Shown: positions 1-64,000 of the stretch, in pieces
How the letters are laid out: every line of letters starts with the position of its first letter
Numbering within the stretch: the first letter of the stretch is position 1
Sequence record: PV808484.1
Strand: one strand, 5' to 3'
Source of the DNA: a phage
Length of the DNA stretch: 64,000 nucleotides
Program-made: the position numbers and the translations under genes
The notes under the pieces: model-generated
The model's database searches: none
Told to the model about the DNA's origin: nothing
What the model saw: the letters and a program-made list of their open reading frames with translations, nothing else

Positions 1-2
1 AA

Positions 3-437
3 TTAGTTTAAAATTTCTTTTGCAATGGTAGAAGCAAGTTTTCCATCATATTGATTCGGATACTCTGCTTTAAGGTGTTTCATCATATCTGGCATTTTCT
101 TGCCTGTCAAGGCAAATTCTTCGGCAATAGCTCGAAGATCATCTTCAGATAGCATTTCTGGTAAATATTTCTCCAGAGTGGTGATATCACGCATAGCTCG
201 CTCACATTTGCTAAGGGAAGCATTAACTTTCTTAAGCGAGTCTAGTTCCTCTTTAGCGTGTGCAATACCAATCTTAACAATGTTAATCATAATATCGTCT
301 TCTGATTTGTTTAGATTTGCCTTTTGAGTACGAGCAAGGTCAAACTCACCAATAATATTAGTTAACAAAGCAAAAGCACCCTTATCGGTTGTACGTGCTA
401 AGATACGATCTGCTTTCATTTGTGTCACAATAGACAT
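3..437 (-). CDS. GatB/YqeY-domain protein
   Basis: 144 aa; C-terminal LEKYLPEMLSEDDLRAIAEE...GKLASTIAKEIL resembles YqeY/GatB C-terminal domain; stop codon at window edge. Confidence 0.55.
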   Translation of the reverse strand: MSIVTQMKADRILARTTDKGAFALLTNIIGEFDLARTQKANLNKSEDDIMINIVKIGIAHAKEELDSLKKVNASLSKCERAMRDITTLEKYLPEMLSEDDLRAIAEEFALTGKKMPDMMKHLKAEYPNQYDGKLASTIAKEILN

Positions 438-449
438 TCTATTCTCCTC

Positions 450-1022
450 TTATTTGCTAATGCTTTGAATGTTATTTACAACACGGTTTATTGCCAGTGA
501 AGCCCTAGGCTCTGCAATACCTGTTGCATAGATATAAGGATGACCTTTTGGAGACTCCCTCATACCGAATGAACCTAATTCTAAACCATATTCATCCTCT
601 ACGTCAACCCCAATATTAGTGGGTACTAAATATGTTTTAACTCCATAATAAGTAGAGAAGAAACAGCGCATAGCGTTAGCATACTCTTCAATTGTAGCAT
701 CAGGGTAGAACTCAATCAACTCCAATTTCAAGAAAATATTAAAATGGGTATCATCTAAACTTTCTTCTGTACGGTAACATGGCGTTAGTGCCATATACGG
801 ATTACCTGCTGCAAATTCAAAACCATCCTTCTCCATTTGCAGGAAAGATTGTTCTGCACTAGCTACATAGTATTTACCGTTAGGATGCCCTAATGGGCGA
901 TCCTCTTTATTTTCTGGTAGTGTGTACGCCAGTATATCAGCATCCACGAGATATGGAACTTCTAACATTTGTGCAAATCGACCATAGTAATCAATAGCTT
1001 GAGCTATTACTGCAACATTCAT
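450..1022 (-). CDS. hypothetical protein, possible class II ligase (AsnA/aaRS-like) core
   Basis: 190 aa; PCYRTEE and ELGSFGMRES...ATGIAEPRASL resemble class II motif 2/3; tentative. Confidence 0.4.
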   Translation of the reverse strand: MNVAVIAQAIDYYGRFAQMLEVPYLVDADILAYTLPENKEDRPLGHPNGKYYVASAEQSFLQMEKDGFEFAAGNPYMALTPCYRTEESLDDTHFNIFLKLELIEFYPDATIEEYANAMRCFFSTYYGVKTYLVPTNIGVDVEDEYGLELGSFGMRESPKGHPYIYATGIAEPRASLAINRVVNNIQSISK

Positions 1023-1270
1023 GATCGACCTCCATTGCGGAATGCACGTTTAGTAATGTTTGACATAGTGATCAAATCTTGAAGCGTCATATCAGGAAAA
1101 TGCTGTTCAAGAACACCTTCAACAGCGCCTACAATATCTGATAACTCAATAAGTTGCATCAGCTTGCAGTCTTGATCAATAGCATCTTGAAGTTCATAAA
1201 GCTCTTCTTGAATCTTAGCAACAGAACCATATTCCTCTTTGCTAATCTCCTTCAAATGATACCCTGCCAC
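1019..1270 (-). CDS. possible MazG-like NTP pyrophosphohydrolase
   Basis: 83 aa; EELYELQDAI (EExxE) followed by ELSDIVGAV (ExxD) as in all-alpha NTP-PPases; overlaps downstream start. Confidence 0.35.
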   Translation of the reverse strand: MAGYHLKEISKEEYGSVAKIQEELYELQDAIDQDCKLMQLIELSDIVGAVEGVLEQHFPDMTLQDLITMSNITKRAFRNGGRS

Positions 1271-1280
1271 TTTAACCCCC

Positions 1281-3017
1281 TTAGTTTACCAGTTTATTTA
1301 TGTCTGGTAAAAGATTTATTTCACCTAAGAAATCACCTTCACCTTCCTCTAGCCAACTCTCATATGCTTGTGCATGATTATAGTTACCATCAAAAGAATC
1401 TGCAACAAATTTTTCTACAGTTTTTCGAGATGTGCCAGCGCCAAATACACCAAGTTTAATACCATTGATCGGTAAAGTGGTGCTTGTGGGTACTTTCTCT
1501 GTTGCAACACGGTTGATATCTATAATCTCCTGTACGGTTGTATTCCATTGTAAGCATTTAACACAACGGGTGTGCGCTACATACAGTAGGTTTCGCTCTG
1601 CCTCTTCCAGTCCTACCCATTCACCAGTCTTTTTATCATAATTGGAAGGAAAATCATTAGCAACAATAACCTGATCCCACTCCAAACCTTTAGATTTGTG
1701 TGCTGTAGTCAATGTGACTTTTGCTGTAGGAGAATTTCTATGCGTTCTAAGTGTATGTGCTATAGTGTTTGCCTTACCAGAAACTACAATGTTTAACAAA
1801 CGTTTAGCATCTGGATCAGCCTCTGCACACTCAACAAATTCATCCCAGTCTGCATAAGGTAATACAGTTTCATGTTTTACTTTCTCAATATCTCCTCTCC
1901 GAAGAGCATTAACACTATCTACCATAGAGATAAAATCCCTGGTATCTACGTTAATAATAATTTCTTCCCCGTCTGCAATACGATCCATTGCCTCCATAAG
2001 CAAGGTTAAATTCTTGCGAAAGATGATAGTGTAAGGCTTTGTATAGTCTACAACATCTGATTTGTAGCTACCTACTACAGTATCAAAGCCTTTACCAACC
2101 AAAGGATGACGCAAAGGTTCTTTATCACTTAAAATCATATTCGCAATGTTTGCCACTTTGGGGCCAAAACGGAAGCAAGCAGTTAATGGAAGTTCTGCCC
2201 CATATGTAGAAGTTTCCTTCATCATATTTTGGCTTCCACGGAACTGGTAGATGCTCTGATATTCGTCTCCCACCACTACTACTTGTTTTGCAGATTTAGC
2301 ATTCCGCAGAATAGACAAGAATGCAGGGTTAACATCCTGGAATTCATCCCCAAAAATAATGTCATAACCAAGATCAGCACCTGATAATTCAAACAATTTT
2401 ACATAGGTGTCATGCGTCATCAAAGTATCTGTGTTAGGATCAATGCGCTCTCGCCACAATTGTTTTGCATACTTAACTACTTCTGTAATTAGTTTGTGTT
2501 CGTTAATACCTTTTCTTTTAATATCTGCAAGATGTACACCAGGAAAATGTTTACGGCTGATAAAAGGATCATCCGAAAATTCAAACTTACCTACGGTTTG
2601 CTTGATCATTAAACCAATCATAGCACGAGTTAAAAGTGTTTTCCCTCGTTTATCAATAAGATTATTAATCTTAAATTTCTTTGCTATCTCGCTACCTGTA
2701 CCTGCAACGTTAACATACTGTCCTTCTGGTCGTGACAGTTTTGCACGTAAACGATGATCCAGGAATTGATAGCAAATGGAATGCAATGTACGGCATTCTA
2801 CATTTGGTGGCATCTTACGCCGTGCTTCTTCTGCCATGCTTTTATTGAAAGCTAAGTAAAGAATGCGATCTTCTGTACTGTTAGCCAGCAAATAAAGTGT
2901 TGACGTTTTGCCTGATCCAGATTTAGCCTGGATAGTTAAAAAGCGATGATCTGGAAAAGCCTCCTTAATAGCTGTTTGCTCTTCTGTTGGAGTAAAACTC
3001 AACTCTTTCTTAGCCAT
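1281..3017 (-). CDS. UvrD/PcrA-family SF1 DNA helicase
   Basis: Walker A AKSGSGKTST, DEFQD, VGDEYQSIYQFRG, TTAHKSKGLEWD; start set at internal ATG with AGAGAGG SD, abutting upstream stop. Confidence 0.8.
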   Translation of the reverse strand: MAKKELSFTPTEEQTAIKEAFPDHRFLTIQAKSGSGKTSTLYLLANSTEDRILYLAFNKSMAEEARRKMPPNVECRTLHSICYQFLDHRLRAKLSRPEGQYVNVAGTGSEIAKKFKINNLIDKRGKTLLTRAMIGLMIKQTVGKFEFSDDPFISRKHFPGVHLADIKRKGINEHKLITEVVKYAKQLWRERIDPNTDTLMTHDTYVKLFELSGADLGYDIIFGDEFQDVNPAFLSILRNAKSAKQVVVVGDEYQSIYQFRGSQNMMKETSTYGAELPLTACFRFGPKVANIANMILSDKEPLRHPLVGKGFDTVVGSYKSDVVDYTKPYTIIFRKNLTLLMEAMDRIADGEEIIINVDTRDFISMVDSVNALRRGDIEKVKHETVLPYADWDEFVECAEADPDAKRLLNIVVSGKANTIAHTLRTHRNSPTAKVTLTTAHKSKGLEWDQVIVANDFPSNYDKKTGEWVGLEEAERNLLYVAHTRCVKCLQWNTTVQEIIDINRVATEKVPTSTTLPINGIKLGVFGAGTSRKTVEKFVADSFDGNYNHAQAYESWLEEGEGDFLGEINLLPDINKLVN

Positions 3018-3018
3018 T

Positions 3019-3495
3019 TCAACCTCTCTTAATTTGTTTAACAAGCATAGGAACAAAATCTCGTTTTAAAATTTGTTCAATAATGTGATCAGGTAGCTGT
3101 TGGAAATTATAATTAAAAGCTACTGTTTCACCTTTAGGTGTTTCTACCCGCACATATAACATGTTGCGAAGTTTATCCACTTGTGCTGTATATTCTAAAC
3201 CACGTAATTGATGCATTGCAAACATCAAATCATCAGTTTCAGTTTGGAATCTATCCCTTGTCTGCATCAAGGATAAGGCAAAAGGTAGATTTTCCCTAAG
3301 AGCCACCTTCTTAGGCACTAGTGAAGGGAAATACTCCCCAATAACTTCCTGTGTAAGCTGAATACACTCTTTTTCAAGCTGGTTTTGTTCCTTGAGTTCA
3401 CAAACACTTTTTTGTAAAGTGTTAACCTCTTTTTGCAAAGCTGCTAGTTGAGCACTTAACTTTCTTTTTTGATTACGACCAAAACGTTTAGACAT
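3019..3495 (-). CDS. hypothetical protein (coiled-coil N-terminus)
   Basis: 158 aa ORF; operon context. Confidence 0.5.
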   Translation of the reverse strand: MSKRFGRNQKRKLSAQLAALQKEVNTLQKSVCELKEQNQLEKECIQLTQEVIGEYFPSLVPKKVALRENLPFALSLMQTRDRFQTETDDLMFAMHQLRGLEYTAQVDKLRNMLYVRVETPKGETVAFNYNFQQLPDHIIEQILKRDFVPMLVKQIKRG

Positions 3496-3503
3496 ATTTC
3501 CCC

Positions 3504-4019
3504 CTAGTAAAACCCCTTAACAATTTGTATTAACTCGGCACAACGGTTGACCAACTTTTCCTCGCACAATACACGTTGTGGCATATGTTGTATAATATAC
3601 TCCATTTGCTCATGCCATGTCCACTTTTCTTTTTTGTCCGGGATAACATCACTAGCACGAGAATTATCTTTTAATGTTTGTATAATCCAATTGCTTGGAA
3701 AGTGCTCTCCACCTTTCTTAAATGGTTTATAGTGTCCTAGAGTGAATTGAGAATCCCCTGTTAGAGCACCCAATTTATTTAGATGGATAATCAAACTACG
3801 AAACACGTAGTATTCATAGATGTTATCCACCGTATAGCAAGCATAATATTTCAAGATGCCCTTATCTCGCGGATACTTACCAACATCCAGATTACACCAG
3901 TTGACATTTTCTGGATCATAGTGGTGTTCCTTAAGCCATATTTCTCTTTCATCAAAGTCTGGATATATTACCGCCCTGCTTACAGAGTCAACAAGTGGAG
4001 ATTGAGCATCAAAAAACAT
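3504..4019 (-). CDS. hypothetical protein
   Basis: 171 aa ORF; operon context. Confidence 0.5.
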   Translation of the reverse strand: MFFDAQSPLVDSVSRAVIYPDFDEREIWLKEHHYDPENVNWCNLDVGKYPRDKGILKYYACYTVDNIYEYYVFRSLIIHLNKLGALTGDSQFTLGHYKPFKKGGEHFPSNWIIQTLKDNSRASDVIPDKKEKWTWHEQMEYIIQHMPQRVLCEEKLVNRCAELIQIVKGFY

Positions 4020-4040
4020 TATATTTTCCTTATTGGTTTG

Positions 4041-4406
4041 TTAAACGTTTTCTAAATCTTTTAAGGCATTACCCAACGTTAGAACAATAACATCGTTTGC
4101 TGCCTCTTCCCCATTGATATTGGTGAAATTTGGTGTGACAAAAGTAACCATATAAAACTCGTCCACCTGGAAGATAGCAATAACACCATCCATCTTAACA
4201 TCTTGACGAAAGGAAAAACCAATCATCTTCTCTTGCAAAGGCATATCCCCTTCCTTCATTACCGCCAGGGAGTTTTCAGGAATGTTATATTTATCTGCTC
4301 CGATGTAGATGTACGTAATGTTATCTTTATCGTGATGATACAGGGTTGCTTTTTCCATGTCTAAACCTGACAGATCAAATACGTTAATTTCTTGTGTAGT
4401 CTTCAT
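4041..4406 (-). CDS. hypothetical protein
   Basis: start moved to internal ATG (MKTTQEINVF) preceded by GGGAGG SD; avoids long overlap with neighbour. Confidence 0.45.
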   Translation of the reverse strand: MKTTQEINVFDLSGLDMEKATLYHHDKDNITYIYIGADKYNIPENSLAVMKEGDMPLQEKMIGFSFRQDVKMDGVIAIFQVDEFYMVTFVTPNFTNINGEEAANDVIVLTLGNALKDLENV

Positions 4407-4770
4407 AAATATCCTCCCAAATCCAATAATCATCTGTGTAAGTAGGATGCCTTTTATCCCACTCTGTTCTAGCCCAAGCAACCGCTGCTACCAACACATC
4501 ACCATGACAAGGTTGAGGTGAGCAGAAGCAAACTAAGTCTTTCCCTTCTAATTCTAACAAATCCTCAAGAGTGATTTTACCACAACGAATTTGTTCCCAC
4601 AACCACTCTTTATATCTTTGTATAGTTGATCCTCGTGGTTCATCATCCTTTAACTTGAAAGGATTTGCAAACTTTGAGGCTTTTAACCCCATATGAGGCA
4701 TAGCTCTGCCAATGTACACTGCACCTTCAGGTATTACTTTACCTGAGTGGTAAAAATTTAATACTTTCAT
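4384..4770 (-). CDS. DUF4326-like protein
   Basis: 128 aa; AVYIGR...SKFANPF...LVCFCSPQPCHGDVL pattern typical of DUF4326. Confidence 0.5.
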   Translation of the reverse strand: MKVLNFYHSGKVIPEGAVYIGRAMPHMGLKASKFANPFKLKDDEPRGSTIQRYKEWLWEQIRCGKITLEDLLELEGKDLVCFCSPQPCHGDVLVAAVAWARTEWDKRHPTYTDDYWIWEDIYEDYTRN

Positions 4771-4771
4771 A

Positions 4772-5122
4772 TTAACCCAAACACATCTGCGCGATCAAGC
4801 CTTGTATAAATTTATTAGCTTCTTTACTGTCGTAGTCAGTCTCTTCTGGATATCCATCTTCATCGTACACAACTGTACCTTCAATATACCCTGCCTCAAT
4901 TAAGGCGCGGATCATATCAAATTGCCAGCATGAGTTACCAAATGGACGTTTACCATTAAAACACTCTTCTTCTCTCCATAACGTAGAGAGTAGTTGTCGG
5001 AAATATTCCCGTACAGTGACAGTACCAAGATCTGAATCCTCAAACATAACATCCAGGGCATCAGGATTGCTTTTCTCTACATAAGGAATATATTTAACAC
5101 CATTAATAGTTACATCAAGCAT
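4772..5122 (-). CDS. hypothetical protein
   Basis: 116 aa ORF; 1-nt gap to neighbours. Confidence 0.5.
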   Translation of the reverse strand: MLDVTINGVKYIPYVEKSNPDALDVMFEDSDLGTVTVREYFRQLLSTLWREEECFNGKRPFGNSCWQFDMIRALIEAGYIEGTVVYDEDGYPEETDYDSKEANKFIQGLIAQMCLG

Positions 5123-5485
5123 TTATTTCTCCTTATCATCATATTCTAGGAACATATCTGCACGATATGCTTTACGCTCTTCAAACTTAGCAGGATCTAC
5201 AACAATAAGCAATACAAGGTTAACATCTAAATACTTTTTAACAAATAGAAATAAATCTTTTCCACAGTTAAAACCTACACCAGTATAGGCATCCCCATAT
5301 TGATCTACTGATTTAATCTTCTTACTAACCGTACATTCTATGCTATTCTTTTCTTCTTGGTATAAGGCTTTCCCACCCCAATATGTAAAGAATTTAGTAC
5401 CGTCAGCACCAAGTTTAAAACCCTCTGTTGCATGTCCCGCAAATGAAAGTAAGCATAACCAAGTGATCATCAGGTACTTTAGCAT
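5123..5485 (-). CDS. predicted secreted protein
   Basis: N-terminal signal-peptide-like LMITWLCLLSFAGHA; ATG with AGGTGG SD directly after upstream stop. Confidence 0.5.
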   Translation of the reverse strand: MLKYLMITWLCLLSFAGHATEGFKLGADGTKFFTYWGGKALYQEEKNSIECTVSKKIKSVDQYGDAYTGVGFNCGKDLFLFVKKYLDVNLVLLIVVDPAKFEERKAYRADMFLEYDDKEK

Positions 5486-5486
5486 T

Positions 5487-5969
5487 TTAACCACCTAATT
5501 GCAAATGTTTAGAAAGAACAATATCCCACTGATCACCACAACCGTTATCTATGCGGAACATAATGTACGTATCATCTTCTTCTACGACATATAATACCTC
5601 ATAGGAATTACAACAGCCTTCCCAATTTTTAACAGCCTCTGGTGTATCATGTGTAAAAATTTCATTACCATCATATGACCAAAACAAAGGAGTAAGGTTT
5701 TCGAACGTCAGTGAAGTAGGGTTCACTTCGTCTTTAACTGCTTCCTCATATTCCTTATGCGTTTGTACTGCTTTAGTTAGTGTACTCATGTCTATCTCCT
5801 TTTCTCCTTCTTGACTATGGAGGATAGCGAACTCTCTAAACTCCACCTCACGCCATGTTTTCAGGTAGTGCTTTATAATTTGATCAACATCTGCCTGTTC
5901 AACGTTACTTTTCAAGCAATAGTAGTCATGGTCTTCACCCATTCTACCCCATATGCTATACATTGTCAT
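5487..5969 (-). CDS. hypothetical protein
   Basis: 160 aa ORF. Confidence 0.5.
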   Translation of the reverse strand: MTMYSIWGRMGEDHDYYCLKSNVEQADVDQIIKHYLKTWREVEFREFAILHSQEGEKEIDMSTLTKAVQTHKEYEEAVKDEVNPTSLTFENLTPLFWSYDGNEIFTHDTPEAVKNWEGCCNSYEVLYVVEEDDTYIMFRIDNGCGDQWDIVLSKHLQLGG

Positions 5970-6237
5970 CTGATTGATCCTTCACATTGTTCTTGGCATA
6001 CACAGGAATAACATCATGGTGATCTTTATTACTTTCGTCTGTTAAAGCCCAAAACAACTTACCTGCCGGATGTTTAAAGATGTAAGCAATAGGTTCCTCT
6101 TCCTGTGCTTCTTTGCTACGGATGCCATCCCGCCAGGCAAGCCAAGTGTAGATCATCATCTCTTGACGTTCTTCTTCATTAGGCCACAGATGGGGTAGAA
6201 AGTTTTTATCAAACCATTGCTTAAACTCTTCAGTCAT
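5956..6237 (-). CDS. hypothetical protein
   Basis: 93 aa ORF; SD TAAGGAG region upstream. Confidence 0.5.
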   Translation of the reverse strand: MTEEFKQWFDKNFLPHLWPNEEERQEMMIYTWLAWRDGIRSKEAQEEEPIAYIFKHPAGKLFWALTDESNKDHHDVIPVYAKNNVKDQSDDNV

Positions 6238-6247
6238 AGTCTACTCC

Positions 6248-6412
6248 TTAGCGTACAAAGTTAACTTCTGCTTCTTTCAGCTTTGACACTTCTACATAAC
6301 CACCATGATCATCTTTAATCCATTCTTTTCCTTTACGGATGATAACAGGATATGTAGAGTGAGTAAGTTTAGGTACAGATCTTTTTGTTTTAGTGATAGA
6401 AATGTTTTGCAT
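6248..6412 (-). CDS. small hypothetical protein (54 aa)
   Basis: hand-translated MQNISITKTKRSVPKLTHSTYPVIIRKGKEWIKDDHGGYVEVSKLKEAEVNFVR; AAGGAG SD 6 nt upstream; below ORF-track cutoff. Confidence 0.35.
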   Translation of the reverse strand: MQNISITKTKRSVPKLTHSTYPVIIRKGKEWIKDDHGGYVEVSKLKEAEVNFVR

Positions 6413-6472
6413 AGTAATCTCCTTAGTAAATTTTACATAGAGTCTAGATTATTTAGTAGGTAGAGTCAATAA

Positions 6473-6739
6473 CTAATTACTGTTAGATCTGTACTCTGTC
6501 TTCCATTCACAATGGTAAACTTCAACAGGTTCTAACTTCCAGTGTTCAGGAACTAGTTCAGGACAATATCTACAAAAGAGAAATAGATAGATAACTAAGA
6601 CAGGTATTAAATAGTAAAATGGTATACGATCATAACCATACTTACGAGATAACATGTAGACATATAGATAGGGTATAACAATTAATCCTATAACTATAAG
6701 TAAGAAGAGAAGTATAAACCTTAGTGTAGTAACATCCAT
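6473..6739 (-). CDS. small membrane protein
   Basis: 88 aa; two long hydrophobic segments. Confidence 0.5.
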   Translation of the reverse strand: MDVTTLRFILLFLLIVIGLIVIPYLYVYMLSRKYGYDRIPFYYLIPVLVIYLFLFCRYCPELVPEHWKLEPVEVYHCEWKTEYRSNSN

Positions 6740-6817
6740 AGTATTCTCCTATACAGTAATATACTCTGTTCCTGCCCCTCCATGAGTGACAGGAACAATA
6801 TCTATAGAGAATACTAA

Positions 6818-6878
6818 CTCGCTTCGCTCGTCACCTTTCAGGTTTAGGGTAGCATGTTTTTCTGAAAAAGTCAATACT
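6818..6878. repeat. conserved noncoding element, copy 1
   Basis: CTCGCTTCGCTCG...TTAGGGTAGCATGTTTTT...GAAAAAGT; second copy at 35445-35504. Confidence 0.5.
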
Positions 6879-6904
6879 CTCCACAAAACTTTACAAAATA
6901 CTTT

Positions 6905-7177
6905 TTACATAGGTACAACAGAGTCTGTTTTGAAGTCGTACATATGATTTACACCTGTGATTTTTGACATAGAGATCGCACGTTTAGCACCTGCAATTAC
7001 CTGGTCTGTCTTCTTAATCTCTTCACGGAACTTACGCACAGTTAGAGAGAAGAAACGATGATCCATCCATTGACGATTCACACGATCACGCTTGAAGTGA
7101 CGGAAATCTTCAATCTGTTTATTGCGCAATCGGCGCAGTACATGCAATAATTTATAGTAAGGGTGTTTATTTTTCAT
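6905..7177 (-). CDS. hypothetical protein (basic)
   Basis: 90 aa ORF. Confidence 0.5.
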   Translation of the reverse strand: MKNKHPYYKLLHVLRRLRNKQIEDFRHFKRDRVNRQWMDHRFFSLTVRKFREEIKKTDQVIAGAKRAISMSKITGVNHMYDFKTDSVVPM

Positions 7178-7180
7178 AAT

Positions 7181-7609
7181 TTATTCTCCAAATCGAAAAT
7201 CGTCAATATCATCAAACCATACACAATGGCGAGTCCTTTCTTTTTCTGTTGCAGACATTGTTTCAACAGCTTTAGGACTAAGCACAACAGGAATGTAACG
7301 AACAGGTCGTTCATAGTAGTAGCCATACTTTTCTGTATTAGCTGCCTCAAAGACTTTACGGCGTTCTTCAAGATCTTCTATGGTGAATCCTACCATATAA
7401 CCATCATGTTTGCTACCCCATCCTTCCTCACTTTCAACAATCGGGATATAAAAGCCGTTACGCGTCCCTGACGCTGGTTTTTCTTGAGCCTGAAGGCAAG
7501 CCTCCCATCCTGCTTTAAAGACGTTATAGAGCGATTTACGCACGTTATGAGTGCCGCTTTCGCTTGCTGGATAGAGTTCATTAAATTTATCTTGGATTTG
7601 TTGTGTCAT
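7181..7609 (-). CDS. hypothetical protein
   Basis: 142 aa ORF. Confidence 0.5.
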   Translation of the reverse strand: MTQQIQDKFNELYPASESGTHNVRKSLYNVFKAGWEACLQAQEKPASGTRNGFYIPIVESEEGWGSKHDGYMVGFTIEDLEERRKVFEAANTEKYGYYYERPVRYIPVVLSPKAVETMSATEKERTRHCVWFDDIDDFRFGE

Positions 7610-7752
7610 ACTCGCCCCTTAGTGATTATTTGACCAGCTAAACAAATAGCTTGTAGTACAATAAAGAAGTAGCCTAATTTTACACTACCCAATACCCAGA
7701 ATGCAATGTTTGCAAACAAACAAAAAGCAATATTAAGTCTAAAGAATAACAT
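7606..7752 (-). CDS. small hydrophobic peptide (48 aa)
   Basis: hand-translated MLFFRLNIAFCLFANIAFWVLGSVKLGYFFIVLQAICLAGQIITKGRV; fills intergenic gap; overlaps neighbour start. Confidence 0.3.
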   Translation of the reverse strand: MLFFRLNIAFCLFANIAFWVLGSVKLGYFFIVLQAICLAGQIITKGRV

Positions 7753-7953
7753 TTAATCCCCTTCATATTTAGGTAAAGGCATATATGCCACAATAGGAGG
7801 GTAATCAAAGTGAAAATGATGGTTCACCACAATAATCTTACCAGACATACTTTTATGCACTTCACAATACCCTTTTTCACCATCTTCCATTACCACCACA
7901 TACTCACCTAGTGGGATATCGTATGGATCTTCTACTTTTACCCATTCTGTCAT
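7753..7953 (-). CDS. hypothetical protein
   Basis: 66 aa ORF. Confidence 0.45.
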   Translation of the reverse strand: MTEWVKVEDPYDIPLGEYVVVMEDGEKGYCEVHKSMSGKIIVVNHHFHFDYPPIVAYMPLPKYEGD

Positions 7954-8219
7954 TTTGGAAATACCTCTTGTCCATCTTCATGCATTTGTAGTAAAGTTTC
8001 ACAGATTTCATACACATCTTGGTATGTTACAACTGAGAGATCAGATTCTTGATCTTCGACAAGCATAGCACAAAGAGCTTTAATGTCAATACCTTTACAA
8101 TGTTCCGTAGCTACACGGTACATTTCACCATCCTCCCAAACAATTGGTTGCGGGAGCAAAACATCTGTACCATCTTCACAAGTTACAATGTAGTCTGCAA
8201 TATTGTCACGAATTTTCAT
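7950..8219 (-). CDS. hypothetical protein
   Basis: 89 aa ORF; 4-nt overlap coupling. Confidence 0.5.
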   Translation of the reverse strand: MKIRDNIADYIVTCEDGTDVLLPQPIVWEDGEMYRVATEHCKGIDIKALCAMLVEDQESDLSVVTYQDVYEICETLLQMHEDGQEVFPK

Positions 8220-8473
8220 TGTACTACCCCCTTAAATCCAGATGTACTGCCAGTTTTAACTTTTGCTTTAAGATGTTCCAACTCTACCATAGGTGTTGCT
8301 ACTTGTATAGGATTTTCCTCAACCTCATAAATATAATATTCATAATAAGCATACTTACCAATAGAGTGCAGATACTTAATTGCATGTTCAGGCGAATCTG
8401 CTTCAACATACCCTAAATCTTTTGTGGTACGACCTTCGCAATCACCTTCGGTAGTTACATGATAAAGTGTCAT
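8216..8473 (-). CDS. hypothetical protein
   Basis: 85 aa ORF; 4-nt overlap coupling. Confidence 0.5.
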   Translation of the reverse strand: MTLYHVTTEGDCEGRTTKDLGYVEADSPEHAIKYLHSIGKYAYYEYYIYEVEENPIQVATPMVELEHLKAKVKTGSTSGFKGVVQ

Positions 8474-8784
8474 AAAACCTCCTCATAGTAAGGTAAAGCC
8501 TTGATCAGTTGTTCTGAAGTGCCATTTTGCACCCACGTAACACCATTGTCAACAGAAACATACCCTTTTTTGTCAATAAATTTACGCAGACAACCAGTGA
8601 ACTTATTTTTGTAGATCATTTCTTCTTTCCTTTTTTGATTACAGCCCCCGTCACTTCCTTGCCAAACTTCCGCTCTGAATTCCATCTCAAACCACTCACC
8701 ACCGCAAAAACGGCTGTGTTCAACACGTCTATCTTCCTTCATTGCTTCTTTAGCTTCGATAGAAGTTAGTTCGATGTTTTGCAT
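8470..8784 (-). CDS. hypothetical protein
   Basis: start set at internal ATG (MQNIELT) with AAGGAG SD. Confidence 0.45.
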   Translation of the reverse strand: MQNIELTSIEAKEAMKEDRRVEHSRFCGGEWFEMEFRAEVWQGSDGGCNQKRKEEMIYKNKFTGCLRKFIDKKGYVSVDNGVTWVQNGTSEQLIKALPYYEEVL

Positions 8785-8902
8785 TTGCTTTTCTCCTTTC
8801 CTTTGGTATGCGCTAATCTTAACAAAATAAAAACGTATGTCAATACTTGATTTGAAATTAGTTTCTGGTACTCTGTGTGTATCGTAACAAAAGAGGTTAG
8901 AT
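8785..8902. promoter_or_regulatory. divergent promoter / strand-switch region
   Basis: AT-rich 118 bp gap between first minus-strand gene and first plus-strand gene. Confidence 0.4.
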
Positions 8903-9193
8903 ATGAACATCACACTAGCAACTAAGAATATTACAGAAACTTTCGATGGTTTTGGCATTATTATTGCTGTTCATGGGCATAACGAAAAATGGTTAGCCTC
9001 TTTTGAAGAGGACAAAGAACGCAATGTACGTTTGAATGCACCAATCAAAGTTTTACACCAGGTAGGTGAGAATAAGAAACAATGGAGATCATACAAAGAG
9101 TGGAACATTACAAACGAATTAATACACAAACTTGACAAAGTGATAAACATGTTCGACAATGCACCAAGCAGTGCAAAACGTGTTTTACTATAA
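8903..9193 (+). CDS. hypothetical protein
   Basis: 96 aa ORF; GAGG SD. Confidence 0.5.
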   Translation: MNITLATKNITETFDGFGIIIAVHGHNEKWLASFEEDKERNVRLNAPIKVLHQVGENKKQWRSYKEWNITNELIHKLDKVINMFDNAPSSAKRVLL

Positions 9194-9204
9194 AGGAGAG
9201 TGAT

Positions 9205-9558
9205 ATGAAAATTGTACACGATGAAATTCAATTTGAAGAGAGTGATCTTCTTGATCTGGATGTGACACTAAGTAAACTGATCTACAACGCACTTTCTGCA
9301 TATCGTGCAAAAGTGATAGCCACAAACAATGTTAAAATTCCTAGTGGGTTACTTCGTCGGATGTACCCACACGCTAAAGGTGACTATCTACCTTATATGG
9401 AAGAACGAGCAGCAGAACACTGGTTAGAAATTCTTGAAAAAATGGAGTCCTCTTTTAAAGATTCAACTCCACCTGAAGAAGTTAATGAAAAACAACGGCA
9501 AGAGCGTTTAGAAGGTCGTATTTTGTTTGCTAAGTATTTCCATAATTTGTGGAGCTAA
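9205..9558 (+). CDS. hypothetical protein
   Basis: 117 aa ORF; AGGAGAG SD. Confidence 0.5.
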   Translation: MKIVHDEIQFEESDLLDLDVTLSKLIYNALSAYRAKVIATNNVKIPSGLLRRMYPHAKGDYLPYMEERAAEHWLEILEKMESSFKDSTPPEEVNEKQRQERLEGRILFAKYFHNLWS

Positions 9559-9656
9559 ACATATCTGGTAAAATCACTTATATGTTCTTAGTATACTTGT
9601 GTAAAGAAGTTATCTAACAGGTGTTGAGTGGACTATTAAATTAGGAGGGCTTTAAT

Positions 9657-9995
9657 ATGTTTAGTAAAGAAATGAGAGAAGTAATTGCCACTTTGGTAGT
9701 TGATCATGGTGTTGAAGTTGAGCGTCACGTTTGGAACGATGAACCTCCTTTCTTCGATTTGGCATCACGAGCTAAAAGTCATATGCACCTGCTGGAAGAC
9801 GGTAATGAGTTTGTTCTCCGTATGCGTTATGATCGAGAGTTTCGAATTCCGCTTGACACTGAACCAGATGGTGTAGTAATGTGGTTGGCAGAACATTTCG
9901 CATACGATGCACTACATGGAAGAAGTTTTGGTAATGAGCGTTGGGATGCCATTTGTCGTAAGCATAATATTGAACCAGAGTACGGGAGTTTATAA
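9657..9995 (+). CDS. hypothetical protein
   Basis: 112 aa ORF; GGAGGG SD. Confidence 0.5.
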   Translation: MFSKEMREVIATLVVDHGVEVERHVWNDEPPFFDLASRAKSHMHLLEDGNEFVLRMRYDREFRIPLDTEPDGVVMWLAEHFAYDALHGRSFGNERWDAICRKHNIEPEYGSL

Positions 9996-10246
9996 TGTTA
10001 AGTATCAAACCTAAAATGATAACAGCAGATGAAGCAGACTTTATTTTCAAATGTGGACGTGTATGGAGAGAGTTCACAAAAGGGAATGAAGTGGTTGTTG
10101 TTGTCGAACACAAGATATCTATCCAGGATCTGTTTGGACAATATGTTGATGTTATTAAATTAGGTATTGACAAGGGTTTAGTTGAGGTGTTAACATTAGA
10201 TCAAGTTGAAGCAGAGCACCTCGATAAAGTGGTGGTTGAATTTTAA
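9995..10246 (+). CDS. hypothetical protein
   Basis: 83 aa ORF; ATGA-type overlap with upstream gene. Confidence 0.5.
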   Translation: MLSIKPKMITADEADFIFKCGRVWREFTKGNEVVVVVEHKISIQDLFGQYVDVIKLGIDKGLVEVLTLDQVEAEHLDKVVVEF

Positions 10247-10266
10247 AATACAGACGGGAGAAAGGT

Positions 10267-10440
10267 ATGAGTTTCTTTGTTACAGTATTTATGGCTATTT
10301 GGATTGTAGTCTCACTCGTTCTTTTCCTGGTGGGTTGTCTGGAAGAGATTAAGAAAGCGGTTATTTGCGGTTTCTTTGGCTTTATTATCTCTCCTGCCTG
10401 GATGTGGTTCTTCATTATGATTGGTTTCCTTAAAAGGTAA
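10267..10440 (+). CDS. small membrane protein (57 aa)
   Basis: hand-translated MSFFVTVFMAIWIVVSLVLFLVGCLEEIKKAVICGFFGFIISPAWMWFFIMIGFLKR; GGGAGAAAGG SD. Confidence 0.4.
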   Translation: MSFFVTVFMAIWIVVSLVLFLVGCLEEIKKAVICGFFGFIISPAWMWFFIMIGFLKR

Positions 10441-10454
10441 GTGAGGAATAAAGA

Positions 10455-10892
10455 ATGAGTAAAACAAACGCAATCGCAGATAAAGCAACGGATGTACTTC
10501 TGAACATGGTTAACGTCACTATTCAAACAATGAGTGATGTTGTGGAGTTTGGAAAACAACAAATTCCAGAAGTAATCCATCAATTATTAGTGTGGAAAGC
10601 AGTATCCGCAGGTTTATGGCAACTTTTTAGTATTTGCTTTATGTTTATTACTTTTATTGCTGTGCGGAACCTCGTAAAAGCAATTAAAGATAAAGAATGC
10701 CTGTGGTCACGAGATCGCTATGGTGAAGTATCTGCTTTACCTATTGTTGGTCTTGTTGTCTGTGCTTTCTTTTTCTTTTTAGGATTTGTTATTTTCTTTT
10801 CGAATTTTGATTGGCTAAAAATCATTATTGCACCAAAAGTGTATCTGATTGAATTTGCTGCTGATTTAATTCGTTCATCTCAACAAAAATAA
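10455..10892 (+). CDS. membrane protein
   Basis: 145 aa; several hydrophobic helices. Confidence 0.5.
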   Translation: MSKTNAIADKATDVLLNMVNVTIQTMSDVVEFGKQQIPEVIHQLLVWKAVSAGLWQLFSICFMFITFIAVRNLVKAIKDKECLWSRDRYGEVSALPIVGLVVCAFFFFLGFVIFFSNFDWLKIIIAPKVYLIEFAADLIRSSQQK

Positions 10893-10903
10893 AAGGGGTT
10901 AAA

Positions 10904-12031
10904 ATGAAATACACGATTTATGGTGATATTGTAAGTGTAAATAAAGATATGGGCGTGGAATCTAACTACCTTCCACCTGGATTCTATACTGTTAGTCGTG
11001 ATCCCCTTGGCAATTATTTTTTAAGCCGTGGTAATCTGACAGGTGTACCGGATGTTCTGTATGGTGAAACAGAAAAACGAGCAAATCACGTTATCCGTAC
11101 ATTCCATCGCCGGAGTGCACAAGGTAAAAATACAGGTTTGCTCCTGACAGGAACTAAGGGCAGTGGTAAAACTATGTTAGCCAAACTCATTAGTCGTGAC
11201 CTTGTAGAAGAAGGTATTCCAACTATTATGGTTACTCAAGCCTACAGCGATGCTAATTTCATTGAACTTATTAGCAAGATCACCGACAAAGCAGTGATTA
11301 TTTTTGACGAGTTTGATAAAGTGTATGAGAAGAAACAAGATCAAGAAGCACTTCTCACTTTGTTAGATGGTACTGGCAGTGGTAATAAACTGTTTATTCT
11401 GACTAAAAACAGTGGTTTTATCTCTGAATTCTTTTTAAATCGTCCTAGTCGTGTGTTTTATAATTTTAATTATGATAAAATCTCACTAGAAACTATGATT
11501 GACTATTTAGATAAAAACCTGGATAACAAAGCACACTTTGATAATTTCCAAAGACTTTGGGATGTAAGTTTAGAGTTGTCCTTTGATGTGATCCAAGGTA
11601 TAGTAGAAGAACTTAATTTCTACCCTGATTTATCCTTTAAAGAATGCATCTCTATGATGGGCGTTTCTTTAGGTGGTGGTAATAAATGGGATATCAGCAG
11701 CGTTGTTATTAATGGAAAACTTCAGAAAGTTAGCTGGGTATCTAGTTGGCATAACTTCACACCTGCAATCTTTTTAGGTGGTTCGTGCACACTAGACGTG
11801 TACTTGTCATCTCCAAGTGATGCAGATTCTAAAGAAGCCCTTGCTAATAGCTCTTACGTGGTTTTTGATGATGAAGGCGATGCTCGAATTCCATTGAATG
11901 CGACAAAAATGAAAGCAGACCTTATCACAGGCGGTAAAATCGTTGTGTTTAGTGATGATCCAGAAGATTCTTTCCGTATTGTTCTGGAACCAACTATCAC
12001 CAATGGTGCAACTTTGGCAAGCGTGTTTTAA
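10904..12031 (+). CDS. AAA-type ATPase
   Basis: Walker A LLTGTKGSGKTMLAKL and Walker B VIIFDEFDK. Confidence 0.7.
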   Translation: MKYTIYGDIVSVNKDMGVESNYLPPGFYTVSRDPLGNYFLSRGNLTGVPDVLYGETEKRANHVIRTFHRRSAQGKNTGLLLTGTKGSGKTMLAKLISRDLVEEGIPTIMVTQAYSDANFIELISKITDKAVIIFDEFDKVYEKKQDQEALLTLLDGTGSGNKLFILTKNSGFISEFFLNRPSRVFYNFNYDKISLETMIDYLDKNLDNKAHFDNFQRLWDVSLELSFDVIQGIVEELNFYPDLSFKECISMMGVSLGGGNKWDISSVVINGKLQKVSWVSSWHNFTPAIFLGGSCTLDVYLSSPSDADSKEALANSSYVVFDDEGDARIPLNATKMKADLITGGKIVVFSDDPEDSFRIVLEPTITNGATLASVF

Positions 12032-12047
12032 GTAAGCCAGCAAATAA

Positions 12048-12072
12048 AAACCCGCTTCGGCGGGTTTTCTTG
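12048..12072 (+). terminator. rho-independent terminator
   Basis: AAACCCGC-TTCG-GCGGGTTT hairpin followed by TTTTCTTG. Confidence 0.7.
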
Positions 12073-12105
12073 CATTAATGCCAGATTTAATAAGAGGAGT
12101 AGTAG

Positions 12106-13083
12106 ATGGCAGCACCAAAATCATGGGAACAATATAAAGAAGAGTGTATACCAATAGCAGAGAGTAAGCAAATCCAAATCTTAGGATGGACGGGACAATG
12201 GAAAGGGGGCCACACAAAACTTGATTTGTTGTGCCATTGTGGTTATAAATGGGATACTACAAGTATTAACAGTTTTAAATGTGGTAGCGGTTGTCCACAA
12301 TGTAAGAGGGAGAAACAAACAATGTCCGACGATCAACATATTGCAGGTTTCTTTTCTACAGGGAAATTTAAGGAAGGCACTATCTTCACTAACACAGGAA
12401 CACGGGGTAAAGGATGTAGGCATATTACCTGGATGGTTGAATGTCCTGTTTGCTCTCATGATGAATATGTTCAAGCAGGTGTTTGTGATGGTAAATTTTA
12501 CTCTAAAGGACATCGCCTTAAACAAGGGTATATTCCGTGTCGTTGTGGGAAATATCAGTATACAGAAGACCAGATCACCTATAGGGTAAAAAAGGAAGTA
12601 GAAGGGAAAGGGTATGTCTGGGTAGATTGGATTACCAAACCCTCTTCTATAGGTAAGTTTAAATATCTTTGTCTTGTGCATGGTGAGCAGATAGGGAGTG
12701 CTCGTAATTTATTAAGCCTCGGTCAAGGTTGTCCACAGTGTGCTGGTCATAGTCAACAGCAATTATATATTAATATTGTTAAAGATAATGATATTATAGT
12801 TGCTCTTAAGTTTGGTATAGCTAAAGATAGCGATAGACGATTAAACGGTCAAAATAGCCGTAATCTGTTTTTTATGGAGCGTATTTGTTTATATGATTTT
12901 AGCACAGTGAAACAATGTAAGGCTGCTGAAAGAGCTATAAAGAAAAAATTAAAAACTGGTATTTTAACGGCAAGAGAGTTGAAAGATGGTTATACAGAAA
13001 CAGTAAGTGTTTCTGATTTGGAAAATCTTCAAAAAATTATTACACAATATGGTGGCAAGTTAGTATACAGTAAGGAGGTGTAA
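12106..13083 (+). CDS. multi-zinc-ribbon protein with GIY-YIG-like C-terminal motif, possible nuclease
   Basis: repeated CxC/CxxC modules (CHCGYKW, CGSGCPQC, CPVCSH, CRCGKY, GQGCPQC); C-terminal LYINIV...ALKFGIA...RRL...ERI. Confidence 0.5.
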   Translation: MAAPKSWEQYKEECIPIAESKQIQILGWTGQWKGGHTKLDLLCHCGYKWDTTSINSFKCGSGCPQCKREKQTMSDDQHIAGFFSTGKFKEGTIFTNTGTRGKGCRHITWMVECPVCSHDEYVQAGVCDGKFYSKGHRLKQGYIPCRCGKYQYTEDQITYRVKKEVEGKGYVWVDWITKPSSIGKFKYLCLVHGEQIGSARNLLSLGQGCPQCAGHSQQQLYINIVKDNDIIVALKFGIAKDSDRRLNGQNSRNLFFMERICLYDFSTVKQCKAAERAIKKKLKTGILTARELKDGYTETVSVSDLENLQKIITQYGGKLVYSKEV

Positions 13084-13635
13084 ATGCGGATTACTGATAA
13101 GTATGTGTTCTTCTTCTCGGCAAAAGATGAATTTAGCAACTGGTATCTATCATCTTTTATTGAACCTTTAGCTCCCAAGTATAATAATTCTATCACAAGT
13201 TCTGTCGAATTTACTTGTGTGGAACAATATATGATGTGGAGAAAAGCATGTTTATTTTATGATTACAACATTGCATCTTCTATTTTAACCGGAGATCTAA
13301 GATATACAGGAGAAAAAGAACAAGCATATTATAAGCGACTAGGTAGATTAGTTAAAGATTATGATGAAGATACCTGGACTTCTTTACGGGAGAAGATTGT
13401 CAAACGTGGTTTGTATCTTAAATACACACAAAATGAAGATCTCAAAAATAAACTTATAGCTTACGCAGATAAGGAGTTCGTAGAGGCAAGCCCTTATGAT
13501 TCTATTTATGGTATCAAAATGGGGATGTGGGATCGTGATGTTGAAAATAAGGATTGTTGGAAAGGACAAAATCTTTTAGGAAAATGGCATACAGACCTTG
13601 CTGTTTATCTAAAAGCACAATCTGATATTTCCTGA
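13084..13635 (+). CDS. NADAR (YbiA-like, DUF1768) domain protein
   Basis: FFFSAKDEFSNWY, FTCVEQYMMWRKA, GIKMGMWD...NLLGKWH match NADAR signature blocks; ATG overlaps upstream stop. Confidence 0.7.
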   Translation: MRITDKYVFFFSAKDEFSNWYLSSFIEPLAPKYNNSITSSVEFTCVEQYMMWRKACLFYDYNIASSILTGDLRYTGEKEQAYYKRLGRLVKDYDEDTWTSLREKIVKRGLYLKYTQNEDLKNKLIAYADKEFVEASPYDSIYGIKMGMWDRDVENKDCWKGQNLLGKWHTDLAVYLKAQSDIS

Positions 13636-13854
13636 TATTTTGAAAATTTTTATTTTTATAAAAAGGGGTGTGGGTTTCATGTACGGAAATCCACCCTCTG
13701 AATAATATATCCAGAGTAAGTATTATTCTGTACTCTGTTAATAAATTATTTAATTTGTTTGTTGGATTATGATATCTGGTTTTTAAAAGGCATACTATCT
13801 CTTAACTACTACTTATAACAGAACAGTAAAATCATTTTTATAAAAAGGACAAAA

Positions 13855-14051
13855 TTATTTAAAGTTTTTACAGATTTTTGGGTACAAATTTTGAAAATGA
13901 AAAGTTCAAGTTTGGTCAAAATTATTTAAAGTTTTTGTACGTATTTCCATCCAGATTTTGAAAATGAAAAGTTCAATTTTTTAAAAATTCCCCAGTTTAT
14001 TTAAAGTTTTTTTGCCTTTTTCCGTAGAAAAATCAAAAATGAAAAGTTCAA
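13855..14051. repeat. three imperfect tandem repeats (~67-73 bp) with two conserved boxes
   Basis: box A TTATTTAAAGTTTTT at 13855, 13923, 13997; box B TTTTGAAAATGAAAAGTTCAA at 13889, 13956, 14031. Confidence 0.6.
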
Positions 14052-14076
14052 TTTCGTGTTTTTATAGGTATGCGTA

Positions 14077-14190
14077 TGATAATCATTCTCATTTGTAAAT
14101 GAGAATCATTATCATTTAATTATGTAAGTGATAATCATTCTCAGTAAGAGAATGAGAATCATTAGCAAATGAGAATTTTCTCATTTAGAG
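14077..14190. promoter_or_regulatory. cluster of Fur-box-like palindromes
   Basis: TGATAATCATTCTCATT, AATGAGAATCATTATCATT, GTGATAATCATTCTCAG, AATGAGAATCATTAGC; compare Fur consensus GATAATGATAATCATTATC. Confidence 0.5.
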
Positions 14191-14447
14191 AATAACGCGT
14201 AGGGGTGGTGTTTGTCTCGCGCTCCCGTGTCCCCTCGCCATACAATAAGAATAGCATAACCAACAACAAAAGCAAGCGATTATTTTTATCTTTACATTTC
14301 TTTACAAATTTATTTTAGACGAGCTACCGGCGATCAACCTTCCAACCAGTGTGCCCTGGTATGTTAGCCCCGCCTTTACGCCGTGGGGGTGGCGCTTCCT
14401 CTTCTGTATGTAAAACAGTATAAGCCCGATCCCTGGGCTTGTCAAGA

Positions 14448-14714
14448 TTATTTTTTGTTTTCTTGCCAGGATAGGACACCTAACCAAAAATACATGTCGC
14501 CCCGCGCCCCTGGCGGGATCTTGCTTTCCCCGCCGCCACTGCAAGCCCATAGATAACCATTTGCGAACGTATCAAAATGATCTATTTCTTCCACCTTATG
14601 ATCGCCCAGGTTGAGAACGGTTTCAACCTTTAAGCCCGTTGCGCTTGCTACCTGGTGCACCGTGCCGCCTTGCCAGCCTAATGAGTGCATGAGGTGTAAA
14701 GTAGTATTTGTCAT
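14448..14714 (-). CDS. hypothetical protein (88 aa) in GC-rich segment
   Basis: internal ATG (MTNTTLHLMHSLGW...) in ORF-track frame; local GC roughly 50-60 percent versus 32-42 percent elsewhere; weak SD. Confidence 0.35.
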   Translation of the reverse strand: MTNTTLHLMHSLGWQGGTVHQVASATGLKVETVLNLGDHKVEEIDHFDTFANGYLWACSGGGESKIPPGARGDMYFWLGVLSWQENKK

Positions 14715-14824
14715 GGTATCGCCCTTTCTTTGATGTGCGCCCTGGTTGGCGCGGTAGAAAGATAATAGCCCCTTTCCTTTATAGATAGCAAGCAAAAAAG
14801 AAATGAAAAAAGATTAAAAAAGGG

Positions 14825-14853
14825 TTGACGTTCCTCACCTGGTAGCGTATTAT
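14825..14853 (+). promoter_or_regulatory. sigma70-like promoter
   Basis: TTGACG-17 nt-TATTAT. Confidence 0.45.
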
Positions 14854-14980
14854 TCATCTTGTCGAGGGGGGCGAGGCACAACGACAATAAACAAAAGGAG
14901 GGCGCAATGCAGGACGGGCAAAGGTGAGGATCTCCACAATCCACCGTCACAATAACATTACTTATAAAAGGTTGATAACG

Positions 14981-15076
14981 ATGATCAAGAAAGAAAACAG
15001 CTTGACGGTTGGAACGATTAACGCTATCATTTTCGCCGTTCCATTTTGGGTTGTAGTAGCGGTTATTATCTTTTAA
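14981..15076 (+). CDS. small hydrophobic peptide (31 aa), type I toxin-like
   Basis: MIKKENSLTVGTINAIIFAVPFWVVVAVIIF; about 120 nt leader containing a 6-codon mini-ORF (MQDGQR) with AAGGAGG SD. Confidence 0.35.
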   Translation: MIKKENSLTVGTINAIIFAVPFWVVVAVIIF

Positions 15077-15084
15077 AAATATTC

Positions 15085-15141
15085 TTGACAACGTTTTTTA
15101 ATCTGATAAGATGTATCACATAGGGCGGCAATAGTGCCGCT
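15085..15141 (+). promoter_or_regulatory. promoter plus 5'-UTR hairpin cassette
   Basis: TTGACA-16-TAAGAT then CATAGGGCGGCAATAGTGCCGCTCATA. Confidence 0.55.
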
Positions 15142-15164
15142 CATAACAGAAGAGAGAAATAATC

Positions 15165-15437
15165 ATGGCATCATATAGCGCATCAATGATCGTAATGGGT
15201 ATCACTGGTAAACCTATGCGCGGTGGCGGATCTTTCGCTAACATCAATATTGATGGACGTTTATCCCTGGACGCAGCGATCACAGTGGCACGGGAAACAT
15301 TTAAAAAAGAATGTAATTTCAATAAACAAGATTATCTCGGTTTCGCTATTGAAAAAACCGCGCGATTTGTGGATTATAAAAGCCCGAAAATGATCGACAC
15401 TACACTAAAAGCGAAAGATGTAGCGTTTTTGCTTTAA
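15165..15437 (+). CDS. hypothetical protein
   Basis: 90 aa ORF downstream of cassette. Confidence 0.55.
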   Translation: MASYSASMIVMGITGKPMRGGGSFANINIDGRLSLDAAITVARETFKKECNFNKQDYLGFAIEKTARFVDYKSPKMIDTTLKAKDVAFLL

Positions 15438-15440
15438 GAC

Positions 15441-15501
15441 TTGACACTGAAAAATAATTTGGTAATATATACCACATAAGGCGGGGAAATGGTTTCCCGC
15501 C
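15441..15501 (+). promoter_or_regulatory. promoter plus 5'-UTR hairpin cassette
   Basis: TTGACA...TAATAT then GGCGGGGAAATGGTTTCCCGCC. Confidence 0.55.
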
Positions 15502-15526
15502 AAGCCATCAAAGAAAGGGTAACACA

Positions 15527-15889
15527 ATGAGCAAGCAAATCAATACTATCATGTTAAACCTGGTATCTTTCCGCGATGACGTGAAAAATCTTTCGCGTGA
15601 TGCAGTGGATGCACGGATCGAAAGCTATCGCACACAGATCGCAACATTACCGTTAAAACGTGATCAACATGCCGCTAATATGATGCTTGATGCTATGATT
15701 AAAAAGATGATTCAATGTGATCTTACTCTGGCTTATGAATATGCTGGCGATCTTTTTGTAACATATAACAAGCCCGTTCCAGGTATGAGCACCACGGAAG
15801 AATTGCATGCCTTAAATCTGCGACAAGATGCATGGGATAACATGCGCCGTGTTATGGTATGGGTAGAAAGCGGTAAAATTTACGAATAA
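15527..15889 (+). CDS. hypothetical protein
   Basis: 120 aa ORF; AAAGGG SD. Confidence 0.55.
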   Translation: MSKQINTIMLNLVSFRDDVKNLSRDAVDARIESYRTQIATLPLKRDQHAANMMLDAMIKKMIQCDLTLAYEYAGDLFVTYNKPVPGMSTTEELHALNLRQDAWDNMRRVMVWVESGKIYE

Positions 15890-15895
15890 AAACGG

Positions 15896-15950
15896 TTGAC
15901 ATTGCACTAAAACCTGATAAGCTATCTTAAAGCGGGAATAGTTCCCGCTT
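15896..15950 (+). promoter_or_regulatory. promoter plus 5'-UTR hairpin cassette
   Basis: TTGACA then AAGCGGGAATAGTTCCCGCTT. Confidence 0.5.
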
Positions 15951-15967
15951 ACATAGGATAAAACTTT

Positions 15968-16114
15968 ATGAAACAATATGTAATGAGTATTCACACCAAA
16001 AACGGCGCTACTGTTACGACTCCGGCACGGTTTGCACTTGTAAACCGTTGCAAGAGACTAAAACGAGAGCTAAAAAACAACCGTGCAACGGGCTTTAAAC
16101 GCTGGGGAGGATAA
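15968..16114 (+). CDS. small basic protein (48 aa)
   Basis: hand-translated MKQYVMSIHTKNGATVTTPARFALVNRCKRLKRELKNNRATGFKRWGG; cassette upstream. Confidence 0.4.
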   Translation: MKQYVMSIHTKNGATVTTPARFALVNRCKRLKRELKNNRATGFKRWGG

Positions 16115-16116
16115 TC

Positions 16117-16389
16117 TTGTTTTTTCTAAAAGTTTTTGATAATGTGATCGCTTTTGAACATGCTGCAACGTTCAACCTGGCGAGATACGCTATCAGGTTT
16201 AAAGATAATGTTTATCCCCGTGCTGGTGGCGGTTACACTATCTTTAATCATCGTAACGCTCAATTAACGGATATAACGAATCCAGATCCTGGAGTGTATC
16301 GCATAGGTTGGCTACCGTCAAAAGACGCGGCAAGCATGTTTAAGGTGTGTAAACTACTAACAGAAGAGGCGAACGAACATGGGGCGTGA
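16117..16389 (+). CDS. hypothetical protein (probable TTG start)
   Basis: no in-frame ATG near 5' end; GGGGAGG SD 6 nt before TTG. Confidence 0.4.
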   Translation: MFFLKVFDNVIAFEHAATFNLARYAIRFKDNVYPRAGGGYTIFNHRNAQLTDITNPDPGVYRIGWLPSKDAASMFKVCKLLTEEANEHGA

Positions 16390-16933
16390 ATATGTGATCC
16401 AGTCCTGGGTAAAGCATGATGCTGATGATCCGCGCATAATACCAGATGACATGATCGATCACATGGTAGGGTATAGCGGGGAGCAGATAGGAAATCGAGC
16501 GGCAAAGAGCAACGGTCACACAAAAACGCGATCCGTTCGCCCTGGTTGGCTGGCAAATGGTAACGCTGACATTGCAAGCGCCGCAGATCCAAGCGATGAC
16601 GCTAAAAATAATCCCTTATACAGCATTGATCCGGCTTTTAAGGTGTTAGAAGAGTATCCCGCTAAATTAGCCGCACTAGATAAAGCATATGAAGAAAAGC
16701 GCATGGCATGGACGGTATACAACACCGCTAAAATGGTGCTAGATGCAAAATTGATTAAAGCCCAGGAGAAGATCAATAAACTTGTTACCATAGCGCAAGA
16801 GGAAGACCAGGACGACCAGGAGGAAGAGGAAGAAATCATGCCTACCCTGGAAGAGGAAGAGATCCAGCCATACATGCCGACGGAAGAGGAAAAAAGACAA
16901 GCCCTAAAAAATTATGAAAATTGTGTTGTGTAA
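16379..16933 (+). CDS. hypothetical protein with acidic C-terminus
   Basis: 184 aa; ATG overlaps upstream stop; EEDQDDQEEEEE tract. Confidence 0.5.
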   Translation: MGREYVIQSWVKHDADDPRIIPDDMIDHMVGYSGEQIGNRAAKSNGHTKTRSVRPGWLANGNADIASAADPSDDAKNNPLYSIDPAFKVLEEYPAKLAALDKAYEEKRMAWTVYNTAKMVLDAKLIKAQEKINKLVTIAQEEDQDDQEEEEEIMPTLEEEEIQPYMPTEEEKRQALKNYENCVV

Positions 16934-16936
16934 GGC

Positions 16937-17042
16937 TTGACATATGCAAACAAGCCCCGTAATATGTACCACATAAAGCGGGGCAACGCCCCATAAGGTG
17001 AAATAAAAAATCACTTGACACCTGAAATCAGTAAGCTATAAT
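16937..17042 (+). promoter_or_regulatory. tandem promoters, first with 5' hairpin
   Basis: TTGACA-17-TAATAT then AAGCGGGGCAACGCCCCAT; second TTGACA-16-TATAAT. Confidence 0.5.
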
Positions 17043-17079
17043 GCTTATATAGATTGAAACATTACTAAGGAATAAAAGC

Positions 17080-17259
17080 ATGGCTATTATTGCAAAGACT
17101 GAGATCGTAGGTTTAGATTCTATCATCCTGGCATATGAGGAAGCTATAGAAATGTATGTGGTTTCCTATGGTGATTATATCCGTGAATATAAATCTATTG
17201 ATCTAGCTTTTGAATGCTATATTCGCCAGGTCAATAAAGCCTATGATGATTATCGTTAA
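17080..17259 (+). CDS. small protein (59 aa)
   Basis: hand-translated MAIIAKTEIVGLDSIILAYEEAIEMYVVSYGDYIREYKSIDLAFECYIRQVNKAYDDYR. Confidence 0.4.
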   Translation: MAIIAKTEIVGLDSIILAYEEAIEMYVVSYGDYIREYKSIDLAFECYIRQVNKAYDDYR

Positions 17260-17354
17260 AAGTTTTAGTCTTGTGCTATTGACAACGAACGATAGTGCAA
17301 GCATAATAACTTTTATCGGGAATACTCCTAACTAATCAAAAGAGATTAAAGACT

Positions 17355-17720
17355 ATGGCTAAAAATATCAATGTTTCTGCTTATGCTACCCTGGCTAACA
17401 CTGCTAAAATTGAACTATCCAGCATTGAAGCGGTACATATTAGCGCCCGTCGCTGGTTTCAAAAGTCTTATGGTAACACTTATTTCTCTTTGATGGTTGA
17501 CGTTGAGATCGGCGGTAAACTGATTGAAGTCGTTAACGTTCCGTTTCACTATGGCTACGGGGATCATTTTGATACCGTTGCCCTAGAAGAGTTTAGCAAG
17601 GTTATCAACCTGGAAGGTAAAGAATTTTCAAATTATGCCTACCTTTCCCGTTTTTGCCGTGATAATGGGATCGCTGTATACAGTCATGCAAGCGATGTTA
17701 AACGTAAAAAAGATTTATAA
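17355..17720 (+). CDS. hypothetical protein
   Basis: 121 aa ORF; TTGACA-type promoter about 17280. Confidence 0.55.
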   Translation: MAKNINVSAYATLANTAKIELSSIEAVHISARRWFQKSYGNTYFSLMVDVEIGGKLIEVVNVPFHYGYGDHFDTVALEEFSKVINLEGKEFSNYAYLSRFCRDNGIAVYSHASDVKRKKDL

Positions 17721-17726
17721 AAAGCA

Positions 17727-17754
17727 TTGACAGCACGAATAAAAAGCGTAAAAT
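17727..17754 (+). promoter_or_regulatory. sigma70-like promoter with no ORF directly downstream
   Basis: TTGACA-16-TAAAAT; followed by about 85 nt structured noncoding sequence. Confidence 0.4.
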
Positions 17755-17840
17755 GTTTCATATCAGGACGGGGAACGAAGTAACACCCCGTTAAGTAGCC
17801 CAGGAGTAAGACACACGAAAAACTCCCCTGATAAAATAGT

Positions 17841-17901
17841 TTGACAATGGTTTCTAATAACGTATAATACTTACATCGAGAGCGGGAACACTTCCCGCCT
17901 C
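17841..17901 (+). promoter_or_regulatory. promoter plus 5'-UTR hairpin cassette
   Basis: TTGACA-16-TATAAT then AGCGGGAACACTTCCCGCC. Confidence 0.55.
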
Positions 17902-17923
17902 ACTGAAAAAAGAGATTAACATC

Positions 17924-18163
17924 ATGGCTAAATCTAAAATGTTCTTAGGTCACAAAAACAAAACTCATTGGAATGTAAGCCTTTGGATCAACAACGATGA
18001 AGGTTTTTATAATCTTGCGCGTGAATTTATCGCAGCTAACACCAATAAGAATGACGCAGCGCGTGATATGATGTTATTTCTTGAAAGTATGGATCAAGAT
18101 AAAACGCCAGACGGATTCAAGTTCAGTAAAACCGCGATCCGTGCCGCTATGGTTGGAATGTAA
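17924..18163 (+). CDS. hypothetical protein
   Basis: 79 aa ORF. Confidence 0.55.
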   Translation: MAKSKMFLGHKNKTHWNVSLWINNDEGFYNLAREFIAANTNKNDAARDMMLFLESMDQDKTPDGFKFSKTAIRAAMVGM

Positions 18164-18258
18164 AGGAGACATAAAAATGAAACATCGTTCGACCTATCTC
18201 ACAAAACGTTTTAGCTTAGATCATAAATTGGGCTATTACGGAAGAAATAGAAAATAAT

Positions 18259-18318
18259 TTGACAACGTTTTAAATTAGTGTAAGATATATCACATAGGGC
18301 GGGAAATGGTTTCCCGCC
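18259..18318 (+). promoter_or_regulatory. promoter plus 5'-UTR hairpin cassette
   Basis: TTGACAACGTTTT...TAAGAT then GGGCGGGAAATGGTTTCCCGCC. Confidence 0.55.
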
Positions 18319-18340
18319 AAATCAAAGAAAGGTTATCATT

Positions 18341-18568
18341 ATGGCTATCATTATTGTTCGCGTATCCGGTACGGTTGGAAGCTCCCAGGTAGTAGCAGTT
18401 ATCACAGAGAAGAAAGGGGATGATCTTCACTCTTCCTTGAATAGTTGGGCGGTCGCTAATTTTGGTCAGTGGTCGAGCGTCGAGTATATCGAATCCTACC
18501 AGGTGCCGACGATTAGCCTAACCGATTTAAATGTTGATCGCTTGTTGTGCCTGGATGGATTAAACTAA
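18341..18568 (+). CDS. hypothetical protein
   Basis: 75 aa ORF. Confidence 0.55.
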   Translation: MAIIIVRVSGTVGSSQVVAVITEKKGDDLHSSLNSWAVANFGQWSSVEYIESYQVPTISLTDLNVDRLLCLDGLN

Positions 18569-18576
18569 AAATAATC

Positions 18577-18633
18577 TTGACAAGATAACTAAAATCAGTA
18601 AAATGTAATGCATAGGGCGGCAATAGTGCCGCT
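18577..18633 (+). promoter_or_regulatory. promoter plus 5'-UTR hairpin cassette
   Basis: TTGACA-16-TAAAAT then CATAGGGCGGCAATAGTGCCGCTCATA. Confidence 0.55.
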
Positions 18634-18655
18634 CATAGTAAGAGAGATTATCAAA

Positions 18656-18871
18656 ATGGCTAATATCCGCACACTGTTAAAAAATGCAAGTCAAGTTTTA
18701 TTTTCAGATGACGAGTATTTCAACAAAGACATTACAGGCGTGAAAAATTTAAAAGACGTGAAGGATGTTATCGGTATCCGTGGATCTTTACGTAAAGGTG
18801 ACATATACGGTAACAAGGTGCAATATAAACTGTCAAAAGATTATGATTTTACTTTGACAATTATCAATTAA
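18656..18871 (+). CDS. hypothetical protein
   Basis: start at internal ATG (MANIRT) downstream of cassette. Confidence 0.5.
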   Translation: MANIRTLLKNASQVLFSDDEYFNKDITGVKNLKDVKDVIGIRGSLRKGDIYGNKVQYKLSKDYDFTLTIIN

Positions 18872-18882
18872 GGGATCACAAA

Positions 18883-19041
18883 ATGAAAACTTGCCAATGT
18901 GGTAAAAAGTCTATCTCTGGTTTAAAACGTGGCGTTGCTCTTTGTCAATATCACTATAACGCTCAAACGTGGGGTAAGCAGTGGGCGGATCAGATGGAAG
19001 AGGCAAAGAAAGAAAATATAAAAGTAGTTGCAAAGAAATAA
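18883..19041 (+). CDS. small Cys-containing protein (52 aa)
   Basis: hand-translated MKTCQCGKKSISGLKRGVALCQYHYNAQTWGKQWADQMEEAKKENIKVVAKK. Confidence 0.4.
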   Translation: MKTCQCGKKSISGLKRGVALCQYHYNAQTWGKQWADQMEEAKKENIKVVAKK

Positions 19042-19112
19042 AAATAAAGTAAACTGTATTCATCAAGGCGGTGGAATAGCCCACCGCCTAACAAAGAGAA
19101 GAGGAAAACATC

Positions 19113-19283
19113 ATGATCACTTTCGCTACCCGTGAAGCCGCTCGCAACGTTGCACGTAAAGTTAACGCCGCCAACCTGGGCGCTACGTTTAAAGCCCCGG
19201 TGAAAGATGAGTCAGGAAAATGGATCTTCCCTGGTCTGCGTCACGCTGATAAGCTGGGAACATTAACGTTAAAAAATAAATAA
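19113..19283 (+). CDS. small protein (56 aa)
   Basis: hand-translated MITFATREAARNVARKV...; preceded by hairpin GGCGGTGGAATAGCCCACCGCC. Confidence 0.4.
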   Translation: MITFATREAARNVARKVNAANLGATFKAPVKDESGKWIFPGLRHADKLGTLTLKNK

Positions 19284-19290
19284 GATCCGC

Positions 19291-19349
19291 TTGACAGTAG
19301 CATGATTTATAAGTAAAGTAACAACAACGGCGGGAAATGGTTTCCCGCC
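19291..19349 (+). promoter_or_regulatory. promoter plus 5'-UTR hairpin cassette
   Basis: TTGACA-17-TAAAGT then GGCGGGAAATGGTTTCCCGCC. Confidence 0.55.
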
Positions 19350-19369
19350 ATCAATAAAGAGATAAGATT

Positions 19370-19729
19370 ATGAAATCAGTAAAAGCAATCAAAACTTACA
19401 TTGTATCGGCTATTTCTTTTGAAGGTACTACAACCGAAAAAGAAAAAATCACCGAACTGATGCGCCGTTTTAATTCTGAATACTGGTATCCCGATAATCA
19501 AAAACGTTACAATTATAACGTGATCAAGGCGATAGCCTCATGGTTACAAGGTTTACCGTCAGACATTAACATCGCCTTTGATTATAACGAGATCGATCAC
19601 TTGTTAATTGAATGGAAGTACATAAAAGAAACAAGCAAAGAAACAACCGTTACCCGTGAGCGGGAAAATTATTGGTTATATATTGCAAGCATGATCGTAA
19701 TCCTGGCAAAACAGCATAACGTGGCGTAA
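19370..19729 (+). CDS. hypothetical protein
   Basis: 119 aa ORF. Confidence 0.55.
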   Translation: MKSVKAIKTYIVSAISFEGTTTEKEKITELMRRFNSEYWYPDNQKRYNYNVIKAIASWLQGLPSDINIAFDYNEIDHLLIEWKYIKETSKETTVTRERENYWLYIASMIVILAKQHNVA

Positions 19730-19743
19730 TTAAGAGGAAGAAA

Positions 19744-19881
19744 CATGAACGCATCACAGCAGATCGAAAAATTCAACCGCAGCAAGGCGCGTAAAGATTG
19801 GAACGAAGAGATCACCAAAAAAGGCGACAAGCGGAACAAAACAAAAAGAGATCGCAGCACAAAAAGACACTGGAACGAATA
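19744..19881 (+). CDS. small basic protein (45 aa)
   Basis: hand-translated MNASQQIEKFNRSKARKDWNEEITKKGDKRNKTKRDRSTKRHWNE; terminator follows. Confidence 0.35.
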
Positions 19882-19887
19882 ACAAAA

Positions 19888-19910
19888 AAGGGCGCAATAA
19901 GCGCCCTTTT
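19888..19910 (+). terminator. rho-independent terminator
   Basis: AGGGCGC-AATAA-GCGCCCT then TTTTA. Confidence 0.6.
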
Positions 19911-20000
19911 AGCTTATATAGAGGCTTGTTACCCATAGGCAATGGTAACGCCAGGGCAAGCCTATAAACAACGTTAGACGGCTTTACAGGAGCTTTAAAA

Positions 20001-20183
20001 ATGAGATTAGAAGAAATAAGCAAGGCACTAGCCCAGGGGCAAAGGTTATGCGCCAGATATCGTGATCAATATGGCTTCATAACTAGCGGCGTGATCCTGG
20101 GGATTGAAGGCAATAAGATTTTTATTGACACGTTGAAAAACGTTGTATATAGTGACAATATAATCTCAATAAAACATATATGA
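20001..20183 (+). CDS. hypothetical protein
   Basis: 60 aa ORF. Confidence 0.45.
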   Translation: MRLEEISKALAQGQRLCARYRDQYGFITSGVILGIEGNKIFIDTLKNVVYSDNIISIKHI

Positions 20184-20593
20184 GGCAAGAAATGAAAAAC
20201 TTATTGATCGCTGGTTTACTCTCTTTTGGTATGGTTGGAACATCTAGCGCGGCGATATCCTCCACAGTAGCAGAATTAAGCGCCGTTGATGCAATGGAAA
20301 ACGTCATGCTTATTAATAATGCGATCCCCGATGAAATCATGGAGGATTCACACATGATCGCTTATGGTGCTGTTACACAACTAACGGCAAAAATAGATAA
20401 ATCTATTGTTAATGGCTTAAATGAAGATGTACCATGTGAAATTATTACCAGTGTGCTTACTACTCAAAATTTTACGCCGTGGTTAAAAAGTATTCAAAAA
20501 GTACACAGTACAGCCGCAGATCGTAGCAATGAAAAACTAGTGTCAGCACTTGCAACGTATACCCTAGCAAAATGCACCGAGATAAAAGATTGA
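20180..20593 (+). CDS. predicted secreted protein
   Basis: N-terminal KNLLIAGLLSFGMVGTSSA signal-peptide-like segment. Confidence 0.5.
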   Translation: MRQEMKNLLIAGLLSFGMVGTSSAAISSTVAELSAVDAMENVMLINNAIPDEIMEDSHMIAYGAVTQLTAKIDKSIVNGLNEDVPCEIITSVLTTQNFTPWLKSIQKVHSTAADRSNEKLVSALATYTLAKCTEIKD

Positions 20594-20616
20594 CAACATA
20601 GAAAGCACGTTATAAG
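20590..20616 (+). promoter_or_regulatory. sigma70-like promoter
   Basis: TTGACA-15-TATAAG, then AAGGAG SD. Confidence 0.45.
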
Positions 20617-20640
20617 ATACACACAACAAAGGAGAACTAC

Positions 20641-20943
20641 ATGAACGGCATAGCTAAAACGTTTTTTCTTTTTTCTGGTGTAAATGATCCATCAATAAAA
20701 GTCGATAGTGTAAAAGAAAACAATACTATCACCGCTAAATTGTTTCAAGATGAAACAAATAACGTGCTAATCATTAATCTTAAAGAAATAACTAAAGGTT
20801 ATTATACTATTGCTTACCATGCAATCTATCATGCTGGTACTAGTGAGGAAGTGCAAACAAGCAACAACGAAAGCGCGGCGCTACCTGGTGATCTGGTGCT
20901 GGGCGTTATCAGTTTAATTGTCAATGATTTTTTTAAGGAGTAA
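20641..20943 (+). CDS. hypothetical protein
   Basis: 100 aa ORF. Confidence 0.55.
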   Translation: MNGIAKTFFLFSGVNDPSIKVDSVKENNTITAKLFQDETNNVLIINLKEITKGYYTIAYHAIYHAGTSEEVQTSNNESAALPGDLVLGVISLIVNDFFKE

Positions 20944-20947
20944 AACC

Positions 20948-21043
20948 ATGCCCTATTTACATTTATTTTTCGGTATCTTATTGACAGGATCTTTTTTCTT
21001 CTGTATGCTTGTTTCTATTGTAAACCACGTTTTAAGACATTAA
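20948..21043 (+). CDS. small hydrophobic peptide (31 aa)
   Basis: MPYLHLFFGILLTGSFFFCMLVSIVNHVLRH. Confidence 0.3.
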   Translation: MPYLHLFFGILLTGSFFFCMLVSIVNHVLRH

Positions 21044-21052
21044 GGAAACAGC

Positions 21053-21172
21053 ATGAAAATTATTCCCGTACAATATAGCGTAATAAATCCAGCATACGAG
21101 GAAGGAAGGAAAACAAGCATGGCTTTATGTTGTATTGCTACTATAGCCATGTTGTTATGCATTGTGTTTTAA
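21053..21172 (+). CDS. small hydrophobic peptide (39 aa)
   Basis: MKIIPVQYSVINPAYEEGRKTSMALCCIATIAMLLCIVF. Confidence 0.3.
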   Translation: MKIIPVQYSVINPAYEEGRKTSMALCCIATIAMLLCIVF

Positions 21173-21272
21173 TAGGTTTTATAGTTGTACGCTTTAAAGG
21201 CTTGACAATTTTTTGTTATGCTTTAAACTATATCTTGAAAACGGCAAAGGCCGCAAACAAAAGGGTAAAATT

Positions 21273-21596
21273 ATGAAATCTGTGATCGGTGTTTATTTGG
21301 ATAACTCTGATTTTTTCTATCATCGCGCTCGTTTCCTTGATGCGATTGAAATGATAGAATCAGGCTTTAAAGAGTATCGCCTTGCACATGATGACCTGGA
21401 AGCATTACAGGGCAATAGTGTTTTTACATTGCAAGCTAAAGCACTATGCAAAAGCCGGATCGACATTGCGAGCAAAAAGATAGAACGCGGCATGTCCTGG
21501 TTGCGCACCGCAGAAATCAACATGGGGCAATGGTACGGCGAAAACTTAGAAAATAAACATGCTTTTGTCAATGTAGAAAATATTGAAGATTATTGA
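21273..21596 (+). CDS. hypothetical protein
   Basis: start at internal ATG (MKSVIG) after AAAGGG SD. Confidence 0.5.
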   Translation: MKSVIGVYLDNSDFFYHRARFLDAIEMIESGFKEYRLAHDDLEALQGNSVFTLQAKALCKSRIDIASKKIERGMSWLRTAEINMGQWYGENLENKHAFVNVENIEDY

Positions 21597-21658
21597 TTGA
21601 CAGCACACCTAACGGGTAGTATATTGTATCTCATAGAGCGGGGAAATGGTTTCCCCGC
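21597..21658 (+). promoter_or_regulatory. promoter plus 5'-UTR hairpin cassette
   Basis: TTGACA-17-TATATT then GCGGGGAAATGGTTTCCCCGC. Confidence 0.55.
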
Positions 21659-21678
21659 CATCAATAAAGAGATAAGCT

Positions 21679-21963
21679 ATGAAGATCACAAAAGCACTTT
21701 CCAACTATGCAGCACGTCGCGGATTATGTTTAACCGTTGAAAATTTAGGGAAAGAAGATTTTTTGTGCTTTTGGGAGCTTGAGAATGATAATGAGTGGAT
21801 CTTCTCTTATTCTATCTGCGAAGATCAAAACGGTTGTTTATTAACCTGGCGCGGTAATATCTATCTACCGGAAGAAATCAAAGAAGAATTACCAGGCACG
21901 ATCATGACTGAGAAACAGCTTAAGGAAGTGATCAATTTTGTAGGGCAAAACATTAAAAAATAA
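21679..21963 (+). CDS. hypothetical protein
   Basis: 94 aa ORF. Confidence 0.55.
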   Translation: MKITKALSNYAARRGLCLTVENLGKEDFLCFWELENDNEWIFSYSICEDQNGCLLTWRGNIYLPEEIKEELPGTIMTEKQLKEVINFVGQNIKK

Positions 21964-21964
21964 T

Positions 21965-22022
21965 TTGACAGCAGAAAAACAACGTAGTAAAGTTTATCAC
22001 ATAGGGCGGCAATAGTGCCGCT
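21965..22022 (+). promoter_or_regulatory. promoter plus 5'-UTR hairpin cassette
   Basis: TTGACA-17-TAAAGT then CATAGGGCGGCAATAGTGCCGCTCATA. Confidence 0.55.
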
Positions 22023-22044
22023 CATAACAGAAGAGAAACAAATC

Positions 22045-22215
22045 ATGATCCCGACTATGTTTTATGTATCGCGCAAAGGTCACAATATTTTTTGGTCTGA
22101 AGATTTAAATGAAGCCATGACGTTTGCCCGTGATCGTGTTGCTATCGGTGGCGTTAACATTACTGTAACCGATGAAAATGGCATTGAATACTATAACGGC
22201 GACGATGAAGAGTAA
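22045..22215 (+). CDS. small protein (56 aa)
   Basis: start at ATG (MIPTMF) downstream of cassette. Confidence 0.45.
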   Translation: MIPTMFYVSRKGHNIFWSEDLNEAMTFARDRVAIGGVNITVTDENGIEYYNGDDEE

Positions 22216-22260
22216 TTAACAAGGCGGGGAGTATTCCCGCCGTCAATAAAGGATAATATC

Positions 22261-22398
22261 ATGAAAACTTTCAACGCAACAGCATCAACAATTGGTTATA
22301 TTATCACCGTGCAAGCTATTGATCTAGTAGCTGCAACAAACAAGATTAAAAACATGATCCCTGTAGGCAGTGATTTTTCCGTTTGGGAAGTAAAATAA
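22261..22398 (+). CDS. small protein (45 aa)
   Basis: MKTFNATASTIGYIITVQAIDLVAATNKIKNMIPVGSDFSVWEVK; hairpin GGCGGGGAGTATTCCCGCC upstream. Confidence 0.35.
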   Translation: MKTFNATASTIGYIITVQAIDLVAATNKIKNMIPVGSDFSVWEVK

Positions 22399-22401
22399 AT
22401 C

Positions 22402-22463
22402 TTGACAGTGATTTGTTATTTGATAAGATGTACTACGTAGGGCGTGGCAATAAGGCAACGCCC
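22402..22463 (+). promoter_or_regulatory. promoter plus 5'-UTR hairpin cassette
   Basis: TTGACA-17-TAAGAT then GGGCGTGGCAATAAGGCAACGCCC. Confidence 0.5.
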
Positions 22464-22484
22464 CACATCAGAAAGGGAAAGATT

Positions 22485-22721
22485 ATGACTATAGCAACAG
22501 TATTAACCGCCGTTAAAACCGCCGAATCATCCGGCTTGCATGTTGAGATTATAGATCAACCAGGTGGCGATCTCCTTGTCCAGGTTTACCCGCCGAAAGT
22601 AGGGGATGATTATTATTGGTGCTATTCTGATACGTTCGAACAAGTAGACACGAAAGCGATCACGGCTTTTATTTTAAAAGCTATTGAAGAAAATAACTTT
22701 CATTATAACATCAATCAATAA
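22485..22721 (+). CDS. hypothetical protein
   Basis: start at internal ATG (MTIATV) after AAAGGG SD. Confidence 0.5.
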   Translation: MTIATVLTAVKTAESSGLHVEIIDQPGGDLLVQVYPPKVGDDYYWCYSDTFEQVDTKAITAFILKAIEENNFHYNINQ

Positions 22722-22763
22722 ACCATAAGCGGGGCAGTAACGCCCACTAATGAGGGTAAAATC

Positions 22764-22868
22764 ATGTTAGAGAAAATTTTCACGGTTGTAGTAGTGGGCC
22801 TGGCGTTATCGGTTGGAGTGGTTGCAACTATGGCTAACATGATTCTATCTTCTCACGGTATTGGATAA
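22764..22868 (+). CDS. small hydrophobic peptide (34 aa)
   Basis: MLEKIFTVVVVGLALSVGVVATMANMILSSHGIG. Confidence 0.3.
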   Translation: MLEKIFTVVVVGLALSVGVVATMANMILSSHGIG

Positions 22869-22878
22869 GGTGAATCAA

Positions 22879-23094
22879 ATGATCACGAATAAGACAGGTA
22901 AAACAGAATTTTTACGCGGCTTGCAAATAGGTAAACCTGAGATCTGGCATTGCACTAAATCCGCGCATAATGAAATGAAAGATTTTACCGCTACTTTACA
23001 ACGTGTTAAAATATCTATCACACAGAAAAAAGCCTTGTTAGTAGTAGAAAACGAGATCCCGCAAACTATTATTATTGTCGAGCGTACAGCATGA
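22879..23094 (+). CDS. hypothetical protein
   Basis: ATG (MITNKTG) with AAGGTG SD. Confidence 0.5.
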   Translation: MITNKTGKTEFLRGLQIGKPEIWHCTKSAHNEMKDFTATLQRVKISITQKKALLVVENEIPQTIIIVERTA

Positions 23095-23477
23095 AAACAG
23101 AAATCATTATTGAAATCATCAACGGTTATAAAGAAGCCTTTATTTTTGCTGAATCCGCCAGGGATCATGAAGGTAATTTTATTGATAACTTGACTGATTA
23201 TGATTTTTCAGATCAAGCCCATCAGCGGATCATTCATGACGTAGCGGCTTATTGTGATGCCAATGATGCCGCTATCTCTGAGGCAATGAGCGACGGCGCA
23301 ACAGCCAACCAGATCGGGAATGATTTACATTTTACCCGTAATAGTCACGGCGTAGGCTTTTGGGATCGCCCTGAAATATACACTACTAACACCGCCAACC
23401 GCTTAACTAATGCAGCTAAATTGATGCCATCGGTGCATGCTTACATTGGTGAAGATAATTTGATTTATATTGAATAA
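23091..23477 (+). CDS. hypothetical protein
   Basis: 128 aa ORF; ATGA overlap. Confidence 0.55.
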   Translation: MKTEIIIEIINGYKEAFIFAESARDHEGNFIDNLTDYDFSDQAHQRIIHDVAAYCDANDAAISEAMSDGATANQIGNDLHFTRNSHGVGFWDRPEIYTTNTANRLTNAAKLMPSVHAYIGEDNLIYIE

Positions 23478-23483
23478 AAAGTA

Positions 23484-23542
23484 TTGACACCGATCCCCAA
23501 TATGGTACTATTTACCACGTAGGCGGGAAATGGTTTCCCGCC
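23484..23542 (+). promoter_or_regulatory. promoter plus 5'-UTR hairpin cassette
   Basis: TTGACA then GGCGGGAAATGGTTTCCCGCC. Confidence 0.55.
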
Positions 23543-23565
23543 AGGTAATCAAAAAGGTAAATACT

Positions 23566-23955
23566 ATGCGCAACCTGGTTTCTGTTTCTAACGTTGAAAA
23601 ATTTCAATCTTTACAGGGTATCGTTAACAACGTAGCGCCTTTTTTAGTCAACGGCTTGATTGCAAAGATGAAAAATAAACATCATGCGGCATGGTCTGCT
23701 TACTGCTTTGATAATGATGAAAAAGCGGCTGAAATGATGTTAAATATGCTGTTAGACAGTGTAGAATCATCTTTACCGGAAAACATCGCAGAAGAGATCA
23801 CCTATCGTTATAATATGGCGATCACTTACCAGGAGGTTGCGCAATTTAATATGATGGACGATGACGAACAACAGGATCAGGAAATTTTCTGGGAGTATGC
23901 AGATCGTCAATCGGCTTTTGATGAAAAGTTAGCGATGTATTATAACGAATATTAA
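23566..23955 (+). CDS. hypothetical protein
   Basis: start at internal ATG (MRNLVS). Confidence 0.5.
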   Translation: MRNLVSVSNVEKFQSLQGIVNNVAPFLVNGLIAKMKNKHHAAWSAYCFDNDEKAAEMMLNMLLDSVESSLPENIAEEITYRYNMAITYQEVAQFNMMDDDEQQDQEIFWEYADRQSAFDEKLAMYYNEY

Positions 23956-23970
23956 TACACGGTAAAAGAA

Positions 23971-23997
23971 AGGGGCGCACTAAGCGCCCTTTTTTGT
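23971..23997 (+). terminator. rho-independent terminator
   Basis: GGGCGC-ACTAA-GCGCCC then TTTTTTG. Confidence 0.7.
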
Positions 23998-24341
23998 ATT
24001 CTTTTTTCACAATGGAAGCGACACGTAAAGAATAGGCGTAAAAGGTGGCGTAAAACCATCTAAAACCGACTGTAACCGCTTAAACAAGGCAGGGATGATT
24101 AATCCCCTTACCAGGATGAAAAAGCTGTTAGAGAGCTATTCATAGCGTTTAAAGCACATAGGAAATAATTTGCTTTTTATCTTGCCTTTTATCCTGCTTT
24201 TGATTATTATTATGGAACGGGCGGCACCTGGGGACAGGGGAAGATAATCACCGGAAGATCCCGCTATATATTGATAGCTAATACCTATTAAACAACAAAA
24301 CATCAAAGGGATAAACTATCAAATCTTTACAATCCTACCTA

Positions 24342-24400
24342 TTGACACACGATCACCCTTATACTAATATGTATCCCGTAGGCGGGAAATGGTTTCCCGC
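24342..24400 (+). promoter_or_regulatory. promoter plus 5'-UTR hairpin cassette
   Basis: TTGACA-17-TAATAT then GGCGGGAAATGGTTTCCCGC. Confidence 0.55.
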
Positions 24401-24419
24401 TTGATATAGGAATCATACC

Positions 24420-24650
24420 ATGATCGAACAAATTAAAAGCACTCAAAATGTTAACGGCAATGTGTTCCACTTTATCGGCAATAAAGGAAAAGGCGTACCC
24501 TACGCCGCCGTAACCGTGCAACCTAATGGCGATTATTGGTTTACCGTGTACGGATCATACTCTTTCGGACGCCCGGCACATGATAAGATCTTGCAAGCGG
24601 TTAAACCTGCGGGGAAGAATATTACAGCAGAAAAATTTTATAAAAAATAG
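24420..24650 (+). CDS. hypothetical protein
   Basis: 76 aa ORF. Confidence 0.55.
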   Translation: MIEQIKSTQNVNGNVFHFIGNKGKGVPYAAVTVQPNGDYWFTVYGSYSFGRPAHDKILQAVKPAGKNITAEKFYKK

Positions 24651-24725
24651 CTTGCTTTATTTCTTCTGTTAACTTATAGTTATCGCGTAGGGCAAACAAT
24701 TTTAAACGGTAGACGAGGAATCACC

Positions 24726-25109
24726 ATGAGCAATATCATCAACCTGGCAGCGACTGTAAACGGTAAAGACTTTAACGGCGCTGTAGACCGTGATCCTATG
24801 TGGTGCTTATCAGTGTTTAAAGGCGATCTGGTTGAAGTTAGAACAACCGAAGGGTATAGCGATGATTATAAATGCGAGATCCATTTACATAACTGGTACA
24901 CGGGGAAAACTTATGCGCTGAATCACGCGTTTATCGGGAAAATTGAATATCGCGAGATGATCGACGATGAAACGGGGCAAGATTTTAGTGATTATGTTTA
25001 TATTCGTTCAGAAACATTAGCCGAACGTTTGATCGAGAAAATGAAAGCAAAAAATAAAATTAATTTAGCTCATTGGCTTGATATAACAAATGATCCGGCT
25101 TACAAGTAA
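24726..25109 (+). CDS. hypothetical protein
   Basis: 127 aa ORF; GAGG SD. Confidence 0.55.
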   Translation: MSNIINLAATVNGKDFNGAVDRDPMWCLSVFKGDLVEVRTTEGYSDDYKCEIHLHNWYTGKTYALNHAFIGKIEYREMIDDETGQDFSDYVYIRSETLAERLIEKMKAKNKINLAHWLDITNDPAYK

Positions 25110-25124
25110 ATAACATTTCATACC

Positions 25125-25150
25125 AGGGCGCACAAAGCGCCCTTTCTTTT
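25125..25150 (+). terminator. rho-independent terminator
   Basis: AGGGCGC-ACAAA-GCGCCCT then TTCTTTTT. Confidence 0.65.
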
Positions 25151-25357
25151 TACCTAAATAAAGATGATAGCTTTTACCTATCAAAAACATTCACCGAAAA
25201 AAGTGAATAGATCGCGGTATCGAGCTAATCAAGGAGCAGATGAACAACCATACCATGAAGATCATAAGGCGCTTACAACGTGTTTTAAACCGCTTATTTT
25301 TAATTTCTCCATGTAACTATCTGGCAAAAACAGCCTTTTTCGTGTCTTTCCTCTTAA

Positions 25358-25430
25358 GTGATAATCATTCTTATTTATAGCTGATTATTTATGCAATAAA
25401 CTGCATAATGCAATAATGATAATCATTCTT
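25358..25430. promoter_or_regulatory. Fur-box-like palindromes
   Basis: GTGATAATCATTCTTA and AATAATGATAATCATTCTT; the latter 16/19 to Fur consensus. Confidence 0.5.
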
Positions 25431-25440
25431 AACTTATGAC

Positions 25441-25790
25441 CATCTAACCTATAAAATAATAAGTTATCTAACTAAATTAAAGCTAATTATTTCACCTTTA
25501 TTTATAACTTACTGTTACTATCTCATTGATAACCTTATATTAAACAACAATAACTAATATAAATCATTACTAAGCTAAATATAATCTATCTAACCTTTAA
25601 AACTATAACTATAATCTATCGAATTGTTGCACAAAGTAACTATTAAATTGTTAGTAACATTACTAAATAATTCATATCCTATCTATTTATGATCTAATCT
25701 TTACTTTCCTATCTATTACCTAAATAATCCTATCATACAGTTACCATTTCATGTAATAATCATTTCATACAATAACTATAACAAGAAATA
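25441..25790. repeat. G-depleted AT-rich low-complexity tract
   Basis: about 4 percent G on plus strand; degenerate ATCTATC / CTAACCT motifs. Confidence 0.55.
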
Positions 25791-25808
25791 TAATTCGCAA
25801 GCGTATCA

Positions 25809-25982
25809 TTAGCAGCCTATGCCGGACACATAGGCGGCTAATAATAACGCAACTACACACCCCACATAATAACCATCACCGATAGTTATTATTTGTGCTT
25901 ATGTAGCTTGCAACAATTGCAAGCGCAACAATATACATGGTATATTGTATCCCTTACATTGTTGCGGTGCGTTATTATTAGC
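25809..25982. repeat. nested inverted repeats (structured noncoding element)
   Basis: hairpin TTAGCAGCCTATG-CCGGACA-CATAGGCGGCTAA; palindrome GCTTGCAA-CAA-TTGCAAGC; 14-bp inverted pair GCTAATAATAACGC / GCGTTATTATTAGC. Confidence 0.5.
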
Positions 25983-26296
25983 TAATGTTTGGAACATTGG
26001 CTATAATATAAGCTAAATAATAAGCTATTCAATAATAAACATAATGAATAATGACACTGATGATCATAATGCGCCACCTTCCAGGGGGCGCTATGTGAAC
26101 ACAAAGAAATCTTTCTTGTCAAGAAAAATATTAACACTATTGCGCAAAATTATTTATGTCTGAATAGATGATTTTTCATACTATTGTTATTATTTATCGG
26201 CCCTAACTATTGCCTATTTGTTGAGCCTACTTTCTTAAAAGCGCAATAAATCAGAATTATCTTGATTTTTAGGGTGTTTTATAGTATAGAAAATAT

Positions 26297-26317
26297 GCAA
26301 ATGATAATCATTATCAG
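26297..26317. promoter_or_regulatory. Fur-box-like site (near consensus)
   Basis: GCAAATGATAATCATTATCAG; 16 contiguous matches to Fur consensus. Confidence 0.55.
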
Positions 26318-26481
26318 CTATCTTCCACGGGTGGCACTATTTCACGCAGGATCATTTCATTTGGCAAGGTGTATATAGATGTTTAGACTTGCCAAGCCAT
26401 TGATTTACTTAGAATTTATCTGTTTTGTTGTGAGTAGTACCTTTCTTGCTCAGAAAATAATCAAAAGTCTTATAAGTCATT

Positions 26482-26513
26482 GAATGATAATGCAAATGAT
26501 AATTATTCTCATT
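26482..26513. promoter_or_regulatory. Fur-box-like site
   Basis: GAATGATAATGCAAATGATAATTATTCTCATT. Confidence 0.45.
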
Positions 26514-26872
26514 GATATTTGAGGGGGACGGTCGGCAGAAATCGGGGGGCGCTGAAAATCGCGTTAAGCACCTCTCGCAAGCGAGCAGTATTTTGCGGCA
26601 AGTTATTGATATTATTGGCTTTACGCTTATGGAAAGGGGGTGTGTCGAAATAAATCGGGTATACCGGAAAATTTTTGTGGCATAGATATTTATTTGTCTA
26701 TATTATGTACAAAGGGGTGTGTTAAAAATATTAGGTATATATAGAATAATTGATAGGGAAATCCTATACTAATTCCTCCATTAATGATGTTTCTATGTTG
26801 CTGTTCTTGTAACAGATGAAAAGACGCTGTATGATGTGTAGCATGAAACGTAAATTTATAAAGGAGTCTGAT

Positions 26873-27241
26873 ATGTGTGTTCCTCTTAGCAGTCCTCTGC
26901 TGTTAGAATTTTACAAAGCATGGATGGAAGATCATTCCTCAATGCATCGTGAGAATGTTGGTTTGTGTAATTGCCTTATGGATTACCTGGCAACCACTAT
27001 GTCAAAGAAAAAGCCTACGGAAGAAGATATAGAATATTTCAAGATGGTTCGTAGCAAAACGCTGAAAGAGATGAAACTGCAATTCACGTGTGCTGGGCTA
27101 TCCTCCTTCCTACCCTTTAATTATGATCTTCTATGTTATGAAGATGAAGGTAAGACACATTCTTGCCATACCAACCCAAAGAGATTGCAGTGGGTGAAAG
27201 ATCGTATTGCCGATTCATGTTTGGTGTTAGGGGGGTGGTAA
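26873..27241 (+). CDS. paralog family A protein
   Basis: start at ATG (MCVPLSS) after AAGGAG SD; shared motifs FYKAW, GLC.CL.DY, FTCAGL, LPFN, CHTN..RLQWVKDRI. Confidence 0.55.
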   Translation: MCVPLSSPLLLEFYKAWMEDHSSMHRENVGLCNCLMDYLATTMSKKKPTEEDIEYFKMVRSKTLKEMKLQFTCAGLSSFLPFNYDLLCYEDEGKTHSCHTNPKRLQWVKDRIADSCLVLGGW

Positions 27242-27609
27242 TGAAAAGTAATATTCCGTTGAGTAGTGCAGCTTTAATACGATTCTATAAAGCATGGATT
27301 GCCAACCATCCGGCAATGAATCGCACAACGAGTGGCTTGTGTGGTTGTCTGGTAGATTATGTAGATGATTTTGTTGGCGAGGTAACTAGAGAAGAAGATA
27401 AAAGATGGCGTGATCGTTTGTTGGATAGTTTGAAATACGAAATGAGGAAACAATTTACATGTGCAGGACTGGACTACAATCTTCCGTTCAATGTAGATTG
27501 CATGGATTACCTTTCAGAGTGTATAGACTTGGCGTGTCATACCAACACGTTACGTCTTCAATGGGTGAAAGACAGAATCGAAGATGCAAATAATGCTTGC
27601 ATTGAATAG
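27241..27609 (+). CDS. paralog family A protein
   Basis: tandem duplicate of previous gene; same motif set; ATG overlaps upstream stop. Confidence 0.6.
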   Translation: MKSNIPLSSAALIRFYKAWIANHPAMNRTTSGLCGCLVDYVDDFVGEVTREEDKRWRDRLLDSLKYEMRKQFTCAGLDYNLPFNVDCMDYLSECIDLACHTNTLRLQWVKDRIEDANNACIE

Positions 27610-27680
27610 AAATGTCTGTACACTGTGTTCCATAAGATATGCAATATCGCGCATAACAAAACTACTAATGAGAGGTGTAA

Positions 27681-28139
27681 ATGAAAACTGTATCTTTGTA
27701 TCTTGCTAACACGGAGCGTGTACATAATCTCGTAAAAGAATGCGGTGTGAGTGTTCAATTTAATACAGGAAAGCCTTCCGTGGTGACAGGCAGTGAGATG
27801 TGTGTTATTGATTTCCTCAATGAATATTTTCGTGGAAAACCTATTGCTCGTCACTTCATTCAAGAAATGCGAGATGTTCTACAGGATTATGAATTCTACC
27901 CAGAAGTTTGTGAACGCTATGAAACGATTCTTAGTTCTGTAGAAGATCCAGATACTAGTGAAACAGGTGCTTCCCACTTACTGTGGATGTTGAATGAAAT
28001 TCAGGATGGGTGTAATGGTATGTCTGAAACCAAACGCCATCGTTGGCTAGGCTATATTCAGGGTGTTATGGTTATGAAAAACCTTATTACAGTGAACGAT
28101 GAACGTAACGCTACACGCCCCGTCTTTAATGGAGCATAA
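27681..28139 (+). CDS. hypothetical protein
   Basis: 152 aa ORF; GAGAGG SD. Confidence 0.55.
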   Translation: MKTVSLYLANTERVHNLVKECGVSVQFNTGKPSVVTGSEMCVIDFLNEYFRGKPIARHFIQEMRDVLQDYEFYPEVCERYETILSSVEDPDTSETGASHLLWMLNEIQDGCNGMSETKRHRWLGYIQGVMVMKNLITVNDERNATRPVFNGA

Positions 28140-28140
28140 C

Positions 28141-28356
28141 ATGAAAAGCATTAAGGTGTGTATTGAAAATAATTGTGGCTATCTGGGGTTGACACACGTT
28201 GCTTTCCCTCTTATATTGGATGCCGATATAGCTTACAGCGGAGTTGCTTATGTGTCATTCAAGACAATGAGCCAAGTACCTGGCTGGAATTGGGAAGTAG
28301 TTGATGTTGTTGAAGGAGAAGACTATGTTTTCCTTCCACACGAATATACTGTTTAA
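28141..28356 (+). CDS. hypothetical protein
   Basis: start at ATG (MKSIKV) 1 nt after upstream stop. Confidence 0.5.
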   Translation: MKSIKVCIENNCGYLGLTHVAFPLILDADIAYSGVAYVSFKTMSQVPGWNWEVVDVVEGEDYVFLPHEYTV

Positions 28357-28371
28357 AGAGAGGAAAAGAAG

Positions 28372-28548
28372 ATGGATAAACAAACTACTGTGTACTTAGT
28401 AACAAAGAATACCCCAGGCTGGAGCCAATGCAGCACTGTCCCTTACAAGATTTGTGCAACATTAGAACTAGCACAACGCGCAGAAGCAGAAGTGGATGCC
28501 ATGCAATACAGCTATGGTGAGATCATTCCTTTTACTCTTGAACAATAA
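28372..28548 (+). CDS. small protein (58 aa)
   Basis: MDKQTTVYLVTKNTPGW...; AGAGAGGAAAAG SD. Confidence 0.4.
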   Translation: MDKQTTVYLVTKNTPGWSQCSTVPYKICATLELAQRAEAEVDAMQYSYGEIIPFTLEQ

Positions 28549-28559
28549 GGAGTTGTGTA

Positions 28560-29012
28560 ATGTTTGAAATTGGTAAAGTGTATCGTTTTAAGAACGCATC
28601 TTATATCCGTAAGTTTGCTAATGTGTCTGAGTGCAATAGCAGGATTGCTTCTTTCTTAGGTGATTCCTGTTTTCGTGTATTAGATGTGGATGCCTGGTAT
28701 GGTGTCACTTCTTTGCAATCCTTAGCAGGAGAGCAAGAAATTATCACTCAAAATGAAGGAGACTTTGTTCTGTGTTACACATTGCTTGCAGAAAGTGAGT
28801 TTGAGTATTTTGTAGAAGTATTAGAAGAAGCACCAAAAAGTAAACACGAAGAGAAATACCTGCTTGTAGTGGATGGAGTTCCGATCATGGAAACCACCTC
28901 CCGTGAGGAAGTTGAAAAAGAGGCAAAACGTTACAAGCTGGATCGTACACAGAGTGTAGTTGAAGTCTATTCTCTTGTTGGTGTTGCAGATGTTCATGTG
29001 AACATTGTATAA
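28560..29012 (+). CDS. hypothetical protein
   Basis: 150 aa ORF; AAGGAG SD. Confidence 0.55.
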   Translation: MFEIGKVYRFKNASYIRKFANVSECNSRIASFLGDSCFRVLDVDAWYGVTSLQSLAGEQEIITQNEGDFVLCYTLLAESEFEYFVEVLEEAPKSKHEEKYLLVVDGVPIMETTSREEVEKEAKRYKLDRTQSVVEVYSLVGVADVHVNIV

Positions 29013-29015
29013 TAT

Positions 29016-29228
29016 ATGTGTAATGATAGATACATTCTTCGTGTATCTGATAAGTCTCCTATGTTTGACTGGCGGGGCTGGTGGCTACTAGCTCCGATGC
29101 AAGGTCTGACAGACGTGGAAAAGGAGGCTTATGTGTATACAAAAGAAGAGATAGAAGATAGCCTTTATTTGACAGATAACATTAAGAATGGTATCTTTGA
29201 GTGTAAATTGAAAGGAGAGGAAGAATGA
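29016..29228 (+). CDS. hypothetical protein
   Basis: 70 aa ORF. Confidence 0.45.
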   Translation: MCNDRYILRVSDKSPMFDWRGWWLLAPMQGLTDVEKEAYVYTKEEIEDSLYLTDNIKNGIFECKLKGEEE

Positions 29229-29524
29229 CTATTACAGAAAAACTGCGCTGTATTGCAAAGCAAAGTGGAGAAGGTTTATGGTTTCCTATTGAGGAAATTA
29301 TTCAGGACTGTTATGATCAGGCTAAGACTGGCAAATACTCCAAAGCATTTAAACCGTCTGTTTTCGGTTTGGATGACTATCCAAAAAATGAACAAGCAAA
29401 GAAACGACAAGTTGATTTGATTGATCTGGCTATGGAAGCACTACGAGAGCATGGACTTAGTAAGGTGTATGCTTTAAACACCAAAGAGGGCTTTGTAGAT
29501 TCCGTGATCGTAGACTGGTATTAA
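29225..29524 (+). CDS. hypothetical protein
   Basis: 99 aa ORF; ATGA overlap. Confidence 0.55.
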   Translation: MTITEKLRCIAKQSGEGLWFPIEEIIQDCYDQAKTGKYSKAFKPSVFGLDDYPKNEQAKKRQVDLIDLAMEALREHGLSKVYALNTKEGFVDSVIVDWY

Positions 29525-29533
29525 GGAGAAGTC

Positions 29534-29902
29534 ATGCAAGAGAATAGTAAAGTGTGTAGCATGAAAAGCAGCCCCTATTTGCTACAATTTTATGAGTGGT
29601 GGTTAGAACAAGAAGATACAAACTTTAGCAAAAAACATTATGGTCTTTGCACGTGTCTTGTAGACTTCTTGTACAATATTGCTTTGATAAAAGATGTTGA
29701 GAATGTAGCAAAGCTCCAATCCTCTGTACGAGAGGAAATGAAGGAACAATTTAAGAAAGCGGGTTTGAACCATTTACATCCGTTTAATACGGATTTCTCG
29801 CACTACTTTACGGAAACAGAGCTAGGCATTGCACACCTTAATAAAGAACGTGTACAATGGGTGATTGATCGTATTCGTGATATGGAGGAATACAATGGTT
29901 AA
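29534..29902 (+). CDS. paralog family A protein
   Basis: LLQFYEWW, GLCTCLVDF, FKKAGL, HPFN, AHLNKERVQWVIDRI. Confidence 0.55.
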   Translation: MQENSKVCSMKSSPYLLQFYEWWLEQEDTNFSKKHYGLCTCLVDFLYNIALIKDVENVAKLQSSVREEMKEQFKKAGLNHLHPFNTDFSHYFTETELGIAHLNKERVQWVIDRIRDMEEYNG

Positions 29903-30104
29903 GTTTAAAACTTTCTGTGCAATCACTGTTTGTCTTATTCTTGCATACGTGTTATTCTCTGGTATCGTTCGTTTAGGTGAGTATATGGCAAGAGAAGCTC
30001 GTGAAAGTGCAGCTAAAAAAGAACAGTGTATTGTGTTCAAGCATCAAAGAGATGCTGAAAAGTTTCTTGAACAGGATTGTGGGCGCTATGTGAATTATAA
30101 TTAG
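29895..30104 (+). CDS. paralog family B small membrane-anchored protein
   Basis: N-terminal TM helix; C-terminal KHQRDAEKFLEQDCGRYVNYN matches 34892-35116 (KHNKQAEDFLKNKCYNYIDYE). Confidence 0.5.
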   Translation: MVKFKTFCAITVCLILAYVLFSGIVRLGEYMAREARESAAKKEQCIVFKHQRDAEKFLEQDCGRYVNYN

Positions 30105-30113
30105 GAGGGAAGT

Positions 30114-30362
30114 ATGTTAGATATTTTTACCTTTGATCGTGTTGGTACACCGATTACCGAAGAAGAACGTACCAAAATTGAACAAGAATTGGATGCTTTA
30201 CGTGCGTCTCTTACAGACACAGCCTCACTACAACGTGAAGCTGCACATCTCACAGAGATCACTGGTATTCAGTGGAACACGGAGTGGGTTGTAATTACAA
30301 TTGAAGCGGATATTTGGGGACATGAAGAGACGCTACGTACCGGAGTAGTAACGGTTTGGTGA
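30114..30362 (+). CDS. hypothetical protein
   Basis: 82 aa ORF; GGAGGG SD. Confidence 0.55.
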   Translation: MLDIFTFDRVGTPITEEERTKIEQELDALRASLTDTASLQREAAHLTEITGIQWNTEWVVITIEADIWGHEETLRTGVVTVW

Positions 30363-30408
30363 TAGATGTTATTCTTTTGTGTTTCTTGATATATAAATAG
30401 GAGGGTTT

Positions 30409-30633
30409 ATGGTAAAACGTCTGGAATGGGATGCGTGTACTGCTCACGCTTGTCACTGTGATATTGTTGAAGATCCTAATGGAGAGATGGTGTATTATGA
30501 GGATTACGAAGCATTGCACAATGCTGTGATTGCTTTACTGGATGATATTAGCTCACGCTATCCAGGACAACAATTCACGTGTCCACATATCCAACTATTA
30601 GCCGAACTTACGGAGTATCCAAGTGTTCCATAA
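30409..30633 (+). CDS. paralog family C protein
   Basis: CHCDIVEDPNGEMVYYEDYEAL matches 35768-36040 (CDIVPDPEGDYVLLADYNKL). Confidence 0.5.
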   Translation: MVKRLEWDACTAHACHCDIVEDPNGEMVYYEDYEALHNAVIALLDDISSRYPGQQFTCPHIQLLAELTEYPSVP

Positions 30634-30634
30634 T

Positions 30635-30802
30635 ATGGGTGTCCCTGAACAACTGCTCTTTATTGTAGGATTAGTAGGCTTATTGGCGGCTGGCGCTAAA
30701 GCCGCTTCTCACACGCATCACATAATGTTAAGATTTCTGTTCCTACTCCCTTCTATCCTTGTATTATTAGTCATATTGATTGATAACATTTTTCACAATT
30801 AA
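30635..30802 (+). CDS. small membrane protein (55 aa)
   Basis: MGVPEQLLFIVGLVGLLAAGAKAASHTHHIMLRFLFLLPSILVLLVILIDNIFHN. Confidence 0.35.
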   Translation: MGVPEQLLFIVGLVGLLAAGAKAASHTHHIMLRFLFLLPSILVLLVILIDNIFHN

Positions 30803-30811
30803 GGAGAGGTT

Positions 30812-31396
30812 ATGAGTAAAATTATACCAAGCAGTTATGAATTATTGCAGTTTTATGTATATTACTTAGACTGGGTTAATAGATCGAATGTTAAAGACAA
30901 TGCGATGTTTAGTAAAAACATCTGTTTAACAGAAAGTATCTTCCGTTATTGGCACACAGGCAGAAAGTGTACACACAGTGAAGCTATGCGCATTGTAGGT
31001 GAATACCTGGAGCAATTGCAAAAAGCAGAACTTCCTGTCCTTCACCCATTCAACGAATCTAAAGAAGAATTAGAACAAGAGTGTAGAGAAGGTAAGTGCC
31101 ATTTAAATGAAAAACGTATCGAATGGGTGAGGCAACGTTTAGCCGATGCAGGGAATCCTCCTAGTGACTCTGACTATACGTGGTATGATGTAGAGGGTTT
31201 AGTTCAAGGTTTTGAGGCTTGTGCTATAGGTAATACCAACTTTGCCAAAGTTTTATGCGAGGTTTATGATCTGGCAGATAAAATCCGAAATCACGGATGG
31301 AAACAAGAGCATAAAGAATCATATGAACGCCTTGACAAGATTTTCAAACAGATCTATTCTAACCACAAAGAGATGTTCCAAATGGAGGATGTGTAA
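30812..31396 (+). CDS. paralog family A protein (extended C-terminus)
   Basis: LLQFYVYYL, HPFN, CHLNEKRIEWVRQRL; AAGGAGAGG SD. Confidence 0.55.
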   Translation: MSKIIPSSYELLQFYVYYLDWVNRSNVKDNAMFSKNICLTESIFRYWHTGRKCTHSEAMRIVGEYLEQLQKAELPVLHPFNESKEELEQECREGKCHLNEKRIEWVRQRLADAGNPPSDSDYTWYDVEGLVQGFEACAIGNTNFAKVLCEVYDLADKIRNHGWKQEHKESYERLDKIFKQIYSNHKEMFQMEDV

Positions 31397-32082
31397 TGAA
31401 AGAGATTATGTTTGAAGGGCATCGTTACGAAGTTCCAGACAATGCAAATTTCATGGCTCGTGATATCACTGGAGATGTGTTCTGGTTTGAAGATGAACCT
31501 GTGTTTTCTTCGAACAAACACTGGTTTTCACAACAATCTTCTTCGGAAAATATGACTTTTGGCTACGTAGAGCCTAAAGTGCGCTGCAAAGCAGCTTCTT
31601 CTTTGGTAAAAATTTCCCAAGATGATCAAGAAAATACTCCAGATGTTGTTAGTGCACTACTGAAGTACATTGCAGAACTTGAGAAGAAAATTAAAGAAGC
31701 AGAAACTAAGGTGAAAGCACGATCAGCCATCATTGAAGCTATGTCTGAACGTATCTTAGAGCTAGAAGATTTGTGTGGAGAGGCTTATCAAGTGGTTGGT
31801 GCGCTGGCTTGTGAAGCACAAATGTTTGAAACTTCAGAACAAGTTTCACATATGTTAGATAATTTGAGTGAATGTAAAATGATTCATGATGATGTATTGC
31901 CATTTTGTTGCAATGTTAACAAAACAGAGCAAACACAAGATTCAGAAACAGTTTATGTTCCGCTAATGTGTGTTCCAGATCATCTAAAAGGTGTATTCTC
32001 TTGTAAATGGTCGCTGTTGAGCGTTACTAATTGTGGTGAAAACTATTCTGCCAACATTGAATTGCTAAAACACGTTAAATAA
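31396..32082 (+). CDS. hypothetical protein
   Basis: 228 aa; central coiled-coil-like segment. Confidence 0.55.
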   Translation: MKEIMFEGHRYEVPDNANFMARDITGDVFWFEDEPVFSSNKHWFSQQSSSENMTFGYVEPKVRCKAASSLVKISQDDQENTPDVVSALLKYIAELEKKIKEAETKVKARSAIIEAMSERILELEDLCGEAYQVVGALACEAQMFETSEQVSHMLDNLSECKMIHDDVLPFCCNVNKTEQTQDSETVYVPLMCVPDHLKGVFSCKWSLLSVTNCGENYSANIELLKHVK

Positions 32083-32092
32083 GGAGAGTAAT

Positions 32093-32497
32093 ATGTGGTC
32101 TGTTAAAATCAAATATAATGCGCAGTATTATGGTGGAAAGCCTTACGAAGTTGTTATTTGTGACTGTATCTCTAAAGAAGTTGCACAGCTTTGTGGTGCT
32201 GGTGTTAGTGAAGCTATGAACAAAATGCATAACTCGACTGTGCGTTACCTGGATCAAGATATTCCAGAAGATGTAAATGACTATGCTTACGAAGTTATTT
32301 ACAGTGAAGGTAAGAAGCTCTCTATTGAAGATGCACTTAAAGCACTACCTGCTATGTGCAGCCCAACACCAGAAGCAGTTAAAGAGATTTTACCAGAATC
32401 CAACCCCGATGAATATGCCTCTATGGTTGCTTCAGATATGTGGAATCTCTGTCGAGAAACTATGATTAAAAATCTTGTGGAAATGGCGCATGAGTAA
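32093..32497 (+). CDS. hypothetical protein
   Basis: 134 aa ORF; AAGGAGAG SD. Confidence 0.55.
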   Translation: MWSVKIKYNAQYYGGKPYEVVICDCISKEVAQLCGAGVSEAMNKMHNSTVRYLDQDIPEDVNDYAYEVIYSEGKKLSIEDALKALPAMCSPTPEAVKEILPESNPDEYASMVASDMWNLCRETMIKNLVEMAHE

Positions 32498-32708
32498 AAC
32501 ACACTTTATACATCCGTTTGATCCAAAGAACAAGGCGGTTATACACCGCCGTTGGACTGAAACGCGCATTACAAAATGTCCTGTGCCAGCAGCACAGGAA
32601 TATAACAAAACATATAAAGCAGAATTTGTGGAGTACACCTTTGTAAATAACAAAGGGAAGGAGGTTTATGTTCCAGAATACTGCCTTTGGATAAAATGGG
32701 AGGAATAA
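32490..32708 (+). CDS. hypothetical protein
   Basis: start at ATG (MSKTHF) overlapping upstream gene end. Confidence 0.5.
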   Translation: MSKTHFIHPFDPKNKAVIHRRWTETRITKCPVPAAQEYNKTYKAEFVEYTFVNNKGKEVYVPEYCLWIKWEE

Positions 32709-32875
32709 TGCAAACATTTTTTATCGACAAGTTCAATAAAAGTATGAACACGTGGATGGCAACATTCACTATGCAATTTGCGTCATTTAAAGAAGCTCAA
32801 GAATGGTGCGATCAACACAAGGATTTTGATTTTTACTATCAAATTAATACAAATCTTTCTCCAGAGGATAAATAA
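32708..32875 (+). CDS. small protein (55 aa)
   Basis: start at ATG (MQTFFIDK) after GGGAGG SD. Confidence 0.45.
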   Translation: MQTFFIDKFNKSMNTWMATFTMQFASFKEAQEWCDQHKDFDFYYQINTNLSPEDK

Positions 32876-32876
32876 T

Positions 32877-33221
32877 ATGTTGGCTGATATTGAAATCCTT
32901 ATGTACCGCCAAGGTATGATCAAAATGTGGCTGGATTCTTTTAGCAACATATACTGCACAGTGCGATCAGCAGAGGAGCGTAAAACGCTTATTTTATCTG
33001 CTATTGTTGATAAACAACGTTTCTTCAAAGAAGTTTTGCAAACAGGCTTCTCCGATGCAGGAGTAGAGATTGCAACTCTTAGTCTTGGGGTGCTGTCTTA
33101 CTTGGAGTCCGTTGTTTTATATGTCTTCTCTTTAGAAGAACACTTGCAATTTGAAGCATTAAAACTTATCTTAGATGCTGCAATTGACATAGAACAAAAT
33201 CGAATTGATTCTTTTGAATAA
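32877..33221 (+). CDS. hypothetical protein
   Basis: start at internal ATG (MLADIEIL). Confidence 0.5.
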   Translation: MLADIEILMYRQGMIKMWLDSFSNIYCTVRSAEERKTLILSAIVDKQRFFKEVLQTGFSDAGVEIATLSLGVLSYLESVVLYVFSLEEHLQFEALKLILDAAIDIEQNRIDSFE

Positions 33222-33236
33222 AATAAGGAGAAAACT

Positions 33237-33695
33237 ATGCAAGAGGTTAAACATTATCCACATGGTCGTAGTTTTGTAGCTGTATGGCATGTTCCTGCTC
33301 GTAATGAACTGTTTTGTGCATCTTTTCATTACAAAGATGGACAATATTTCACCTATGATGAGACGATGGATGATTTTATCCCAGAGTGCGATCATGGGTA
33401 TACACCAATGTTCTTTAAACGTATGAAAGCTCGTTTCTTCGTTACAGATGTTGATGGTGAACCTACTTGGCACATCGAAGAAGATTGGCAAGATTCTGTG
33501 GATATTAAAGAAGCCCCAGAATGGGCTACACTACTGGTACACGTGAAAACCCCTACCCTTGACATTATGGCGTGGGTTAATCATGATGATACCCATTACC
33601 AATACATAAACAGTAGCACAGAGATTTCTGGTGAGATTATTGGTCGTTGGAAGCCTACGAATCAGGTTGCTATTGTCGGATATAAGACAGTATAA
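33237..33695 (+). CDS. hypothetical protein
   Basis: 152 aa ORF; AAGGAGAAAA SD. Confidence 0.55.
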   Translation: MQEVKHYPHGRSFVAVWHVPARNELFCASFHYKDGQYFTYDETMDDFIPECDHGYTPMFFKRMKARFFVTDVDGEPTWHIEEDWQDSVDIKEAPEWATLLVHVKTPTLDIMAWVNHDDTHYQYINSSTEISGEIIGRWKPTNQVAIVGYKTV

Positions 33696-33696
33696 T

Positions 33697-33891
33697 ATGA
33701 AAAGTAGCGTAGATTGGGATGATTTATCCGCTTTTGAAAAATGGTTCTTAGGTAGTGGTTGTTATGCAGATGGGGATCTCGAAAGAGATCCTTCTGGAAA
33801 CTACATTATGCCATTAACCCAAGGTTTTTATGAGTGCTGGTGCGCAGCACAAAACAACGTACTGAATAAGGAGACAACACAATGCAATTAA
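33697..33891 (+). CDS. hypothetical protein
   Basis: start at internal ATG (MKSSVDWDD). Confidence 0.5.
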   Translation: MKSSVDWDDLSAFEKWFLGSGCYADGDLERDPSGNYIMPLTQGFYECWCAAQNNVLNKETTQCN

Positions 33892-34121
33892 ACATCGGAC
33901 AACCCATTTTTGATGCAGATACTGGTCAATATGCAGTGATTGTTGCTCGTATGAGCGGTGATGACTTTATTGTTTCAGAACTACTCGGATCAGATCCGCA
34001 ACTGCGAGTAGTATGTGACCTATATCTTCGAGACGAAAGTGATCGCATTGCACTGAAAGAAGATGGTATGCTTTACTACACCTGGACTAGAGATCCTGGT
34101 GTAAAGGAGGTAGAGGTATAA
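33882..34121 (+). CDS. hypothetical protein
   Basis: 79 aa ORF. Confidence 0.5.
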   Translation: MQLNIGQPIFDADTGQYAVIVARMSGDDFIVSELLGSDPQLRVVCDLYLRDESDRIALKEDGMLYYTWTRDPGVKEVEV

Positions 34122-34420
34122 TGGTAAGGAATAGGGGTTTACATAAAAGAAGACACCTTACTTACTGGCATCGCAAAGTACATGAACCTGTATCAAAGAA
34201 AGAATGGCAATACCTTCCTTATGGAAAGGAGCGAAGGAAGTATTTGTTAGCTCATTTAAGGGTACATGGTTCGCTTCCTGTTAACAGTAAGTGGCAATTG
34301 CAAACAGCTTATGACGAAGATATGAAATATCTGTTAAAGAGAGGCATTATTTGCCTTGTTAAGATAGGACGATGGAAATCTCGTCAATCTTATATCGTAC
34401 TTAAACAGGAGAAACCATGA
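34121..34420 (+). CDS. hypothetical basic protein
   Basis: 99 aa, K/R-rich; AGGAGG SD. Confidence 0.55.
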   Translation: MVRNRGLHKRRHLTYWHRKVHEPVSKKEWQYLPYGKERRKYLLAHLRVHGSLPVNSKWQLQTAYDEDMKYLLKRGIICLVKIGRWKSRQSYIVLKQEKP

Positions 34421-34668
34421 ATATCAAAGATGTTGTAGCATATGTAGAAGATGAAGTTAAAAACCATACAAGTTTACTGAAAGTAATGGTTGTGGTTAAA
34501 AATGGCATTGGACAAGTAAACGTACAACATGTCTTATCTGATACTGTATATAATGTGTTTGAATGTAAAGACACACCTCATGGAGTACGTGTGGTGTATA
34601 TTGATAACAATTTCAAAGAGTGTGTGAGACATACCTTAGAAAATGAGCTAAGGATCACAATCTTATGA
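34417..34668 (+). CDS. hypothetical protein
   Basis: 83 aa ORF. Confidence 0.55.
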   Translation: MNIKDVVAYVEDEVKNHTSLLKVMVVVKNGIGQVNVQHVLSDTVYNVFECKDTPHGVRVVYIDNNFKECVRHTLENELRITIL

Positions 34669-34838
34669 GTTATTATGTTGTACCCTATGCCAATAAGTGG
34701 AGAGTAAGAGAAACTTGTTTTCTATTCTCCTGGTGGGCTACGTTCGGAGATGGTTGTGGAAATGATACAGGGAAGCCTGTAGAGTATGACACAAAAGAAG
34801 AATGTGAACAGTGGATAAAATTAACACAAAGATGTTGA
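34665..34838 (+). CDS. small Cys/Trp-rich protein (57 aa)
   Basis: MSYYVVPYANKWRVRETCFLFSWWATFGDGCGNDTGKPVEYDTKEECEQWIKLTQRC; ATGA overlap. Confidence 0.4.
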   Translation: MSYYVVPYANKWRVRETCFLFSWWATFGDGCGNDTGKPVEYDTKEECEQWIKLTQRC

Positions 34839-34863
34839 CACGATCTTAACTTCTTGTTAGTAT
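34835..34863 (+). promoter_or_regulatory. sigma70-like promoter
   Basis: TTGACA-17-TAGTAT upstream of 34892. Confidence 0.4.
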
Positions 34864-34891
34864 CAATATGTACTAACGATAAGGAGGGTTT

Positions 34892-35116
34892 ATGAAGTCT
34901 GTAAACAAGTTGCAACAATTTTTGTTATCAACAGCAATCTTTTTGCTTTTGTTAATTGGTATTCTGTATGGTGCATCTAACTTATACAATCTACACAACA
35001 ATGTAGAACATAATATAGAGAAGTGCACCATCCTAAAACACAATAAACAAGCAGAAGATTTCTTAAAGAACAAGTGTTACAACTACATTGATTATGAGGA
35101 GACAAACAATGATTAA
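34892..35116 (+). CDS. paralog family B small membrane-anchored protein
   Basis: N-terminal TM helix; AAGGAGGG SD. Confidence 0.5.
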   Translation: MKSVNKLQQFLLSTAIFLLLLIGILYGASNLYNLHNNVEHNIEKCTILKHNKQAEDFLKNKCYNYIDYEETNND

Positions 35117-35351
35117 AGAATTAGGTATGCGAGTATACAGTGAGTGGACTCCAAGCAATGGCCCAGGAGTTGTTGCAGCTAAATGTATCAATGGTCGTAT
35201 TGAGTACCTAGAAGGGTATGAAGATAATGAAGAGTTAGTAGATTATGCTAAATCTTTTATTGAAGATGATACAGACTTTATTGTATTATATGATACAGGA
35301 GAGTTAGAGTATGGATATGATGGAGATGGGGATATCTTTGAACTTCAATAA
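35109..35351 (+). CDS. hypothetical protein
   Basis: start at ATG (MIKELGM) overlapping upstream end. Confidence 0.5.
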   Translation: MIKELGMRVYSEWTPSNGPGVVAAKCINGRIEYLEGYEDNEELVDYAKSFIEDDTDFIVLYDTGELEYGYDGDGDIFELQ

Positions 35352-35444
35352 GAGTAGTAAGTAAGGTATAAAGAGTATATAGTTAGTTATAGAGTTAGTA
35401 ACATTACATATACTCTTCCCATGTATAACATGGAATATTCTCTA

Positions 35445-35504
35445 CCTCGCTATCGCTCGGTATATAAGATTAGGGTAGCATGTTTTTTACGAAAAGTAAA
35501 ACTG
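35445..35504. repeat. conserved noncoding element, copy 2
   Basis: CCTCGCTATCGCTCGG...TTAGGGTAGCATGTTTTTT...GAAAAGT; matches 6818-6878. Confidence 0.5.
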
Positions 35505-35558
35505 TTTATACCGATTGATAGCAGGTTTTTAATAGATTCTATCTATGAGGAGTAGAAA

Positions 35559-35777
35559 GTGTACAAATTATATAAAGGAAAAGATAAGTTTACGGGTAAT
35601 ACATCTGGTTTCTATGTAACACCACGTGGCGTTGCTGTATTTGATTGGATTCCTGGTACTCCAGATCGTGAAATGATCTCTCTTGTAAAACTGTCGGAAC
35701 AAGAGTACACTTACGGTGACATTACAACATTCTATTCTCGTGCAGAAAATCCAAAACTGATCGCGGAGTGGGAATAA
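35559..35777 (+). CDS. hypothetical protein (GTG start)
   Basis: 72 aa; GAGGAG SD upstream of GTG. Confidence 0.45.
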   Translation: MYKLYKGKDKFTGNTSGFYVTPRGVAVFDWIPGTPDREMISLVKLSEQEYTYGDITTFYSRAENPKLIAEWE

Positions 35778-36040
35778 TGGTTACACGATATGATTTAGAG
35801 GTGTACAGCCAAGGTGCTGCTGGTCAATGTGATATTGTACCAGATCCAGAAGGAGACTATGTTCTTCTTGCTGATTACAACAAGCTAGAAGAAAGACTTC
35901 TGGCTGTGTATGCTAAAGAGAACAAAACAATCTGTCCTTATTGCAATGGAATGGGTTGGGTGGTTGCAGATGTTGGACAAATGTATGAATGTGTACCTTG
36001 TAAAACCACAGGCTTTATTGAAAAGGATACTGACAAATGA
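35768..36040 (+). CDS. paralog family C protein
   Basis: 90 aa; CPYCNG and CVPCKTTG zinc-ribbon-like C-terminus. Confidence 0.5.
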   Translation: MGIMVTRYDLEVYSQGAAGQCDIVPDPEGDYVLLADYNKLEERLLAVYAKENKTICPYCNGMGWVVADVGQMYECVPCKTTGFIEKDTDK

Positions 36041-36285
36041 CTGTAGCAGATAAAATGAGAGAAATGGCAGAAAACGCAGAACTTAACAAAGCAAAGGAGA
36101 GTTTACAAAACATCTACGCGTATATTGAAAGAGCAGCTAAAGATGGAGACAGAGAAGCTGCCATATACACGCTTTATCCAACTTTTGTAAAAGTTAGTTT
36201 GGATGCTGAAGGTTTTTCAACTTTTATTGATACAGAAACATCTCATTACGATGAAAATTTTACTCGAATAGTTATTCGATGGTAA
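36037..36285 (+). CDS. hypothetical protein
   Basis: 82 aa ORF; ATGA overlap. Confidence 0.55.
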   Translation: MTVADKMREMAENAELNKAKESLQNIYAYIERAAKDGDREAAIYTLYPTFVKVSLDAEGFSTFIDTETSHYDENFTRIVIRW

Positions 36286-36390
36286 ATTTCTGATATTTAT
36301 GCGCCCTGGCTACCTGGGCGTAATAAATTCAGCTTATATTTGATCCGCGCCTTCGGCGCTTAGGCAAAGCCACGCCACACAGGAGAGTTT

Positions 36391-36801
36391 ATGTTCAAAT
36401 GGTTAAAAGAGTTTCTAACATCTTTGGCAGAACCTAAGCAAGATGTTATTAAAAGCTCTATCACAGGAAAACCGCTTGTTATAGTTACAGGCGGCTTTGG
36501 TCATGGGTTTTCTCTTAAACAAACAGATATAGGTTTACAGGGATCTTTGATTAGTTTTAGAATCACTCAATTAGGAGATAATAGACAAACAATCTTAGAC
36601 CTTTTCAATGGGGAATTTGATGATTATTTATCCAAGAGTGGTAAAGAACGTCTGATCGAGCATATAAAACACCGCTATGAGCATGGTGGTTACTACTTAG
36701 ATACAAAACGTAATGCACAAGGTGATCTTGACATAGTTCGTATAGCGTGGGATAATGAATTTAAAACTAAACTTGGTAAACTTCTGGAGGAGTTATGGTA
36801 A
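36391..36801 (+). CDS. hypothetical protein
   Basis: 136 aa ORF; AGGAGAG SD. Confidence 0.55.
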   Translation: MFKWLKEFLTSLAEPKQDVIKSSITGKPLVIVTGGFGHGFSLKQTDIGLQGSLISFRITQLGDNRQTILDLFNGEFDDYLSKSGKERLIEHIKHRYEHGGYYLDTKRNAQGDLDIVRIAWDNEFKTKLGKLLEELW

Positions 36802-36977
36802 ATATTAAAACAGGTGATATTGTACGTCTTGCTAGTGAAGAAATGTTAATGACTGTAATGGTATCTACCTACGATACTTGCGAAGTGGTGTGGTTTGATG
36901 TTAATGAACAACTACAGAAAGCTACATTTGATAAACGTATGCTTCGTAAAGTTGAAGAAGTGAAGGAGGAAGAATAA
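36795..36977 (+). CDS. hypothetical protein
   Basis: 60 aa ORF. Confidence 0.45.
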   Translation: MVNIKTGDIVRLASEEMLMTVMVSTYDTCEVVWFDVNEQLQKATFDKRMLRKVEEVKEEE

Positions 36978-36978
36978 T

Positions 36979-37191
36979 ATGACAATGTTGCTTCGTATGT
37001 TTGTGTTTCTTATGTTCTGGATTATCGTTGGTAACGGTATTGTGTTTTTGATTTTTCCTGAAGTAATGACAGGTAATGAAAATAAGGCAGTGCCTTACAT
37101 TATGCTTATCGGTTACGGTATTGGTACACTCGGATTACTGTTTGCTGACTGGTTAGTCAATACTTTGTTCTCTAAGTACAGGAACAACTAA
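36979..37191 (+). CDS. small membrane protein
   Basis: 70 aa; two hydrophobic helices. Confidence 0.5.
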   Translation: MTMLLRMFVFLMFWIIVGNGIVFLIFPEVMTGNENKAVPYIMLIGYGIGTLGLLFADWLVNTLFSKYRNN

Positions 37192-37192
37192 T

Positions 37193-37465
37193 ATGTCGGA
37201 AAAATTACCTAATGTTTTCTTTTGTTTTGTAGATTGTGTTACACAAGAAATTATAGTTGACGAAGAAGGTATGTTTACTTATTTTGCATCTGAAGAAGAG
37301 GTAAAACTGTCAGCTATGAAATGTATAAGCCAATTGTCAGTACCTGCTGTCAACAGGTTCGGTATTGCACAGGTGTATAAAACAGTAACAGAGTTTACAC
37401 CAGATCGAAAACTAACTTTTCTTAACGTTCACTTTGTTTGTAAGTTTAGTGAACTACGACATTAA
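37193..37465 (+). CDS. hypothetical protein
   Basis: 90 aa ORF. Confidence 0.5.
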   Translation: MSEKLPNVFFCFVDCVTQEIIVDEEGMFTYFASEEEVKLSAMKCISQLSVPAVNRFGIAQVYKTVTEFTPDRKLTFLNVHFVCKFSELRH

Positions 37466-37478
37466 ATCAGGAGTGAAA

Positions 37479-38078
37479 ATGAAAGAATATTGGAGTGGTG
37501 AGAAGGGCTTACTAAAGCCAGGAATGCTTTTGCGAGTGAAGAACATGTTGATCACACAAGATTACATAATGCCTAATCCTGGAGCATTAGTAGAATTCCT
37601 TACTGCGCGAGATCAACCTGGGGTTGGTGAAATGTGGATTGTAACGTGGATATCTCTCGATGGTAAATTGCGCGTTGCTCCTATTGACCCAAAACACCTA
37701 GAATCTCCTTACGCCAGTATTGATCCTCGGATCATAGATTTGGCTAGAGTTTATAAAGCTCGTACTGGTGTAGAATTAAATGTGGAAATTTTAAATCAAT
37801 GTATTGACTTCTTACCGGAAAAAGTGCATAATGCACAACAAGAAGGTAACGGTTTAGAAGTTGTTCTTCTTAATGATGGGATGTTCTCTGGTTTGGCATC
37901 CGTAGATTTTCCAATAACATTAAGATTGTTACCTGGAGAATATGTACTGGATGAAGATACTATTGCTATATCCTCTAAAATTTTAGAACTCATTCCAGGT
38001 GCAAGGTGTGTTGGTGATACATCTTCCTTGCTGTTTACTCTGAATGAAGAAGCCATTATAGTTAAAAAGGAGAAGTAA
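37479..38078 (+). CDS. hypothetical protein
   Basis: start at ATG (MKEYWSG) after AGGAG SD. Confidence 0.55.
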   Translation: MKEYWSGEKGLLKPGMLLRVKNMLITQDYIMPNPGALVEFLTARDQPGVGEMWIVTWISLDGKLRVAPIDPKHLESPYASIDPRIIDLARVYKARTGVELNVEILNQCIDFLPEKVHNAQQEGNGLEVVLLNDGMFSGLASVDFPITLRLLPGEYVLDEDTIAISSKILELIPGARCVGDTSSLLFTLNEEAIIVKKEK

Positions 38079-38183
38079 ATGATGACGTTTATTGTTGGTG
38101 TTATTGTTGGTTATTTTGGTCACAAGTACCAGGATGTTATCATCGCTAAAGTTGACGAAGTAATCGAAAAATTTAAACACTAA
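38079..38183 (+). CDS. small hydrophobic peptide (34 aa)
   Basis: MMTFIVGVIVGYFGHKYQDVIIAKVDEVIEKFKH; AAGGAGAAG SD. Confidence 0.3.
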   Translation: MMTFIVGVIVGYFGHKYQDVIIAKVDEVIEKFKH

Positions 38184-38193
38184 TTTTTTAAAA

Positions 38194-38221
38194 GGCTGTA
38201 CTGCTGTGCAGCCTATCTTTC
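38194..38221 (+). terminator. possible terminator hairpin
   Basis: GGCTGTAC-TGCT-GTGCAGCC then TATCTTTC. Confidence 0.4.
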
Positions 38222-38234
38222 AAAGGAGAGTAAA

Positions 38235-38408
38235 ATGTTCAAAGATACCAATTATAAATGTGTACATTGCGGTAAATCTTTTGGTGATCACAAAGCTAAA
38301 ACATTCAATTGTCCACGAAAAGGGCGGGGTAGCTTTAAAGGTTTTAATCCATCCCACGTTTACTCTCCCAACTACGACAAACCAGAAGAAGAAAAATTTG
38401 TAATCTGA
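38235..38408 (+). CDS. small zinc-ribbon-like protein (57 aa)
   Basis: MFKDTNYKCVHCGKSFGDHKAKTFNCPRKG...; AAAGGAGAG SD; preferred over overlapping ORF-track frame 38206-38403. Confidence 0.45.
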   Translation: MFKDTNYKCVHCGKSFGDHKAKTFNCPRKGRGSFKGFNPSHVYSPNYDKPEEEKFVI

Positions 38409-38417
38409 GGAGGCAAT

Positions 38418-38705
38418 ATGGAACTAGTGCAAGAAGTTTATGAAAAACTGAAAGAAGAGAATCTTGATTGGCCTGAACATGCTCTTATTGTCGTCAAAGA
38501 TACTAATGGTGAAATAAAATTCTCAAGTGTAAGTGAAGATGATGTTGTTTTAAGTCCTACAGGGTATTATATGAGAGGTGTTACGTGTCTATTCAACACC
38601 AAAGTGTATCCTGAAATTAAACTTAGTTACGGTGAACCTGATCATCCAGAAATCGTTACACGTAATGAATATGAAAATTATTATTTTGCTCGTGAAAGCA
38701 AATAA
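38418..38705 (+). CDS. hypothetical protein
   Basis: 95 aa ORF; GAGGAGG SD. Confidence 0.55.
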   Translation: MELVQEVYEKLKEENLDWPEHALIVVKDTNGEIKFSSVSEDDVVLSPTGYYMRGVTCLFNTKVYPEIKLSYGEPDHPEIVTRNEYENYYFARESK

Positions 38706-38713
38706 GGAAAACT

Positions 38714-39037
38714 ATGCAAAAAATAAACACTGGTTCTCGTCCTAAACAGAAGCAAACAAAAGCAAGGGTATCTTATGTTGACAACTCTTGTTATAATTTC
38801 AAAAATGTTAAAGAAGTTATCATTGATGAAAAAGAAGGTTTGATTCACATTTCATCTGAACGTTTGAAAGGTAGTGTTACTCTTCGTGAGAATGTATCTA
38901 TACCTATGAAAGTTGTGGCTACACTCTGTGTTGATAAGCCAGATGTTGTTAACTACTATGTGTTCCGTGATAGTTGTATTTCATTACATAATAAGATTTT
39001 TAAATCTTCGCACGTTAAAACAAAACACATTGTATAA
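38714..39037 (+). CDS. hypothetical protein
   Basis: 107 aa ORF; AAGGAAAA SD. Confidence 0.55.
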   Translation: MQKINTGSRPKQKQTKARVSYVDNSCYNFKNVKEVIIDEKEGLIHISSERLKGSVTLRENVSIPMKVVATLCVDKPDVVNYYVFRDSCISLHNKIFKSSHVKTKHIV

Positions 39038-39042
39038 CACAT

Positions 39043-39067
39043 AAACCCGCTTCGGCGGGTTTTCTTG
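39043..39067 (+). terminator. rho-independent terminator
   Basis: AAACCCGC-TTCG-GCGGGTTT then TCTTG; same hairpin as 12048. Confidence 0.7.
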
Positions 39068-39122
39068 TATATATGCTCTTTGTGTGTTTTTATTTGTCTT
39101 AGCCTAAACAGTAGGAGGTCTT

Positions 39123-39344
39123 ATGTCTGTAGTTGTAGAAGGTAGTATTGGTTTCTTAGTAGATAACCCTCACCCTTTCGTGGTTAAGGTTCATATTCAA
39201 GAAAAGGTAAGCAACAATACGTGGTTGTGCTTGTTAGATAGTAAGATACACTCTTATACAGAGGTTTATCTTCACACTTGGCAAATTGGTACGATAACAG
39301 CAGAGGATGAATTGATAATTGAATTATATGAACGAGATCTATAG
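39123..39344 (+). CDS. hypothetical protein
   Basis: 73 aa ORF; AGGAGG SD. Confidence 0.55.
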   Translation: MSVVVEGSIGFLVDNPHPFVVKVHIQEKVSNNTWLCLLDSKIHSYTEVYLHTWQIGTITAEDELIIELYERDL

Positions 39345-39419
39345 ATGACTTTACTAGAGAGTATCGTAGTGTTAATCATCTTTATCATTGTTGTCATAGG
39401 ATATTTTACAGAAGACTAA
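39345..39419 (+). CDS. possible micro-peptide (24 aa, hydrophobic)
   Basis: MTLLESIVVLIIFIIVVIGYFTED; ATG overlaps upstream stop. Confidence 0.2.
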   Translation: MTLLESIVVLIIFIIVVIGYFTED

Positions 39420-39423
39420 AATA

Positions 39424-39457
39424 AAGCCCCTAGAATCGCTTCTAGGGGCTTTTGTTT
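39424..39457. terminator. bidirectional terminator at convergent operon junction
   Basis: AGCCCCTAG-AATCGCTT-CTAGGGGCT flanked by A-run upstream and T-run downstream. Confidence 0.7.
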
Positions 39458-39519
39458 GCATTAGATAGGGAAACGTATTACTAAGATAAAAAGTGCGTTA
39501 GAATGCGTTACAGGAGGTT

Positions 39520-39777
39520 TTAGGAATGCATAAAATCTTCTTCAGGGCAGGTTGAAAGATAAGAGATGCACGTTGGGACAACAACAACATTGTCTTTAAG
39601 GTTTGCAACCAAGCCTTTTGTAATTCCAGCCACTGCCCCGTTAATATCTGCTTGACGGATACCAAAACCTTGTTGTGCGGATAGATAACAAAATCCCTCA
39701 CCTTTCTGTTGATTATTATTGAAGTAATAAACGTAGTGCATCATAAAATGGTCTTTAACGATTTGTTCTGTGGTCAT
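39520..39777 (-). CDS. hypothetical protein
   Basis: 85 aa; AGGAGA SD. Confidence 0.5.
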   Translation of the reverse strand: MTTEQIVKDHFMMHYVYYFNNNQQKGEGFCYLSAQQGFGIRQADINGAVAGITKGLVANLKDNVVVVPTCISYLSTCPEEDFMHS

Positions 39778-39797
39778 AATATTCTCCTATAAGAAAA

Positions 39798-39811
39798 GGG
39801 GCTTTCGCCCC
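39798..39811 (-). terminator. intergenic GNRA-loop hairpin (attenuator-like) abutting RBS
   Basis: minus-strand RNA GGGGCGAAAGCCCC then UUUUCUUAUAGGAG and ATG. Confidence 0.45.
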
Positions 39812-39821
39812 CTTGGTCAAG

Positions 39822-40634
39822 TTACTTAGTCAAATGATCTTCTATCATTTTTATGAAAGCAGGATTGCTAAAAGCATCTGCTGCCTTTTCTCTATAAACA
39901 AAGACTCCTCTATCTTCGTAAAGAAGAGTTTCTTCGTAATTAATTCCTGGGTTAACAACAATCATTTTTGTACCCATATTAAGTGCAGGGAATAATTCCC
40001 AATTAAAATTGATAACTTGGTTTGAACATCCTACTACAACAACCAAATCTTGCATGGTCAAAGTATCAAACAAGTGAGCCATATCTGCATACAAAGGTGC
40101 AGCCTCACCAAAAAATACAACATTAGGCTTCACCCAGTTATAATCATCTATGTTTATACTATTGTAACCAATGTCTACCAGTGTTTTGTAATCTCCAGGA
40201 TGCATACGGTAAACTACTTCAGGAAGATACCCGTGCACGTGAATAACAGAATCCCTGTCCACACCTGCTCGCTCTAGTAGATCATCAACGTTTGTTGTCA
40301 AGTTTACTACTTGGTTAGGATATTCCTTAAACCACTTTGCTATTTGAATATGTGCAGCATTAGGTTGTACATCTTTAAGCTCAACACGTCTTTTGTTATA
40401 AAATTCGTGTGTTTTGGCATACAAGTCCATACCGTTCTCGTCTACACCACCGACCACTGGAAGATCTGGAGATGTTCTCACACGATAACCTGCTTGGAAA
40501 GCTCCAATATCGCAGACCTCTTCTAAGTCATATTCTTCCCATAAGGCACGACCACTATCTGTGTCTGTTCGGAACGTTCGAATCCCACTGTCTGCACTTA
40601 AACCTGCGCCACTAACAAAAATTACTCTTCGCAT
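39822..40634 (-). CDS. Sir2-family NAD-dependent protein
   Basis: GAGLSADSGIRTFR, TTNVDDL, VHG motifs; no CxxC zinc module seen. Confidence 0.75.
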   Translation of the reverse strand: MRRVIFVSGAGLSADSGIRTFRTDTDSGRALWEEYDLEEVCDIGAFQAGYRVRTSPDLPVVGGVDENGMDLYAKTHEFYNKRRVELKDVQPNAAHIQIAKWFKEYPNQVVNLTTNVDDLLERAGVDRDSVIHVHGYLPEVVYRMHPGDYKTLVDIGYNSINIDDYNWVKPNVVFFGEAAPLYADMAHLFDTLTMQDLVVVVGCSNQVINFNWELFPALNMGTKMIVVNPGINYEETLLYEDRGVFVYREKAADAFSNPAFIKMIEDHLTK

Positions 40635-40645
40635 TCAATATCCTC

Positions 40646-41176
40646 TTAGTAATCATCATCCCAAGAAGATGCGTCGTAACGCTCTTCCTCTTCGAAATCC
40701 CAATTAATTTCTACTCCAAAATCTAAAAACAATTTAACAATGTTTTCTGTAGAGTAGTATTTATCATAAGCATTAGCTAGTTCCCAATACTTGTCACTCA
40801 ATTTTTTATATTTAGGATCATTATAGTCATAATCTACTTTATAACCATAATCATACATCTCTTGTTCAGCTTTAAGCATAGCTTCTGGTGTAAGAAGATT
40901 AGGGAACGGACGATTTCTTTCTTTTAACTTAGAAGCAATCCAGTTTGCAACATTCGCCACTTCACCATCTCGATTATCACCTAAACAACTTGCATAATCT
41001 CCATCTTCGTAAGTGCCTAAATCCCCACTAACTTCATGTACAATAGACGAATACGATCCACACGTTTCACAATCTGAAAAAGTGTCTACTGTTGTAATAT
41101 CAATAGATAAAACTGGTAAAGCCATAGCTTCTTTCACACAAGCCTCCTCATATAATAACATGTCATCAAAACCCAT
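40646..41176 (-). CDS. hypothetical acidic protein
   Basis: start at internal ATG with GGAGGA SD; acidic C-terminus. Confidence 0.5.
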   Translation of the reverse strand: MGFDDMLLYEEACVKEAMALPVLSIDITTVDTFSDCETCGSYSSIVHEVSGDLGTYEDGDYASCLGDNRDGEVANVANWIASKLKERNRPFPNLLTPEAMLKAEQEMYDYGYKVDYDYNDPKYKKLSDKYWELANAYDKYYSTENIVKLFLDFGVEINWDFEEEERYDASSWDDDY

Positions 41177-41230
41177 ATATCCTCCAGACAAATAAAGCCC
41201 CTGTTTGGGGCTTTGGTTAAGTTTTACGGA

Positions 41231-41842
41231 TTATACCAGACTTTTAAGGTACTTGTCAAGGGCTTCTTGATCACCTTGACAAACATAGCAACGGAAGTCT
41301 TGAGCAGAAGGTTCTTTGTCCTCGTCCCAATCCCAATAGACAGTACCTTTATAGCGTGAGCCTGGGAACTCGAAGTATGCCACATGAGTAATATGGTGTG
41401 GGCCACCCCAAAATTCTGTAAAAGTAAATTGAGGATACGCTGCTTTAACTGTATTTTCAAACCAAGTTTTACGATCTAATGCTTCGTTTATAAAATAAGC
41501 ATGGCGTTCCATTTCATCCCAATCTTTCCAAACGCATTTTTCATCCAGAGAAAAAACAAAATCTTCACTGTTAAAATCGTCTGTATCTGATTCCAAAATA
41601 TCATAATCATGTGCACTAGGTATCCACCATCCAGCTTCTAATAGTGCTTTTGCAGGTACAAAACCTTTTTCAGCATATTGATCAAATTCTTTTACTCTAC
41701 GTACAGTGCAGTATTCATCTTCACCACCAATGTCCAGTAGACAAGCACCTTTGCGTCTTGCTGCAAGACCATGTGTATCAAAAACTACAACACTACCTTC
41801 ACCGTCTTCACGATCTACTTGATATGCAACTTTTTGAGTCAT
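41231..41842 (-). CDS. hypothetical protein
   Basis: 203 aa ORF. Confidence 0.55.
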   Translation of the reverse strand: MTQKVAYQVDREDGEGSVVVFDTHGLAARRKGACLLDIGGEDEYCTVRRVKEFDQYAEKGFVPAKALLEAGWWIPSAHDYDILESDTDDFNSEDFVFSLDEKCVWKDWDEMERHAYFINEALDRKTWFENTVKAAYPQFTFTEFWGGPHHITHVAYFEFPGSRYKGTVYWDWDEDKEPSAQDFRCYVCQGDQEALDKYLKSLV

Positions 41843-41965
41843 ATTACCCCCAATGTATATGGGAAATTAACCAAAAGATAAATTCCCAAAAACACCAACC
41901 AAGAAAAGTTAATGGAATTATAAAGGCTATCAGAGCAGTCTTCCAGCCTTTCCACAATGTTTCCA

Positions 41966-42955
41966 CTATTCCTCCATACATTTAAGAATATGTGCAATGA
42001 CAGGTATAGTCCAACCGTTACCTAACATCTTATATGCTTGTGTGTTACTACTCACTTTAAAGTAATCATCTGGCACACCTTGCAAGCGGCAACACTCTTT
42101 AACCGTTAACTTTCTATAATGTACGCCTTCACTCAATTTTTCAAAGGCATCTAGATATCTTCCAGGTGGAATGTAGGCTAATAGTACGTCTTTAGGCACA
42201 GTCGTGAGGCAACGAGTTTTTTCACTGTCCTGAACTTCCAAACAATGTACCAAACGATCAGTTTTAGATGTACTACGTTTGCCATTTTCATTAATTCTAC
42301 GCCCATATATTGCTGCCGGATAAAAAACCAGTTGTCTGCGACTCTTTTCAAAATACTGTTCTATATTACCACCTTTGGCATAATTTGCATCTATGCAATA
42401 AGCCTTATCTCTGTCTACAATACTATCATCTTCAATGATATCTTGCAACACTTCATTGGTAATCTCCCAGGGTTTTATTTCCCAGTTGCACCAGTATAAA
42501 CGTTGTCTATTCTGTGCCGTGAAATCTGCGGAGTTAATGAATACGGGATCAACACCTAAGTAACTTGTGATCACGTTTTCCCACTCCACTTTCATCTTAA
42601 CGTTTTCAAGCATGAACTTAACATTAGGATTAAACTTTTTAATATGTTCAAGAATTTCAACATATTCGAAGAATAGCTTAGATCGCGGATCTTGAAAGTT
42701 CAAACCCTTACCAGAAGAAGAGAAGCCTTGACACGGACTACCACCTAACAAAAGATCAATTTCTCCCCACGGGATATCCCATTCTCTCCATTTTGTAACA
42801 TCACCTAACTGAATAATATCTGGAAAATTTGCTTGGCTTTCAGCTACGGCAAATTTGTCTAATTCTGAAGCGTAATATGTATCTACTTCAATACCTGCAC
42901 TTTTTAGCGCAAGCATTCCTCCTGACATACCATCAAAAAGACTTAAAACTTTCAT
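41966..42955 (-). CDS. dcm: DNA cytosine-5 methyltransferase
   Basis: LFDGMSGG (motif I), GGSPCQGFS (motif IV), MLENV (motif VI). Confidence 0.85.
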   Translation of the reverse strand: MKVLSLFDGMSGGMLALKSAGIEVDTYYASELDKFAVAESQANFPDIIQLGDVTKWREWDIPWGEIDLLLGGSPCQGFSSSGKGLNFQDPRSKLFFEYVEILEHIKKFNPNVKFMLENVKMKVEWENVITSYLGVDPVFINSADFTAQNRQRLYWCNWEIKPWEITNEVLQDIIEDDSIVDRDKAYCIDANYAKGGNIEQYFEKSRRQLVFYPAAIYGRRINENGKRSTSKTDRLVHCLEVQDSEKTRCLTTVPKDVLLAYIPPGRYLDAFEKLSEGVHYRKLTVKECCRLQGVPDDYFKVSSNTQAYKMLGNGWTIPVIAHILKCMEE

Positions 42956-42957
42956 TA

Positions 42958-43368
42958 TTACTTCTTCTCCTTAACACTAGCTGGTAATTCTGCCTTGAGG
43001 CAGAAGTTTAAACGGTAAGCCTCATTCTCATTTAAAAGTACAGATTCACACGATAACCAGAACAAGAGATCCTCAATACCAGGACTGTTAAGCCAACAGT
43101 GCAGAAGAGAATGTTGTTCTATATCAATGTAATTTAGTAACAAGGCTTGTAAGGCGTAACTAGTTCCTGTCGTTTTTGCTTTTTCAAGGATGATATTGTG
43201 TTTACTAACAACTTTCTTCCTAAGACCAAACCATTTATTAACAACAACAGTCTCTTCTTGTAGTTGTTTTCTTATTTTCTCACATTCTTTAACTACAATC
43301 TGCATCTTATCCACTGCTGATTGAAGTTGTTCTTTTGTTGGGTTTACAAAATAATCACTATAATACAT
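42958..43368 (-). CDS. hypothetical protein
   Basis: 136 aa ORF; GAGGAG SD. Confidence 0.55.
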   Translation of the reverse strand: MYYSDYFVNPTKEQLQSAVDKMQIVVKECEKIRKQLQEETVVVNKWFGLRKKVVSKHNIILEKAKTTGTSYALQALLLNYIDIEQHSLLHCWLNSPGIEDLLFWLSCESVLLNENEAYRLNFCLKAELPASVKEKK

Positions 43369-43394
43369 GCTAAACTCCTCTTCTGTTTTTCTGT

Positions 43395-43423
43395 AGTCTA
43401 TTCGAAAAAACTGGTGTTGTCAA
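43395..43423 (-). promoter_or_regulatory. sigma70-like promoter (minus strand)
   Basis: reverse complement reads TTGACA-17-TAGACT. Confidence 0.4.
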
Positions 43424-43450
43424 CAAAAAACCCGCCGAAGCGGGTTTATA
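43423..43450 (-). terminator. rho-independent terminator
   Basis: minus-strand CCCGC-TTCG-GCGGG followed by TTTTTTG. Confidence 0.65.
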
Positions 43451-43708
43451 TTATTCTACAGGAACTTCTTCACCAAGAGAAACTTCTAAACGGAATGCTT
43501 TACTTTCAATACATTCACTACCTTTTAAGAAATCGAATTGCACTATAGACTGACTTAATAGAATAGATAGAATCACATCGCAATCTTCACTAGGGGCTAG
43601 ATGTTTGTATTCTTCCTTCAAGGTAACATCATAAAAACATAAGTCCCCTACTCCTAGTTCATCCCATCCTTCCCATGCATCTACAAAGTTAAATTCTAAA
43701 CCTTTCAT
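43451..43708 (-). CDS. hypothetical protein
   Basis: 85 aa; GAGGAGG SD. Confidence 0.55.
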   Translation of the reverse strand: MKGLEFNFVDAWEGWDELGVGDLCFYDVTLKEEYKHLAPSEDCDVILSILLSQSIVQFDFLKGSECIESKAFRLEVSLGEEVPVE

Positions 43709-44229
43709 ACAACCTCCTCGTAATCGTTATTGTGTTTTACTGTCTCAACATACAATAAAGATTCCATCTGTAATACATTACCAGAAAGAATAAACCCATA
43801 AGCCATTTCAGATGTGTCTATATCATATGCCCCGTCTTCCGGTTTAGCAAAGTGTAAAACTATTTCATCTGGGTTTTCTGCATCCCATAGTTTAGAAATT
43901 TTCCGAACCAGAATGTTAGCTAAAATAGTTGACATTCGGGATAAAGCTGTATCCTCATATCTTTTAAAACCTAGCCAATAGAGGTTAAGAATTTCTACTT
44001 CTTCTTGTGTTAAGTTTTTGTCTAAAGTAATCAGATCTGTAGAGCACGGCGTTTTTGTTGAACCTACTGTTACAAAACCTGGAGTGTTATGAAAAACAAT
44101 CTTAACTTTATCACGTATAAAGTTTAAACCTTGTGCCTCAACTATATATTGTATTGTAGGTACAATATCGTTTGTTACATCAATAAAACTATCTTTAATG
44201 ACGCTTATATTATTTCTGGACAAGACCAT
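43705..44229 (-). CDS. hypothetical protein
   Basis: 174 aa ORF. Confidence 0.55.
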   Translation of the reverse strand: MVLSRNNISVIKDSFIDVTNDIVPTIQYIVEAQGLNFIRDKVKIVFHNTPGFVTVGSTKTPCSTDLITLDKNLTQEEVEILNLYWLGFKRYEDTALSRMSTILANILVRKISKLWDAENPDEIVLHFAKPEDGAYDIDTSEMAYGFILSGNVLQMESLLYVETVKHNNDYEEVV

Positions 44230-44788
44230 TCTCCTCTAAAATAGGCTTAATAAATTCGAAAATTTGTTTTTTACTTTTACCTCGAATATTAAAACAAGGA
44301 ACATTAAACTTTTTAGCCAACATCCAAGCTGTTCTTGTACCACCTAAAGGATCTCCATTTTTATCTGTATTTGCACAAGCTAAAAGAAAACAAGATGGTT
44401 TTGGATTCTCAAGATCTCTTCCAAGAACTTGGTGGATATTTCTTTGATGTAATTTTTTAGCACCTTGAGATAATCTGTCCCAAGCTGGATGCAATTCTTT
44501 TGCATATTGCAAGGTTAGAGCATAGTTTACACTATCTGGTCTGTCAAGAACAATAACCTCTCCCTCTATTTCATTACCTTTAAACGAGAGCCAAGGGATG
44601 TATATTTCTTTCTTTGTATTGTTCCCACTATCATATACCCCGCATTCAAATGCGGAATCTGCACCTTCTGCTTTACCGGATCGCAAAATGAACCATGTAG
44701 ATAACCATTTTGCAACAGATACCATAGTATCCCATTCTTCGTCTGTAATATCTCTGCTACCAACACCTGTGTAGAATAAATCGCTCAT
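44210..44788 (-). CDS. DprA/Smf-like (SLOG-type Rossmann) domain protein
   Basis: start at internal ATG with AAGGAG SD; YTGVGSR, SGKAEGADSAFECG, GGTRTAWMLAKKFNVPCF resemble DprA motifs. Confidence 0.5.
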   Translation of the reverse strand: MSDLFYTGVGSRDITDEEWDTMVSVAKWLSTWFILRSGKAEGADSAFECGVYDSGNNTKKEIYIPWLSFKGNEIEGEVIVLDRPDSVNYALTLQYAKELHPAWDRLSQGAKKLHQRNIHQVLGRDLENPKPSCFLLACANTDKNGDPLGGTRTAWMLAKKFNVPCFNIRGKSKKQIFEFIKPILEENGLVQK

Positions 44789-44798
44789 GGTTTTCTCC

Positions 44799-45119
44799 TT
44801 AACAAGTAATATTGGGAGTAACAATTGGATTAACAATTGGAGTAATAGGGTACGTAAACCAAGGGCTTCCAATTTCCCAAGGATAATAAGGTCTACGAGG
44901 ATCGTATGGAGGAGTTACTTCAGGCTTTTTCCAAATCTCCGCTAATTGTTTCTTCCATTTATCCCTTGCTGTCTCATTATCTTCATCCAACTGTTCATCA
45001 TTATCTTTTATTTCTGGTTTTGGAAATAAAAGCTCTTTGACTAATTCAACATCTTCCGTCTCAATAGTAGTTTCTTTCGTAAGTTCTCCTACTGTTTCTT
45101 TAATTGTGATTTTATACAT
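44799..45119 (-). CDS. hypothetical Pro-rich protein
   Basis: 106 aa; Pro/Thr-rich C-terminus. Confidence 0.5.
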   Translation of the reverse strand: MYKITIKETVGELTKETTIETEDVELVKELLFPKPEIKDNDEQLDEDNETARDKWKKQLAEIWKKPEVTPPYDPRRPYYPWEIGSPWFTYPITPIVNPIVTPNITC

Positions 45120-45862
45120 TAGTCCTCCTCTAAAGTAGAATAAAATTGTAACGTATTTGAATCATCAAAATATGCAAAGGTTAAATTACCATTGAAGCAA
45201 GATCCTGTGTCCATATATACCCTATTACTGCTAATCACAGGTTTAGGAACATAAGAATGCCCGTGAAATACATAATCTACTCCTGAAACCCTAGGAAGAA
45301 GAATTCCTTCAAGTGCGCAATCTATCATATCACGATCCCACATTAAAGATTCTGTGAATCGAGAAACTTGCTCTTTATTCATATTCAAACAAAATGGCAA
45401 AACTTCTGTCACTGGCAAATGTTCCAAAACTGAAGGATACCCACCGTGAATAAAGCCTAGTTTCATATTACGATAATTGACAACAAGTACAACAGGTAAA
45501 TCTTCTAGCATCAAAGCAAGAGCAGTTGCACCCTCTTCTCCACACTCGTCTAGAACTGTATGGCCTCCGTTCTGAAACCAACATTCGTAATATCGTCTAT
45601 CACCTTCTAGCAACCCTTTAATCATCATATCTTCATGGTTCCCACGAATAGCATAACGATTTAGCTTTCTGGTGAATTCAACAACACAACGAAAATTCTG
45701 CTTGCCGCGATCTGTAAGATCTCCTAAAGATACAACAACATCTTGATCTCGGATACCTAAAGTATTAACACCTTTCTGGTACAAATCAAAGCAACCATGT
45801 AAATCACCAATAATAAACAGGTCTTGATCATCTTTTACACTAATTTCTTGATATACTAACAT
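45119..45862 (-). CDS. Ser/Thr protein phosphatase (calcineurin-like)
   Basis: IIGDLHGC, GDLTDRG, RGNHE metallophosphatase motifs; ATG chosen one codon in from TTG. Confidence 0.75.
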   Translation of the reverse strand: MLVYQEISVKDDQDLFIIGDLHGCFDLYQKGVNTLGIRDQDVVVSLGDLTDRGKQNFRCVVEFTRKLNRYAIRGNHEDMMIKGLLEGDRRYYECWFQNGGHTVLDECGEEGATALALMLEDLPVVLVVNYRNMKLGFIHGGYPSVLEHLPVTEVLPFCLNMNKEQVSRFTESLMWDRDMIDCALEGILLPRVSGVDYVFHGHSYVPKPVISSNRVYMDTGSCFNGNLTFAYFDDSNTLQFYSTLEED

Positions 45863-46188
45863 CAACTCTCCTCAAAATCCATAAGTATAAAGATATTAAC
45901 TTTACCTTCTATATTATGTTCTACAACAAGATCTGCAAATTCTTTGTAGGCTTTTTCTTCTATTTGTTCAATGTGAGACGCTACATCTTTGTATATAGCG
46001 TCACCATCTACTTTAACAAGGAGGAATAGAGATCTTACTTCAATCTCTTTATTTTTACGGGGTAGAAAATCGACGGCTTCTTGTATACGCCAGCCGAGAT
46101 ACCCTGGAGTCCTTTGAATATCCTCCAAATGACTTTCTAAGATTTCCCTTCCTTTGTCTATTAAAGCCTGTTCTGTCGTTATTTTCAT
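45862..46188 (-). CDS. hypothetical protein
   Basis: 108 aa ORF. Confidence 0.55.
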   Translation of the reverse strand: MKITTEQALIDKGREILESHLEDIQRTPGYLGWRIQEAVDFLPRKNKEIEVRSLFLLVKVDGDAIYKDVASHIEQIEEKAYKEFADLVVEHNIEGKVNIFILMDFEES

Positions 46189-46198
46189 CCCCTTCTCC

Positions 46199-46771
46199 TT
46201 AATGTGTTAATGAAACTGCGTAGCTAAACACAGGTTCAGATATTACATCGGCTACAGTAATAAAAACGTCTTCGTCTTGAGTTGTTTCTACACGACATAC
46301 AGTTACACCATTCACCACGAATTCAACGCAATGTGGAATATTTTCACAAACGAAGGTAGTGTAAGTAACACCCAAAGCATCATACAAAGATTTAACAGTG
46401 TTTGCAAGTGCCGCAGTTTCTTCTTTTTCTGAGACAATGAATGCTGTAACAACAAGATTGTTTGCATAGTTTAGACTGTCCTCTATAGCCAATGATTTAC
46501 AAGGTAGTAATGCAAAATATTTACCTGGTTTAATCAGACCTGCTTCCCATTGATTCAAAATTGCCTGGGATGGTTTAGTAATATAAAACAGATTTTCACT
46601 TGGGTTATCAATATTACTTCTGGCGATACAACGTGAAGGATTATTAATATCAAACACATGATCAAAATCTACACAAACAGGTAAACTGAAAGGTGTGAAT
46701 TTTTTACCTAATAATCCTATGGCTGATAATATGTTTGCTGTGCTTATCTTCCCGTTAAAAGCTAAACGCAT
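46199..46771 (-). CDS. hypothetical protein
   Basis: 190 aa ORF. Confidence 0.55.
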   Translation of the reverse strand: MRLAFNGKISTANILSAIGLLGKKFTPFSLPVCVDFDHVFDINNPSRCIARSNIDNPSENLFYITKPSQAILNQWEAGLIKPGKYFALLPCKSLAIEDSLNYANNLVVTAFIVSEKEETAALANTVKSLYDALGVTYTTFVCENIPHCVEFVVNGVTVCRVETTQDEDVFITVADVISEPVFSYAVSLTH

Positions 46772-46782
46772 ATTTAACTCCT

Positions 46783-46986
46783 TTAACTAGCAACCGTAAC
46801 TTCCGAACTTTCTTCTTTCGTACTGTCTACGATATGCCTGGTGGCAATATACGAGACTTGCCAGTTACCATCTGGTGTAGTCTCAATAAGTACCCTATCT
46901 ACTTCGAGAAAATGCAAAAATTCAACCATCGCTCGCTTCGATAGGAATTGTTTTTTAACAGTCTCCTCAAAAGATTGAACTGCCAT
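46783..46986 (-). CDS. hypothetical protein
   Basis: 67 aa; GGAGGAAA SD. Confidence 0.5.
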   Translation of the reverse strand: MAVQSFEETVKKQFLSKRAMVEFLHFLEVDRVLIETTPDGNWQVSYIATRHIVDSTKEESSEVTVAS

Positions 46987-46995
46987 GTTTCCTCC

Positions 46996-47658
46996 TTATT
47001 TAATATTCAATTTTGCACAAAGACGTTGTACCGCTTTGGCATCGAACAAACTCCCACGAATAGTTCTCTTTCCTGATTCATTCAGATGCTTTGCAATCGT
47101 CATATATGGCGTTTTACAAGCTCTGTATGCAACTAAAGAATCTTTTAAAGAAAGCGCAAACTCTCTTGAGCGTTTTGCTTCTTCCGTTTTCGTATAATCT
47201 GTTCTTTTGTATTTAGGGTTTGCTGCACCAAGAAGCGTTCCCTTCGCTTTTGCTACCTTAAGGCTCTTCTTAACACGATCAGATATTGCACGAGCCTCTT
47301 CTTCTGCCAGAACTGCTAAAATATTTATTATCATATTTTCAGCGGAGGGCATAGTTGCTATTCGTACATTAATCATCTCTAACAAGGTTGCAACAGAAGC
47401 TGTGTTACGTCCAAGACGGTCAACCTTAGCAACAACAAGTGTAGCACCTGTTTCTTTGCAAAGATTAACAGCTTTTACAAGCTCTCTACGTTGCTTCCAA
47501 TCGCCTTTACCCGAATAAAACTCTGCAAAGCTACCTACAATAGTATAATTTTCTTGTGAATCCAGGAAGCGTTGAATATCTGCTTCCTGTGATTCTATAC
47601 CATACTGGTTGCCTTGTTGTTTCTTCTTAGAAAGTCGATGATATAGTACAAACTTCAT
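46996..47658 (-). CDS. serine recombinase (resolvase/invertase family)
   Basis: N-terminal YHRLSKKKQ with catalytic Ser, VAKVDRLGRN, C-terminal HTH-like segment; GGAGGG SD. Confidence 0.8.
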   Translation of the reverse strand: MKFVLYHRLSKKKQQGNQYGIESQEADIQRFLDSQENYTIVGSFAEFYSGKGDWKQRRELVKAVNLCKETGATLVVAKVDRLGRNTASVATLLEMINVRIATMPSAENMIINILAVLAEEEARAISDRVKKSLKVAKAKGTLLGAANPKYKRTDYTKTEEAKRSREFALSLKDSLVAYRACKTPYMTIAKHLNESGKRTIRGSLFDAKAVQRLCAKLNIK

Positions 47659-47715
47659 AATACCCTCCTGTTCTGTTACAGGAAGTATGCACTACCTTAA
47701 TGTTAAAGTCAACAG

Positions 47716-47919
47716 TTAAGTAGTGGTAATATCATCCTCTTGAATACCAGGGTCAACTTCTGCAAAGATAGCCTCTACAGGAATTTCTTCACCTGCTATT
47801 CTAGAAAGAAGCACTGAACCAATAGCTTTTGCGTGTTCTTCGGATTCCGCATAAACATTAGTTCCTGTGTCTTTTTTCTTAGTTTCGTTAAAATATACCA
47901 GATAGTAATTGTATGCCAT
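47716..47919 (-). CDS. hypothetical protein
   Basis: 67 aa ORF. Confidence 0.45.
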   Translation of the reverse strand: MAYNYYLVYFNETKKKDTGTNVYAESEEHAKAIGSVLLSRIAGEEIPVEAIFAEVDPGIQEDDITTT

Positions 47920-48170
47920 TATTCATCCCAATCGTTGTTACGAGCACTTTCAAGAACCTTGACAACTTCTGCATACTCTACAGCTAAACCAGCACACACT
48001 TCAGCTTGTTTTGCAATTGCTTGTTTAAAGAACATAGCGATTGCAACACTCTGTGTTGTGTGAATGTTATCTGCTTTAGTTGATACATGAAGATCAAAAT
48101 CTTCTTCATCAAAGGTGAGTTCCATAGTAACAATAAATTTCTCGGTCATAAAAATGCTCCTCTTAAACAA
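47919..48170 (-). CDS. hypothetical protein
   Basis: 83 aa ORF. Confidence 0.5.
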   Translation of the reverse strand: MFKRSIFMTEKFIVTMELTFDEEDFDLHVSTKADNIHTTQSVAIAMFFKQAIAKQAEVCAGLAVEYAEVVKVLESARNNDWDE

Positions 48171-48672
48171 AATAGAAAGGTTGAGTTAAACCCAGCCTGT
48201 TTTTTGGGTCGTAGACGTACCAAGCATATGCTGTCTTATCAGTACCACCTGCAACAAAAGATGGTCGTTCAGAAAGAACAATCAAATTTGTTGGTGGATT
48301 CTGTTTATGGAATTCCCTTCGTTTAATAGACTCTAGGAACCCAAGACGCAACAAGTATATGCAAACGTCTGCTTCTTTTAAGCTCTTTTGCAAGAACTCA
48401 AGTGCAAGTTTGAATGGGGGATTTGTGATTATAATATCCGGCTTAGTATGCCATTCGTGGTTAAAATAATCTTTCCCTTCTTCTAACTCACAATATTCTG
48501 ATCCTTCTGGAAAATGTTGATAAATTGCAGCAGCAGCGCCTTTACACGGTTCTGCAAAAATAAAACCTTCTTCTTTAAGGTTATTAAAATCTATTACACT
48601 AAATAATGCATTTATACATTTTTGTGGAGTAGGATAGTAATCAGTTGGTGGACGATCATACTTATTTGCCAC
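48163..48672 (-). CDS. small DNA N6-adenine methyltransferase (probable GTG start)
   Basis: DYYPTP and IIITNPPF motifs; GAGGAG SD. Confidence 0.6.
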   Translation of the reverse strand: MANKYDRPPTDYYPTPQKCINALFSVIDFNNLKEEGFIFAEPCKGAAAAIYQHFPEGSEYCELEEGKDYFNHEWHTKPDIIITNPPFKLALEFLQKSLKEADVCIYLLRLGFLESIKRREFHKQNPPTNLIVLSERPSFVAGGTDKTAYAWYVYDPKNRLGLTQPFYFV

Positions 48673-49090
48673 TACTTAAAATCTCCTCTTTTGTGATTTC
48701 AGGGTCTTCTTCAAAAACCATAATATCTCTTAAGAACGTTAATTCTTCCATAGATACTGGTATTGTATCTTCTTCTGTTTTTCGTTTACATAAATCGTCA
48801 AGAAAGTTTTTAAAGTTTTCTGACAAGTCGTAAAATTTCAACAGTTGATAATCACAGGAGGAGATCCTATCTAGTTCTAACATTCTTTCTAAGATATTTT
48901 CTGTGTTGCCGTACAACACACGAACTTCTCCGAAAGGGTTGACTAAATATTGTGAAGTTCTGAACCATCCCTTTTTAGATACAGTGTAACGCTGTTCTGC
49001 TAAACTTTCAATAAAATTTTTAGCTCTTTTACAGTTTTGTTCTAAAGAGTAGTAGGCTTTTTCTACAAAGTTTACAGGTACTGGTAACAT
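48662..49090 (-). CDS. hypothetical protein
   Basis: 142 aa; AGGAGGAG SD. Confidence 0.55.
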   Translation of the reverse strand: MLPVPVNFVEKAYYSLEQNCKRAKNFIESLAEQRYTVSKKGWFRTSQYLVNPFGEVRVLYGNTENILERMLELDRISSCDYQLLKFYDLSENFKNFLDDLCKRKTEEDTIPVSMEELTFLRDIMVFEEDPEITKEEILSSGK

Positions 49091-49105
49091 ATCTCCTCCT
49101 AATAA

Positions 49106-49120
49106 CCCCCCTTGAGGGGG
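49106..49120 (-). terminator. intergenic hairpin abutting RBS
   Basis: CCCCC-CTTGA-GGGGG directly 5' of AGGAGG SD. Confidence 0.4.
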
Positions 49121-49131
49121 TTTATACTAGA

Positions 49132-49785
49132 TTAATTATCAGAGGACACTTTATCAAGTTTTTCAGAGACTGTCAATACTTTTTCTTGTGATTCTTTCAT
49201 TTCTGCTAAAATACTTTCAGCTTCATCACTATCAGGATCACCAGTCAACAGCATACTAATTAGTTGCTCCTTGCTGAAGTTCAGAATATCTTCCGCTGTT
49301 AACTCCAGTTGTTCTTCGATCTCTTCGATAAAAGTTTCACCGCCTGAAAAAGCATCTCGCAGTTTTGCAACTTCCATCGCTTCTTCTGGGGTTGCCCCAG
49401 CGTCTAAAGCTGCTAAAGCAAAATCTGCCCCACTACCCACAGCATAATAATCTTCAGTTAAAGGATATGCTCGCGTTGGATTATTACCCTCGTGCATATA
49501 AATTTTACCGTCTGGGTGAACAACCAATGCCACAAACTCTTCATCTTCTTTATCAGGATCTGACTGGATCACCAAACCTGGGATTGTCTCTTGTGCTGCT
49601 TGGCATTGTAAGTTTTGTTCGAACCAAGAAAAGAAAGTCAGGATAGAAGACAGACGTCCTGCACCACCAACAAGGTAATCCCCAATTTTACGCACTTTCT
49701 TGAAATTTAAAGTGTCTACACGACTACCTACTGTTACCTTACCGTCAGACAGAATTTTGTTACGTGTTGCAATAATTGTTGTCAT
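49132..49785 (-). CDS. HslV/proteasome beta-like Ntn peptidase
   Basis: N-terminal MTTIIATR, DGKVTVG, KVRKIGDYLVGGAG, AVGSGADFALAA align with HslV blocks. Confidence 0.65.
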   Translation of the reverse strand: MTTIIATRNKILSDGKVTVGSRVDTLNFKKVRKIGDYLVGGAGRLSSILTFFSWFEQNLQCQAAQETIPGLVIQSDPDKEDEEFVALVVHPDGKIYMHEGNNPTRAYPLTEDYYAVGSGADFALAALDAGATPEEAMEVAKLRDAFSGGETFIEEIEEQLELTAEDILNFSKEQLISMLLTGDPDSDEAESILAEMKESQEKVLTVSEKLDKVSSDN

Positions 49786-50276
49786 TATACTTCCTCCTGT
49801 AGTGTTTTAAGGACTGCTTTACCACCGCTTACATATTTACGGAGGTAATCAATAGCTCTTAGTGTTTCTTTATCCACAAGAATTTTATTAGTTCTTGTTA
49901 GTGGATGATTTAGTAAATCACTGCAATTTCTTACTAACATAGATTTCTTGTGAAAGATACTGCTAAGAAAAAGAAGTTTAGAATCTTCTTCATCAATCAG
50001 GAGTAATTCTGAATTAGACCCAGCTATATTTATTATACACTCAAACAAGCCTTCTTGACTATCAGATAATTCCTGGTAATATTTAGTTAGCCAATCCTCG
50101 CCTTTTAACCAACTAAAAAACATCTGAACTTTTTGCAAAGTTGTCATGTTCTCTAAACGAAGAGATATTTCTTTTTCAATCTTGTCAATATAAATCTGTC
50201 TAAACTCATTCGGCTTAACTAAGCCAGCTTGATAGCATTCATCAATACCATTGCGATCAATCTCAATTAGCGTCAT
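49785..50276 (-). CDS. hypothetical protein
   Basis: 163 aa ORF. Confidence 0.55.
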   Translation of the reverse strand: MTLIEIDRNGIDECYQAGLVKPNEFRQIYIDKIEKEISLRLENMTTLQKVQMFFSWLKGEDWLTKYYQELSDSQEGLFECIINIAGSNSELLLIDEEDSKLLFLSSIFHKKSMLVRNCSDLLNHPLTRTNKILVDKETLRAIDYLRKYVSGGKAVLKTLQEEV

Positions 50277-50312
50277 TTAACCTCCATAACAGGCATCCTT
50301 GCCTTGTAATTA

Positions 50313-51065
50313 TTAATATACTTCCGTGATGAACTGAGACAAACGGGAACGTTGGTTATCAGCAGTTGTCATTTCAACATAACCAATAAAATCCACAATA
50401 GCTTCCCTTTCTCCTTCTTCGTTAATAGGAACAACACGATCTAACAAATCACCTAACCCGTTAGCTCTTCGTTTAATTGCATATGTTTGATTAACATCGC
50501 CCATAATGACAATACGTGTATTAAGACCTGCTCGCTCAAGGAGAAGTTTTACTGTATTTGGTGACATAAGTTGAACTTCATCAATAAGAATAATGCTGTT
50601 ATCCCACGTAGCACCTAGTGCATAGTTTGGAATATTAAGTTCAATTTTGCCACTTGCAATATCGTTTTCCAATTTATTTGCAGTCATAAACTGTTGGAAA
50701 ATTCTTTTAGTTGATTCGTAGTGTGCTGCTAGTTTATCAGTTTTATCTCCAGATAAGAAACCAATTTGATCATCACCTACTTCTGTCGGGTTTTTAAGGA
50801 AAATCAACTTTCTGAAATCACCAGCTTTAAGCATTTGCAATGCTTTCCATAGTGCTGTTGTCGTTTTTCCTGTTCCTGCTGGGGCATTAACAATGGTTAA
50901 ATCATTCCAAACCATGCTTCTTACAATAGCTTCTTGATTCCCAATAGGGGTAAATTCATCAAGACGGTAATCATCATTTCCTACTGCTTTAGCCGCATAA
51001 CGACTGGCACGTTTGTCATCATTGGCTGCTGATTGACGACGAGCCTTTGCGGTTTTATTTCCCAT
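50313..51065 (-). CDS. phoH: PhoH-like ATPase
   Basis: Walker A NAPAGTGKTTTAL; PhoH-typical length. Confidence 0.8.
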   Translation of the reverse strand: MGNKTAKARRQSAANDDKRASRYAAKAVGNDDYRLDEFTPIGNQEAIVRSMVWNDLTIVNAPAGTGKTTTALWKALQMLKAGDFRKLIFLKNPTEVGDDQIGFLSGDKTDKLAAHYESTKRIFQQFMTANKLENDIASGKIELNIPNYALGATWDNSIILIDEVQLMSPNTVKLLLERAGLNTRIVIMGDVNQTYAIKRRANGLGDLLDRVVPINEEGEREAIVDFIGYVEMTTADNQRSRLSQFITEVY

Positions 51066-51084
51066 GTTTGCACTCCTTATAAAA

Positions 51085-51098
51085 GGGGCTTTCGCCCC
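51085..51098 (-). terminator. intergenic GNRA-loop hairpin (attenuator-like) abutting RBS
   Basis: minus-strand RNA GGGGCGAAAGCCCC then UUUUAUAAGGAG and phoH ATG; identical to 39798 element. Confidence 0.45.
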
Positions 51099-51103
51099 TT
51101 TGT

Positions 51104-51604
51104 TTAGTTATAAGCGTCTAATGTTCCAGTTTTAAGTACCTGAATTACACGCTCTGCGCGATTAGGCGTTTGGCGATACCATTTACTTTTACGTAAATTT
51201 ATAGAGGCTTGAGTATAATATGAATTACTCACTAAAGTCAAGCTATTTTTGAAAGATTCTGCACCTTTCAATCCCATTTGAAATACCATATTAATAATAG
51301 CCATTTTACGATTAGGACTTACTTTATCGTAAATAGGAGATAATATGGTACTTGAATGGATTTGTTGTATCGCTTTCTTTACGTCACTCTCAAAGATTTT
51401 TCTAGCTTCCGCTTCAGTAATAACTCCATTGGTTTTTCTACCTACTAAGTTATCAAGAATGCGTATAGCTTCTGCTTTATCTTTGCGTTTTGTCAGAAGG
51501 TGTCCAATACCAACTGTCCAATACCCTTCGGTATCAGGATATACAGTTAGCTTTAGTCCTTCATCAAAACGTAACATATCAAACACATCAACTACCTTAG
51601 CCAT
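51104..51604 (-). CDS. T4-type lysozyme (endolysin)
   Basis: MLRFDEGLKLTVYPDTEGYWTVGIGHLL and NMVFQMG close to T4 lysozyme. Confidence 0.9.
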   Translation of the reverse strand: MAKVVDVFDMLRFDEGLKLTVYPDTEGYWTVGIGHLLTKRKDKAEAIRILDNLVGRKTNGVITEAEARKIFESDVKKAIQQIHSSTILSPIYDKVSPNRKMAIINMVFQMGLKGAESFKNSLTLVSNSYYTQASINLRKSKWYRQTPNRAERVIQVLKTGTLDAYN

Positions 51605-51616
51605 GTTTTCCTTATA

Positions 51617-51760
51617 TCAGTCGCCCTCCCCATGATCTAGCTCTTGAAACAGTAGGTGTTCAGGAGACATTTCACGTTTAGGCTTCGTCTTTTTAGTTTG
51701 GGACTTAAGCTCTGTTGCCAAAGCACGAGAAAAGATCTTACGTTTCTGTTTACCTTTCAT
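51617..51760 (-). CDS. small basic protein (47 aa)
   Basis: hand-translated MKGKQKRKIFSRALATELKSQTKKTKPKREMSPEHLLFQELDHGEGD; GGAG SD. Confidence 0.35.
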   Translation of the reverse strand: MKGKQKRKIFSRALATELKSQTKKTKPKREMSPEHLLFQELDHGEGD

Positions 51761-51764
51761 ATTG

Positions 51765-52025
51765 TTACTCCGCAATCTGAGCCATGAATTCACGTAGTTC
51801 AGAAAAACCTCCTACGTGGGTTAGCTGTTCACCATCTTCCACAAAAATCTGAGGAAATGTGCGTGGTAGAACACCTGTTTTCTCTAAAACCAGATTCTGA
51901 ATCTGATCTAAAGAATAGTCTTCATCTAAGGTAAGGTATTTAAAATCCTGTTCACGCTGTTCTAGTAGAATCTTAGCGTTAGTGCAGAAAGGACAATTTG
52001 GTTTACCGTAGATAATAAAATTCAT
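51765..52025 (-). CDS. glutaredoxin-like protein
   Basis: CPFC active site; start set to ATG (MNFIIYGKPNCPFC) with AAGGAG SD. Confidence 0.8.
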   Translation of the reverse strand: MNFIIYGKPNCPFCTNAKILLEQREQDFKYLTLDEDYSLDQIQNLVLEKTGVLPRTFPQIFVEDGEQLTHVGGFSELREFMAQIAE

Positions 52026-52027
52026 TT

Positions 52028-52858
52028 TCACTCCTTGTTTAAAAGTATAGTTAAAGTTCTTACAATACCGCTATCAACACTTCGCGGATTTAAAGTAGGA
52101 TCTGTTTTTAAATAAGATGTTGCTGGTCTGACTGCTTTGGAATTATAGGTTGAAGCAGACACAGGATTAACTGTAACAGATAAATCTATAACAAGAAATA
52201 TCTTTCGTGCAAAATCATACCAAGAAATATAATCTGCACCTGCATAGTGTACAATTTTACTATTTACACCATCTTTTACAAGTTTAAAAATTGTTTCTGC
52301 AAGATCAGGTGCATAAGTAGGACATGATAAATGATCACATACTACATTAAATTCTTTTTGACCACCGTTGTAGCGTTCCAACATAGTTTTCAAAAAGTTA
52401 TGTCCAAATTCACTATAAACAGAAGCTGTTCTGATAATAAGTGCTGTAGGACAAACTGTTTGTACTAAAGTTTCACCTAATTGTTTACTGTAACCGTAGG
52501 TGTTCAAGGGGTTTGTTTTACTATCTTCTGTGCCAGCAACATGCCCATCAAAAACATAGTCTGTTGAAATATGTACAAACTGTATCAGTAAATCATTACA
52601 TGCTTTGGCAATGTTTGTTGCACCGTATGCATTAACATTTATACAGGTGTTAACATCTTCTTCAGCTTTATCTACTGCCGTGTAAGCCGCACAATTCACA
52701 ACAACATCAGGCACATGCTGTACAAGACTATTCATAACATCTTTAAAGTTGGTAATGTCTATATCACTTGCTTCAATCAAAACAACATCTTCTGGTGCAA
52801 CTTTTGCCAAAGATTGTCCTAATTGACCTTTTGATCCAAAGACTAAAAATTTTGTCAA
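52028..52858 (-). CDS. rmlD: dTDP-4-dehydrorhamnose reductase (probable TTG start)
   Basis: N-terminal FGSKGQLGQ Rossmann motif; typical RmlD length; AAGGAG SD. Confidence 0.8.
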   Translation of the reverse strand: MTKFLVFGSKGQLGQSLAKVAPEDVVLIEASDIDITNFKDVMNSLVQHVPDVVVNCAAYTAVDKAEEDVNTCINVNAYGATNIAKACNDLLIQFVHISTDYVFDGHVAGTEDSKTNPLNTYGYSKQLGETLVQTVCPTALIIRTASVYSEFGHNFLKTMLERYNGGQKEFNVVCDHLSCPTYAPDLAETIFKLVKDGVNSKIVHYAGADYISWYDFARKIFLVIDLSVTVNPVSASTYNSKAVRPATSYLKTDPTLNPRSVDSGIVRTLTILLNKE

Positions 52859-53409
52859 AGTATGATCTCCTTTAGTGTTTTTGCTTCCTGATCTTTTTGT
52901 GACAAGATAGGTTTAAAATTAATATCATTAAAGATTAAATCAAAACCCCAATCTATATTGATATCTGGATCATTCCACGCAAGACTACATTCTGAAGTCG
53001 GATCGTAATATTCTGTACATTTATATTCAAAATCAGCAATATCGCTAATCACAACAAAGCCATGAGCGAAACCAGGAGGAATCCAAAATTGTGTTTTATT
53101 CTTTTCAGATAAGAGAACACCTACCCATTCTCCAAATGTTGGACTACCAACCCTAATATCTACAGCAACATCATAAACTTCACCACGAACACAGCGTACT
53201 AACTTCCCTTGTGGGTTTTTCTTTTGAAAATGAAGCCCACGTAGAACTCCTCGGATAGAACGTGAATGGTTATCTTGGACAAAGTTTTGTTTACCTATGT
53301 ATTGATCATATAAAGCCTGATTAAAACTTTCTAAGAAAAAGCCACGTTCATCTCCGTAAACGTCAGGTTGAATGATCAACAAATCTTCGATTTTTGTTGC
53401 TTGAATCAT
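52855..53409 (-). CDS. rmlC: dTDP-4-dehydrorhamnose 3,5-epimerase
   Basis: GDERGFFLESF, RGLHFQ and cupin-type motifs. Confidence 0.85.
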   Translation of the reverse strand: MIQATKIEDLLIIQPDVYGDERGFFLESFNQALYDQYIGKQNFVQDNHSRSIRGVLRGLHFQKKNPQGKLVRCVRGEVYDVAVDIRVGSPTFGEWVGVLLSEKNKTQFWIPPGFAHGFVVISDIADFEYKCTEYYDPTSECSLAWNDPDINIDWGFDLIFNDINFKPILSQKDQEAKTLKEIIL

Positions 53410-53421
53410 TTAATTCCCCTT

Positions 53422-54291
53422 TTATTTTAATTTAAGTAAATACTTACCGTAGTCTGTTTTACTTAAAACCTCTCCAGAACTTTTTACAGAGTCTAAAGTA
53501 ATCCATTCATTTTTAAAAGCAATCTCTTCCAGGCATGCAACCTTCATACCTTGTTGCTTCTCTATTGCATGAACAAATTGAGATGCTTCCATAAGACTTT
53601 CATGTGTTCCTGTATCCAGCCAAGTGAAACCTCTTCCTAGCTTACAGACACGTAAAGCCTTTTCTTTCCAGTACATCTCATTTATATCTGTGATCTCTAA
53701 CTCCCCTCTAGCAGAAGGCTTAACGCTTTTAGCTTTCTGTATAACAGAATTATCGTAAAAGTACAAGCCTGTAATTGCATAGTTGCTTTTTGGTGCTTTT
53801 GGTTTTTCTTCAATACTTACTACTGTACCTTCAGAATCAAACTCAACAACACCAAATCTTTCAGGATCATTTACGTGATACCCAAAAATATTAGCTCCAC
53901 CATTCTTTTCAATATGTTCTCTAGCAGAATCTAAAATGCTACCAAAACTCTGACCAAAGAATAAATTATCACCTAGAACAAGTGCTACAGAATCTTCACC
54001 AATAAAGCTCTCACCAATAATAAACGCTTCTGCTAAACCTTTTGGGCTGTCCTGTATTGCATACTGTAGGGAAACACCAAAAGAAGAACCATCACCTAGA
54101 AGATTTACAAAATTAATTTGATCTTCTGGTGTTGTAATTATTAGTATTTCCCTAATTCCAGAAAGCATTAGGACAGAGAGTGGATAATAAATCATAGGTT
54201 TATCGTAAATTGGTAATAGTTGTTTACTAACCCCTTTAGTAACTGGGTAAAGTCTTGTCCCACTACCACCCGCTAAGATAATACCTTTCAT
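53422..54291 (-). CDS. rmlA: glucose-1-phosphate thymidylyltransferase
   Basis: [18 protein letters not shown]...[16 protein letters not shown]. Confidence 0.9.
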
Positions 54292-54299
54292 ACTCCTCC

Positions 54300-55289
54300 T
54301 TAAACTTTATTTTCCCACCACTCTTTGTTATCTACATACCAATCAATGGTTGAATAAAGTTTTTCTTCAAATGTGCCTTTAGCTTTCCACCCTAATTCCT
54401 TTTCAATCTTATAAGGATTCACTTCATATCTTAAATCATGCCCAGGTCTATCTGTAACCATCTCAATGAGGCTACAAGCATCTGTTTCAGATGGATATAC
54501 CGCATCCATATAATCACAAATCATATAGATTACATCAATATTAGTTCTAGGGTTTCTGCTCCCAATATTATATGTCTCTCCAGATTTGCCTTTAGTTACT
54601 ACCAGGTGTAATGCTTCTGCGTGATCATCAACGTATAGCCAATCTCTTACTTGAAGACCATCGCCATAAACAGGGATTGGTTTATTCATTAAGATATTTG
54701 TTATCGTCTTAGGTATTAGTTTTTCTGGATGATGATATGCTCCAAAATTATTTGAACAATTTGTTATAACTGTCGGAATACCATAAGTACGATGCCACGC
54801 TCTTACCAAATGATCGCTTGCAGCTTTAGATGCAGCATATGGACTACTTGGTTTATAAGGATTCTGTTCTGTAAACGGATAATCCCCTTCTTCCATATCA
54901 CCATACACTTCATCTGTTGAAATATGATGGAACATTTTAAGATTTGATTTATCTCCCATTAAACGAACAGCTTCTAGAAGATTAAATGTTCCAACAATAT
55001 TTGAATTTATAAAAACACTCGGTGATGCTATTGAATTATCTACGTGACTCTCTGCTGCAAGATGCATTATATAATCTGGATTAACATCTGCCACAATCTT
55101 AGCAGTTAACTGCGCATTTGTCAAGTCAACACGACAAAACTTTACATTAGGTGTTTCTGATAAATTTCTAGGGTCTGAAGCGTAACCCCATTTATCTATA
55201 ACGTAAATATCATTCTTAGTATTTTTAGCTAGGAAACGAACTACCGCACTTCCAATAAAGCCTAAACCACCTGTTACTAAGTATTTCAT
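54300..55289 (-). CDS. rmlB: dTDP-glucose 4,6-dehydratase
   Basis: TGGLGFIGS Rossmann motif, YAASKAASD catalytic YxxxK. Confidence 0.9.
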
Positions 55290-55483
55290 TTAGTCTCCTT
55301 CCAATTATTACCTTCAGTAAAAATAATACCTTCATAAAACAACCATCTGGAACCTTTTTCAACAGGAACAGGAAGCTCTTCTTCAGTAAAGTTATAAACC
55401 TCTCTAGCATCTTCTAAAAGTGATGCAAATGTTTTTGGACTTACTGTTACGCGAGGAGCATTGATCAATTGATCTAGCATCAT
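55286..55483 (-). CDS. hypothetical protein
   Basis: start at internal ATG with AAGGAGG SD. Confidence 0.45.
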   Translation of the reverse strand: MMLDQLINAPRVTVSPKTFASLLEDAREVYNFTEEELPVPVEKGSRWLFYEGIIFTEGNNWKETK

Positions 55484-55496
55484 TCTACTATCCTCC

Positions 55497-55823
55497 TTAC
55501 CAAACGTGTTGAGAAATAATAGTTTCCGTTTCAATGTTATATTTTTCAAGAAGTTGTGCATAGGCTTCTTTTGCATTTTTATTTAGTTGCTCAAGATCTA
55601 CAGCTACACTTCCTTCGCCACCTTCTAAATAAATGCCATATATGCAATAAGATTCATCAGCGTCATAGAAAGGTGAGATACGGCTTAAATCAAGACCTTC
55701 TTGTAAGAACCAATTAAAATCTCCATCAAATTCTTCTTCAATTCTAGGATCTTCTCCTACAGCCTCTTCCCATTTATTAAAAGGTGCACCCTGTAACATA
55801 CGCCATTCAGTGTCAACTCCCAT
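55497..55823 (-). CDS. hypothetical acidic protein
   Basis: 108 aa ORF. Confidence 0.5.
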   Translation of the reverse strand: MGVDTEWRMLQGAPFNKWEEAVGEDPRIEEEFDGDFNWFLQEGLDLSRISPFYDADESYCIYGIYLEGGEGSVAVDLEQLNKNAKEAYAQLLEKYNIETETIISQHVW

Positions 55824-55953
55824 TATCTTCCTCTTCTTCTTCCGTGTGAACGAAGCCTAAACCGTTACAATTCCAACACGGAATAAATTGTTCCATACTA
55901 ACAATAAAATTCCCAGTACCACCGCAGATAGGACAAATACTTACATCATCCAT
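55813..55953 (-). CDS. small zinc-ribbon protein (46 aa)
   Basis: hand-translated MDDVSICPICGGTGNFIVSMEQFIPCWNCNGLGFVHTEEEEEDNGS; GAGGAG SD. Confidence 0.4.
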   Translation of the reverse strand: MDDVSICPICGGTGNFIVSMEQFIPCWNCNGLGFVHTEEEEEDNGS

Positions 55954-55955
55954 TA

Positions 55956-56138
55956 TTAAAGCTCCTCAATCTTTTCTAACATCTGTTTTAACTCATTCTC
56001 TGTTAACAGAATTTCTGTGATACCATCATAAGTTTCTACCATCAGAGTAAAACATTTTTCTCCATCTGAACACACAAAAGCACCACCTTCATCTTCTGTT
56101 AAGTCAGAATTAATATCCACATCAACAAAATCAATCAT
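55956..56138 (-). CDS. hypothetical acidic protein
   Basis: start at ATG (MIDFVDV) with AAGGAG SD. Confidence 0.45.
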   Translation of the reverse strand: MIDFVDVDINSDLTEDEGGAFVCSDGEKCFTLMVETYDGITEILLTENELKQMLEKIEEL

Positions 56139-56349
56139 CTTTTTCTCCTTTGATAATTTCAAACTTGGCTACACCATTAACTATAATGTGACCGCAAGAC
56201 ATAACCCCTAGCCAATGATCACCATTCTTTTTTAAACGTTTACCGTAAACATCACAGAAACCATTCTGTAATTCGGAAGCCTCATAAGAGGCTCCCTTTT
56301 CGAAAACGTCTTTGAAGTCAGAAATTAATCCAACACAAAGTAGTTTCAT
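56131..56349 (-). CDS. hypothetical protein
   Basis: 72 aa; ATG overlaps nrdB stop. Confidence 0.5.
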   Translation of the reverse strand: MKLLCVGLISDFKDVFEKGASYEASELQNGFCDVYGKRLKKNGDHWLGVMSCGHIIVNGVAKFEIIKGEKDD

Positions 56350-57434
56350 TAAAAGTCTAACTCCTCGTCATCACTTACATCTTTATTTGCTGAATTCAGT
56401 TTGTAAGCTGTAATTTGGATCTCCTGTGCTGCTGCTTGAATTTGATCTGGATTTAACCAAACATCCATCCAAGGCAGTGGACTTTTCTTCGGTGCACGGA
56501 ATTTGTGTTTCATTTTCAGTCTGCGATAGATAGGCGCGGCATTGAAGTAAACCCAAAGTTTGAACAACTCTGCGTTACCACCAACGATAACCCTTCCTTC
56601 ACTAAACAGATAGTCACACCAATCTTCCTCTTGTCCAACTACCGTATCAAGAATTTCTGTCAGAACGTCGATATTGTCTTCGTATACTTTTCTCCAGACA
56701 GGATCTTTCAGCAGTGCATCAATAATAGCATAATCCATTTTAACGTGCAATAGTTCATCCAACATAATTTTTTGAATGAGTTTAGCTGCACCTACAAACA
56801 GTTGCTGCTCTGCTAAGGCAAATGTTGCAGCAAAAGATGATATGAATTGAATGCCTTCCAGACCGATAAGTGCAATCATTCCTTTCAGAATCAGTAGACG
56901 AAGGTTATCATCCTTCTCAATCAGACCTAGAGCATATTTATGTCCTGCCTCTGCCAGATCACTCATTATCTCTTCAACTATACCCATCCTCTGGAAGATT
57001 CTTTCGTTCTCCATAATCTGATCGATAACTTCATTTGGATTAGGGATACACTGACGAATAATTTCAGAATATGTCAAAGCGTGTAAAACTTCCATTTCTG
57101 ATTGCTTCATCATCATTGCACATGCTTCGTTGTTGCTTAAAAATGGTGCAAACAAAGTGATGATTGATTTAGCAAGTGAATCATTTTCCCATTGGAAGGA
57201 TAGGTTTTTGATCATAACATCATAGTTGCTTTTAGAACAAGCTACGAAATCTTTTCGTGTCTGATCTAAGTTTACTTCGTTTTCATCCCAATCTTGCTGT
57301 TTTTGTAGTTTGTACAGACGATGCATTTCTGGGTATGTTACATTAATAGAATCAAAAATACCTAACTGTTCTCCCAAAAATACAGGGTAGAAACCTTCTT
57401 TGTAAGTGTCGTTGTATAAGTTAATTGCTGCCAT
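56349..57434 (-). CDS. nrdB: ribonucleotide reductase class Ia small subunit
   Basis: 361 aa; diiron/tyrosyl-radical subunit pattern; adjacent to nrdA. Confidence 0.9.
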   Translation of the reverse strand: MAAINLYNDTYKEGFYPVFLGEQLGIFDSINVTYPEMHRLYKLQKQQDWDENEVNLDQTRKDFVACSKSNYDVMIKNLSFQWENDSLAKSIITLFAPFLSNNEACAMMMKQSEMEVLHALTYSEIIRQCIPNPNEVIDQIMENERIFQRMGIVEEIMSDLAEAGHKYALGLIEKDDNLRLLILKGMIALIGLEGIQFISSFAATFALAEQQLFVGAAKLIQKIMLDELLHVKMDYAIIDALLKDPVWRKVYEDNIDVLTEILDTVVGQEEDWCDYLFSEGRVIVGGNAELFKLWVYFNAAPIYRRLKMKHKFRAPKKSPLPWMDVWLNPDQIQAAAQEIQITAYKLNSANKDVSDDEELDF

Positions 57435-57756
57435 TTAAATCCTCCACAATATCACACATTGCTTTTATTGTATCAATGTGTTCTCTCTCCATACCATCCT
57501 CTAGGTAAGCCTTCTCTAATGCGTCCCATACACTCTTTGTGAGTAGTATAGTAACCTCTCCCTCATACCTTGCTCTGGTTAAAGCATACCAGGTAGCTAT
57601 GGGATCATTGGAAGCCCATATTTCAACACTGGAAAATTGAAAACCTGCAATATAATGACAACACCAATCGAATGTAAAATCTTTACTATCTACCAGTGTA
57701 TAATTTCCCCAGCGTCTTTGTGGTGTTGCCCCAGGTAATACAACTAATGTAGGCAT
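57421..57756 (-). CDS. hypothetical protein
   Basis: start at internal ATG (MPTLVVLP) with AAGGAGG SD just after hairpin. Confidence 0.5.
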   Translation of the reverse strand: MPTLVVLPGATPQRRWGNYTLVDSKDFTFDWCCHYIAGFQFSSVEIWASNDPIATWYALTRARYEGEVTILLTKSVWDALEKAYLEDGMEREHIDTIKAMCDIVEDLNGSN

Positions 57757-57772
57757 ATTCCTCCTTAAGAAA

Positions 57773-57788
57773 GGGGGACAAAGCCCCC
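57773..57788 (-). terminator. intergenic hairpin abutting RBS
   Basis: GGGGG-ACAAAG-CCCCC between nrdA stop and next SD. Confidence 0.4.
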
Positions 57789-57796
57789 TAGTTTCA

Positions 57797-60058
57797 TTAC
57801 ATCTTACAAGCCTCACAACCGGATTCTTCATCCTCTTGAGCGAGTGAGGTTGCCGATTTTGTTCTGCTATTTAGATAGTACAAAGATTTACCACCAAGTT
57901 TTGCAAACTGAAGAATATATTGCATTTCTGATTTAATGGATAAACGACCACCTTCCATCTTAGAATAGTCAATCCACTTATCACATGATGCACCTTGATC
58001 TAAGAATTTAGTCAATAGTCCATATGCTTCAGCCATATCTTTATCTGGCGTATCCCAAGCCGATTGGTAAATATCTTTTAGTTTATCGTAATCTGGCACA
58101 ATAAACAGAACATTACCTTTTTGGCTTTGTTTATAAACTATAGTATCACGTACAGGATACACAGAGTTAGTCGTATTACTTACAAGACTACTGGACTCAT
58201 TCGGAGCAATAGCTGCTAATACACTATTTCGGATACCGCCTTGTGCAATGATATCTTGTCGTAAACCTTCCCAATCCATTTTAAGTTTAAAATTGCCAAT
58301 ATCATCTACAGCTTTAGCGTAGGTGTCAATAGGCAACCATCCTTCAGGCCATTTGGTTTTATGCATCCATTCTGCATTACCTTTCTCTTTTGCCAAACGA
58401 AGAGAAGCTCTTGCTAACCAATAATAATGTCTTTCTGCTAATTCGTGAATTAGTTTTTTGCCGTAAGGATCTGAATAAGTAACAAAATTACTTGCCAGAT
58501 AATGTGCAAGGTTTGTAATACCTACACCGATAGACCTACGTGCTTTAGCAGTGATTTCGTTATGTTTAAACGGATACTGCATTGTTTCAATCACATTATC
58601 AATAGTTAGAACGGTATAATATGCAACATCTTCATATTCTTCTGGTGTAACACGACCAGCTACAATAGAAGACAAGAAGCATAATGCCAATTCTTGATCT
58701 TCTGTGTTCTCACCTGTGAAAAGATCCGTCATACTGTGAAATGCTTTCGTAGGTAAGAAAATTTCTTGGCACAAGTTTGACTGATAAATAACATCCTTAA
58801 ACGGAGTATGCTTATTAGCATTATCCGCAAAGAACATATAAATACGTCCTGTCTCTGCTCTTTGTGTAATAATTTCTGCCAGAAGATCTCGTGCTTTTAC
58901 AAACTTCTTCTTAATTCGTTTGCGACTAACTTTTTCATATACTTCTTCAAACTCTTCCTCGCTTTTATAAAGCGCCTCATAGAGTTCTGGTGCTTCGTCA
59001 TAACTGACTAGCATCCAATCTTTGCCTTTTGCTGCACGGCGCAGGAAAGCATTGTTTACTACAATAGAGTAATCAAGTTTATCTACTCGTTTTTCACTAA
59101 CAGTAGTTGGGTTTTTCAAACGTACCAGATCTTCAAAATCAGGTTCTAGTATTGTAAACGTTACTGTTGCACTTCCACCACGACTTGCTTGTTTTGATGC
59201 TCCAACACTTGTTTCCATCCATTTCAGATATGGTAAAAGACCACCGTGAACGATACGGTTGTTCTTAACACCTTGTCCTGTAGCACGGGTTTGGAGGTTA
59301 ACACCAATACCTGCATTATTCAATGTATATTCATGAGCAAGATAGTTAGCAATTGCTAAAGATTCTGCTGTATCGTCTGCTCTAAACAGACAACAAGAAG
59401 CACTACCTTTAATCTTAGTACGCAAAGTTGTTAAATAAGGTGATGGTAAATTAATCTTAAGATCACTTACGTAGGTATATAGACGTTTAATGTCTTCTAC
59501 TCTGCGATCTTTTGGTTGGATTTCCATTACCTTCATTGCTACACCAATGAATAAAAATTGTGGTGATTCAAAAACCACATCATTGATCGCATCTTTCACA
59601 AGATACTTATCAACCATCTGGCGCAGTACGGAATAACCATAAGTTAGGTTTTTATCATGATTGATAATTTTACCAATCTCAATAATTTCTTCTTCTGTAT
59701 AATCCATTTTCCCCCAATAGCCTTTACTTACAGACATATTGTAGAAATCCAGGAGGGAGGGGATATTGTGATATCCCCCATGAGCCTGTTTATAGATCAT
59801 ACCAAGAAGTAACCGACCTGCCATATCACTATATGCCTGATCTTTCTTATCAATACATGCTGCTATCATAGCTTTATGTAAATCACGAGTAGGCACACCG
59901 TCGTAACAACGTTTAACAGCTTCGAGTTCAATTTCAGACCAATTTAATTTACCAGCAGCAAACTCTGACCATTTACGAAGTTTTTCTGGATTAAATTCTT
60001 CTTTCTTGCCGTTTGTTTTTGTTACATAACGGATAGATTTGCTTAGATACTGAGTCAC
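57797..60058 (-). CDS. nrdA: ribonucleotide reductase class Ia large subunit (probable GTG start)
   Basis: 753 aa; catalytic Cys-containing blocks and C-terminal CEACKM tail; AGGAGAGG SD. Confidence 0.9.
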   Translation of the reverse strand: MTQYLSKSIRYVTKTNGKKEEFNPEKLRKWSEFAAGKLNWSEIELEAVKRCYDGVPTRDLHKAMIAACIDKKDQAYSDMAGRLLLGMIYKQAHGGYHNIPSLLDFYNMSVSKGYWGKMDYTEEEIIEIGKIINHDKNLTYGYSVLRQMVDKYLVKDAINDVVFESPQFLFIGVAMKVMEIQPKDRRVEDIKRLYTYVSDLKINLPSPYLTTLRTKIKGSASCCLFRADDTAESLAIANYLAHEYTLNNAGIGVNLQTRATGQGVKNNRIVHGGLLPYLKWMETSVGASKQASRGGSATVTFTILEPDFEDLVRLKNPTTVSEKRVDKLDYSIVVNNAFLRRAAKGKDWMLVSYDEAPELYEALYKSEEEFEEVYEKVSRKRIKKKFVKARDLLAEIITQRAETGRIYMFFADNANKHTPFKDVIYQSNLCQEIFLPTKAFHSMTDLFTGENTEDQELALCFLSSIVAGRVTPEEYEDVAYYTVLTIDNVIETMQYPFKHNEITAKARRSIGVGITNLAHYLASNFVTYSDPYGKKLIHELAERHYYWLARASLRLAKEKGNAEWMHKTKWPEGWLPIDTYAKAVDDIGNFKLKMDWEGLRQDIIAQGGIRNSVLAAIAPNESSSLVSNTTNSVYPVRDTIVYKQSQKGNVLFIVPDYDKLKDIYQSAWDTPDKDMAEAYGLLTKFLDQGASCDKWIDYSKMEGGRLSIKSEMQYILQFAKLGGKSLYYLNSRTKSATSLAQEDEESGCEACKM

Positions 60059-60069
60059 TTCCTCTCCTA

Positions 60070-60318
60070 TTAATTGTGCATGTTTAGAACATCTACATCA
60101 TAACCGCCACGCATCTCATTATATAAGCCATTTGCGTATAGAAAACCTTCAAAATGATCTATACCTTCAAAACCTTTTGCCTTTGCTTTGCGGTCTGCTT
60201 CTTGTCTTTTTGGGGATAATCTTTTAGATGTATCAAGGATAACTGTTACATTGCAACCTAATGTTTCATCAAAATAGACTTCAATTTCACAGCCTTCATA
60301 TTTATTACTTTCTGTCAT
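60070..60318 (-). CDS. hypothetical protein
   Basis: start at internal ATG (MTESNKY) with GAGAGG SD. Confidence 0.5.
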   Translation of the reverse strand: MTESNKYEGCEIEVYFDETLGCNVTVILDTSKRLSPKRQEADRKAKAKGFEGIDHFEGFLYANGLYNEMRGGYDVDVLNMHN

Positions 60319-60330
60319 TTGGCCTCTCAA

Positions 60331-60741
60331 TTAGAATTCAGAATCATCATCTCGTGATGGATCATGTTCATTTCCGAAGTCTTCCATTTTGATATGAGAG
60401 CTACCCCAACCTGTAAAATCTTCTTCTCCAAAGTGCAAAATATCTACACCTTGATAGATTCGCTTATATTTATAGTCTTGTCGAACTGGGAAAGTATACA
60501 ATGTAGTATTTGCAAACACCACACGTCGATTGTTGTTACTACGAATATTAACACCACGTTCTACTGTATAATGTCCATCGGTAGACATACCAAGCATTAC
60601 TAATGCTGCTCGCAATGTAGTGTTATGATATTCGTGAGGAATTTTTCCTCCGTGCTTTTTAGCCATTTCTTTCCAGATCGGTGTAGCCTTAATGGTAGAC
60701 ATACTTACGGTCGCCCAAATGGTTGTATTAATTAGTGACAT
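60331..60741 (-). CDS. hypothetical protein
   Basis: 136 aa; GAAGGAG SD preceded by AGGAGAGC-TAT-GCTCTCCT hairpin. Confidence 0.55.
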   Translation of the reverse strand: MSLINTTIWATVSMSTIKATPIWKEMAKKHGGKIPHEYHNTTLRAALVMLGMSTDGHYTVERGVNIRSNNNRRVVFANTTLYTFPVRQDYKYKRIYQGVDILHFGEEDFTGWGSSHIKMEDFGNEHDPSRDDDSEF

Positions 60742-60838
60742 AAATTCTCCTTCTCTCTTTTAAGGAGAGCATAGCTCTCCTAACGTTAGCCTATACTACA
60801 CGAATCTCAATTAAAAGTCAACTATAATTTTAAGTTGA

Positions 60839-61810
60839 TCACCATTTTGTATGGTTAGTCAAAAGTTGACGATGTTGAATCCAACCACAGAAGTTTCCAC
60901 TCCACAAACGATGTTTACGATCCATATGTGTAATACCTTCTTCCCAAGAGGAAGGGAACGGAGGAATATTAATACCACCTTTCTGTTGTTTTAATCCTGA
61001 CAAATCCATTTCTTTCATTGGCGTTGCCTGGTGTTCAAACGGAGATGCATGTACCTTTTGTCCAGACAGCAAACGAGAATAGATATCCAATGCTTTATCT
61101 TTAGTATCATTCAACTTACGATAACTTACCTGAGCGCAACAAGAAGCTGAAATAGCTTTTGCTTCATCTTCTGTCAACATTTTCTCGTTGGAGAAGGTTT
61201 CACCCAAGAAATAACGGATCATACCAGTTTCTGGATCTCGATCACGATTAACGTAAGGTGTATGCCACTCCCCTGGGAAAAGAAGATATGGTTCAGAAGA
61301 TTCATACAGTTTTTTAATTTCTTTAGCAAGAGCCTCAATAGTAGGATCTGCATCAGCATCTACGCGCAACCACAAGAAGTTTTCTAACTCTGTAGTGGTT
61401 ACTACAGTCTTCATACGCTGGAATGGTTCTAGTAGTCGGTTTGCAACCTGTTTATGATAACCAGCAAGAGCAAACTCTTCTGCAAAACGTGCAGCACTTA
61501 GCGCAGCCAAGTCCCACCATTCTTTTGCAGTGTAACCTGCATCAATCAGGGCATCGTGATCTGTGCCTTTATCTTGCATACCTGGTTGGTTAGCACCAAA
61601 ACGATAAGGACGTGCTGGAGATTGCCGTACCATTTCAATTAGAGTTTTAACAGGGATAGCTCGACTTGATGCGGCATTACGAGAAAACAAACGATGCGTC
61701 ATCAATTCAGAGTGAATGATTCGAGGATATTCAAGTTCAAAGGTAACAATATCCTTACCTTCAGATGTTTGAGAGTGTGCAATAATTTTTGCTGAAATAG
61801 AATCTGTCAT
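60839..61810 (-). CDS. thyX: ThyX-like (flavin-dependent thymidylate synthase family) protein
   Basis: THRLFSRNAASSR aligns with ThyX RHR-x7-S block but first Arg is Thr; ENFLWLRVDADA matches downstream ThyX block. Confidence 0.7.
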   Translation of the reverse strand: MTDSISAKIIAHSQTSEGKDIVTFELEYPRIIHSELMTHRLFSRNAASSRAIPVKTLIEMVRQSPARPYRFGANQPGMQDKGTDHDALIDAGYTAKEWWDLAALSAARFAEEFALAGYHKQVANRLLEPFQRMKTVVTTTELENFLWLRVDADADPTIEALAKEIKKLYESSEPYLLFPGEWHTPYVNRDRDPETGMIRYFLGETFSNEKMLTEDEAKAISASCCAQVSYRKLNDTKDKALDIYSRLLSGQKVHASPFEHQATPMKEMDLSGLKQQKGGINIPPFPSSWEEGITHMDRKHRLWSGNFCGWIQHRQLLTNHTKW

Positions 61811-61819
61811 TATTTCTCC

Positions 61820-62410
61820 TTAAGGTAGTAAAATACTTTCAATTTCTTCCCACTGATTATCTAAACCAGTGATAATTACATTAGGAAGTTTCTTTAACTC
61901 TTCCAAGTATGGATCTTCATAAATAGTGTTGAAATATATTTTCAACGTTTCATCTGGAAACAGGACAAGATTTTCAGCCCTATCATCAATAGTTACGTCG
62001 CAAGGTAATAAGTATTTTTCTTTTGTTGCGAAAAAACCATTACCAGATGTTCTACTAAAATCCACTTTATCTAAAGACCGTGTTACGTGTCTATATTTAG
62101 AACTAAGGTGTCCACCCTTAGTGTGGCTTGCTATAGATATATTAGCTCCATTTGCAATTATACGATGAACAACATCTGTACTATTAGGTACTACGCCCAT
62201 AGTATCATATAGATGTTGGTTATCCCAAAAAGAGTAAGGATCTACACCAAATTGCTTTTTAAAATCAGGGAAATATTTCGTAATATCATAATGCACAGTT
62301 TTATGTGTCTTATCAAATTTGATATTAGATCTACTTACCGCATTTAACCAATTTAACCATTCTATATCCGCAGGAGCTATTACTAAATCCCAATCACATA
62401 CTAGACGCAT
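61820..62410 (-). CDS. HAD-family 5'(3')-deoxyribonucleotidase-like protein
   Basis: start at internal ATG with AGGAG SD; HAD motif I CDWDLV (DxDxV) near N-terminus; later DD motif. Confidence 0.5.
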   Translation of the reverse strand: MRLVCDWDLVIAPADIEWLNWLNAVSRSNIKFDKTHKTVHYDITKYFPDFKKQFGVDPYSFWDNQHLYDTMGVVPNSTDVVHRIIANGANISIASHTKGGHLSSKYRHVTRSLDKVDFSRTSGNGFFATKEKYLLPCDVTIDDRAENLVLFPDETLKIYFNTIYEDPYLEELKKLPNVIITGLDNQWEEIESILLP

Positions 62411-62957
62411 TATTTCTCCTGTTATAACATTTTCTACACATTGTTTCGTAAATGTCTTCTCCCCCAATAACAATCTGTTCTTTAGAGTCGATAAGTCTAG
62501 CATTGAAAATAGCTTTTCTTCCACATTTACAAATGCTTTTCAATTCTGTAATTGAATCTGCTATAGCTAATAACCGTTCAGAACCTTCAAACAATTCTGT
62601 AGCAAAATCTGTTTTAAGTCCATAGCAGAATACAGGAATATCGTAATTATCTACCACATCTCCAAGAATGTCAACCATATCTTTAGTTAGGAATTGTGAT
62701 TCATCTACAAATACTGCATCTACTGGATTTTCTTTAAGCTGTGTATAAATTTCCAGCATATCTTCTTTTGTTTTAACTGGTTTTGCTTCCTCTTTAATAC
62801 CTATCCTAGAAGCAATAGCACAACCAGATCTGGTATCTAAAGCTGAAGTTAAAAGAAGAACTTTCATATTTCTTTCTTTATAGTTCCAAGCTGTTTGTAG
62901 AAGATGTGTGCTTTTACCACTGTTCATCGGACTATATCGGAAATAAAGTTTAGCCAT
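62394..62957 (-). CDS. tdk: thymidine kinase
   Basis: P-loop PMNSGKSTHLL, VDESQF, C-terminal CxCG...CRKCY zinc knuckle. Confidence 0.9.
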   Translation of the reverse strand: MAKLYFRYSPMNSGKSTHLLQTAWNYKERNMKVLLLTSALDTRSGCAIASRIGIKEEAKPVKTKEDMLEIYTQLKENPVDAVFVDESQFLTKDMVDILGDVVDNYDIPVFCYGLKTDFATELFEGSERLLAIADSITELKSICKCGRKAIFNARLIDSKEQIVIGGEDIYETMCRKCYNRRNNASSM

Positions 62958-63002
62958 ATTTTCTCCTCTAACGCTCCCGTTTGTGGGAGCGATAATACTT
63001 TA

Positions 63003-63578
63003 TTATTTCTCTTCGTCAAGAAGAATTTTTACTATTTGTTTTCTTCGCTTACTTACTGTACTTTCTGGTGAAATTCCGCGCTTCGTTAGCCAATTTTTAT
63101 CCTTTTTAGACTGGCATAAAGCTATCGCTTCCTTCTCCGCTTTTGCTTCCCTGAATGTCATATCGTGCTTGTCAGCATAAGCCAGGATAGCGTTACACTG
63201 CTTACAAACTACACGCAGGTCGTCTTCTGTTACATACAATAGGCGTAAAACAAAACTTGGGATATCTTCATAACAGGTTAATGTACCTGCTGCATTGATA
63301 TGGTCTACTTGAAAGTCTTTCATACCTCCTGTGTGTCCACACAATTCACACTTACAATTCCAAACCTGTTTCGGTTTGCCTGTTTTCTTATCTAAAACTA
63401 CATTGCCATCTTTGTCCAACCTATCGGCTTTAAATCGTACAGATTGGATCTTTTTTATCTTATTTGGGTGTCTCACCCATGCTTTCCTTAAGCAACCCCT
63501 TAAATATGTATAAAAGGCTGCTTGAGTTTTCCAAGGTGTTCCATCTCCCCAAATAACTTTAGGTTCTTTATTTTCCAA
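63003..63578 (-). CDS. HNH endonuclease (probable TTG start)
   Basis: CKCELCG...DHINAAG...CKQCNAIL; no in-frame ATG near 5' end; AAGGTG SD. Confidence 0.6.
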   Translation of the reverse strand: MENKEPKVIWGDGTPWKTQAAFYTYLRGCLRKAWVRHPNKIKKIQSVRFKADRLDKDGNVVLDKKTGKPKQVWNCKCELCGHTGGMKDFQVDHINAAGTLTCYEDIPSFVLRLLYVTEDDLRVVCKQCNAILAYADKHDMTFREAKAEKEAIALCQSKKDKNWLTKRGISPESTVSKRRKQIVKILLDEEK

Positions 63579-63762
63579 TAGTGCTCACCTTTTTAGCTAC
63601 ATAATCTCCAGGTGGGATGTTATATTTAAAGAAAAGCATACGGTCTAAACCAGCCTTACACATGTTTTCTGGGATTGTGATTGTATATAGGAGTTTATCT
63701 CCACGCTTATTGTATATTTTATATACTTCACCCTCTCCGTATTGTTTACCGTGAGAAGCCAT
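63568..63762 (-). CDS. hypothetical protein
   Basis: 64 aa ORF. Confidence 0.45.
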   Translation of the reverse strand: MASHGKQYGEGEVYKIYNKRGDKLLYTITIPENMCKAGLDRMLFFKYNIPPGDYVAKKVSTIGK

Positions 63763-63955
63763 CTACACTCTCCTTCAATTGTTCAATAGCATCTGCTGCT
63801 TCAATGTACTTACCTTTATACATTGCTTTTAAAGCCTTACGAACAAGATCATCGTCTGTGTATAAATCAATTAGCTGATTAGCTAACTCAATTTTTACAG
63901 GGTTTTTTAGATTAGGGTAGGCTTCATACAACATATTGTAATACTTATCACTCAA
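63746..63955 (-). CDS. hypothetical protein
   Basis: 69 aa ORF. Confidence 0.45.
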   Translation of the reverse strand: MSDKYYNMLYEAYPNLKNPVKIELANQLIDLYTDDDLVRKALKAMYKGKYIEAADAIEQLKESVDGFSR

Positions 63956-64000
63956 TTCTTTTTCAATATGAATAACGTGAATCGCTTTGTTTAGGTTGAT

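Follow-up and report, generated by a model that had tools for sequence, protein, structure and literature searches.

What do the short hairpins do that stand between the end of one gene and the ribosome-binding site of the next in the minus-strand cluster of this phage? The window, that is, the whole stretch of 64,000 nucleotides analysed here, comes from a phi92-like coliphage (Justusliebigvirus) and is collinear with phage EmilieFrey. A preliminary description had placed five such hairpins in the minus-strand operon, and all five are indeed present (SD, Shine-Dalgarno sequence):

39795-39814, minus strand (Sir2 junction; 14-nt core 39798-39811): terminator-type hairpin AAGGGGGC-GAAA-GCCCCUUU between a sirtuin-family gene (39822-40634) and the last cluster gene (39520-39777); mRNA AAGGGGGC-GAAA-GCCCCUUUU-CUUAU-AGGAG-N6-AUG
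39784-39797, minus strand: U-rich tail UUUUCUUAU (39789-39797), then directly SD AGGAG (39784-39788) of gene 39520-39777
49104-49122, minus strand (element 49107): hairpin between an HslV-like gene (49132-49785) and gene 48662-49090; mRNA AACCCCCU-CAA-GGGGGGUU-AUU-AGGAGGAG-AU-AUG, with SD AGGAGGAG at 49093-49100
51082-51101, minus strand (PhoH junction; core 51085-51098): terminator-type hairpin AAAGGGGC-GAAA-GCCCCUUU, conserved in relatives, between an endolysin gene (51104-51604) and a PhoH-like gene (50313-51065); mRNA AAAGGGGC-GAAA-GCCCCUUUU-AU-AAGGAG-N7-AUG
51073-51084, minus strand: U4 (51081-51084), AU, then SD AAGGAG (51073-51078) of the PhoH-like gene
57772-57789, minus strand (NrdA junction, element 57774): weak hairpin between nrdA (57797-60058) and a small gene (57421-57756) preceding nrdB; mRNA AGGGGG-CUUUGU-CCCCCU-UUCUU-AAGGAGG-AAU-AUG, with SD AAGGAGG at 57760-57766
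60763-60781, minus strand (element 60770): leader hairpin AGGAGAGC-UAU-GCUCUCCU without U-tract, tail UAAAAGAG, between thyA (60839-61810) and gene 60331-60741; mRNA AGGAGAGC-UAU-GCUCUCCU-UAAAAGAGAGA-AGGAG, with SD AAGGAG about 11 nt downstream of the hairpin

It is hardly credible that these are chance palindromes without function in spacers rich in G and C runs. Intergenic DNA has an 8-fold higher density of sense-strand hairpins (at least 5 bp, dG of -8 or below) than coding DNA (5.55 versus 0.67 per kb), which places the five beyond chance. Every minus-cluster gap of at least 36 nt contains a hairpin (10 of 10, among 44 junctions in all), and the remaining gaps measure 13 nt or less. The sequence GGGGCGAAAGCCCC matches exactly at 39798-39811 and 51085-51098, both on the minus strand, and has a relative with two mismatches at 57774-57787; these three matches in the window compare with 0.03 expected from shuffles, and the two exact copies are identical over 18 nt (GGGGCGAAAGCCCCTTTT). 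On the side of chance, 57774 folds no better than its dinucleotide shuffles (z = -0.40) and the shuffles of 60770 (z = -1.34) and 49107 (z = -1.58) fold nearly as well, the scores spanning -0.4 to -4.85 over the hairpins; this test is weak for G5/C5 runs, however, because dinucleotide shuffles preserve the runs. The conservation data, with kept positions and compensatory changes, already contradict a chance origin.

The hairpins are therefore real and conserved. They are ordinary phage gene-boundary signals, most of them probably terminator hairpins, plus one or two promoter-proximal leader hairpins, and hairpins between phage genes are an already known kind of element. Those of the terminator type consist of a 5-8 bp G/C stem, a hyper-stable tetraloop in the mRNA sense only and then a U-rich tail; throughout Stephanstirmvirinae they keep their position, stem and tail. 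At three orthologous junctions (Sir2, endolysin/PhoH and NrdA) the GGGGC/GCCCC stem is invariant in the relatives carrying it and the loops swap among the stable tetraloops GAAA, GUAA, GCAA, UUCG and UACG. At four terminator-type junctions, GNRA or UNCG loops are found in 15 of 24 distinct hairpins when read in the mRNA sense and in 1 of 24 in antisense, with 4.7% expected for random tetraloops. Orthologues at the Sir2 junction read GGGGC-(GAAA/UUCG/UACG)-GCCCC. The PhoH junction has an invariant stem in every relative carrying the hairpin and a GAAA, GUAA, GCAA, UUCG, UUU or UAGC loop; relative L014 retains the gene pair with a 9-nt gap and no hairpin. At the NrdA junction, relatives have GGGGC-GAAA-GCCCC-UUUAUUUUU, AAGGGC-UUCG-GCCCUUUUU, or unrelated stems with U-tracts at the same position, and a hairpin with U-tract after nrdA stays in place, with unrelated stems, down to 34-35% NrdA identity. 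The 57774 element is a degenerate version of the one at 39798 and 51085. The earlier label of GNRA-loop hairpins fits two of the five loops (GAAA at 39798 and 51085) and fails for the other three. The structure of 49107 is also kept across relatives, 4 of its 8 pairs showing compensatory changes and 89% of pairs being formed versus 34-66% in slid controls; its orthologues are mostly GCCCC-UUCG-GGGGC with a U-rich tail.

One point against the terminator reading is that the GGGGC stem is invariant while the 49107 family covaries freely, which a simple stability requirement does not explain.

Judged by its sequence and spread, the GGGGC-GAAA-GCCCC hairpin is a generic element. In Klebsiella phage KP13-26 the gene beyond the Sir2 hairpin, GGGGCGAAAGCCCC-UUUUCUUUUAUUU, is convergent, so that the hairpin ends a transcription unit. 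The 18-mer AAGGGGCGAAAGCCCCTT has exact matches in at least 120 viral contigs, which derive from numerous samples; among the matches listed, at least 4 T stand in the next 6 nt in 77 of 120, and an SD-like motif lies within 22 nt in 37 of 120, with none in 83.

Terminator strength was estimated by a d-score of the d'Aubenton-Carafa type, used with modern energy parameters. Obligatory-stop terminators in the window score +14 to +40, the 38 hairpins in coding regions all fall below zero (maximum -21.7), and the following element served as internal positive control:

39423-39452, not assigned to one strand: bidirectional terminator at the convergent junction closing the minus-strand cluster; d-score +26.3

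On this scale 39798 (+23.7) and 51085 (+15.0) resemble the phage's own unit-end terminators, 57774 (-8.9) and 49107 (-10.1) are slightly negative, and 60770 reaches -27.3 with only 2 U in the 8 nt of its tail. We give a probability of about 60% to the reading that most of the elements are leaky intrinsic (Rho-independent) terminator hairpins for the host RNA polymerase, with 60770 as a leader and 49107 as an intermediate. Partial termination, as proposed earlier, is the best reading for 39798 and 51085 and, more weakly, for 57774, given their unit-end-like anatomy and scores and the KP13-26 case; it does not apply to 60770, and 49107 is borderline. The argument from the U-tract is weak: "only four U" is no evidence of weakness at 39798, because its UUUUCUU tail is identical to those of the unit-end terminators 12047 and 39043. 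Nor does AAGGAG directly follow U4 there, the SD being UAGGAG, 9 nt past the stem.

The proximity of the stop codon is a better argument for leakiness than U-tract length. The stems begin 2-9 nt past the stop codon (2 nt at PhoH and 7 nt at Sir2, in all relatives), within the footprint of a terminating ribosome, where ribosomes suppress termination in published assays: the efficiency of lambda tR2 is about 90% with a translated stop codon 28 bp away and drops to less than 10% when the distance is 5 bp (PMC4824070). The hairpins are packed into the 36-44 nt from the stop codon to the SD of the next gene. With the stem so close to the stop codon, the ribosome finishing the upstream gene would occlude the 5' arm of the stem, and termination would occur mainly when translation lags transcription. 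Such leaky elements would reduce, but not stop, the transcription that reaches PhoH, the nrdB group and the last gene. Read-through past 39798, 51085 and 57774 is required, since no conserved promoter was found in the relatives between or just upstream of these hairpins and the next conserved gene. Leaky phage terminators tuning expression have been measured in LUZ7 and, according to the same paper, likewise in T7 (PMC9163698). RNAs formed there by termination or processing would carry a tetraloop hairpin as their 3' terminus, an expected obstacle to 3' exonucleases.

One would argue that the effect is purely post-transcriptional, a view that we regard as rather unlikely. The polymerase would then read through, and the hairpins would block 3'-to-5' exonucleases and/or mark RNase E cleavage in the AU-rich spacer, setting distinct half-lives for upstream and downstream segments of the polycistronic mRNA. 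In its favor stand hyper-stable tetraloops specific to the mRNA sense; it was in T4 mRNA that UUCG hairpins were first seen (PMC4371310); 60763 and a further hairpin at 62972 have no U-tract at all; and most relatives have at the PhoH junction only UU and then an A-rich tail, poor for termination, which ribosomes should suppress anyway with a stop 2-9 nt from the stem (PMC4824070). However, a stabiliser needs no U-tract, and U-rich tails are kept at the Sir2 and NrdA junctions, even with unrelated stems in distant relatives; T-runs follow most listed copies of the 18-mer elsewhere; and an identical hairpin ends the KP13-26 transcription unit.

The five elements had been treated as alike, and they are not one class: 60770 lacks a U-tract and follows a conserved promoter. 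Other hairpins and promoters of the cluster are relevant here:

60793-60821, minus strand: conserved sigma70-like promoter TTGACT-17-TAGTAT, predicted start about 4-5 nt upstream of hairpin 60763-60781
49148-49176, minus strand: candidate sigma70-like promoter TTGACA-17-TAAAGT (with TG) within the 3'-terminal part of the HslV-like gene
41194-41214, minus strand: terminator-like hairpin AAAGCCCC-AAACA-GGGGCUUU, then AUUUGU; d-score +10.2
43428-43447, minus strand: terminator AAACCCGC-UUCG-GCGGGUUU plus UUUG; d-score +29.6
47664-47685, minus strand: hairpin CUUCCUGU-AACAGA-ACAGGAGG, predicted to sequester the SD of a recombinase gene (46996-47658)
50291-50304, minus strand: small hairpin AGGCA-AGGA-UGCCU between the PhoH-like gene and gene 49785-50276; conserved motif GGCA(A/G)GGA(N)GCC
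62972-62991, minus strand: hairpin CGCUCCC-ACAAAC-GGGAGCG without U-tract, the SD of the thymidine kinase gene (62394-62957) following 5 nt downstream; d-score -23, shuffle z = -4.85

At 60793-60821 both hexamers are conserved, as TTGACT-17-TA(G/A)(T/G)AT, in relatives with 61-72% ThyA identity, and they suggest a transcription start upstream of the hairpin. Because of this predicted start and the missing U-tract, 60770 is classed as a leader hairpin rather than a terminator; most likely it would act as a 5' stabiliser and/or SD-accessibility element. Across relatives it varies by compensatory changes and its 5' arm stays purine-rich. The promoter match at 49148-49176 would place hairpin 49104-49122 at about +19 of a transcript, but its status is uncertain because no conservation was found in the relatives compared outside Justusliebigvirus; as a terminator, 49107 is borderline, intermediate between the terminator type and the 60770 leader type.

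Such promoters raise the question of composite promoter/stem-loop cassettes (PeSLs), in which the hairpins would be leader hairpins or attenuators that double as gene-shuffling recombination sites. PeSLs have been described in T4-like phages, where the stem-loop may take any of several places around the promoter (PMC2839356, PMC4122927), and conserved sigma70-like promoters adjoin hairpins 60763, 47664, 41194 and 43428. A consensus promoter (41230-41259, TTGACA-18-TATAAT plus TG) has its predicted start about 9 nt ahead of the hairpin at 41194, and relative L033 retains both; the terminator at 43428 is immediately followed by promoter TTGACA-17-TAGACT (43395-43423), a classical terminator-promoter junction inside the minus cluster; and the 5' arm of 47664-47685 overlaps the -10 of a conserved promoter (47684-47712). 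About 17 promoter-hairpin-SD cassettes also occur in the plus-strand early region. As a general explanation this is nevertheless improbable: no such conserved promoter was found at 39798, 51085 and 57774 and that of 49107 is not conserved beyond the genus, the copies are identical over the 18-20 nt hairpin only and not over a cassette of about 100 bp, and hairpin junctions show no excess of synteny breaks (10/10 versus 30/34, Fisher p = 0.56).

Even less probable is a role at the level of translation, in which a rigid stem standing 2-10 nt before the SD would shield the ribosome-binding site from the coding sequence upstream, or else act as a decoy or a standby platform. In its favor, a short and rather uniform distance separates stem and SD (2-10 nt in most cases), and hairpin 47664 sequesters its own SD. 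Among the elements, 60770 fits this idea best: its arms mimic SD and anti-SD, and its 3' arm (CUCUCCU) can alternatively pair with the true SD AAGGAGA. Against it, L014 keeps the PhoH gene pair without the hairpin, KP13-26 has the same hairpin without a following gene, and most listed copies of the 18-mer have no SD nearby.

How do these elements compare with known systems? Stabilising 5'-terminal stem-loops, such as that of the ompA leader, were reportedly described by Emory, Bouvet and Belasco in 1992; 60770 and the early plus-strand cassettes are similar in having a hairpin a few nt from the predicted 5' end and no U-tract, and differ in that the 60770-type start is predicted from promoter hexamers only. 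Stable C(UUCG)G hairpins at intercistronic positions of T4 mRNA are said to have been found by Tuerk et al. in 1988. Both their T4 mRNA origin and their stability are documented (PMC4371310), and the present elements share hyper-stable, C-G-closed tetraloops in phage intergenic spacers, with interchangeable classes of stable loops. For the T4 hairpins the function was left open (folding nucleation, stability or termination), whereas here U-tails and use at unit ends point to termination.

PeSLs combine an intergenic sigma70-like promoter, a stem-loop of a G-run and a C-run that acts as terminator or attenuator of upstream transcription, and an SD (PMC2839356, PMC4122927), which fits 60770, 41194, 43428 and the early plus-strand cassettes. 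Unlike PeSLs, the three GGGGC-type elements have no adjacent promoter, their repeats do not extend beyond the hairpin, the analysis detected no connection with gene shuffling, and the phage belongs to a different subfamily. The ribosome-repressed terminators of the lambda tR2 series, and the pyrBI attenuator cited with them, likewise have a stem about 10 nt or less from a translated stop, a range over which the terminating ribosome blocks hairpin folding (PMC4824070); that series is an engineered reporter, whereas the present spacing is natural and conserved (PhoH and Sir2) and its effect is deduced. From the intrinsic terminators and attenuators of E. coli and phages (T7, LUZ7; PMC9163698) our elements, read from sequence alone, differ in their short tails, with 4 U and then mixed bases running into the next SD, or only 2 U in most relatives at the PhoH junction. 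They share with them the short G/C stem, the GNRA or UUCG tetraloop, the U-rich tail of the transcribed strand, the position just past the stop codon and the required read-through into downstream genes.

The hairpins flagged in the minus-strand gene cluster 39520-64000 are real, conserved and functional-looking, but elements of this kind are well known; they do not reveal a new mechanism, and the result is mainly one of annotation. The region 39000-58000 has 98.9% nucleotide identity to Escherichia phage EmilieFrey (MZ501063) and about 55 further records, and all 153 of the 153 EmilieFrey coding sequences were placed on the window without any shift (window = record - 64000). By these sequence comparisons the phage is a phi92-like coliphage of the Stephanstirmvirinae, genus Justusliebigvirus. 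Records deposited as Campylobacter jejuni phages (MG065639, MG065645, MG065656 and MG065650) have 98% identity to this coliphage lineage, or about 79% in the case of B15, which matches Phapecoctavirus; their host labels look doubtful on that comparison. The cluster encodes thymidine kinase, ThyA, NrdA/NrdB, four dTDP-rhamnose enzymes and glutaredoxin, together with endolysin, PhoH, an HslV-like protein, methyltransferases, a recombinase, a phosphatase and a sirtuin. This 25-kb "operon" of phi92-like phages is better regarded as a chain of units, broken up by terminator-type hairpins, four to six in number, and by no fewer than five sigma70-like promoters. Neither promoters nor hairpins are annotated in the EmilieFrey record or at the endolysin/PhoH junction of the phi92 record, the one junction checked there, where the annotation consists of the ribosome-binding site alone; the phAPEC8 record has two ARNold terminators in all, both at other junctions. 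Rfam 15 gave no match at or above any family's gathering score in the whole window, a tRNA scan of the window found none, and a Pfam search with the genes downstream of the hairpins gave no functional clue. A literature search found no transcriptome or termination assay for Stephanstirmvirinae and no paper in which the 14-mer hairpin core is printed.

Flagged hairpins of the minus-strand cluster, with d-score (terminator discriminant) and number of U among the 8 nt that follow the G/C core
39798, minus strand, Sir2 junction: d-score +23.7, U 6/8
51085, minus strand, endolysin/PhoH junction: d-score +15.0, U 5/8
57774, minus strand, NrdA junction: d-score -8.9, U 5/8
49107, minus strand, junction of the HslV-like gene and 48662-49090: d-score -10.1, U 4/8
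60770, minus strand, junction of thyA and 60331-60741: d-score -27.3, U 2/8
Unit-end controls: convergent junction 39423-39452; 39043; 12047; 23967; 25125

The preliminary description reported identical elements at two sites, and indeed GGGGCGAAAGCCCC is found exactly at 39798-39811 and 51085-51098 (both minus strand), the exact identity of the two copies covering 18 nt. Counting the two-mismatch site at 57774, the window holds three matches against 0.03 expected. The other hairpins (49107, 57774, 60770) are as described, small corrections aside, while the GNRA loops are present in two of the five hairpins and missing from the remaining three, and the order of hairpin, U4 and AAGGAG fails at 39798, where the spacer is UUUUCUUAU followed by UAGGAG. 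All five stems have 6-8 bp and a dG of -9.9 to -13.4 kcal/mol, and the flagged intergenic elements begin 2-9 nt after the stop codon, with the exception of 60770 (57 nt). Gaps of at least 36 nt occur at 10 of the 44 junctions of the cluster and every one of them contains a hairpin; the gaps at the other 34 are at most 13 nt. Over the whole window the density of sense-strand hairpins (stem of at least 5 bp, dG of -8 or lower) is 5.55/kb in intergenic against 0.67/kb in coding DNA. Dinucleotide-shuffle z-scores for single elements were uninformative for the G5/C5 hairpins, because such shuffling preserves the runs. Two hairpin G-runs of the window are one G longer than in other Justusliebigviruses, namely G5 against G4 at 39798 (39807-39812) and G6 against G5 at 49107 (49106-49111); either the homopolymers truly differ in length or the extra G is a sequencing artefact.

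The hairpins were scored with a discriminant of the d'Aubenton-Carafa type with presumed constants, and therefore the scores were also set against internal controls: the unit-end terminators, where transcription must stop, range from +14 to +40, and each of 38 coding-region hairpins scores -21.7 or lower. On this scale, with its presumed constants, 39798 and 51085 are terminators, and so are two hairpins that the preliminary description did not list, 43428 (+29.6), which is directly followed by a TTGACA promoter, and 41194 (+10.2). The hairpins at 57774 and 49107 are borderline, and no terminator is seen in those at 60770, 62972 and 47664. A U-tract is present at 39798 and 51085, borderline at 57774 and 49107, and missing at 60770. 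The presence of "only four U" had been taken as a sign of weakness, but the tail UUUUCUU of 39798 is also that of the unit-end terminators 12047 and 39043; therefore, it is by itself no indication of a weak terminator. One 20-nt UUCG terminator, AAACCCGCTTCGGCGGGTTT, exists in three copies, at 12049-12068 (plus), 39043-39062 (plus) and 43428-43447 (minus), of which the two plus-strand copies have 25 contiguous nt in common, through TTTTCTTG. The stretch 41194-41259 (minus) combines a promoter that matches the consensus perfectly (TTGACA-18-TATAAT with TG), lies within the 3' end of gene 41231-41842 and is kept in relatives with the terminator-like hairpin of +10.2, about 9 nt past the predicted start; such an arrangement would yield an RNA of about 40 nt or a strongly attenuated leader.

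Orthologous junctions were extracted from Klebsiella phage KP13-26, from phAPEC8 and from 34 IMG/VR loci that surround PhoH, NrdA and Sir2. The GGGGC/GCCCC stem is invariant at the Sir2, endolysin/PhoH and NrdA junctions of relatives with 60-88% flanking-protein identity, and covariation is not measurable at these elements because the stem never varies. The loops on this stem are exchanged among GAAA, GUAA, GCAA, UUCG, UACG, UUCA, UUU and UAGC. Read in mRNA sense, 15 of 24 distinct hairpins from the four terminator-type junctions carry GNRA or UNCG loops, compared to 1 of 24 in the antisense reading and 4.7% expected for random tetraloops. Therefore, the terminator-type hairpins are selected as sense-strand RNA for stability and not for a particular loop sequence. 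An antisense terminator at 51082-51101, which also matches on the plus strand, was rejected as the main role, since the stable tetraloops are confined to the mRNA sense. The gene that follows the Sir2 hairpin of KP13-26, GGGGCGAAAGCCCC-UUUUCUUUUAUUU, is convergent, so that this hairpin is the last element of its unit and ends the transcription unit there. After nrdA, phages at a greater distance (identity falling from 75% to 34%) have a hairpin with a clear U-tract in the same place and built on unrelated stems, and in two of them a Shine-Dalgarno sequence (SD) immediately follows the U-tract. At the PhoH junction most relatives have only UU after the stem, and in one locus (L014) the hairpin is absent and the gap is 9 nt, which shows that the phage can do without it. 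The 49107 family does covary, with double changes in 4 of 8 pairs and 89% of cells paired against 34-66% in slid controls, a count that leans towards structure as the MAFFT alignment was re-anchored on the loop.

The hairpin is also generic. The exact 18-mer AAGGGGCGAAAGCCCCTT was found in at least 120 viral contig stretches from many different samples; among the matches listed, a stop codon typically lies just upstream, at least four T follow within the next 6 nt in 77 of 120, and 37 of 120 have an SD-like motif no more than 22 nt away. Terminator hairpins abutting the ribosome-binding site of the next gene are therefore common in phages.

For 39798, 51085 and 57774, the compared relatives showed no conserved promoter, neither shortly before the hairpin nor in the space to the next conserved gene; therefore, the downstream genes depend on read-through. 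Two candidates were rejected: TTGACC adjoining 39798 lacks a -10 to go with it and is missing in relatives, and the promoter at 49148-49176 is not kept outside the genus. The distance from stop codon to stem is 2 nt at the PhoH junction and 7 nt at the Sir2 junction in all relatives, and 4-8 nt at the NrdA junction. In the work of Li et al., a position a few bp from a translated stop codon repressed lambda tR2 almost completely, its efficiency being about 90% at 28 bp and below 10% at 5 bp, and the repression was lost once translation was uncoupled (PMC4824070). By analogy, terminators of the 39798, 51085 and 57774 type would mainly stop polymerases that run ahead of their ribosome and let the others pass. 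Measurements on phage LUZ7 revealed graded, leaky internal terminators, which according to that paper were also shown in T7 (PMC9163698). The claim of partial terminators is thus supported for three of the five hairpins (39798, 51085, 57774) through the need for read-through and the stop-codon spacing; 49107 is borderline, and 60770, with no U-tract, drops out. This support rests on grounds other than those first proposed. A purely post-transcriptional role of the hairpins as stabilisers stays a serious rival because of the weak U-tails in most relatives at the PhoH junction.

The GGGGC stem is invariant across genera, in contrast to the free covariation of 49107, and the stop spacing is fixed at 2 and 7 nt. 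For these reasons it could be, although we consider it very unlikely, that the GGGGC hairpins are switchable terminators, controlled by how near the ribosome is or by a phage-encoded antiterminator or RNA-binding factor recognising the stem; they would stop transcription early in infection and permit read-through later. If so, the 25-kb nucleotide-metabolism and replication cluster would be split into temporal classes. The hairpin junctions themselves are a natural test set for stop-codon proximity versus terminator leakiness, and the 14-nt core hairpins with their different tails are concrete, compact parts for phage engineering.

The hairpin at 60770 had been grouped with the GGGGC elements, from which it differs by the missing U-tract and by its position after a conserved promoter. 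Its stem lies 11 nt past the -10 of TTGACT-17-TAGTAT, both hexamers of which are kept in relatives at 61-72% ThyA identity, and with a start predicted some 7 nt beyond the -10, 4-5 nt ahead of the stem would be unpaired. The arms change in a compensatory way (GGGAGAGC/GCUCUCC, GGGAGGA/UCCUCCC, GAGAGGGA/UCCCUCUC), the 5' arm staying purine-rich and the 3' arm pyrimidine-rich, a family that we describe qualitatively as two sequences are misregistered in its alignment. The 3' arm could alternatively pair with the true SD. The best reading of the element is that of a 5' leader hairpin that would act as a stabiliser, control access to the SD, or both. In KP13-26 (L003) the insertion of an additional 423-nt ORF at 24140-24562 separates the thymidylate synthase gene from the conserved promoter and leader hairpin, and leaves these two intact.

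Several other non-coding features were observed. A small hairpin at 50291-50304 (minus), in the junction of PhoH and 49785-50276, combines conservation in the loop with covariation in the stem: GGCA(A/G)GGA(N)GCC is found in all relatives, to about 50-60% protein identity, its outer pairs vary between A-U, U-A and G-C, and GGC/GCC changes to AGC/GCU. The conservation of the SD-like loop (AGGGA/AAGGA) suggests sequence-specific recognition. Dense Fur-box-like arrays occupy plus-strand non-coding DNA at 14074-14176, 25356-25434, 26297-26321 and 26494-26516, where TGATAATCATT(C/A)TC occurs nine times at up to one mismatch (0.12 expected). The E. coli Fur 19-mer consensus has five matches at up to three mismatches (0.03 expected), the best of them being GCAAATGATAATCATTATC at 26297-26315. 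The arrays could be iron/Fur-regulated phage promoters, or could titrate host Fur on replicating phage DNA. Three 79-nt direct repeats at 13834-14054 (plus; start-to-start 67 and 75 nt, 72-73% identity) lie in 1.3 kb of poorly coding DNA that is locally richer in G+C and also contains two small opposite-strand ORFs.

Promoter-early stem-loop (PeSL) cassettes were described in T4-like phages (PMC2839356, PMC4122927). A sigma70-like promoter in the same cassette is present at 60770 (conserved), possibly at 49107 (a genus-specific match), and absent at 39798, 51085 and 57774. PeSLs are repeated motifs of about 100 bp, whereas the identity of 39798 and 51085 stops at the 18-20 nt of the hairpin. 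As to a link with insertion, deletion or replacement of neighbouring genes, synteny breaks relative to the compared phages occur at 10 of 10 hairpin junctions and 30 of 34 others (Fisher p = 0.56), a weak test confounded by fast-evolving small genes, since these drop out of tblastn. The PeSL model does not suit the three GGGGC elements, which have no adjacent promoter, hairpin-length identity only and no enrichment of synteny breaks. At 47664-47712 (minus) the -10 of a conserved promoter, TTGAC(A/T)-17-CATACT, overlaps the 5' arm of an SD-sequestering hairpin of the recombinase gene 46996-47658, so that the SD would be closed in read-through transcripts and open in promoter-initiated ones, the same logic as in T4 gene e (PMC3014915). 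On the plus strand, about 17 intergenic cassettes in the early region 15077-24419 are built much like 60770, from TTGACA-N17-TAAGAT/TATAAT, a spacer of about 10 nt, a G/C hairpin (GGCGGGAAA-UGG-UUUCCCGCC, or GGGCGGCA-AUAG-UGCCGCUC in three identical copies) and then an SD; none has a U-tract, the d-scores are -24 to -54, and each early mRNA would begin with a strong 5' hairpin. These early cassettes share the repeated conserved motif of about 100 bp, and it is they that resemble the PeSL cassettes of T4-like phages.

Follow-up and report, generated by a model that had tools for sequence, protein, structure and literature searches.

A locus of Sir2-like, DprA-like, phosphatase and cytosine methyltransferase genes in phage record PV808484.1 and its interpretation as a probable array of independent accessory genes

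We analysed a 64 000-nt stretch of the phage sequence record PV808484.1 (the window), in which a set of accessory genes, all on the minus strand, occupies positions 39822–45862. Over these 6 kb the nucleotide identity was 99.5% with EmilieFrey (Bas61, a phi92-like Escherichia phage) and 98.2% with phi92, and gene calls and names matched in both. Sir2, DprA/SLOG-like, phosphatase and C5 methyltransferase genes had been predicted here, and all four were recovered with correct domain calls among the following genes and sequence signals.

45119–45862, minus strand: lambda-type (NinI/PrpA-like) metallophosphatase, 247 aa (PF00149, Metallophos, 6e-14; phrog_246, 4e-77)
44799–45119, minus strand: 106-aa orphan, phrog_15301, pI 4.6 (phAPEC8 homologue 36% identical)
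44210–44788, minus strand: stand-alone DprA-type SLOG (Rossmannoid) protein, 192 aa, a 'mini-DprA' with DprA Rossmann-domain motifs
43705–44229, minus strand: 174-aa orphan, phrog_8569, pI 4.6, net charge -11
43451–43708, minus strand: 85-aa acidic orphan, phrog_4991, pI 4.1, net charge -13
43428–43447, minus strand: canonical terminator-like hairpin AAACCCGC-ttcg-GCGGGTTT with a T-run, predicted end of unit 1
43395–43423, minus strand: promoter-like TTGACA-17-TAGACT directly after the preceding hairpin, predicted start of unit 2
42958–43368, minus strand: 136-aa orphan, phrog_16551, pI 7.6, not acidic
41966–42955, minus strand: C5 cytosine DNA methyltransferase, 329 aa (PF00145, 1.7e-43, full length; TIGR00675, 3e-41)
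41844–41966, minus strand: 40-aa hydrophobic, Trp-rich peptide, whose GTG start overlaps the methyltransferase stop codon
41231–41842, minus strand: 203-aa acidic orphan, phrog_8514, net charge -19
41230–41259, minus strand: sigma-70 consensus promoter TTGACA-18-TATAAT with TGn (extended -10), 12/12, within the 3' end of the 203-aa gene
41194–41214, minus strand: hairpin AAAGCCCC-aaaca-GGGGCTTT trailed by T-rich sequence, lying downstream of this promoter and upstream of the RBS of the gene for the acidic 176-aa protein
40646–41176, minus strand: 176-aa strongly acidic orphan, phrog_9509, pI 4.05, net charge -25
39822–40634, minus strand: zinc-less class-III-like sirtuin (Sir2), 270 aa (PF02146, E 1.3e-22; phrog_2162, 1e-105)
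39796–39814, minus strand: weak terminator-like hairpin immediately past Sir2
39520–39777, minus strand: 85-aa orphan, final gene of the leftward array (phAPEC8 homologue 47% identical)
39423–39452, no strand assigned: strong bidirectional terminator (stem of 13 bp) at the convergence point of the rightward and leftward gene blocks

The interspersed proteins had been described as unknown and acidic, which was true of those of 176, 203, 85 and 174 aa but not of the 136-aa protein with its pI of 7.6. The 176-aa acidic protein carried four invariant cysteines in an alignment (C13, C36xxC39 and C64) and ended 8 residues short of its 184-aa cluster representative. Its AlphaFold pLDDT was 84.6, a fold search against the PDB returned no match (best E 0.17), and its distribution was confined to Stephanstirmvirinae, a phage subfamily, and a few jumbo phages. 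The label 'aminoacyl-tRNA synthetase' given to this protein in EmilieFrey was unsupported by Pfam or by the fold search. The gene for the 40-aa peptide is already annotated, as bas61_0189 and as phi92 gp042.

The phage would be a phi92-like myovirus (Justusliebigvirus), and the region the distal end of its long block of leftward-reading early/middle genes. GC skew changes sign near 40 kb. The proposal that the genes make up one operon was not borne out, as terminator-like and promoter-like signals, called as consensus matches only, divide the region into three units. Predicted from these signals, unit 1 would end with the phosphatase, 106-aa, SLOG, 174-aa and 85-aa proteins, unit 2 would comprise the 136-aa protein, the C5 methyltransferase, the 40-aa peptide and the 203-aa protein, and unit 3 would comprise the acidic 176-aa protein and Sir2, followed by the other 85-aa protein. 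The SLOG block is set apart from the methyltransferase block by the hairpin and T-run at 43447–43428 and the promoter-like site at 43423–43395. Perfect sigma-70 consensus sites such as that at 41259–41230 occurred three times in the 64 kb against 0.11 expected, and this particular site was kept in four sub-lineages, in one of which the overlapping codon differs yet TTGACA stays. Relatives also keep the stem of the hairpin at 41194–41214 despite sequence changes. Promoter-like sites as a class were not enriched in the region (40 found versus 35.8 expected). The order of signals at the predicted start of unit 3 is odd and speaks against it, with the perfect promoter lying upstream of a terminator-like hairpin and overlapping coding sequence.

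Alignment of Sir2 with 22 relatives showed the invariant motifs GAGxSxxSG..FR, N115, D117, H134-G135, KPNVxFFxE and G202xS204. The zinc-ribbon site held no conserved cysteine in Sir2 or in the 22 relatives, confirming that the protein lacks the zinc module. Its best PDB sequence match was CobB (1S5P, 1.5e-18), and its Y79 and R82 align with Y92 and R95 of CobB, the Tyr/Arg pair that desuccinylation by the E. coli enzyme requires (PMC6636992). Since this pair is kept, the pocket probably accepts a negatively charged group. With 86.6 bits, Sir2 stayed far under the equivalog cut-offs for CobB (320), which places it in a separate phage clade and not among CobB orthologues. From these motifs alone we infer a deacylase. 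It would be an active class III sirtuin (CobB/SIRT5 type) that depends on NAD+ and has lost the structural zinc site, and its likeliest substrate would be succinyl- or malonyl-lysine in proteins of the host or the phage. It is probably produced early by the host RNA polymerase using the consensus promoter and, as far as the sequence signals indicate, the 176-aa acidic protein is apparently co-transcribed with it. The peptide cleft normally owes its shape to the zinc module, which the entire clade has lost, so the substrate may be something other than a peptide.

According to a published alternative (PMC9503650), Sir2 would be a KptA/Tpt1-like RNA-repair enzyme that removes 2'-phosphates from cleaved tRNA or mRNA at the expense of NAD+, working with phage RNA ligase, polynucleotide kinase (PNK) and phosphoesterase against host anticodon nucleases. 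Sir2 does fall into one clade with Mydo and rV5-like proteins (56% and 48% identity, respectively), and in 4–6 of 15 lineages the clade sits among genes for phosphoesterase, RNA ligase 1, PNK-like ATPase, ATP-dependent DNA ligase and MazG-like pyrophosphatase. The invariant Tyr/Arg pair could bind phosphate as well as carboxylate, and the phage itself encodes RNA ligase, PNK, phosphoesterase and 14 tRNAs. However, Sir2 in this genome lies ∼30 kb from the RNA ligase block under its own predicted promoter, and in T5-like phages, the largest Sir2 lineage, neither RNA ligase nor PNK nor phosphoesterase was a recurrent neighbour. The sirtuin clade is moreover uniformly acidic (median net charge -13, pI 4.95), which is unusual in an RNA-binding enzyme, and we know of no sirtuin shown to remove 2'-phosphates from RNA, which also counts against this role. 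We consider RNA repair by Sir2 unlikely.

For the SLOG protein, a sequence-aware structural search gave DprA as the best matches, and the protein was nearer to DprA, MCP and LOG than to the SLOG domain of ThsA. The catalytic Glu of the LOG motif was missing on motif inspection, while a polar pocket was strongly conserved across the family (R12, S37, D44, H114, R116, N117, Q120 and T151). We interpret the protein as a stripped-down DprA Rossmann domain, whose ligand would be single-stranded nucleic acid or nucleotide-like. A more specific role as a minimal DprA would have it bind phage ssDNA and load or modulate a recombinase (host RecA or a phage recombination protein), or hide ssDNA from host sensors. 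All four DprA Rossmann-domain motifs are there, including the GSR and RN arginines, and the GSR arginine plausibly corresponds, by sequence, to R52 of H. pylori DprA, one of the ssDNA-binding residues R52, R143 and R170 (cited in PMC12961424). The match of this protein to PF02481 falls under the Pfam threshold, but the same family was matched by 50 of its 59 relatives. The PAK_P3 gene is flanked by a DNA ligase on one side and a UvrD-like helicase on the other, and the family has a median net charge of 0, matching the E. coli Smf Rossmann domain. Against these points, the protein has neither the SAM domain nor the C-terminal winged helix of DprA, and this DNA-transaction role stays a tentative possibility.

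The original prediction had also likened Sir2 and the SLOG protein to NAD-dependent defence effectors. This likeness turned out to be weak, as the closest match of Sir2 is CobB, a housekeeping deacylase, the SLOG protein resembles DprA more than it does the SLOG domain of ThsA, and the PADLOC defence models matched neither protein, the sole hit being at chance level (0.0066). It is legitimate to hypothesise that NAD, or molecules derived from ADP-ribose, are what phage Sir2 and SLOG proteins act on, and such NAD and nucleotide-signal roles were published as predictions in 2022 (PMC9503650). In its island form, the SLOG protein would bind or cleave cADPR-type signals, as predicted in the same paper, Sir2 would consume or transfer ADP-ribose and the phosphatase would trim the products, together blunting Thoeris-like or NAD-depleting defences. 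Judged by the EmilieFrey annotation, this genome holds unusually many genes of NAD/ADP-ribose metabolism (Nampt, PRPP synthetase, a phosphoribosyltransferase, a macrodomain protein and a glycosidase of the NADAR/YbiA-like kind), which is compatible with a dispersed NAD-centred strategy and, together with the conserved SLOG pocket, counts in favour of such an island. A 47% identical relative, P0072, is fused with DUF4326, and PRPP synthetase/Nampt neighbours the SLOG protein in 5 of 37 lineages. Nevertheless, the commonest SLOG neighbours were PhoH, proteases, methyltransferases and nucleotide-metabolism genes, not ADP-ribose enzymes, and Sir2 and the SLOG protein differ in phylogenetic distribution and lie in separate predicted units. 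The absent PADLOC matches (ThsA included), the closeness of the SLOG protein to DprA, MCP and LOG, its missing LOG-motif Glu and a literature search that yielded no experimental paper also weigh against the island, which we judge improbable.

The methyltransferase translation carried FDGMSGG, GSPCQGFS, ENV, QNRQR and GNGW, and its PDB relatives were M.HhaI, M.HaeIII and DNMT3 (about 1e-23). It had been called Dcm; the C5 cytosine methyltransferase assignment stands, but orthology to E. coli Dcm was rejected (NF007772, 30 bits against a cut-off of 710), leaving a generic C5 enzyme that may shield phage DNA against restriction. The phosphatase translation contained GDLHG, GDLTDRG and GNHE, matched lambda phosphatase 1G5B over its full length (7e-30) and matched NF008516 under the equivalog cut-off (9e-28), and would be a Mn-dependent protein phosphatase of the lambda-PP type.

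The gene order was common to Stephanstirmvirinae only. In phAPEC8 all cluster genes had homologues but two, the 40-aa peptide and the C5 methyltransferase, with a different methyltransferase in the place of the latter, and Sir2 was the only cluster gene in common with T5, Mydo and an rV5-like phage. Sir2 occurred in 984 phage records, mostly from Escherichia, Salmonella and Klebsiella and including T5, and the SLOG protein in 1247, led by Pseudomonas, Klebsiella, Escherichia and Aeromonas; in Mydovirus contigs the two are ∼20 kb apart. Any one neighbour family recurred beside Sir2 in at most 6 of 15 lineages and, for the SLOG protein, in at most 13 of 37. The Sir2, SLOG, phosphatase and methyltransferase genes thus constitute no conserved functional set or module. 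The region would instead be a lineage-specific array of independent accessory genes in at least three predicted transcription units, with functions assigned gene by gene and no multi-component system, a reading that we hold to be probable, if not strongly so. As the gene order is maintained across two genera of the subfamily, some functional linkage is conceivable, such as between the phosphatase and the SLOG protein or between the acidic protein and Sir2.

In comparison with known systems, phi92 (gp038–gp049) and EmilieFrey (bas61_0186–0196) show an identical gene set and order at 98–99.5% nucleotide identity with no material difference, and already carry the labels Sir2-like, DprA-like, Ser/Thr phosphatase and cytosine methyltransferase; the four-gene region is ordinary and known at the annotation level. 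Relative to E. coli CobB and human SIRT5, the phage Sir2 keeps GAGxSxxSG..FR, TxNxD, His-Gly, (K/R)PxVVxFGE and Tyr-x-x-Arg, whereas the four zinc-ribbon cysteines are all gone across the phage sirtuin clade, an insertion of ∼30 residues follows the cofactor loop in some lineages, and the phage protein is strongly acidic. The sirtuins with RNA-repair neighbours in rV5, Mydo, SP15 and Serratia phage BF (PMC9503650) belong to the same clade (48–56% identity), and this genome, like theirs, has RNA ligase, PNK, phosphoesterase and DNA ligase. Unlike in those phages, Sir2 here is ∼30 kb from these genes, at the array end, with its own consensus promoter and beside a lineage-specific acidic protein.

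The counterparts of the Sir2 and SLOG domains of ThsA (Thoeris) are two separate proteins in this phage, encoded in different predicted units, and the phage Sir2 is CobB-like, not ThsA-like, the PADLOC ThsA models matching neither protein. The phosphatase shares all of the metal-binding motifs of lambda NinI (1G5B) but exceeds it by ∼25 residues and has an insertion at about residues 150–175. Finally, the SLOG protein has the same fold as the Rossmann domain of DprA/Smf and ShosA, with GSR, SGxAxGxD, RN and G-G/S-T..TA in the same order and at similar spacing, but at only 192 aa it is without the SAM and C-terminal winged-helix domains, and its family adds invariant residues of its own, H114, Q120 and an HPAW motif.

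The 6-kb region at 39822-45862 was 99.5% identical to that of Escherichia phage EmilieFrey (Bas61) and 98.2% identical to that of phi92, both of them members of Justusliebigvirus, a genus of Stephanstirmvirinae; window coordinates are converted to EmilieFrey coordinates by adding 64,000. All of the genes named in the original prediction were found here by translation and by searches against Pfam, PHROG and NCBIfam, and in the EmilieFrey and phi92 records they had been named beforehand as sirtuin or Sir2-like, DprA-like, Ser/Thr phosphatase and cytosine methyltransferase. The region forms the far end of a leftward gene block of ~25 kb that opens with genes for thymidine kinase, thymidylate synthase, ribonucleotide reductase, dTDP-rhamnose synthesis, endolysin and PhoH. 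No RNA genes were found in the window with Rfam at gathering thresholds and ARAGORN.

The same genes had been assigned to one operon, a view that was at odds with internal signals predicted from sequence at 43447-43395 (hairpin with T-run, promoter) and 41259-41194 (consensus promoter, hairpin). The predicted signals were as follows:

43447-43428, minus strand: canonical terminator (AAACCCGCttcgGCGGGTTTTTT), a hairpin with a T-run
ending at 43395, minus strand: promoter-like TTGACA-17-TAGACT directly after the terminator, followed by a ribosome-binding site and the gene for a 136-aa protein
41259-41230, minus strand: perfect sigma-70 promoter TTGACA-18-TATAAT with an extended -10, matching the consensus
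41214-41194, minus strand: hairpin after the perfect promoter, followed by GGAGG and the start codon (ATG) of the gene for the acidic 176-aa protein
after Sir2, minus strand: weak hairpin, a sequence signal
39423-39452: strong bidirectional terminator at the meeting point of the leftward block and a rightward block of small early genes

The 64-kb window contained three perfect consensus promoters, where chance alone would give 0.11. The promoter and hairpin at 41259-41194 were kept in four sub-lineages, in one of which the overlapping codon was altered while TTGACA was kept, and sequence changes in the 41214-41194 stem of relatives preserved pairing. Because of these terminator and promoter signals and the conservation of the promoter-hairpin arrangement in the four sub-lineages, the region is read, on consensus predictions, as three putative transcription units, namely the genes from the phosphatase to an 85-aa protein, those from the 136-aa protein to a 203-aa protein, and the acidic protein with Sir2. 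The last two genes would make up a probable early pair driven by the host polymerase. The perfect promoter stands upstream of, not downstream of, the terminator-like hairpin (41194-41259, minus strand), also in phAPEC8-like relatives, and transcripts from it would start with a hairpin at about +10 to +30. This hairpin may terminate the upstream unit, act as an attenuator or stabilise the 5' end. The two other perfect TTGACA-N16-18-TATAAT sites in the 64 kb (17015-17042 and 17841-17868, plus strand) lie within the rightward small-gene block and are probably strong early promoters.

Sir2, a stand-alone domain of 270 aa (39822-40634), matched PF02146 with 81 bits against a gathering cut-off of 24. 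In an alignment of 23 members of its phage clade, including the T5 gene T5.102, the residues G9, A10, G11, S13, S16, G17, F21, R22, N115, D117, H134, G135, K169, P170, N171, F174, F175, E177, G202 and S204 were invariant in 23 of 23 sequences, and the motifs GAGxSxxSG..FR, N115 with D117, H134-G135, KPNVxFFxE and GxS make up the complete NAD-binding and catalytic set of sirtuins. The remark that Sir2 lacks the zinc module was correct and extends to the whole clade, since none of the 23 aligned proteins had a conserved cysteine of a Cys4 zinc ribbon in the segment from H134 to K169, whereas CobB has its zinc-ribbon cysteines in the aligned stretch.

The closest solved relative of Sir2 was E. 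coli CobB (1S5P, E 1.5e-18), and the cut-offs for CobB orthology were missed (NF040867, 86.6 bits against 320; NF001753, 106.5 against 243). A Tyr-x-x-Arg pair, Y79 and R82, was invariant in the clade and aligned with FYNARR of CobB 1S5P, that is Tyr92 and Arg95, which are reported to be important for desuccinylation (PMC6636992). The clade was acidic throughout, with a median net charge of -13. We conclude that Sir2 would be a catalytically competent, class-III-like sirtuin with a pocket that accepts a negatively charged group, and the motifs by themselves would most simply be read as those of a desuccinylase-type lysine deacylase.

With the PADLOC profiles of defence Sir2 proteins, the sole match of Sir2 was at chance level (PDC-S65, E 0.0066, 13.8 bits), and its adjoining genes encoded orphan proteins with no fused or adjacent defence sensor or partner. 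No SirTM-type operon (macrodomain with a lipoyl-carrier-like protein) was found around Sir2, the sole annotated macrodomain gene of EmilieFrey being at 56.9-57.6 kb, ~46 kb away. Further NAD/ADP-ribose-related genes are scattered over the EmilieFrey genome according to its annotation and none is clustered with Sir2; they are a YbiA/NADAR-like N-glycosidase (window 13084-13635, plus strand) and, outside the window, a group of macrodomain protein, phosphoribosyltransferase and HAD protein (EmilieFrey 56.9-59.1 kb) and a PRPP synthetase with a nicotinamide phosphoribosyltransferase (EmilieFrey 139.3-142.0 kb). In the T5 locus (4262-7530), the sirtuin T5.102 lies within a unit of eight genes (T5.100-T5.107) for which both a promoter and a terminator are annotated, and T5.105 is labelled 'Sir2' in RefSeq as well, yet has only 168 aa. 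About two copies per locus of phrog_2502, a family without assigned function, are found beside Sir2 in T5-like phages.

The interspersed proteins, described beforehand as unknown and acidic, were mostly acidic (net charge -7 to -25), though not every one of them. That directly 5' of Sir2 (176 aa, 40646-41176, minus strand) has four invariant cysteines, C13, C36xxC39 and C64, and its AlphaFold model was reasonably confident (pLDDT 84.6) and matched no solved structure (best E 0.17, TM 0.23). Its EmilieFrey/GenBank label, 'aminoacyl-tRNA synthetase', was rejected, as the only Pfam match was a sub-threshold one to PhetRS_B1 (E 0.032) and no fold match was found in the PDB. We also considered that this Cys4 protein might supply the missing zinc module of Sir2 in trans. 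As a general account this was rejected, since the equally zinc-less sirtuins of T5, Mydo and rV5-like phages occur without any homologue of the acidic protein; the acidic family was limited to Stephanstirmvirinae and a few jumbo phages. The window allele ends in ...WDDDY and is C-terminally shortened, the cluster representative (184 aa, 98% identical) and distant relatives having an extra acidic, Cys-containing tail (EEDIECEE or EEEECQED). For the other orphan proteins, matches were limited to PHROG families without assigned function.

The phosphatase assignment was confirmed, with the motifs GDxHG, GDxxDRG and GNHE of a lambda-type PPP enzyme in the translation and a full-length match to lambda phosphatase 1G5B across residues 3-230 (7e-30). 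The methyltransferase matched PF00145 end-to-end with motifs I (FxGxG), IV (PCQ), VI (ENV), VIII (QxRxR) and X (GNG). The gene called Dcm thus encodes a C5 cytosine DNA methyltransferase as proposed but not an orthologue of E. coli Dcm (CCWGG), since the Dcm subfamily profile NF007772 gave 30 bits against 710 in a match spanning the C-terminal 50 residues only. M.HhaI, M.HaeIII and DNMT3 were as near to it as any other protein, and by these profile and motif comparisons 'Dcm' is an over-specific name. At 41844-41966 (minus strand) a hydrophobic peptide of 40 aa with 6 Trp (METLWKGWKTALIAFIIPLTFLGWCFWEFIFWLISHIHWG) has a GTG start that overlaps the methyltransferase stop codon and is preceded by GGAGG, which suggests a small membrane peptide whose translation is coupled to that of the methyltransferase.

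The SLOG protein (192 aa, 44210-44788) had the features of the SLOG superfamily, namely a Rossmannoid fold in which strand 1 is followed by a Gly-rich loop and strand 2 by a motif of the GGxxG(D/E) type. Its family consists of stand-alone proteins of ~160-210 aa found almost exclusively on phage contigs, in which G10, R12, S37, G38, A40, G42, D44, H114, R116, N117, Q120, G123, S132, G149, G150 and T151 are invariant. VGSR, SGKAEGAD, QRN and GGTRTA of the SLOG protein correspond, in like order and spacing, to VVGSR, SGLARGID, RRNR and SGSLVTA of E. coli Smf; in the family consensus the pairs were YTGVGSR/VVGSR, SGxAxGAD/SGLARGID, LHxRNxxQVLG/PRRNRIISGLS and GGTRTAW/SGSLVTA. When the SLOG profile was compared with Smf by hhalign and hmmsearch, only the N-terminal motifs were aligned, and the other motifs were matched by eye. 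The protein itself did not match Pfam PF02481 (DprA) at E <= 0.1, while 50 of 59 relatives matched it at E <= 1 (best 3.6e-6) and ten matched LDcluster4, a SLOG family. Both the N-terminal SAM and the C-terminal winged-helix (DML1) domains of DprA were absent from this single-domain protein.

LOG-type nucleotide N-glycosidases carry the motif PGGxGTxxE with a catalytic Glu. This Glu had no counterpart in the family, whose consensus was GGTRTAWxLA with a variable residue at the would-be Glu position. Since the four Smf motifs occur in order and the LOG Glu is missing, the motif evidence identifies the SLOG protein as a putative minimal DprA-type Rossmann domain without SAM or winged-helix domains, for which ssDNA or a nucleotide-like molecule would be candidate ligands. 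No PADLOC match to ThsA-type SLOG was obtained, and the ThsA SLOG domain ranked under DprA, MCP, LOG and YpsA in the comparisons of the SLOG protein. A PDB search with one relative (P0043) gave no match; another (P0072) carries a fusion to DUF4326 that is discussed in PMC9503650. An apparent fusion of SLOG with NMN adenylyltransferase in Klebsiella phage K54lambda1.1.1 was discarded, as the ORF listing showed a SLOG gene of 212 aa standing alone behind a PhoH-like gene. In that record (OY979426.1, 2697-4755) product names are apparently displaced relative to the ORFs, the 'nicotinamide-nucleotide adenylyltransferase' gene overlaps the stand-alone SLOG ORF, and the link between the two is an annotation artefact.

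We searched by tblastn with all 20 proteins of the array against the Sir2 loci of four phages. In phAPEC8, of another genus in the same subfamily, array homologues were complete save the C5 methyltransferase and the 40-aa peptide, and a different methyltransferase and extra genes were present, while in T5, Mydo and the rV5-like phage only Sir2 was shared. Sir2 homologues were found in 984 phage records, mainly from Escherichia, Salmonella and Klebsiella, with T5-like phages among them, and the SLOG protein in 1,247 records, mainly from Pseudomonas, Klebsiella, Escherichia and Aeromonas; on Mydovirus contigs with both genes the two were ~20 kb apart. The notion of the cluster as a conserved set failed on these differing distributions and on the three phages with Sir2 only. 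In an unbiased clustering of neighbouring genes, no family was linked to Sir2 in more than 6 of 15 lineages from IMG/VR, and recurrent neighbours were phosphoesterase, RNA ligase 1, PNK-like ATPase, ATP-dependent DNA ligase, MazG-like pyrophosphatase and exonuclease. Around the SLOG protein (37 lineages), PhoH was the commonest neighbour (13), then ClpP-like and HslV-like peptidases and methyltransferases, with NinI-type phosphatase (6, all near kin of this phage), dCMP deaminase and PRPP synthetase/Nampt (5) in addition. The surroundings of both genes are generic auxiliary metabolism with no pathway.

At 52028-55289 (minus strand) the EmilieFrey annotation gives homologues of RmlA, RmlB, RmlC and RmlD, which make up the whole dTDP-L-rhamnose pathway, within the nucleotide-metabolism block of the phage; the sugar might be destined for DNA, the virion or the host surface. 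Two 190-aa proteins (46199-46771 and 450-1022, minus strand) are each labelled 'putative tRNA synthetase' in EmilieFrey; Pfam lent the label no support, and the two resembled each other only faintly (24% over 98 aa, E 0.003). A serine recombinase (46996-47658, minus strand; Resolvase N-terminal domain, 8e-22) lies within this accessory array of a virulent phage, and since its 57% identical homologue in phAPEC8 is on the opposite strand ~8 kb past Sir2, the gene has moved between genera.

Neither the genes and their names nor the NAD/ADP-ribose hypotheses are new, all being present in GenBank records and a 2022 comparative-genomics paper. A survey of viral NAD and ADP-ribose domains (PMC9503650, 2022) predicted that the majority of viral sirtuins form one clade acting in RNA repair and that viral SLOG domains degrade cADPR-type signals. 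The literature searched yielded no experimental study of the phage sirtuin clade or the SLOG family and no paper joining phi92 and Sir2; a recent anti-Thoeris hotspot paper on Migulavirinae is devoted to RyR-type sponges in N4-like phages and names neither SLOG nor DprA, and the NARP3 paper mentions Sir2 solely as a defence protein. The original prediction was only partly supported: its domain calls were correct and its NAD suggestion is in print as a possibility, yet the genes make up neither a single operon, by the predicted signals, nor a conserved set.

As a discovery, the cluster is of little weight because its names and hypotheses are already public. Its lasting interest lies in two widespread phage families (984 sirtuin and 1,247 SLOG records) without a demonstrated function in the literature searched, for which the conserved Tyr/Arg pair, the uniformly acidic sirtuin clade and the consensus early promoter of the Sir2 unit are leads for biochemistry in a BASEL-collection phage that infects K-12. 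One joint reading, which we regard as improbable, is that the Cys4 protein and the zinc-less sirtuin would form an immediate-early two-gene unit driven by host RNA polymerase, that the sirtuin clade (~1,000 phage genomes including T5) would be a non-deacylase whose Tyr/Arg pocket takes a phosphate- or carboxylate-bearing non-peptide substrate (e.g. the 2'-phosphate of an RNA or an immune signal derived from ADP-ribose), and that the mini-DprA SLOG family (more than 1,200 phage genomes) would bind or hydrolyse a nucleotide immune signal rather than bind DNA.

The Sir2 neighbour set recovered here reproduces the neighbourhood behind the KptA-like RNA-repair proposal of PMC9503650. The adjacent RNA ligase, kinase, phosphoesterase and MazG genes of that group are absent at this Sir2, the RNA-repair genes being at 132.7-136.4 kb in EmilieFrey, ~30 kb from Sir2 at 103.8 kb, but this Sir2 belongs to the same phage clade with 48-56% identity. 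As to the suggested likeness to defence effectors, both Sir2 and the SLOG protein were nearer to the housekeeping proteins CobB and DprA.

Follow-up and report, generated by a model that had tools for sequence, protein, structure and literature searches.

The two methyltransferase genes in the window, the 64,000 nucleotides of phage record PV808484.1 that were analyzed, come from a virulent phi92-like coliphage and most plausibly encode active, stand-alone, SAM-dependent DNA methyltransferases that act at short motifs and confer no general anti-restriction, a reading to which we assign a probability of roughly 0.6. The window belongs to a Justusliebigvirus (phi92-like) coliphage and is 99.3% identical to the BASEL phage EmilieFrey/Bas61, wherein the equivalent genes are bas61_0190 (C5-cytosine enzyme) and bas61_0203 (small enzyme, 169 aa). 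The phi92 counterpart of the C5 gene is Phi92_gp043. Both genes already carry these names in GenBank records for Bas61, phi92 (gp043), and about 55 other Justusliebigvirus genomes, and the finding is therefore ordinary. Deposited, named proteins are identical or at least 95% identical to both products, and at the gene level these known genes show no difference from the deposited records. A third adenine methyltransferase (bas61_0037 in Bas61) is encoded elsewhere in the phage genome; it was overlooked in the original prediction, as was the GenBank annotation of both genes.

Table 1. Positions of the two methyltransferase genes, their neighboring ORFs, and putative transcription signals in the window.
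Feature	Position	Strand	Basis or remark
Putative terminator-like hairpin ending the C5 methyltransferase unit	41194..41214	-	AAAGCCCC-loop-GGGGCTTT plus T-run
203-aa ORF, downstream of C5 methyltransferase	41231..41842	-	phrog_8514, function not assigned; backbone gene
Orphan C5-cytosine DNA methyltransferase, 329 aa	41966..42955	-	PF00145, TIGR00675, catalytic motifs
136-aa ORF, directly upstream of C5 methyltransferase	42958..43368	-	phrog_16551, function not assigned
Putative sigma70-like promoter heading the 136aa-C5MTase-45aa-203aa unit	43423-43395	-	TTGACA-17-TAGACT, 10/12
Putative terminator-like hairpin	43447-43428	-	Consensus scan: 8-bp stem, 5 GC pairs, T-run
Minimal adenine-N6-type amino-methyltransferase lacking a target-recognition domain, 169 aa	48163..48672	-	Motifs and AlphaFold model; presumptive DNA substrate
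142-aa ORF	48662..49090	-	phrog_15078, function not assigned; stop codon overlaps small methyltransferase start
Putative sigma70-like promoter preceding the 142-aa ORF and small methyltransferase	49148..49176	-	TTGACA-17-TAAAGT, extended TG, 10/12

The 329-aa ORF matches PF00145 with an E-value of 1.7e-43 and 149.8 bits (cutoff 22) across model positions 1 to 322 of 324, and it scores 142 bits against TIGR00675 (cutoff 100.65). Its translation carries F7DGMSGG (motif I), P74-C75-Q76 (motif IV, with the catalytic Cys), E117NV (motif VI), Q148NRQR152 (motif VIII), and G312NGW (motif X), and these catalytic motifs align with those of DNMT3A. The closest relatives in the PDB are the DNMT3A/3B catalytic domains (1.5e-23), followed by M.HhaI and M.HaeIII (1e-22). 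All of these resemble the phage enzyme in length class (327–331 aa), ten-motif layout, and PCQ catalytic Cys, and none of the solved enzymes aligns with its variable target-recognition region (approximately residues 160–275). Judged from its sequence, the product is a canonical C5 DNA methyltransferase of full length with all catalytic motifs intact. With a target-recognition region of normal size, it would generate 5-methylcytosine via the classic covalent mechanism, using Cys75. The earlier description of the gene as Dcm-type holds for the C5 superfamily but not for orthology with Escherichia coli Dcm. The CCWGG-specific Dcm model NF007772 was rejected at 30 bits versus a cutoff of 710, with the match confined to the C-terminal 50 residues and a 329-aa protein set against a 472-position model.

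The 169-aa ORF yielded no match to Pfam or NCBIfam (E ≤ 0.01) or to PDB sequences. Its AlphaFold model is confident (pLDDT 90) and comprises one Rossmann domain. The protein carries Y13-P-T15-P16 (motif X), E41-P-C-K-G45 (motif I), and N84-P-P-F87 (motif IV), and the corresponding YPTP, EPCxG, and NPPF motifs are invariant or nearly so across 56 homologues. This X - I - IV order, with (D/N)PP(Y/F), is that of the gamma-class N6-adenine type, and the model likewise has the catalytic-domain fold of gamma-class N6-adenine DNA methyltransferases, its fold neighbors including the DNA adenine-N6 enzymes MmeI, TaqI, BseCI, CamA, and HsdM. The best profile match is the Type I protein HsdM (StySJI), spanning motifs X, I, and IV. 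Relative to the gamma-class adenine-N6 families, the enzyme falls under every Pfam threshold; family members give sub-threshold matches only, confined to the NPPF segment and in most cases against models for DNA adenine methylases (Eco57I, EcoRI_methylase, phage Dam). It differs from the gamma-class cores of M.TaqI, MmeI, M.BseCI, CamA, and HsdM in having neither a target-recognition domain nor an N-terminal helical domain, and no HsdS-like gene is present among the neighboring ORFs. Some relatives have a Cys4 zinc-ribbon insert instead of a recognition domain. Motifs and modeled fold show a minimal adenine-N6-type methyltransferase core, and the original proposal of two methyltransferases with C5-cytosine and N6-adenine chemistry is borne out, by PF00145, TIGR00675, and motifs for the former and by motifs and the AlphaFold fold for the latter.

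HP1-type Dam proteins (PF05869) are likewise stand-alone phage adenine methylases of about 170 aa, with a D-x-(W/Y)-x-T-P ... N-P-P-(Y/F) skeleton in common with the 169-aa enzyme. In P2/HP1-like prophages, HP1 dam follows the replication gene, a position that relatives of the small methyltransferase share. However, the EPCxG motif I of the 169-aa enzyme is missing from HP1 Dam. PF05869 does not match the window protein and reaches only E-values of 4e-4 to 2e-2, under the cutoff, in a few of its relatives. HHalign against HP1 orf13 is marginal (probability 34%, E 4e-4), and because this relationship is too weak we do not claim membership in the HP1 Dam family.

The fold by itself does not tell a DNA substrate from an RNA substrate, and the 169-aa protein could be a METTL5/PH1948-type rRNA/tRNA adenine-N6 methyltransferase that tunes translation during infection rather than a DNA enzyme. 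We consider this improbable. DNA enzymes score nearly equal to the RNA enzymes and align over more of the model (159 of 169 residues for MmeI, 156 for HsdM), M.TaqI and CamA outrank PH1948 in the Foldseek results, and the best profile match is a DNA enzyme, HsdM, whereas the METTL5/PH1948 rRNA m6A enzymes reach a profile E-value of only 0.15. METTL5 also requires the partner TRMT112, for which no equivalent is evident here. A translation context would be expected for such enzymes, whereas the context of this family is DNA replication. Among 56 bacterial loci with relatives of the small methyltransferase, the neighbors are prophage replication genes, including Phage_GPA initiators (8), REP_ORF2-G2P (5), helicases, and DUF3987, along with C5 DNA methylases (4); no translation gene adjoins a relative in any of them. 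Because these relatives sit in prophage replication modules, a DNA substrate is favored, and genomic context together with database names points to N6-adenine in DNA as the presumptive target.

No nuclease family was found by Pfam, PHROGs, or PADLOC in the 10 ORFs flanking the methyltransferases or in the Bas61 annotation, although HMMs can miss divergent Type II nucleases. This supports the designation "orphan", and the predicted lack of a cognate restriction endonuclease stands as far as sequence methods detect Type II nucleases. That one methyltransferase is instead the modification half of a cryptic phage restriction-modification (RM) or host-DNA-degradation module, with its nuclease in an adjacent ORF, would fit the frequent failure of HMMs on Type II nucleases and the lack of an assignable function for the 136-, 203-, and 142-aa ORFs that flank or overlap the two genes, none of which gave a match in Pfam or PADLOC searches. 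We nevertheless regard such a module as very improbable, and a hidden nuclease partner among these ORFs was rejected because they occur independently of the methyltransferases. No nuclease family recurs beside relatives of the small enzyme in the 56 bacterial loci. Homologues of the 136-aa ORF are found in Phapecoctavirus phages that have no C5 methyltransferase, and the 203-aa product is 68% identical to phAPEC8_0074. The 136-aa ORF is a backbone gene rather than a methyltransferase partner, and the C5 gene is a lone insertion between backbone genes that are kept in phages without it. Patchily distributed and gained horizontally, it is a single-gene acquisition specific to the genus. The 142-aa ORF, whose overlap with the small methyltransferase gene makes translational coupling possible, occurs in 134 phage records versus 501 for the methyltransferase, a disparity that argues against a conserved partnership.

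The C5 gene lies in a putative unit with the order 136aa-C5MTase-45aa-203aa and is probably co-transcribed with the 136-aa ORF. Note that the promoters and terminators assigned around it are putative elements, defined by consensus matches only. Both methyltransferases would be transcribed from host-type promoters, within a large, leftward-oriented group of early genes and genes of DNA metabolism, and would methylate replicating phage DNA at short sequence motifs.

Published plating data bear on the proposed function in anti-restriction self-methylation. On hosts with EcoRI, EcoRV, or EcoP1, Bas61 gives no plaques, and it is reduced about 10-fold on an EcoKI host (PMC8594841 raw data), the dataset covering six RM systems only. 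The host used to isolate the BASEL phages lacks McrA, McrBC, and Mrr. Complete restriction by EcoRI, EcoRV, and EcoP1 excludes promiscuous protective adenine methylation, and any protection by these enzymes must therefore be narrow and site specific. Neither methyltransferase provides general anti-restriction, and self-methylation against restriction, the conventional expectation, finds partial support only. The C5 enzyme would most plausibly afford narrow protection against Type II/III enzymes whose sites overlap its motif, and the 169-aa enzyme, as a stripped-down gamma-type core, would be sequence selective or of low activity rather than a promiscuous adenine methylase.

The visible evasion strategy of the genome is site avoidance, a feature that the original prediction overlooked, with 23 of the 64 six-base palindromes absent. 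In the word statistics of the Bas61 genome, GGCC, CATG, CCGG, and CTAG are depleted; GATC and GCGC are not (observed/expected 1.03 and 1.10). The picture is mixed for hexamers that include GATC or GCGC, with GGATCC, CGATCG, and AGCGCT absent and TGATCA, AGATCT, and TGCGCA present, so no recognition motif could be assigned by this approach. A literature search found no methylome for phi92-like, BASEL, or rV5-like phages or for the K139 enzyme.

Stand-alone C5 and adenine enzymes in a lytic phage without a nuclease partner are features shared with the phage orphan DNA methyltransferases reviewed by Murphy et al. 2013 (as cited in PMC12210895). A related case is Pectobacterium phage CB7 (Certrevirus, rV5-like), which has one N6-adenine and one C5 methylase (PMC7344957). 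Its ClaI pattern was read by the authors as adenine methylation (PMC7344957) and could be explained by host Dam as well. The C5-like protein of CB7, detectable by HHpred only (PMC7344957), is probably a short divergent form as in phAPEC8 (phAPEC8_0075), unlike the canonical C5 enzyme described here.

The small methyltransferase is common to the entire rV5-like supergroup, with 501 records that span several host genera. This core status hints at a non-defensive role, and the enzyme may thus serve either narrow protection or a replication/packaging housekeeping function. There is precedent for methylation in phage physiology, as Dam acts at the phage P1 pac site. It is conceivable, if doubtful, that both methyltransferases, and above all the core small one, serve mainly to mark phage DNA for replication timing, packaging, or gene regulation, or to tell it from host DNA, rather than for defense. 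Such a role would accord with conservation across the supergroup, since arms-race genes are typically patchy, with the placement of relatives in prophage replication modules, with the high RM sensitivity of carriers, and with the evasion of many Type II enzymes already achieved by site avoidance. Conversely, the analysis turned up no methylation-dependent site, nuclease, or regulator, the patchy, horizontally acquired C5 enzyme suits defense better, and with six RM systems in the plating data narrow protection is possible. A mainly physiological role is less probable to us than the reading given at the outset.

Phages commonly carry orphan methyltransferases, and both of these are named in dozens of GenBank records, so their presence matters little; the contribution here is corrective. 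"Dcm" on the C5 gene is a superfamily label only, the "N6A DNA" label of the small gene stands on motif and fold rather than on a curated family or experiment, and "anti-restriction" overstates what is known, because the plating data show that the phage is not restriction resistant. The 169-aa enzyme belongs to a very large recognition-domain-less family that comprises about 14,000 clusters when grouped at 50% identity and has no Pfam model. We tentatively entertain, at rather low odds, that the role of this family is not anti-restriction but a conserved step in phage DNA replication or packaging, or RNA m6A on host or phage translation components. If true, this would explain why the enzyme is core in rV5-like phages that stay highly restriction sensitive. 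Bas61 is a tractable model phage for these methyltransferases, and their recognition motifs, once determined, would also reveal what a methyltransferase family of this size does.

The stretch from 41000 to 49200 of the window aligns over its full length with Escherichia phage EmilieFrey (BASEL phage Bas61, MZ501063) at 99.3% identity, and with phi92 and about 50 further Justusliebigvirus genomes (Stephanstirmvirinae) at 98-99% identity; record positions are obtained by adding 64000 to window positions. Both methyltransferase ORFs of the original prediction were recovered on the minus strand at exactly the predicted coordinates. They belong to a block transcribed leftward throughout from ~39.8 kb to the window end. 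Its early and DNA-metabolism content comprises Sir2, a DprA-like protein, a serine recombinase, a NinI-like phosphatase, an HslV-like peptidase, PhoH, endolysin, dTDP-sugar genes and NrdAB. The cumulative GC skew reaches its maximum at ~40 kb, where rightward small early genes give way to this block. Promoter-like matches were in total no more numerous than in shuffled controls, and therefore the transcription signals listed below are suggestions.

Methyltransferase genes and predicted transcription signals (window coordinates)
Feature	Position	Strand	Basis or context
C5 cytosine DNA methyltransferase, 329 aa	41966-42955	-	PF00145, TIGR00675, catalytic motifs
Adenine-N6-type amino-methyltransferase, 169 aa	48163-48672	-	motifs and predicted fold
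Hairpin terminator	43447-43428	-	predicted; precedes unit 136aa - C5 MTase - 45aa - 203aa
Sigma70-like site	43423-43395	-	predicted; precedes unit 136aa - C5 MTase - 45aa - 203aa
Hairpin, end of C5 MTase unit	41214-41194	-	predicted
Promoter-like site	49176-49148	-	predicted; ahead of 142-aa ORF and small MTase

Several other genes of the block were noted in passing. A serine recombinase or DNA invertase (PF00239, E 8e-22; 46996-47658, minus strand) lies between the two methyltransferase genes of this virulent phage. Two minus-strand ORFs (46199-46771 and 40646-41191) carry an aminoacyl-tRNA-synthetase-like annotation (phrog_4806 'histidyl tRNA synthetase', E 2.7e-60; weak PhetRS_B1 match), but their size, far below that of any synthetase, rules out this identity. 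The Sir2-family protein (PF02146, E 1.3e-22; 39822-40634, minus strand), together with NAMPT, PRPP synthetase and a macrodomain annotated elsewhere in Bas61, suggests phage NAD+ metabolism or counter-defence. The block also contains a complete dTDP-rhamnose pathway (window ~52028-55289, record 116028-119289, minus strand), for which Olsen et al. proposed DNA glycosylation; the BASEL study found no restriction resistance attributable to it. Several ~146-kb 'Campylobacter phage' records (e.g. GenBank MG065656, phage C3) share at least 97% protein identity with these E. coli phages and are probably mislabelled or contaminant entries.

By its sequence, the 329-aa ORF is a canonical C5 cytosine DNA methyltransferase. 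It matches PF00145 end to end (E 1.7e-43), scores 142 bits against TIGR00675, and carries motif I (F7DGMSGG), the catalytic PCQ (Cys75), ENV (117-119), QxRxR (148-152) and GNGW (312-315). The predicted 'Dcm-type' label holds for the chemistry but not for orthology with E. coli Dcm, which was rejected on a score of 30 bits against the NF007772 cutoff of 710. Its nearest solved structures are the DNMT3A/3B catalytic domains (1.5e-23), with M.HhaI and M.HaeIII narrowly behind. These alignments are confined to conserved N- and C-terminal blocks and leave the recognition region unaligned; therefore, the target sequence is not readable from the relatives.

At 95% identity or more the C5 gene occurs in 55 records, all phi92-like genomes, and the next relatives, ~50% identical, come from unrelated phages (among them ICP1, jumbo coliphages, GAP32, K64-1 and a Pseudoalteromonas phage). 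Because both flanking genes are kept in Phapecoctavirus phages that lack it, the gene is a solitary insertion that brought no co-transferred partner. Such patchy, horizontally acquired distribution fits an arms-race (defensive) gene. At the syntenic position, the Phapecoctavirus phage phAPEC8 encodes a 227-aa protein free of Pfam matches (phAPEC8_0075; L007:2880-3563). It aligns weakly (E 0.002) with the canonical C5 enzyme over the latter's N-terminal half, and the aligned stretch spans motif I (VLSMFDGSG), motif IV (PPC) and motif VI (IEN). The phAPEC8 protein may be a C5-type enzyme in divergent or truncated form, for which the canonical version would have been substituted in Justusliebigvirus.

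The 169-aa ORF is the less secure half of the finding. It gave zero matches to Pfam, NCBIfam or PDB sequences, and its matches were limited to phrog_799 and, in PADLOC, a short stretch at NPPF. Two features make the GTG start credible: a GAGGAG Shine-Dalgarno sequence lies ~10 nt upstream, and homologues start at the same residue. A word-indexed search returned 225 homologues, none with a Pfam domain, and an exhaustive profile search yielded 13,897 representative clusters, nearly all of 160-220 aa. Their alignment revealed (nearly) invariant D11-x-Y13-x-T15-P16, F39-x-E41-P42-C43-x-G45, E62, D79-x-I-x-T-N84-P-P-F87 and R136-P-x-F139; the motifs follow the order X-I-IV, as in gamma-type amino-methyltransferases. 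The AlphaFold model computed from the homologue alignment comprised one Rossmann domain (pLDDT 90.4, pTM 0.87), for which Foldseek placed lmo1582, M.TaqI and CamA on top and PH1948 and KsgA/Dim1 after them. Motifs, confident model and structural neighbors together make the predicted adenine-N6-type amino-methyltransferase chemistry well supported. A subset of homologues (for example P0056, P0073, P0078, P0100 and P0106; columns ~190-226 of homologue alignment A1) bears a Cys4 zinc-ribbon insertion directly after the conserved RPxF. As the family has no recognition domain, this insertion may serve in its place to bind nucleic acid.

The predicted 'N6A-type' assignment thus stands as to chemistry, but the modeled fold alone does not distinguish a DNA from an RNA substrate. 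We lean toward DNA on three lines. The best PDB sequence-profile match, weak at E 0.008, is to Type I HsdM through motifs X, I and IV. Sub-threshold Pfam matches of longer family members are mostly to Eco57I, EcoRI_methylase and the phage Dam family PF05869. Finally, the nearest ORFs were called at 56 loci drawn from a range of bacteria, and 150 of these ORFs were scanned: recurrent neighbors were phage replication proteins (Phage_GPA at 8 loci, REP_ORF2-G2P at 5 loci, helicases, DUF3987 and DUF2800), C5 DNA methylases adjoined the homologues at 4 loci, and neither ribosome- or tRNA-related genes nor a recurring restriction nuclease appeared among these ORFs. We consider action on RNA rather than DNA improbable. 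Phage HP1 has its dam gene at the same position, in a phage replication context, and a clear family member occurs in a K139-like Vibrio prophage; common family membership with HP1 Dam is not claimable, as the direct HHalign probability of 34% is too weak.

That no recognisable restriction endonuclease lies nearby was borne out: Pfam, PHROGs and PADLOC assigned no nuclease family to any of the ten unassigned ORFs that separate or flank the methyltransferase genes, and the whole-genome Bas61 annotation names no restriction enzyme. The 142-aa ORF that overlaps the small methyltransferase at its start is no obligate partner: 134 phage records contain it, compared with 501 for the methyltransferase. 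Scanning for motifs and profiles revealed no additional methyltransferase within the window and one in the rest of the genome. This enzyme, bas61_0037 (MZ501063 35999-36730, minus strand; annotated 'Dam-like') is of the beta class (PF01555, E 1.9e-30, DPPY at residue 27) and brings the phage's set to two enzymes of adenine type and one of C5 type.

Self-methylation against restriction is the default reading for these enzymes, but experiment limits it. Adenine methylation within the site blocks each of EcoRI, EcoRV and EcoP1. In the raw plating data for Bas61 (experiment 1, PMC8594841), the vector control gave 2.7e7 pfu, EcoKI 3e6, EcoCFT_I 2.7e7 and EcoCFT_II 8e6, and hosts with EcoRI, EcoRV or EcoP1 yielded zero plaques. 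The phage therefore has no promiscuous protective adenine methylase, and the small enzyme, devoid of a recognition domain, must be sequence-selective or weakly active. Our recount of sites (GAATTC 35, GATATC 50, AGACC/GGTCT 114) agrees with the published 70, 100 and 114, for which both strands were counted (PMC8594841). The small methyltransferase is spread across the rV5-like supergroup (Justusliebigvirus, Phapecoctavirus, Vequintavirus and relatives on Cronobacter, Klebsiella, Salmonella and Pectobacterium). Defence would explain this distribution no better than a conserved function in phage DNA metabolism; we keep such a function as an unlikely alternative.

Site avoidance is a separate, highly visible and extreme restriction-evasion strategy of this genome. 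Twenty-three of the 64 six-base palindromes are wholly absent from the 146.7 kb of Bas61 (observed versus expected, for example: AAGCTT 0 vs 45, CTGCAG 0 vs 32, GGTACC 0 vs 22, GGATCC 0 vs 20), and these four are missing from the window too. Of the four-base words, GGCC, CATG, CCGG and CTAG reach no more than 0.4-0.6 of their expected number. GAATTC and GATATC show no such avoidance, consistent with the published EcoRI and EcoRV sensitivity. No methylation motif was deducible from word statistics of the Bas61 genome.

The pair of methyltransferases is real and ordinary, and both genes are already named: Bas61 lists a 'Dcm-like C5 cytosine methyltransferase' and a 'putative N6 adenine methyltransferase', many relatives carry similar names, and several orphan methyltransferases, with a proposed anti-restriction role, already feature in papers on the genus (PMC12210895; bioRxiv 10.1101/2020.01.19.911818). 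The small methyltransferase is a member of a very large family that has no Pfam model.
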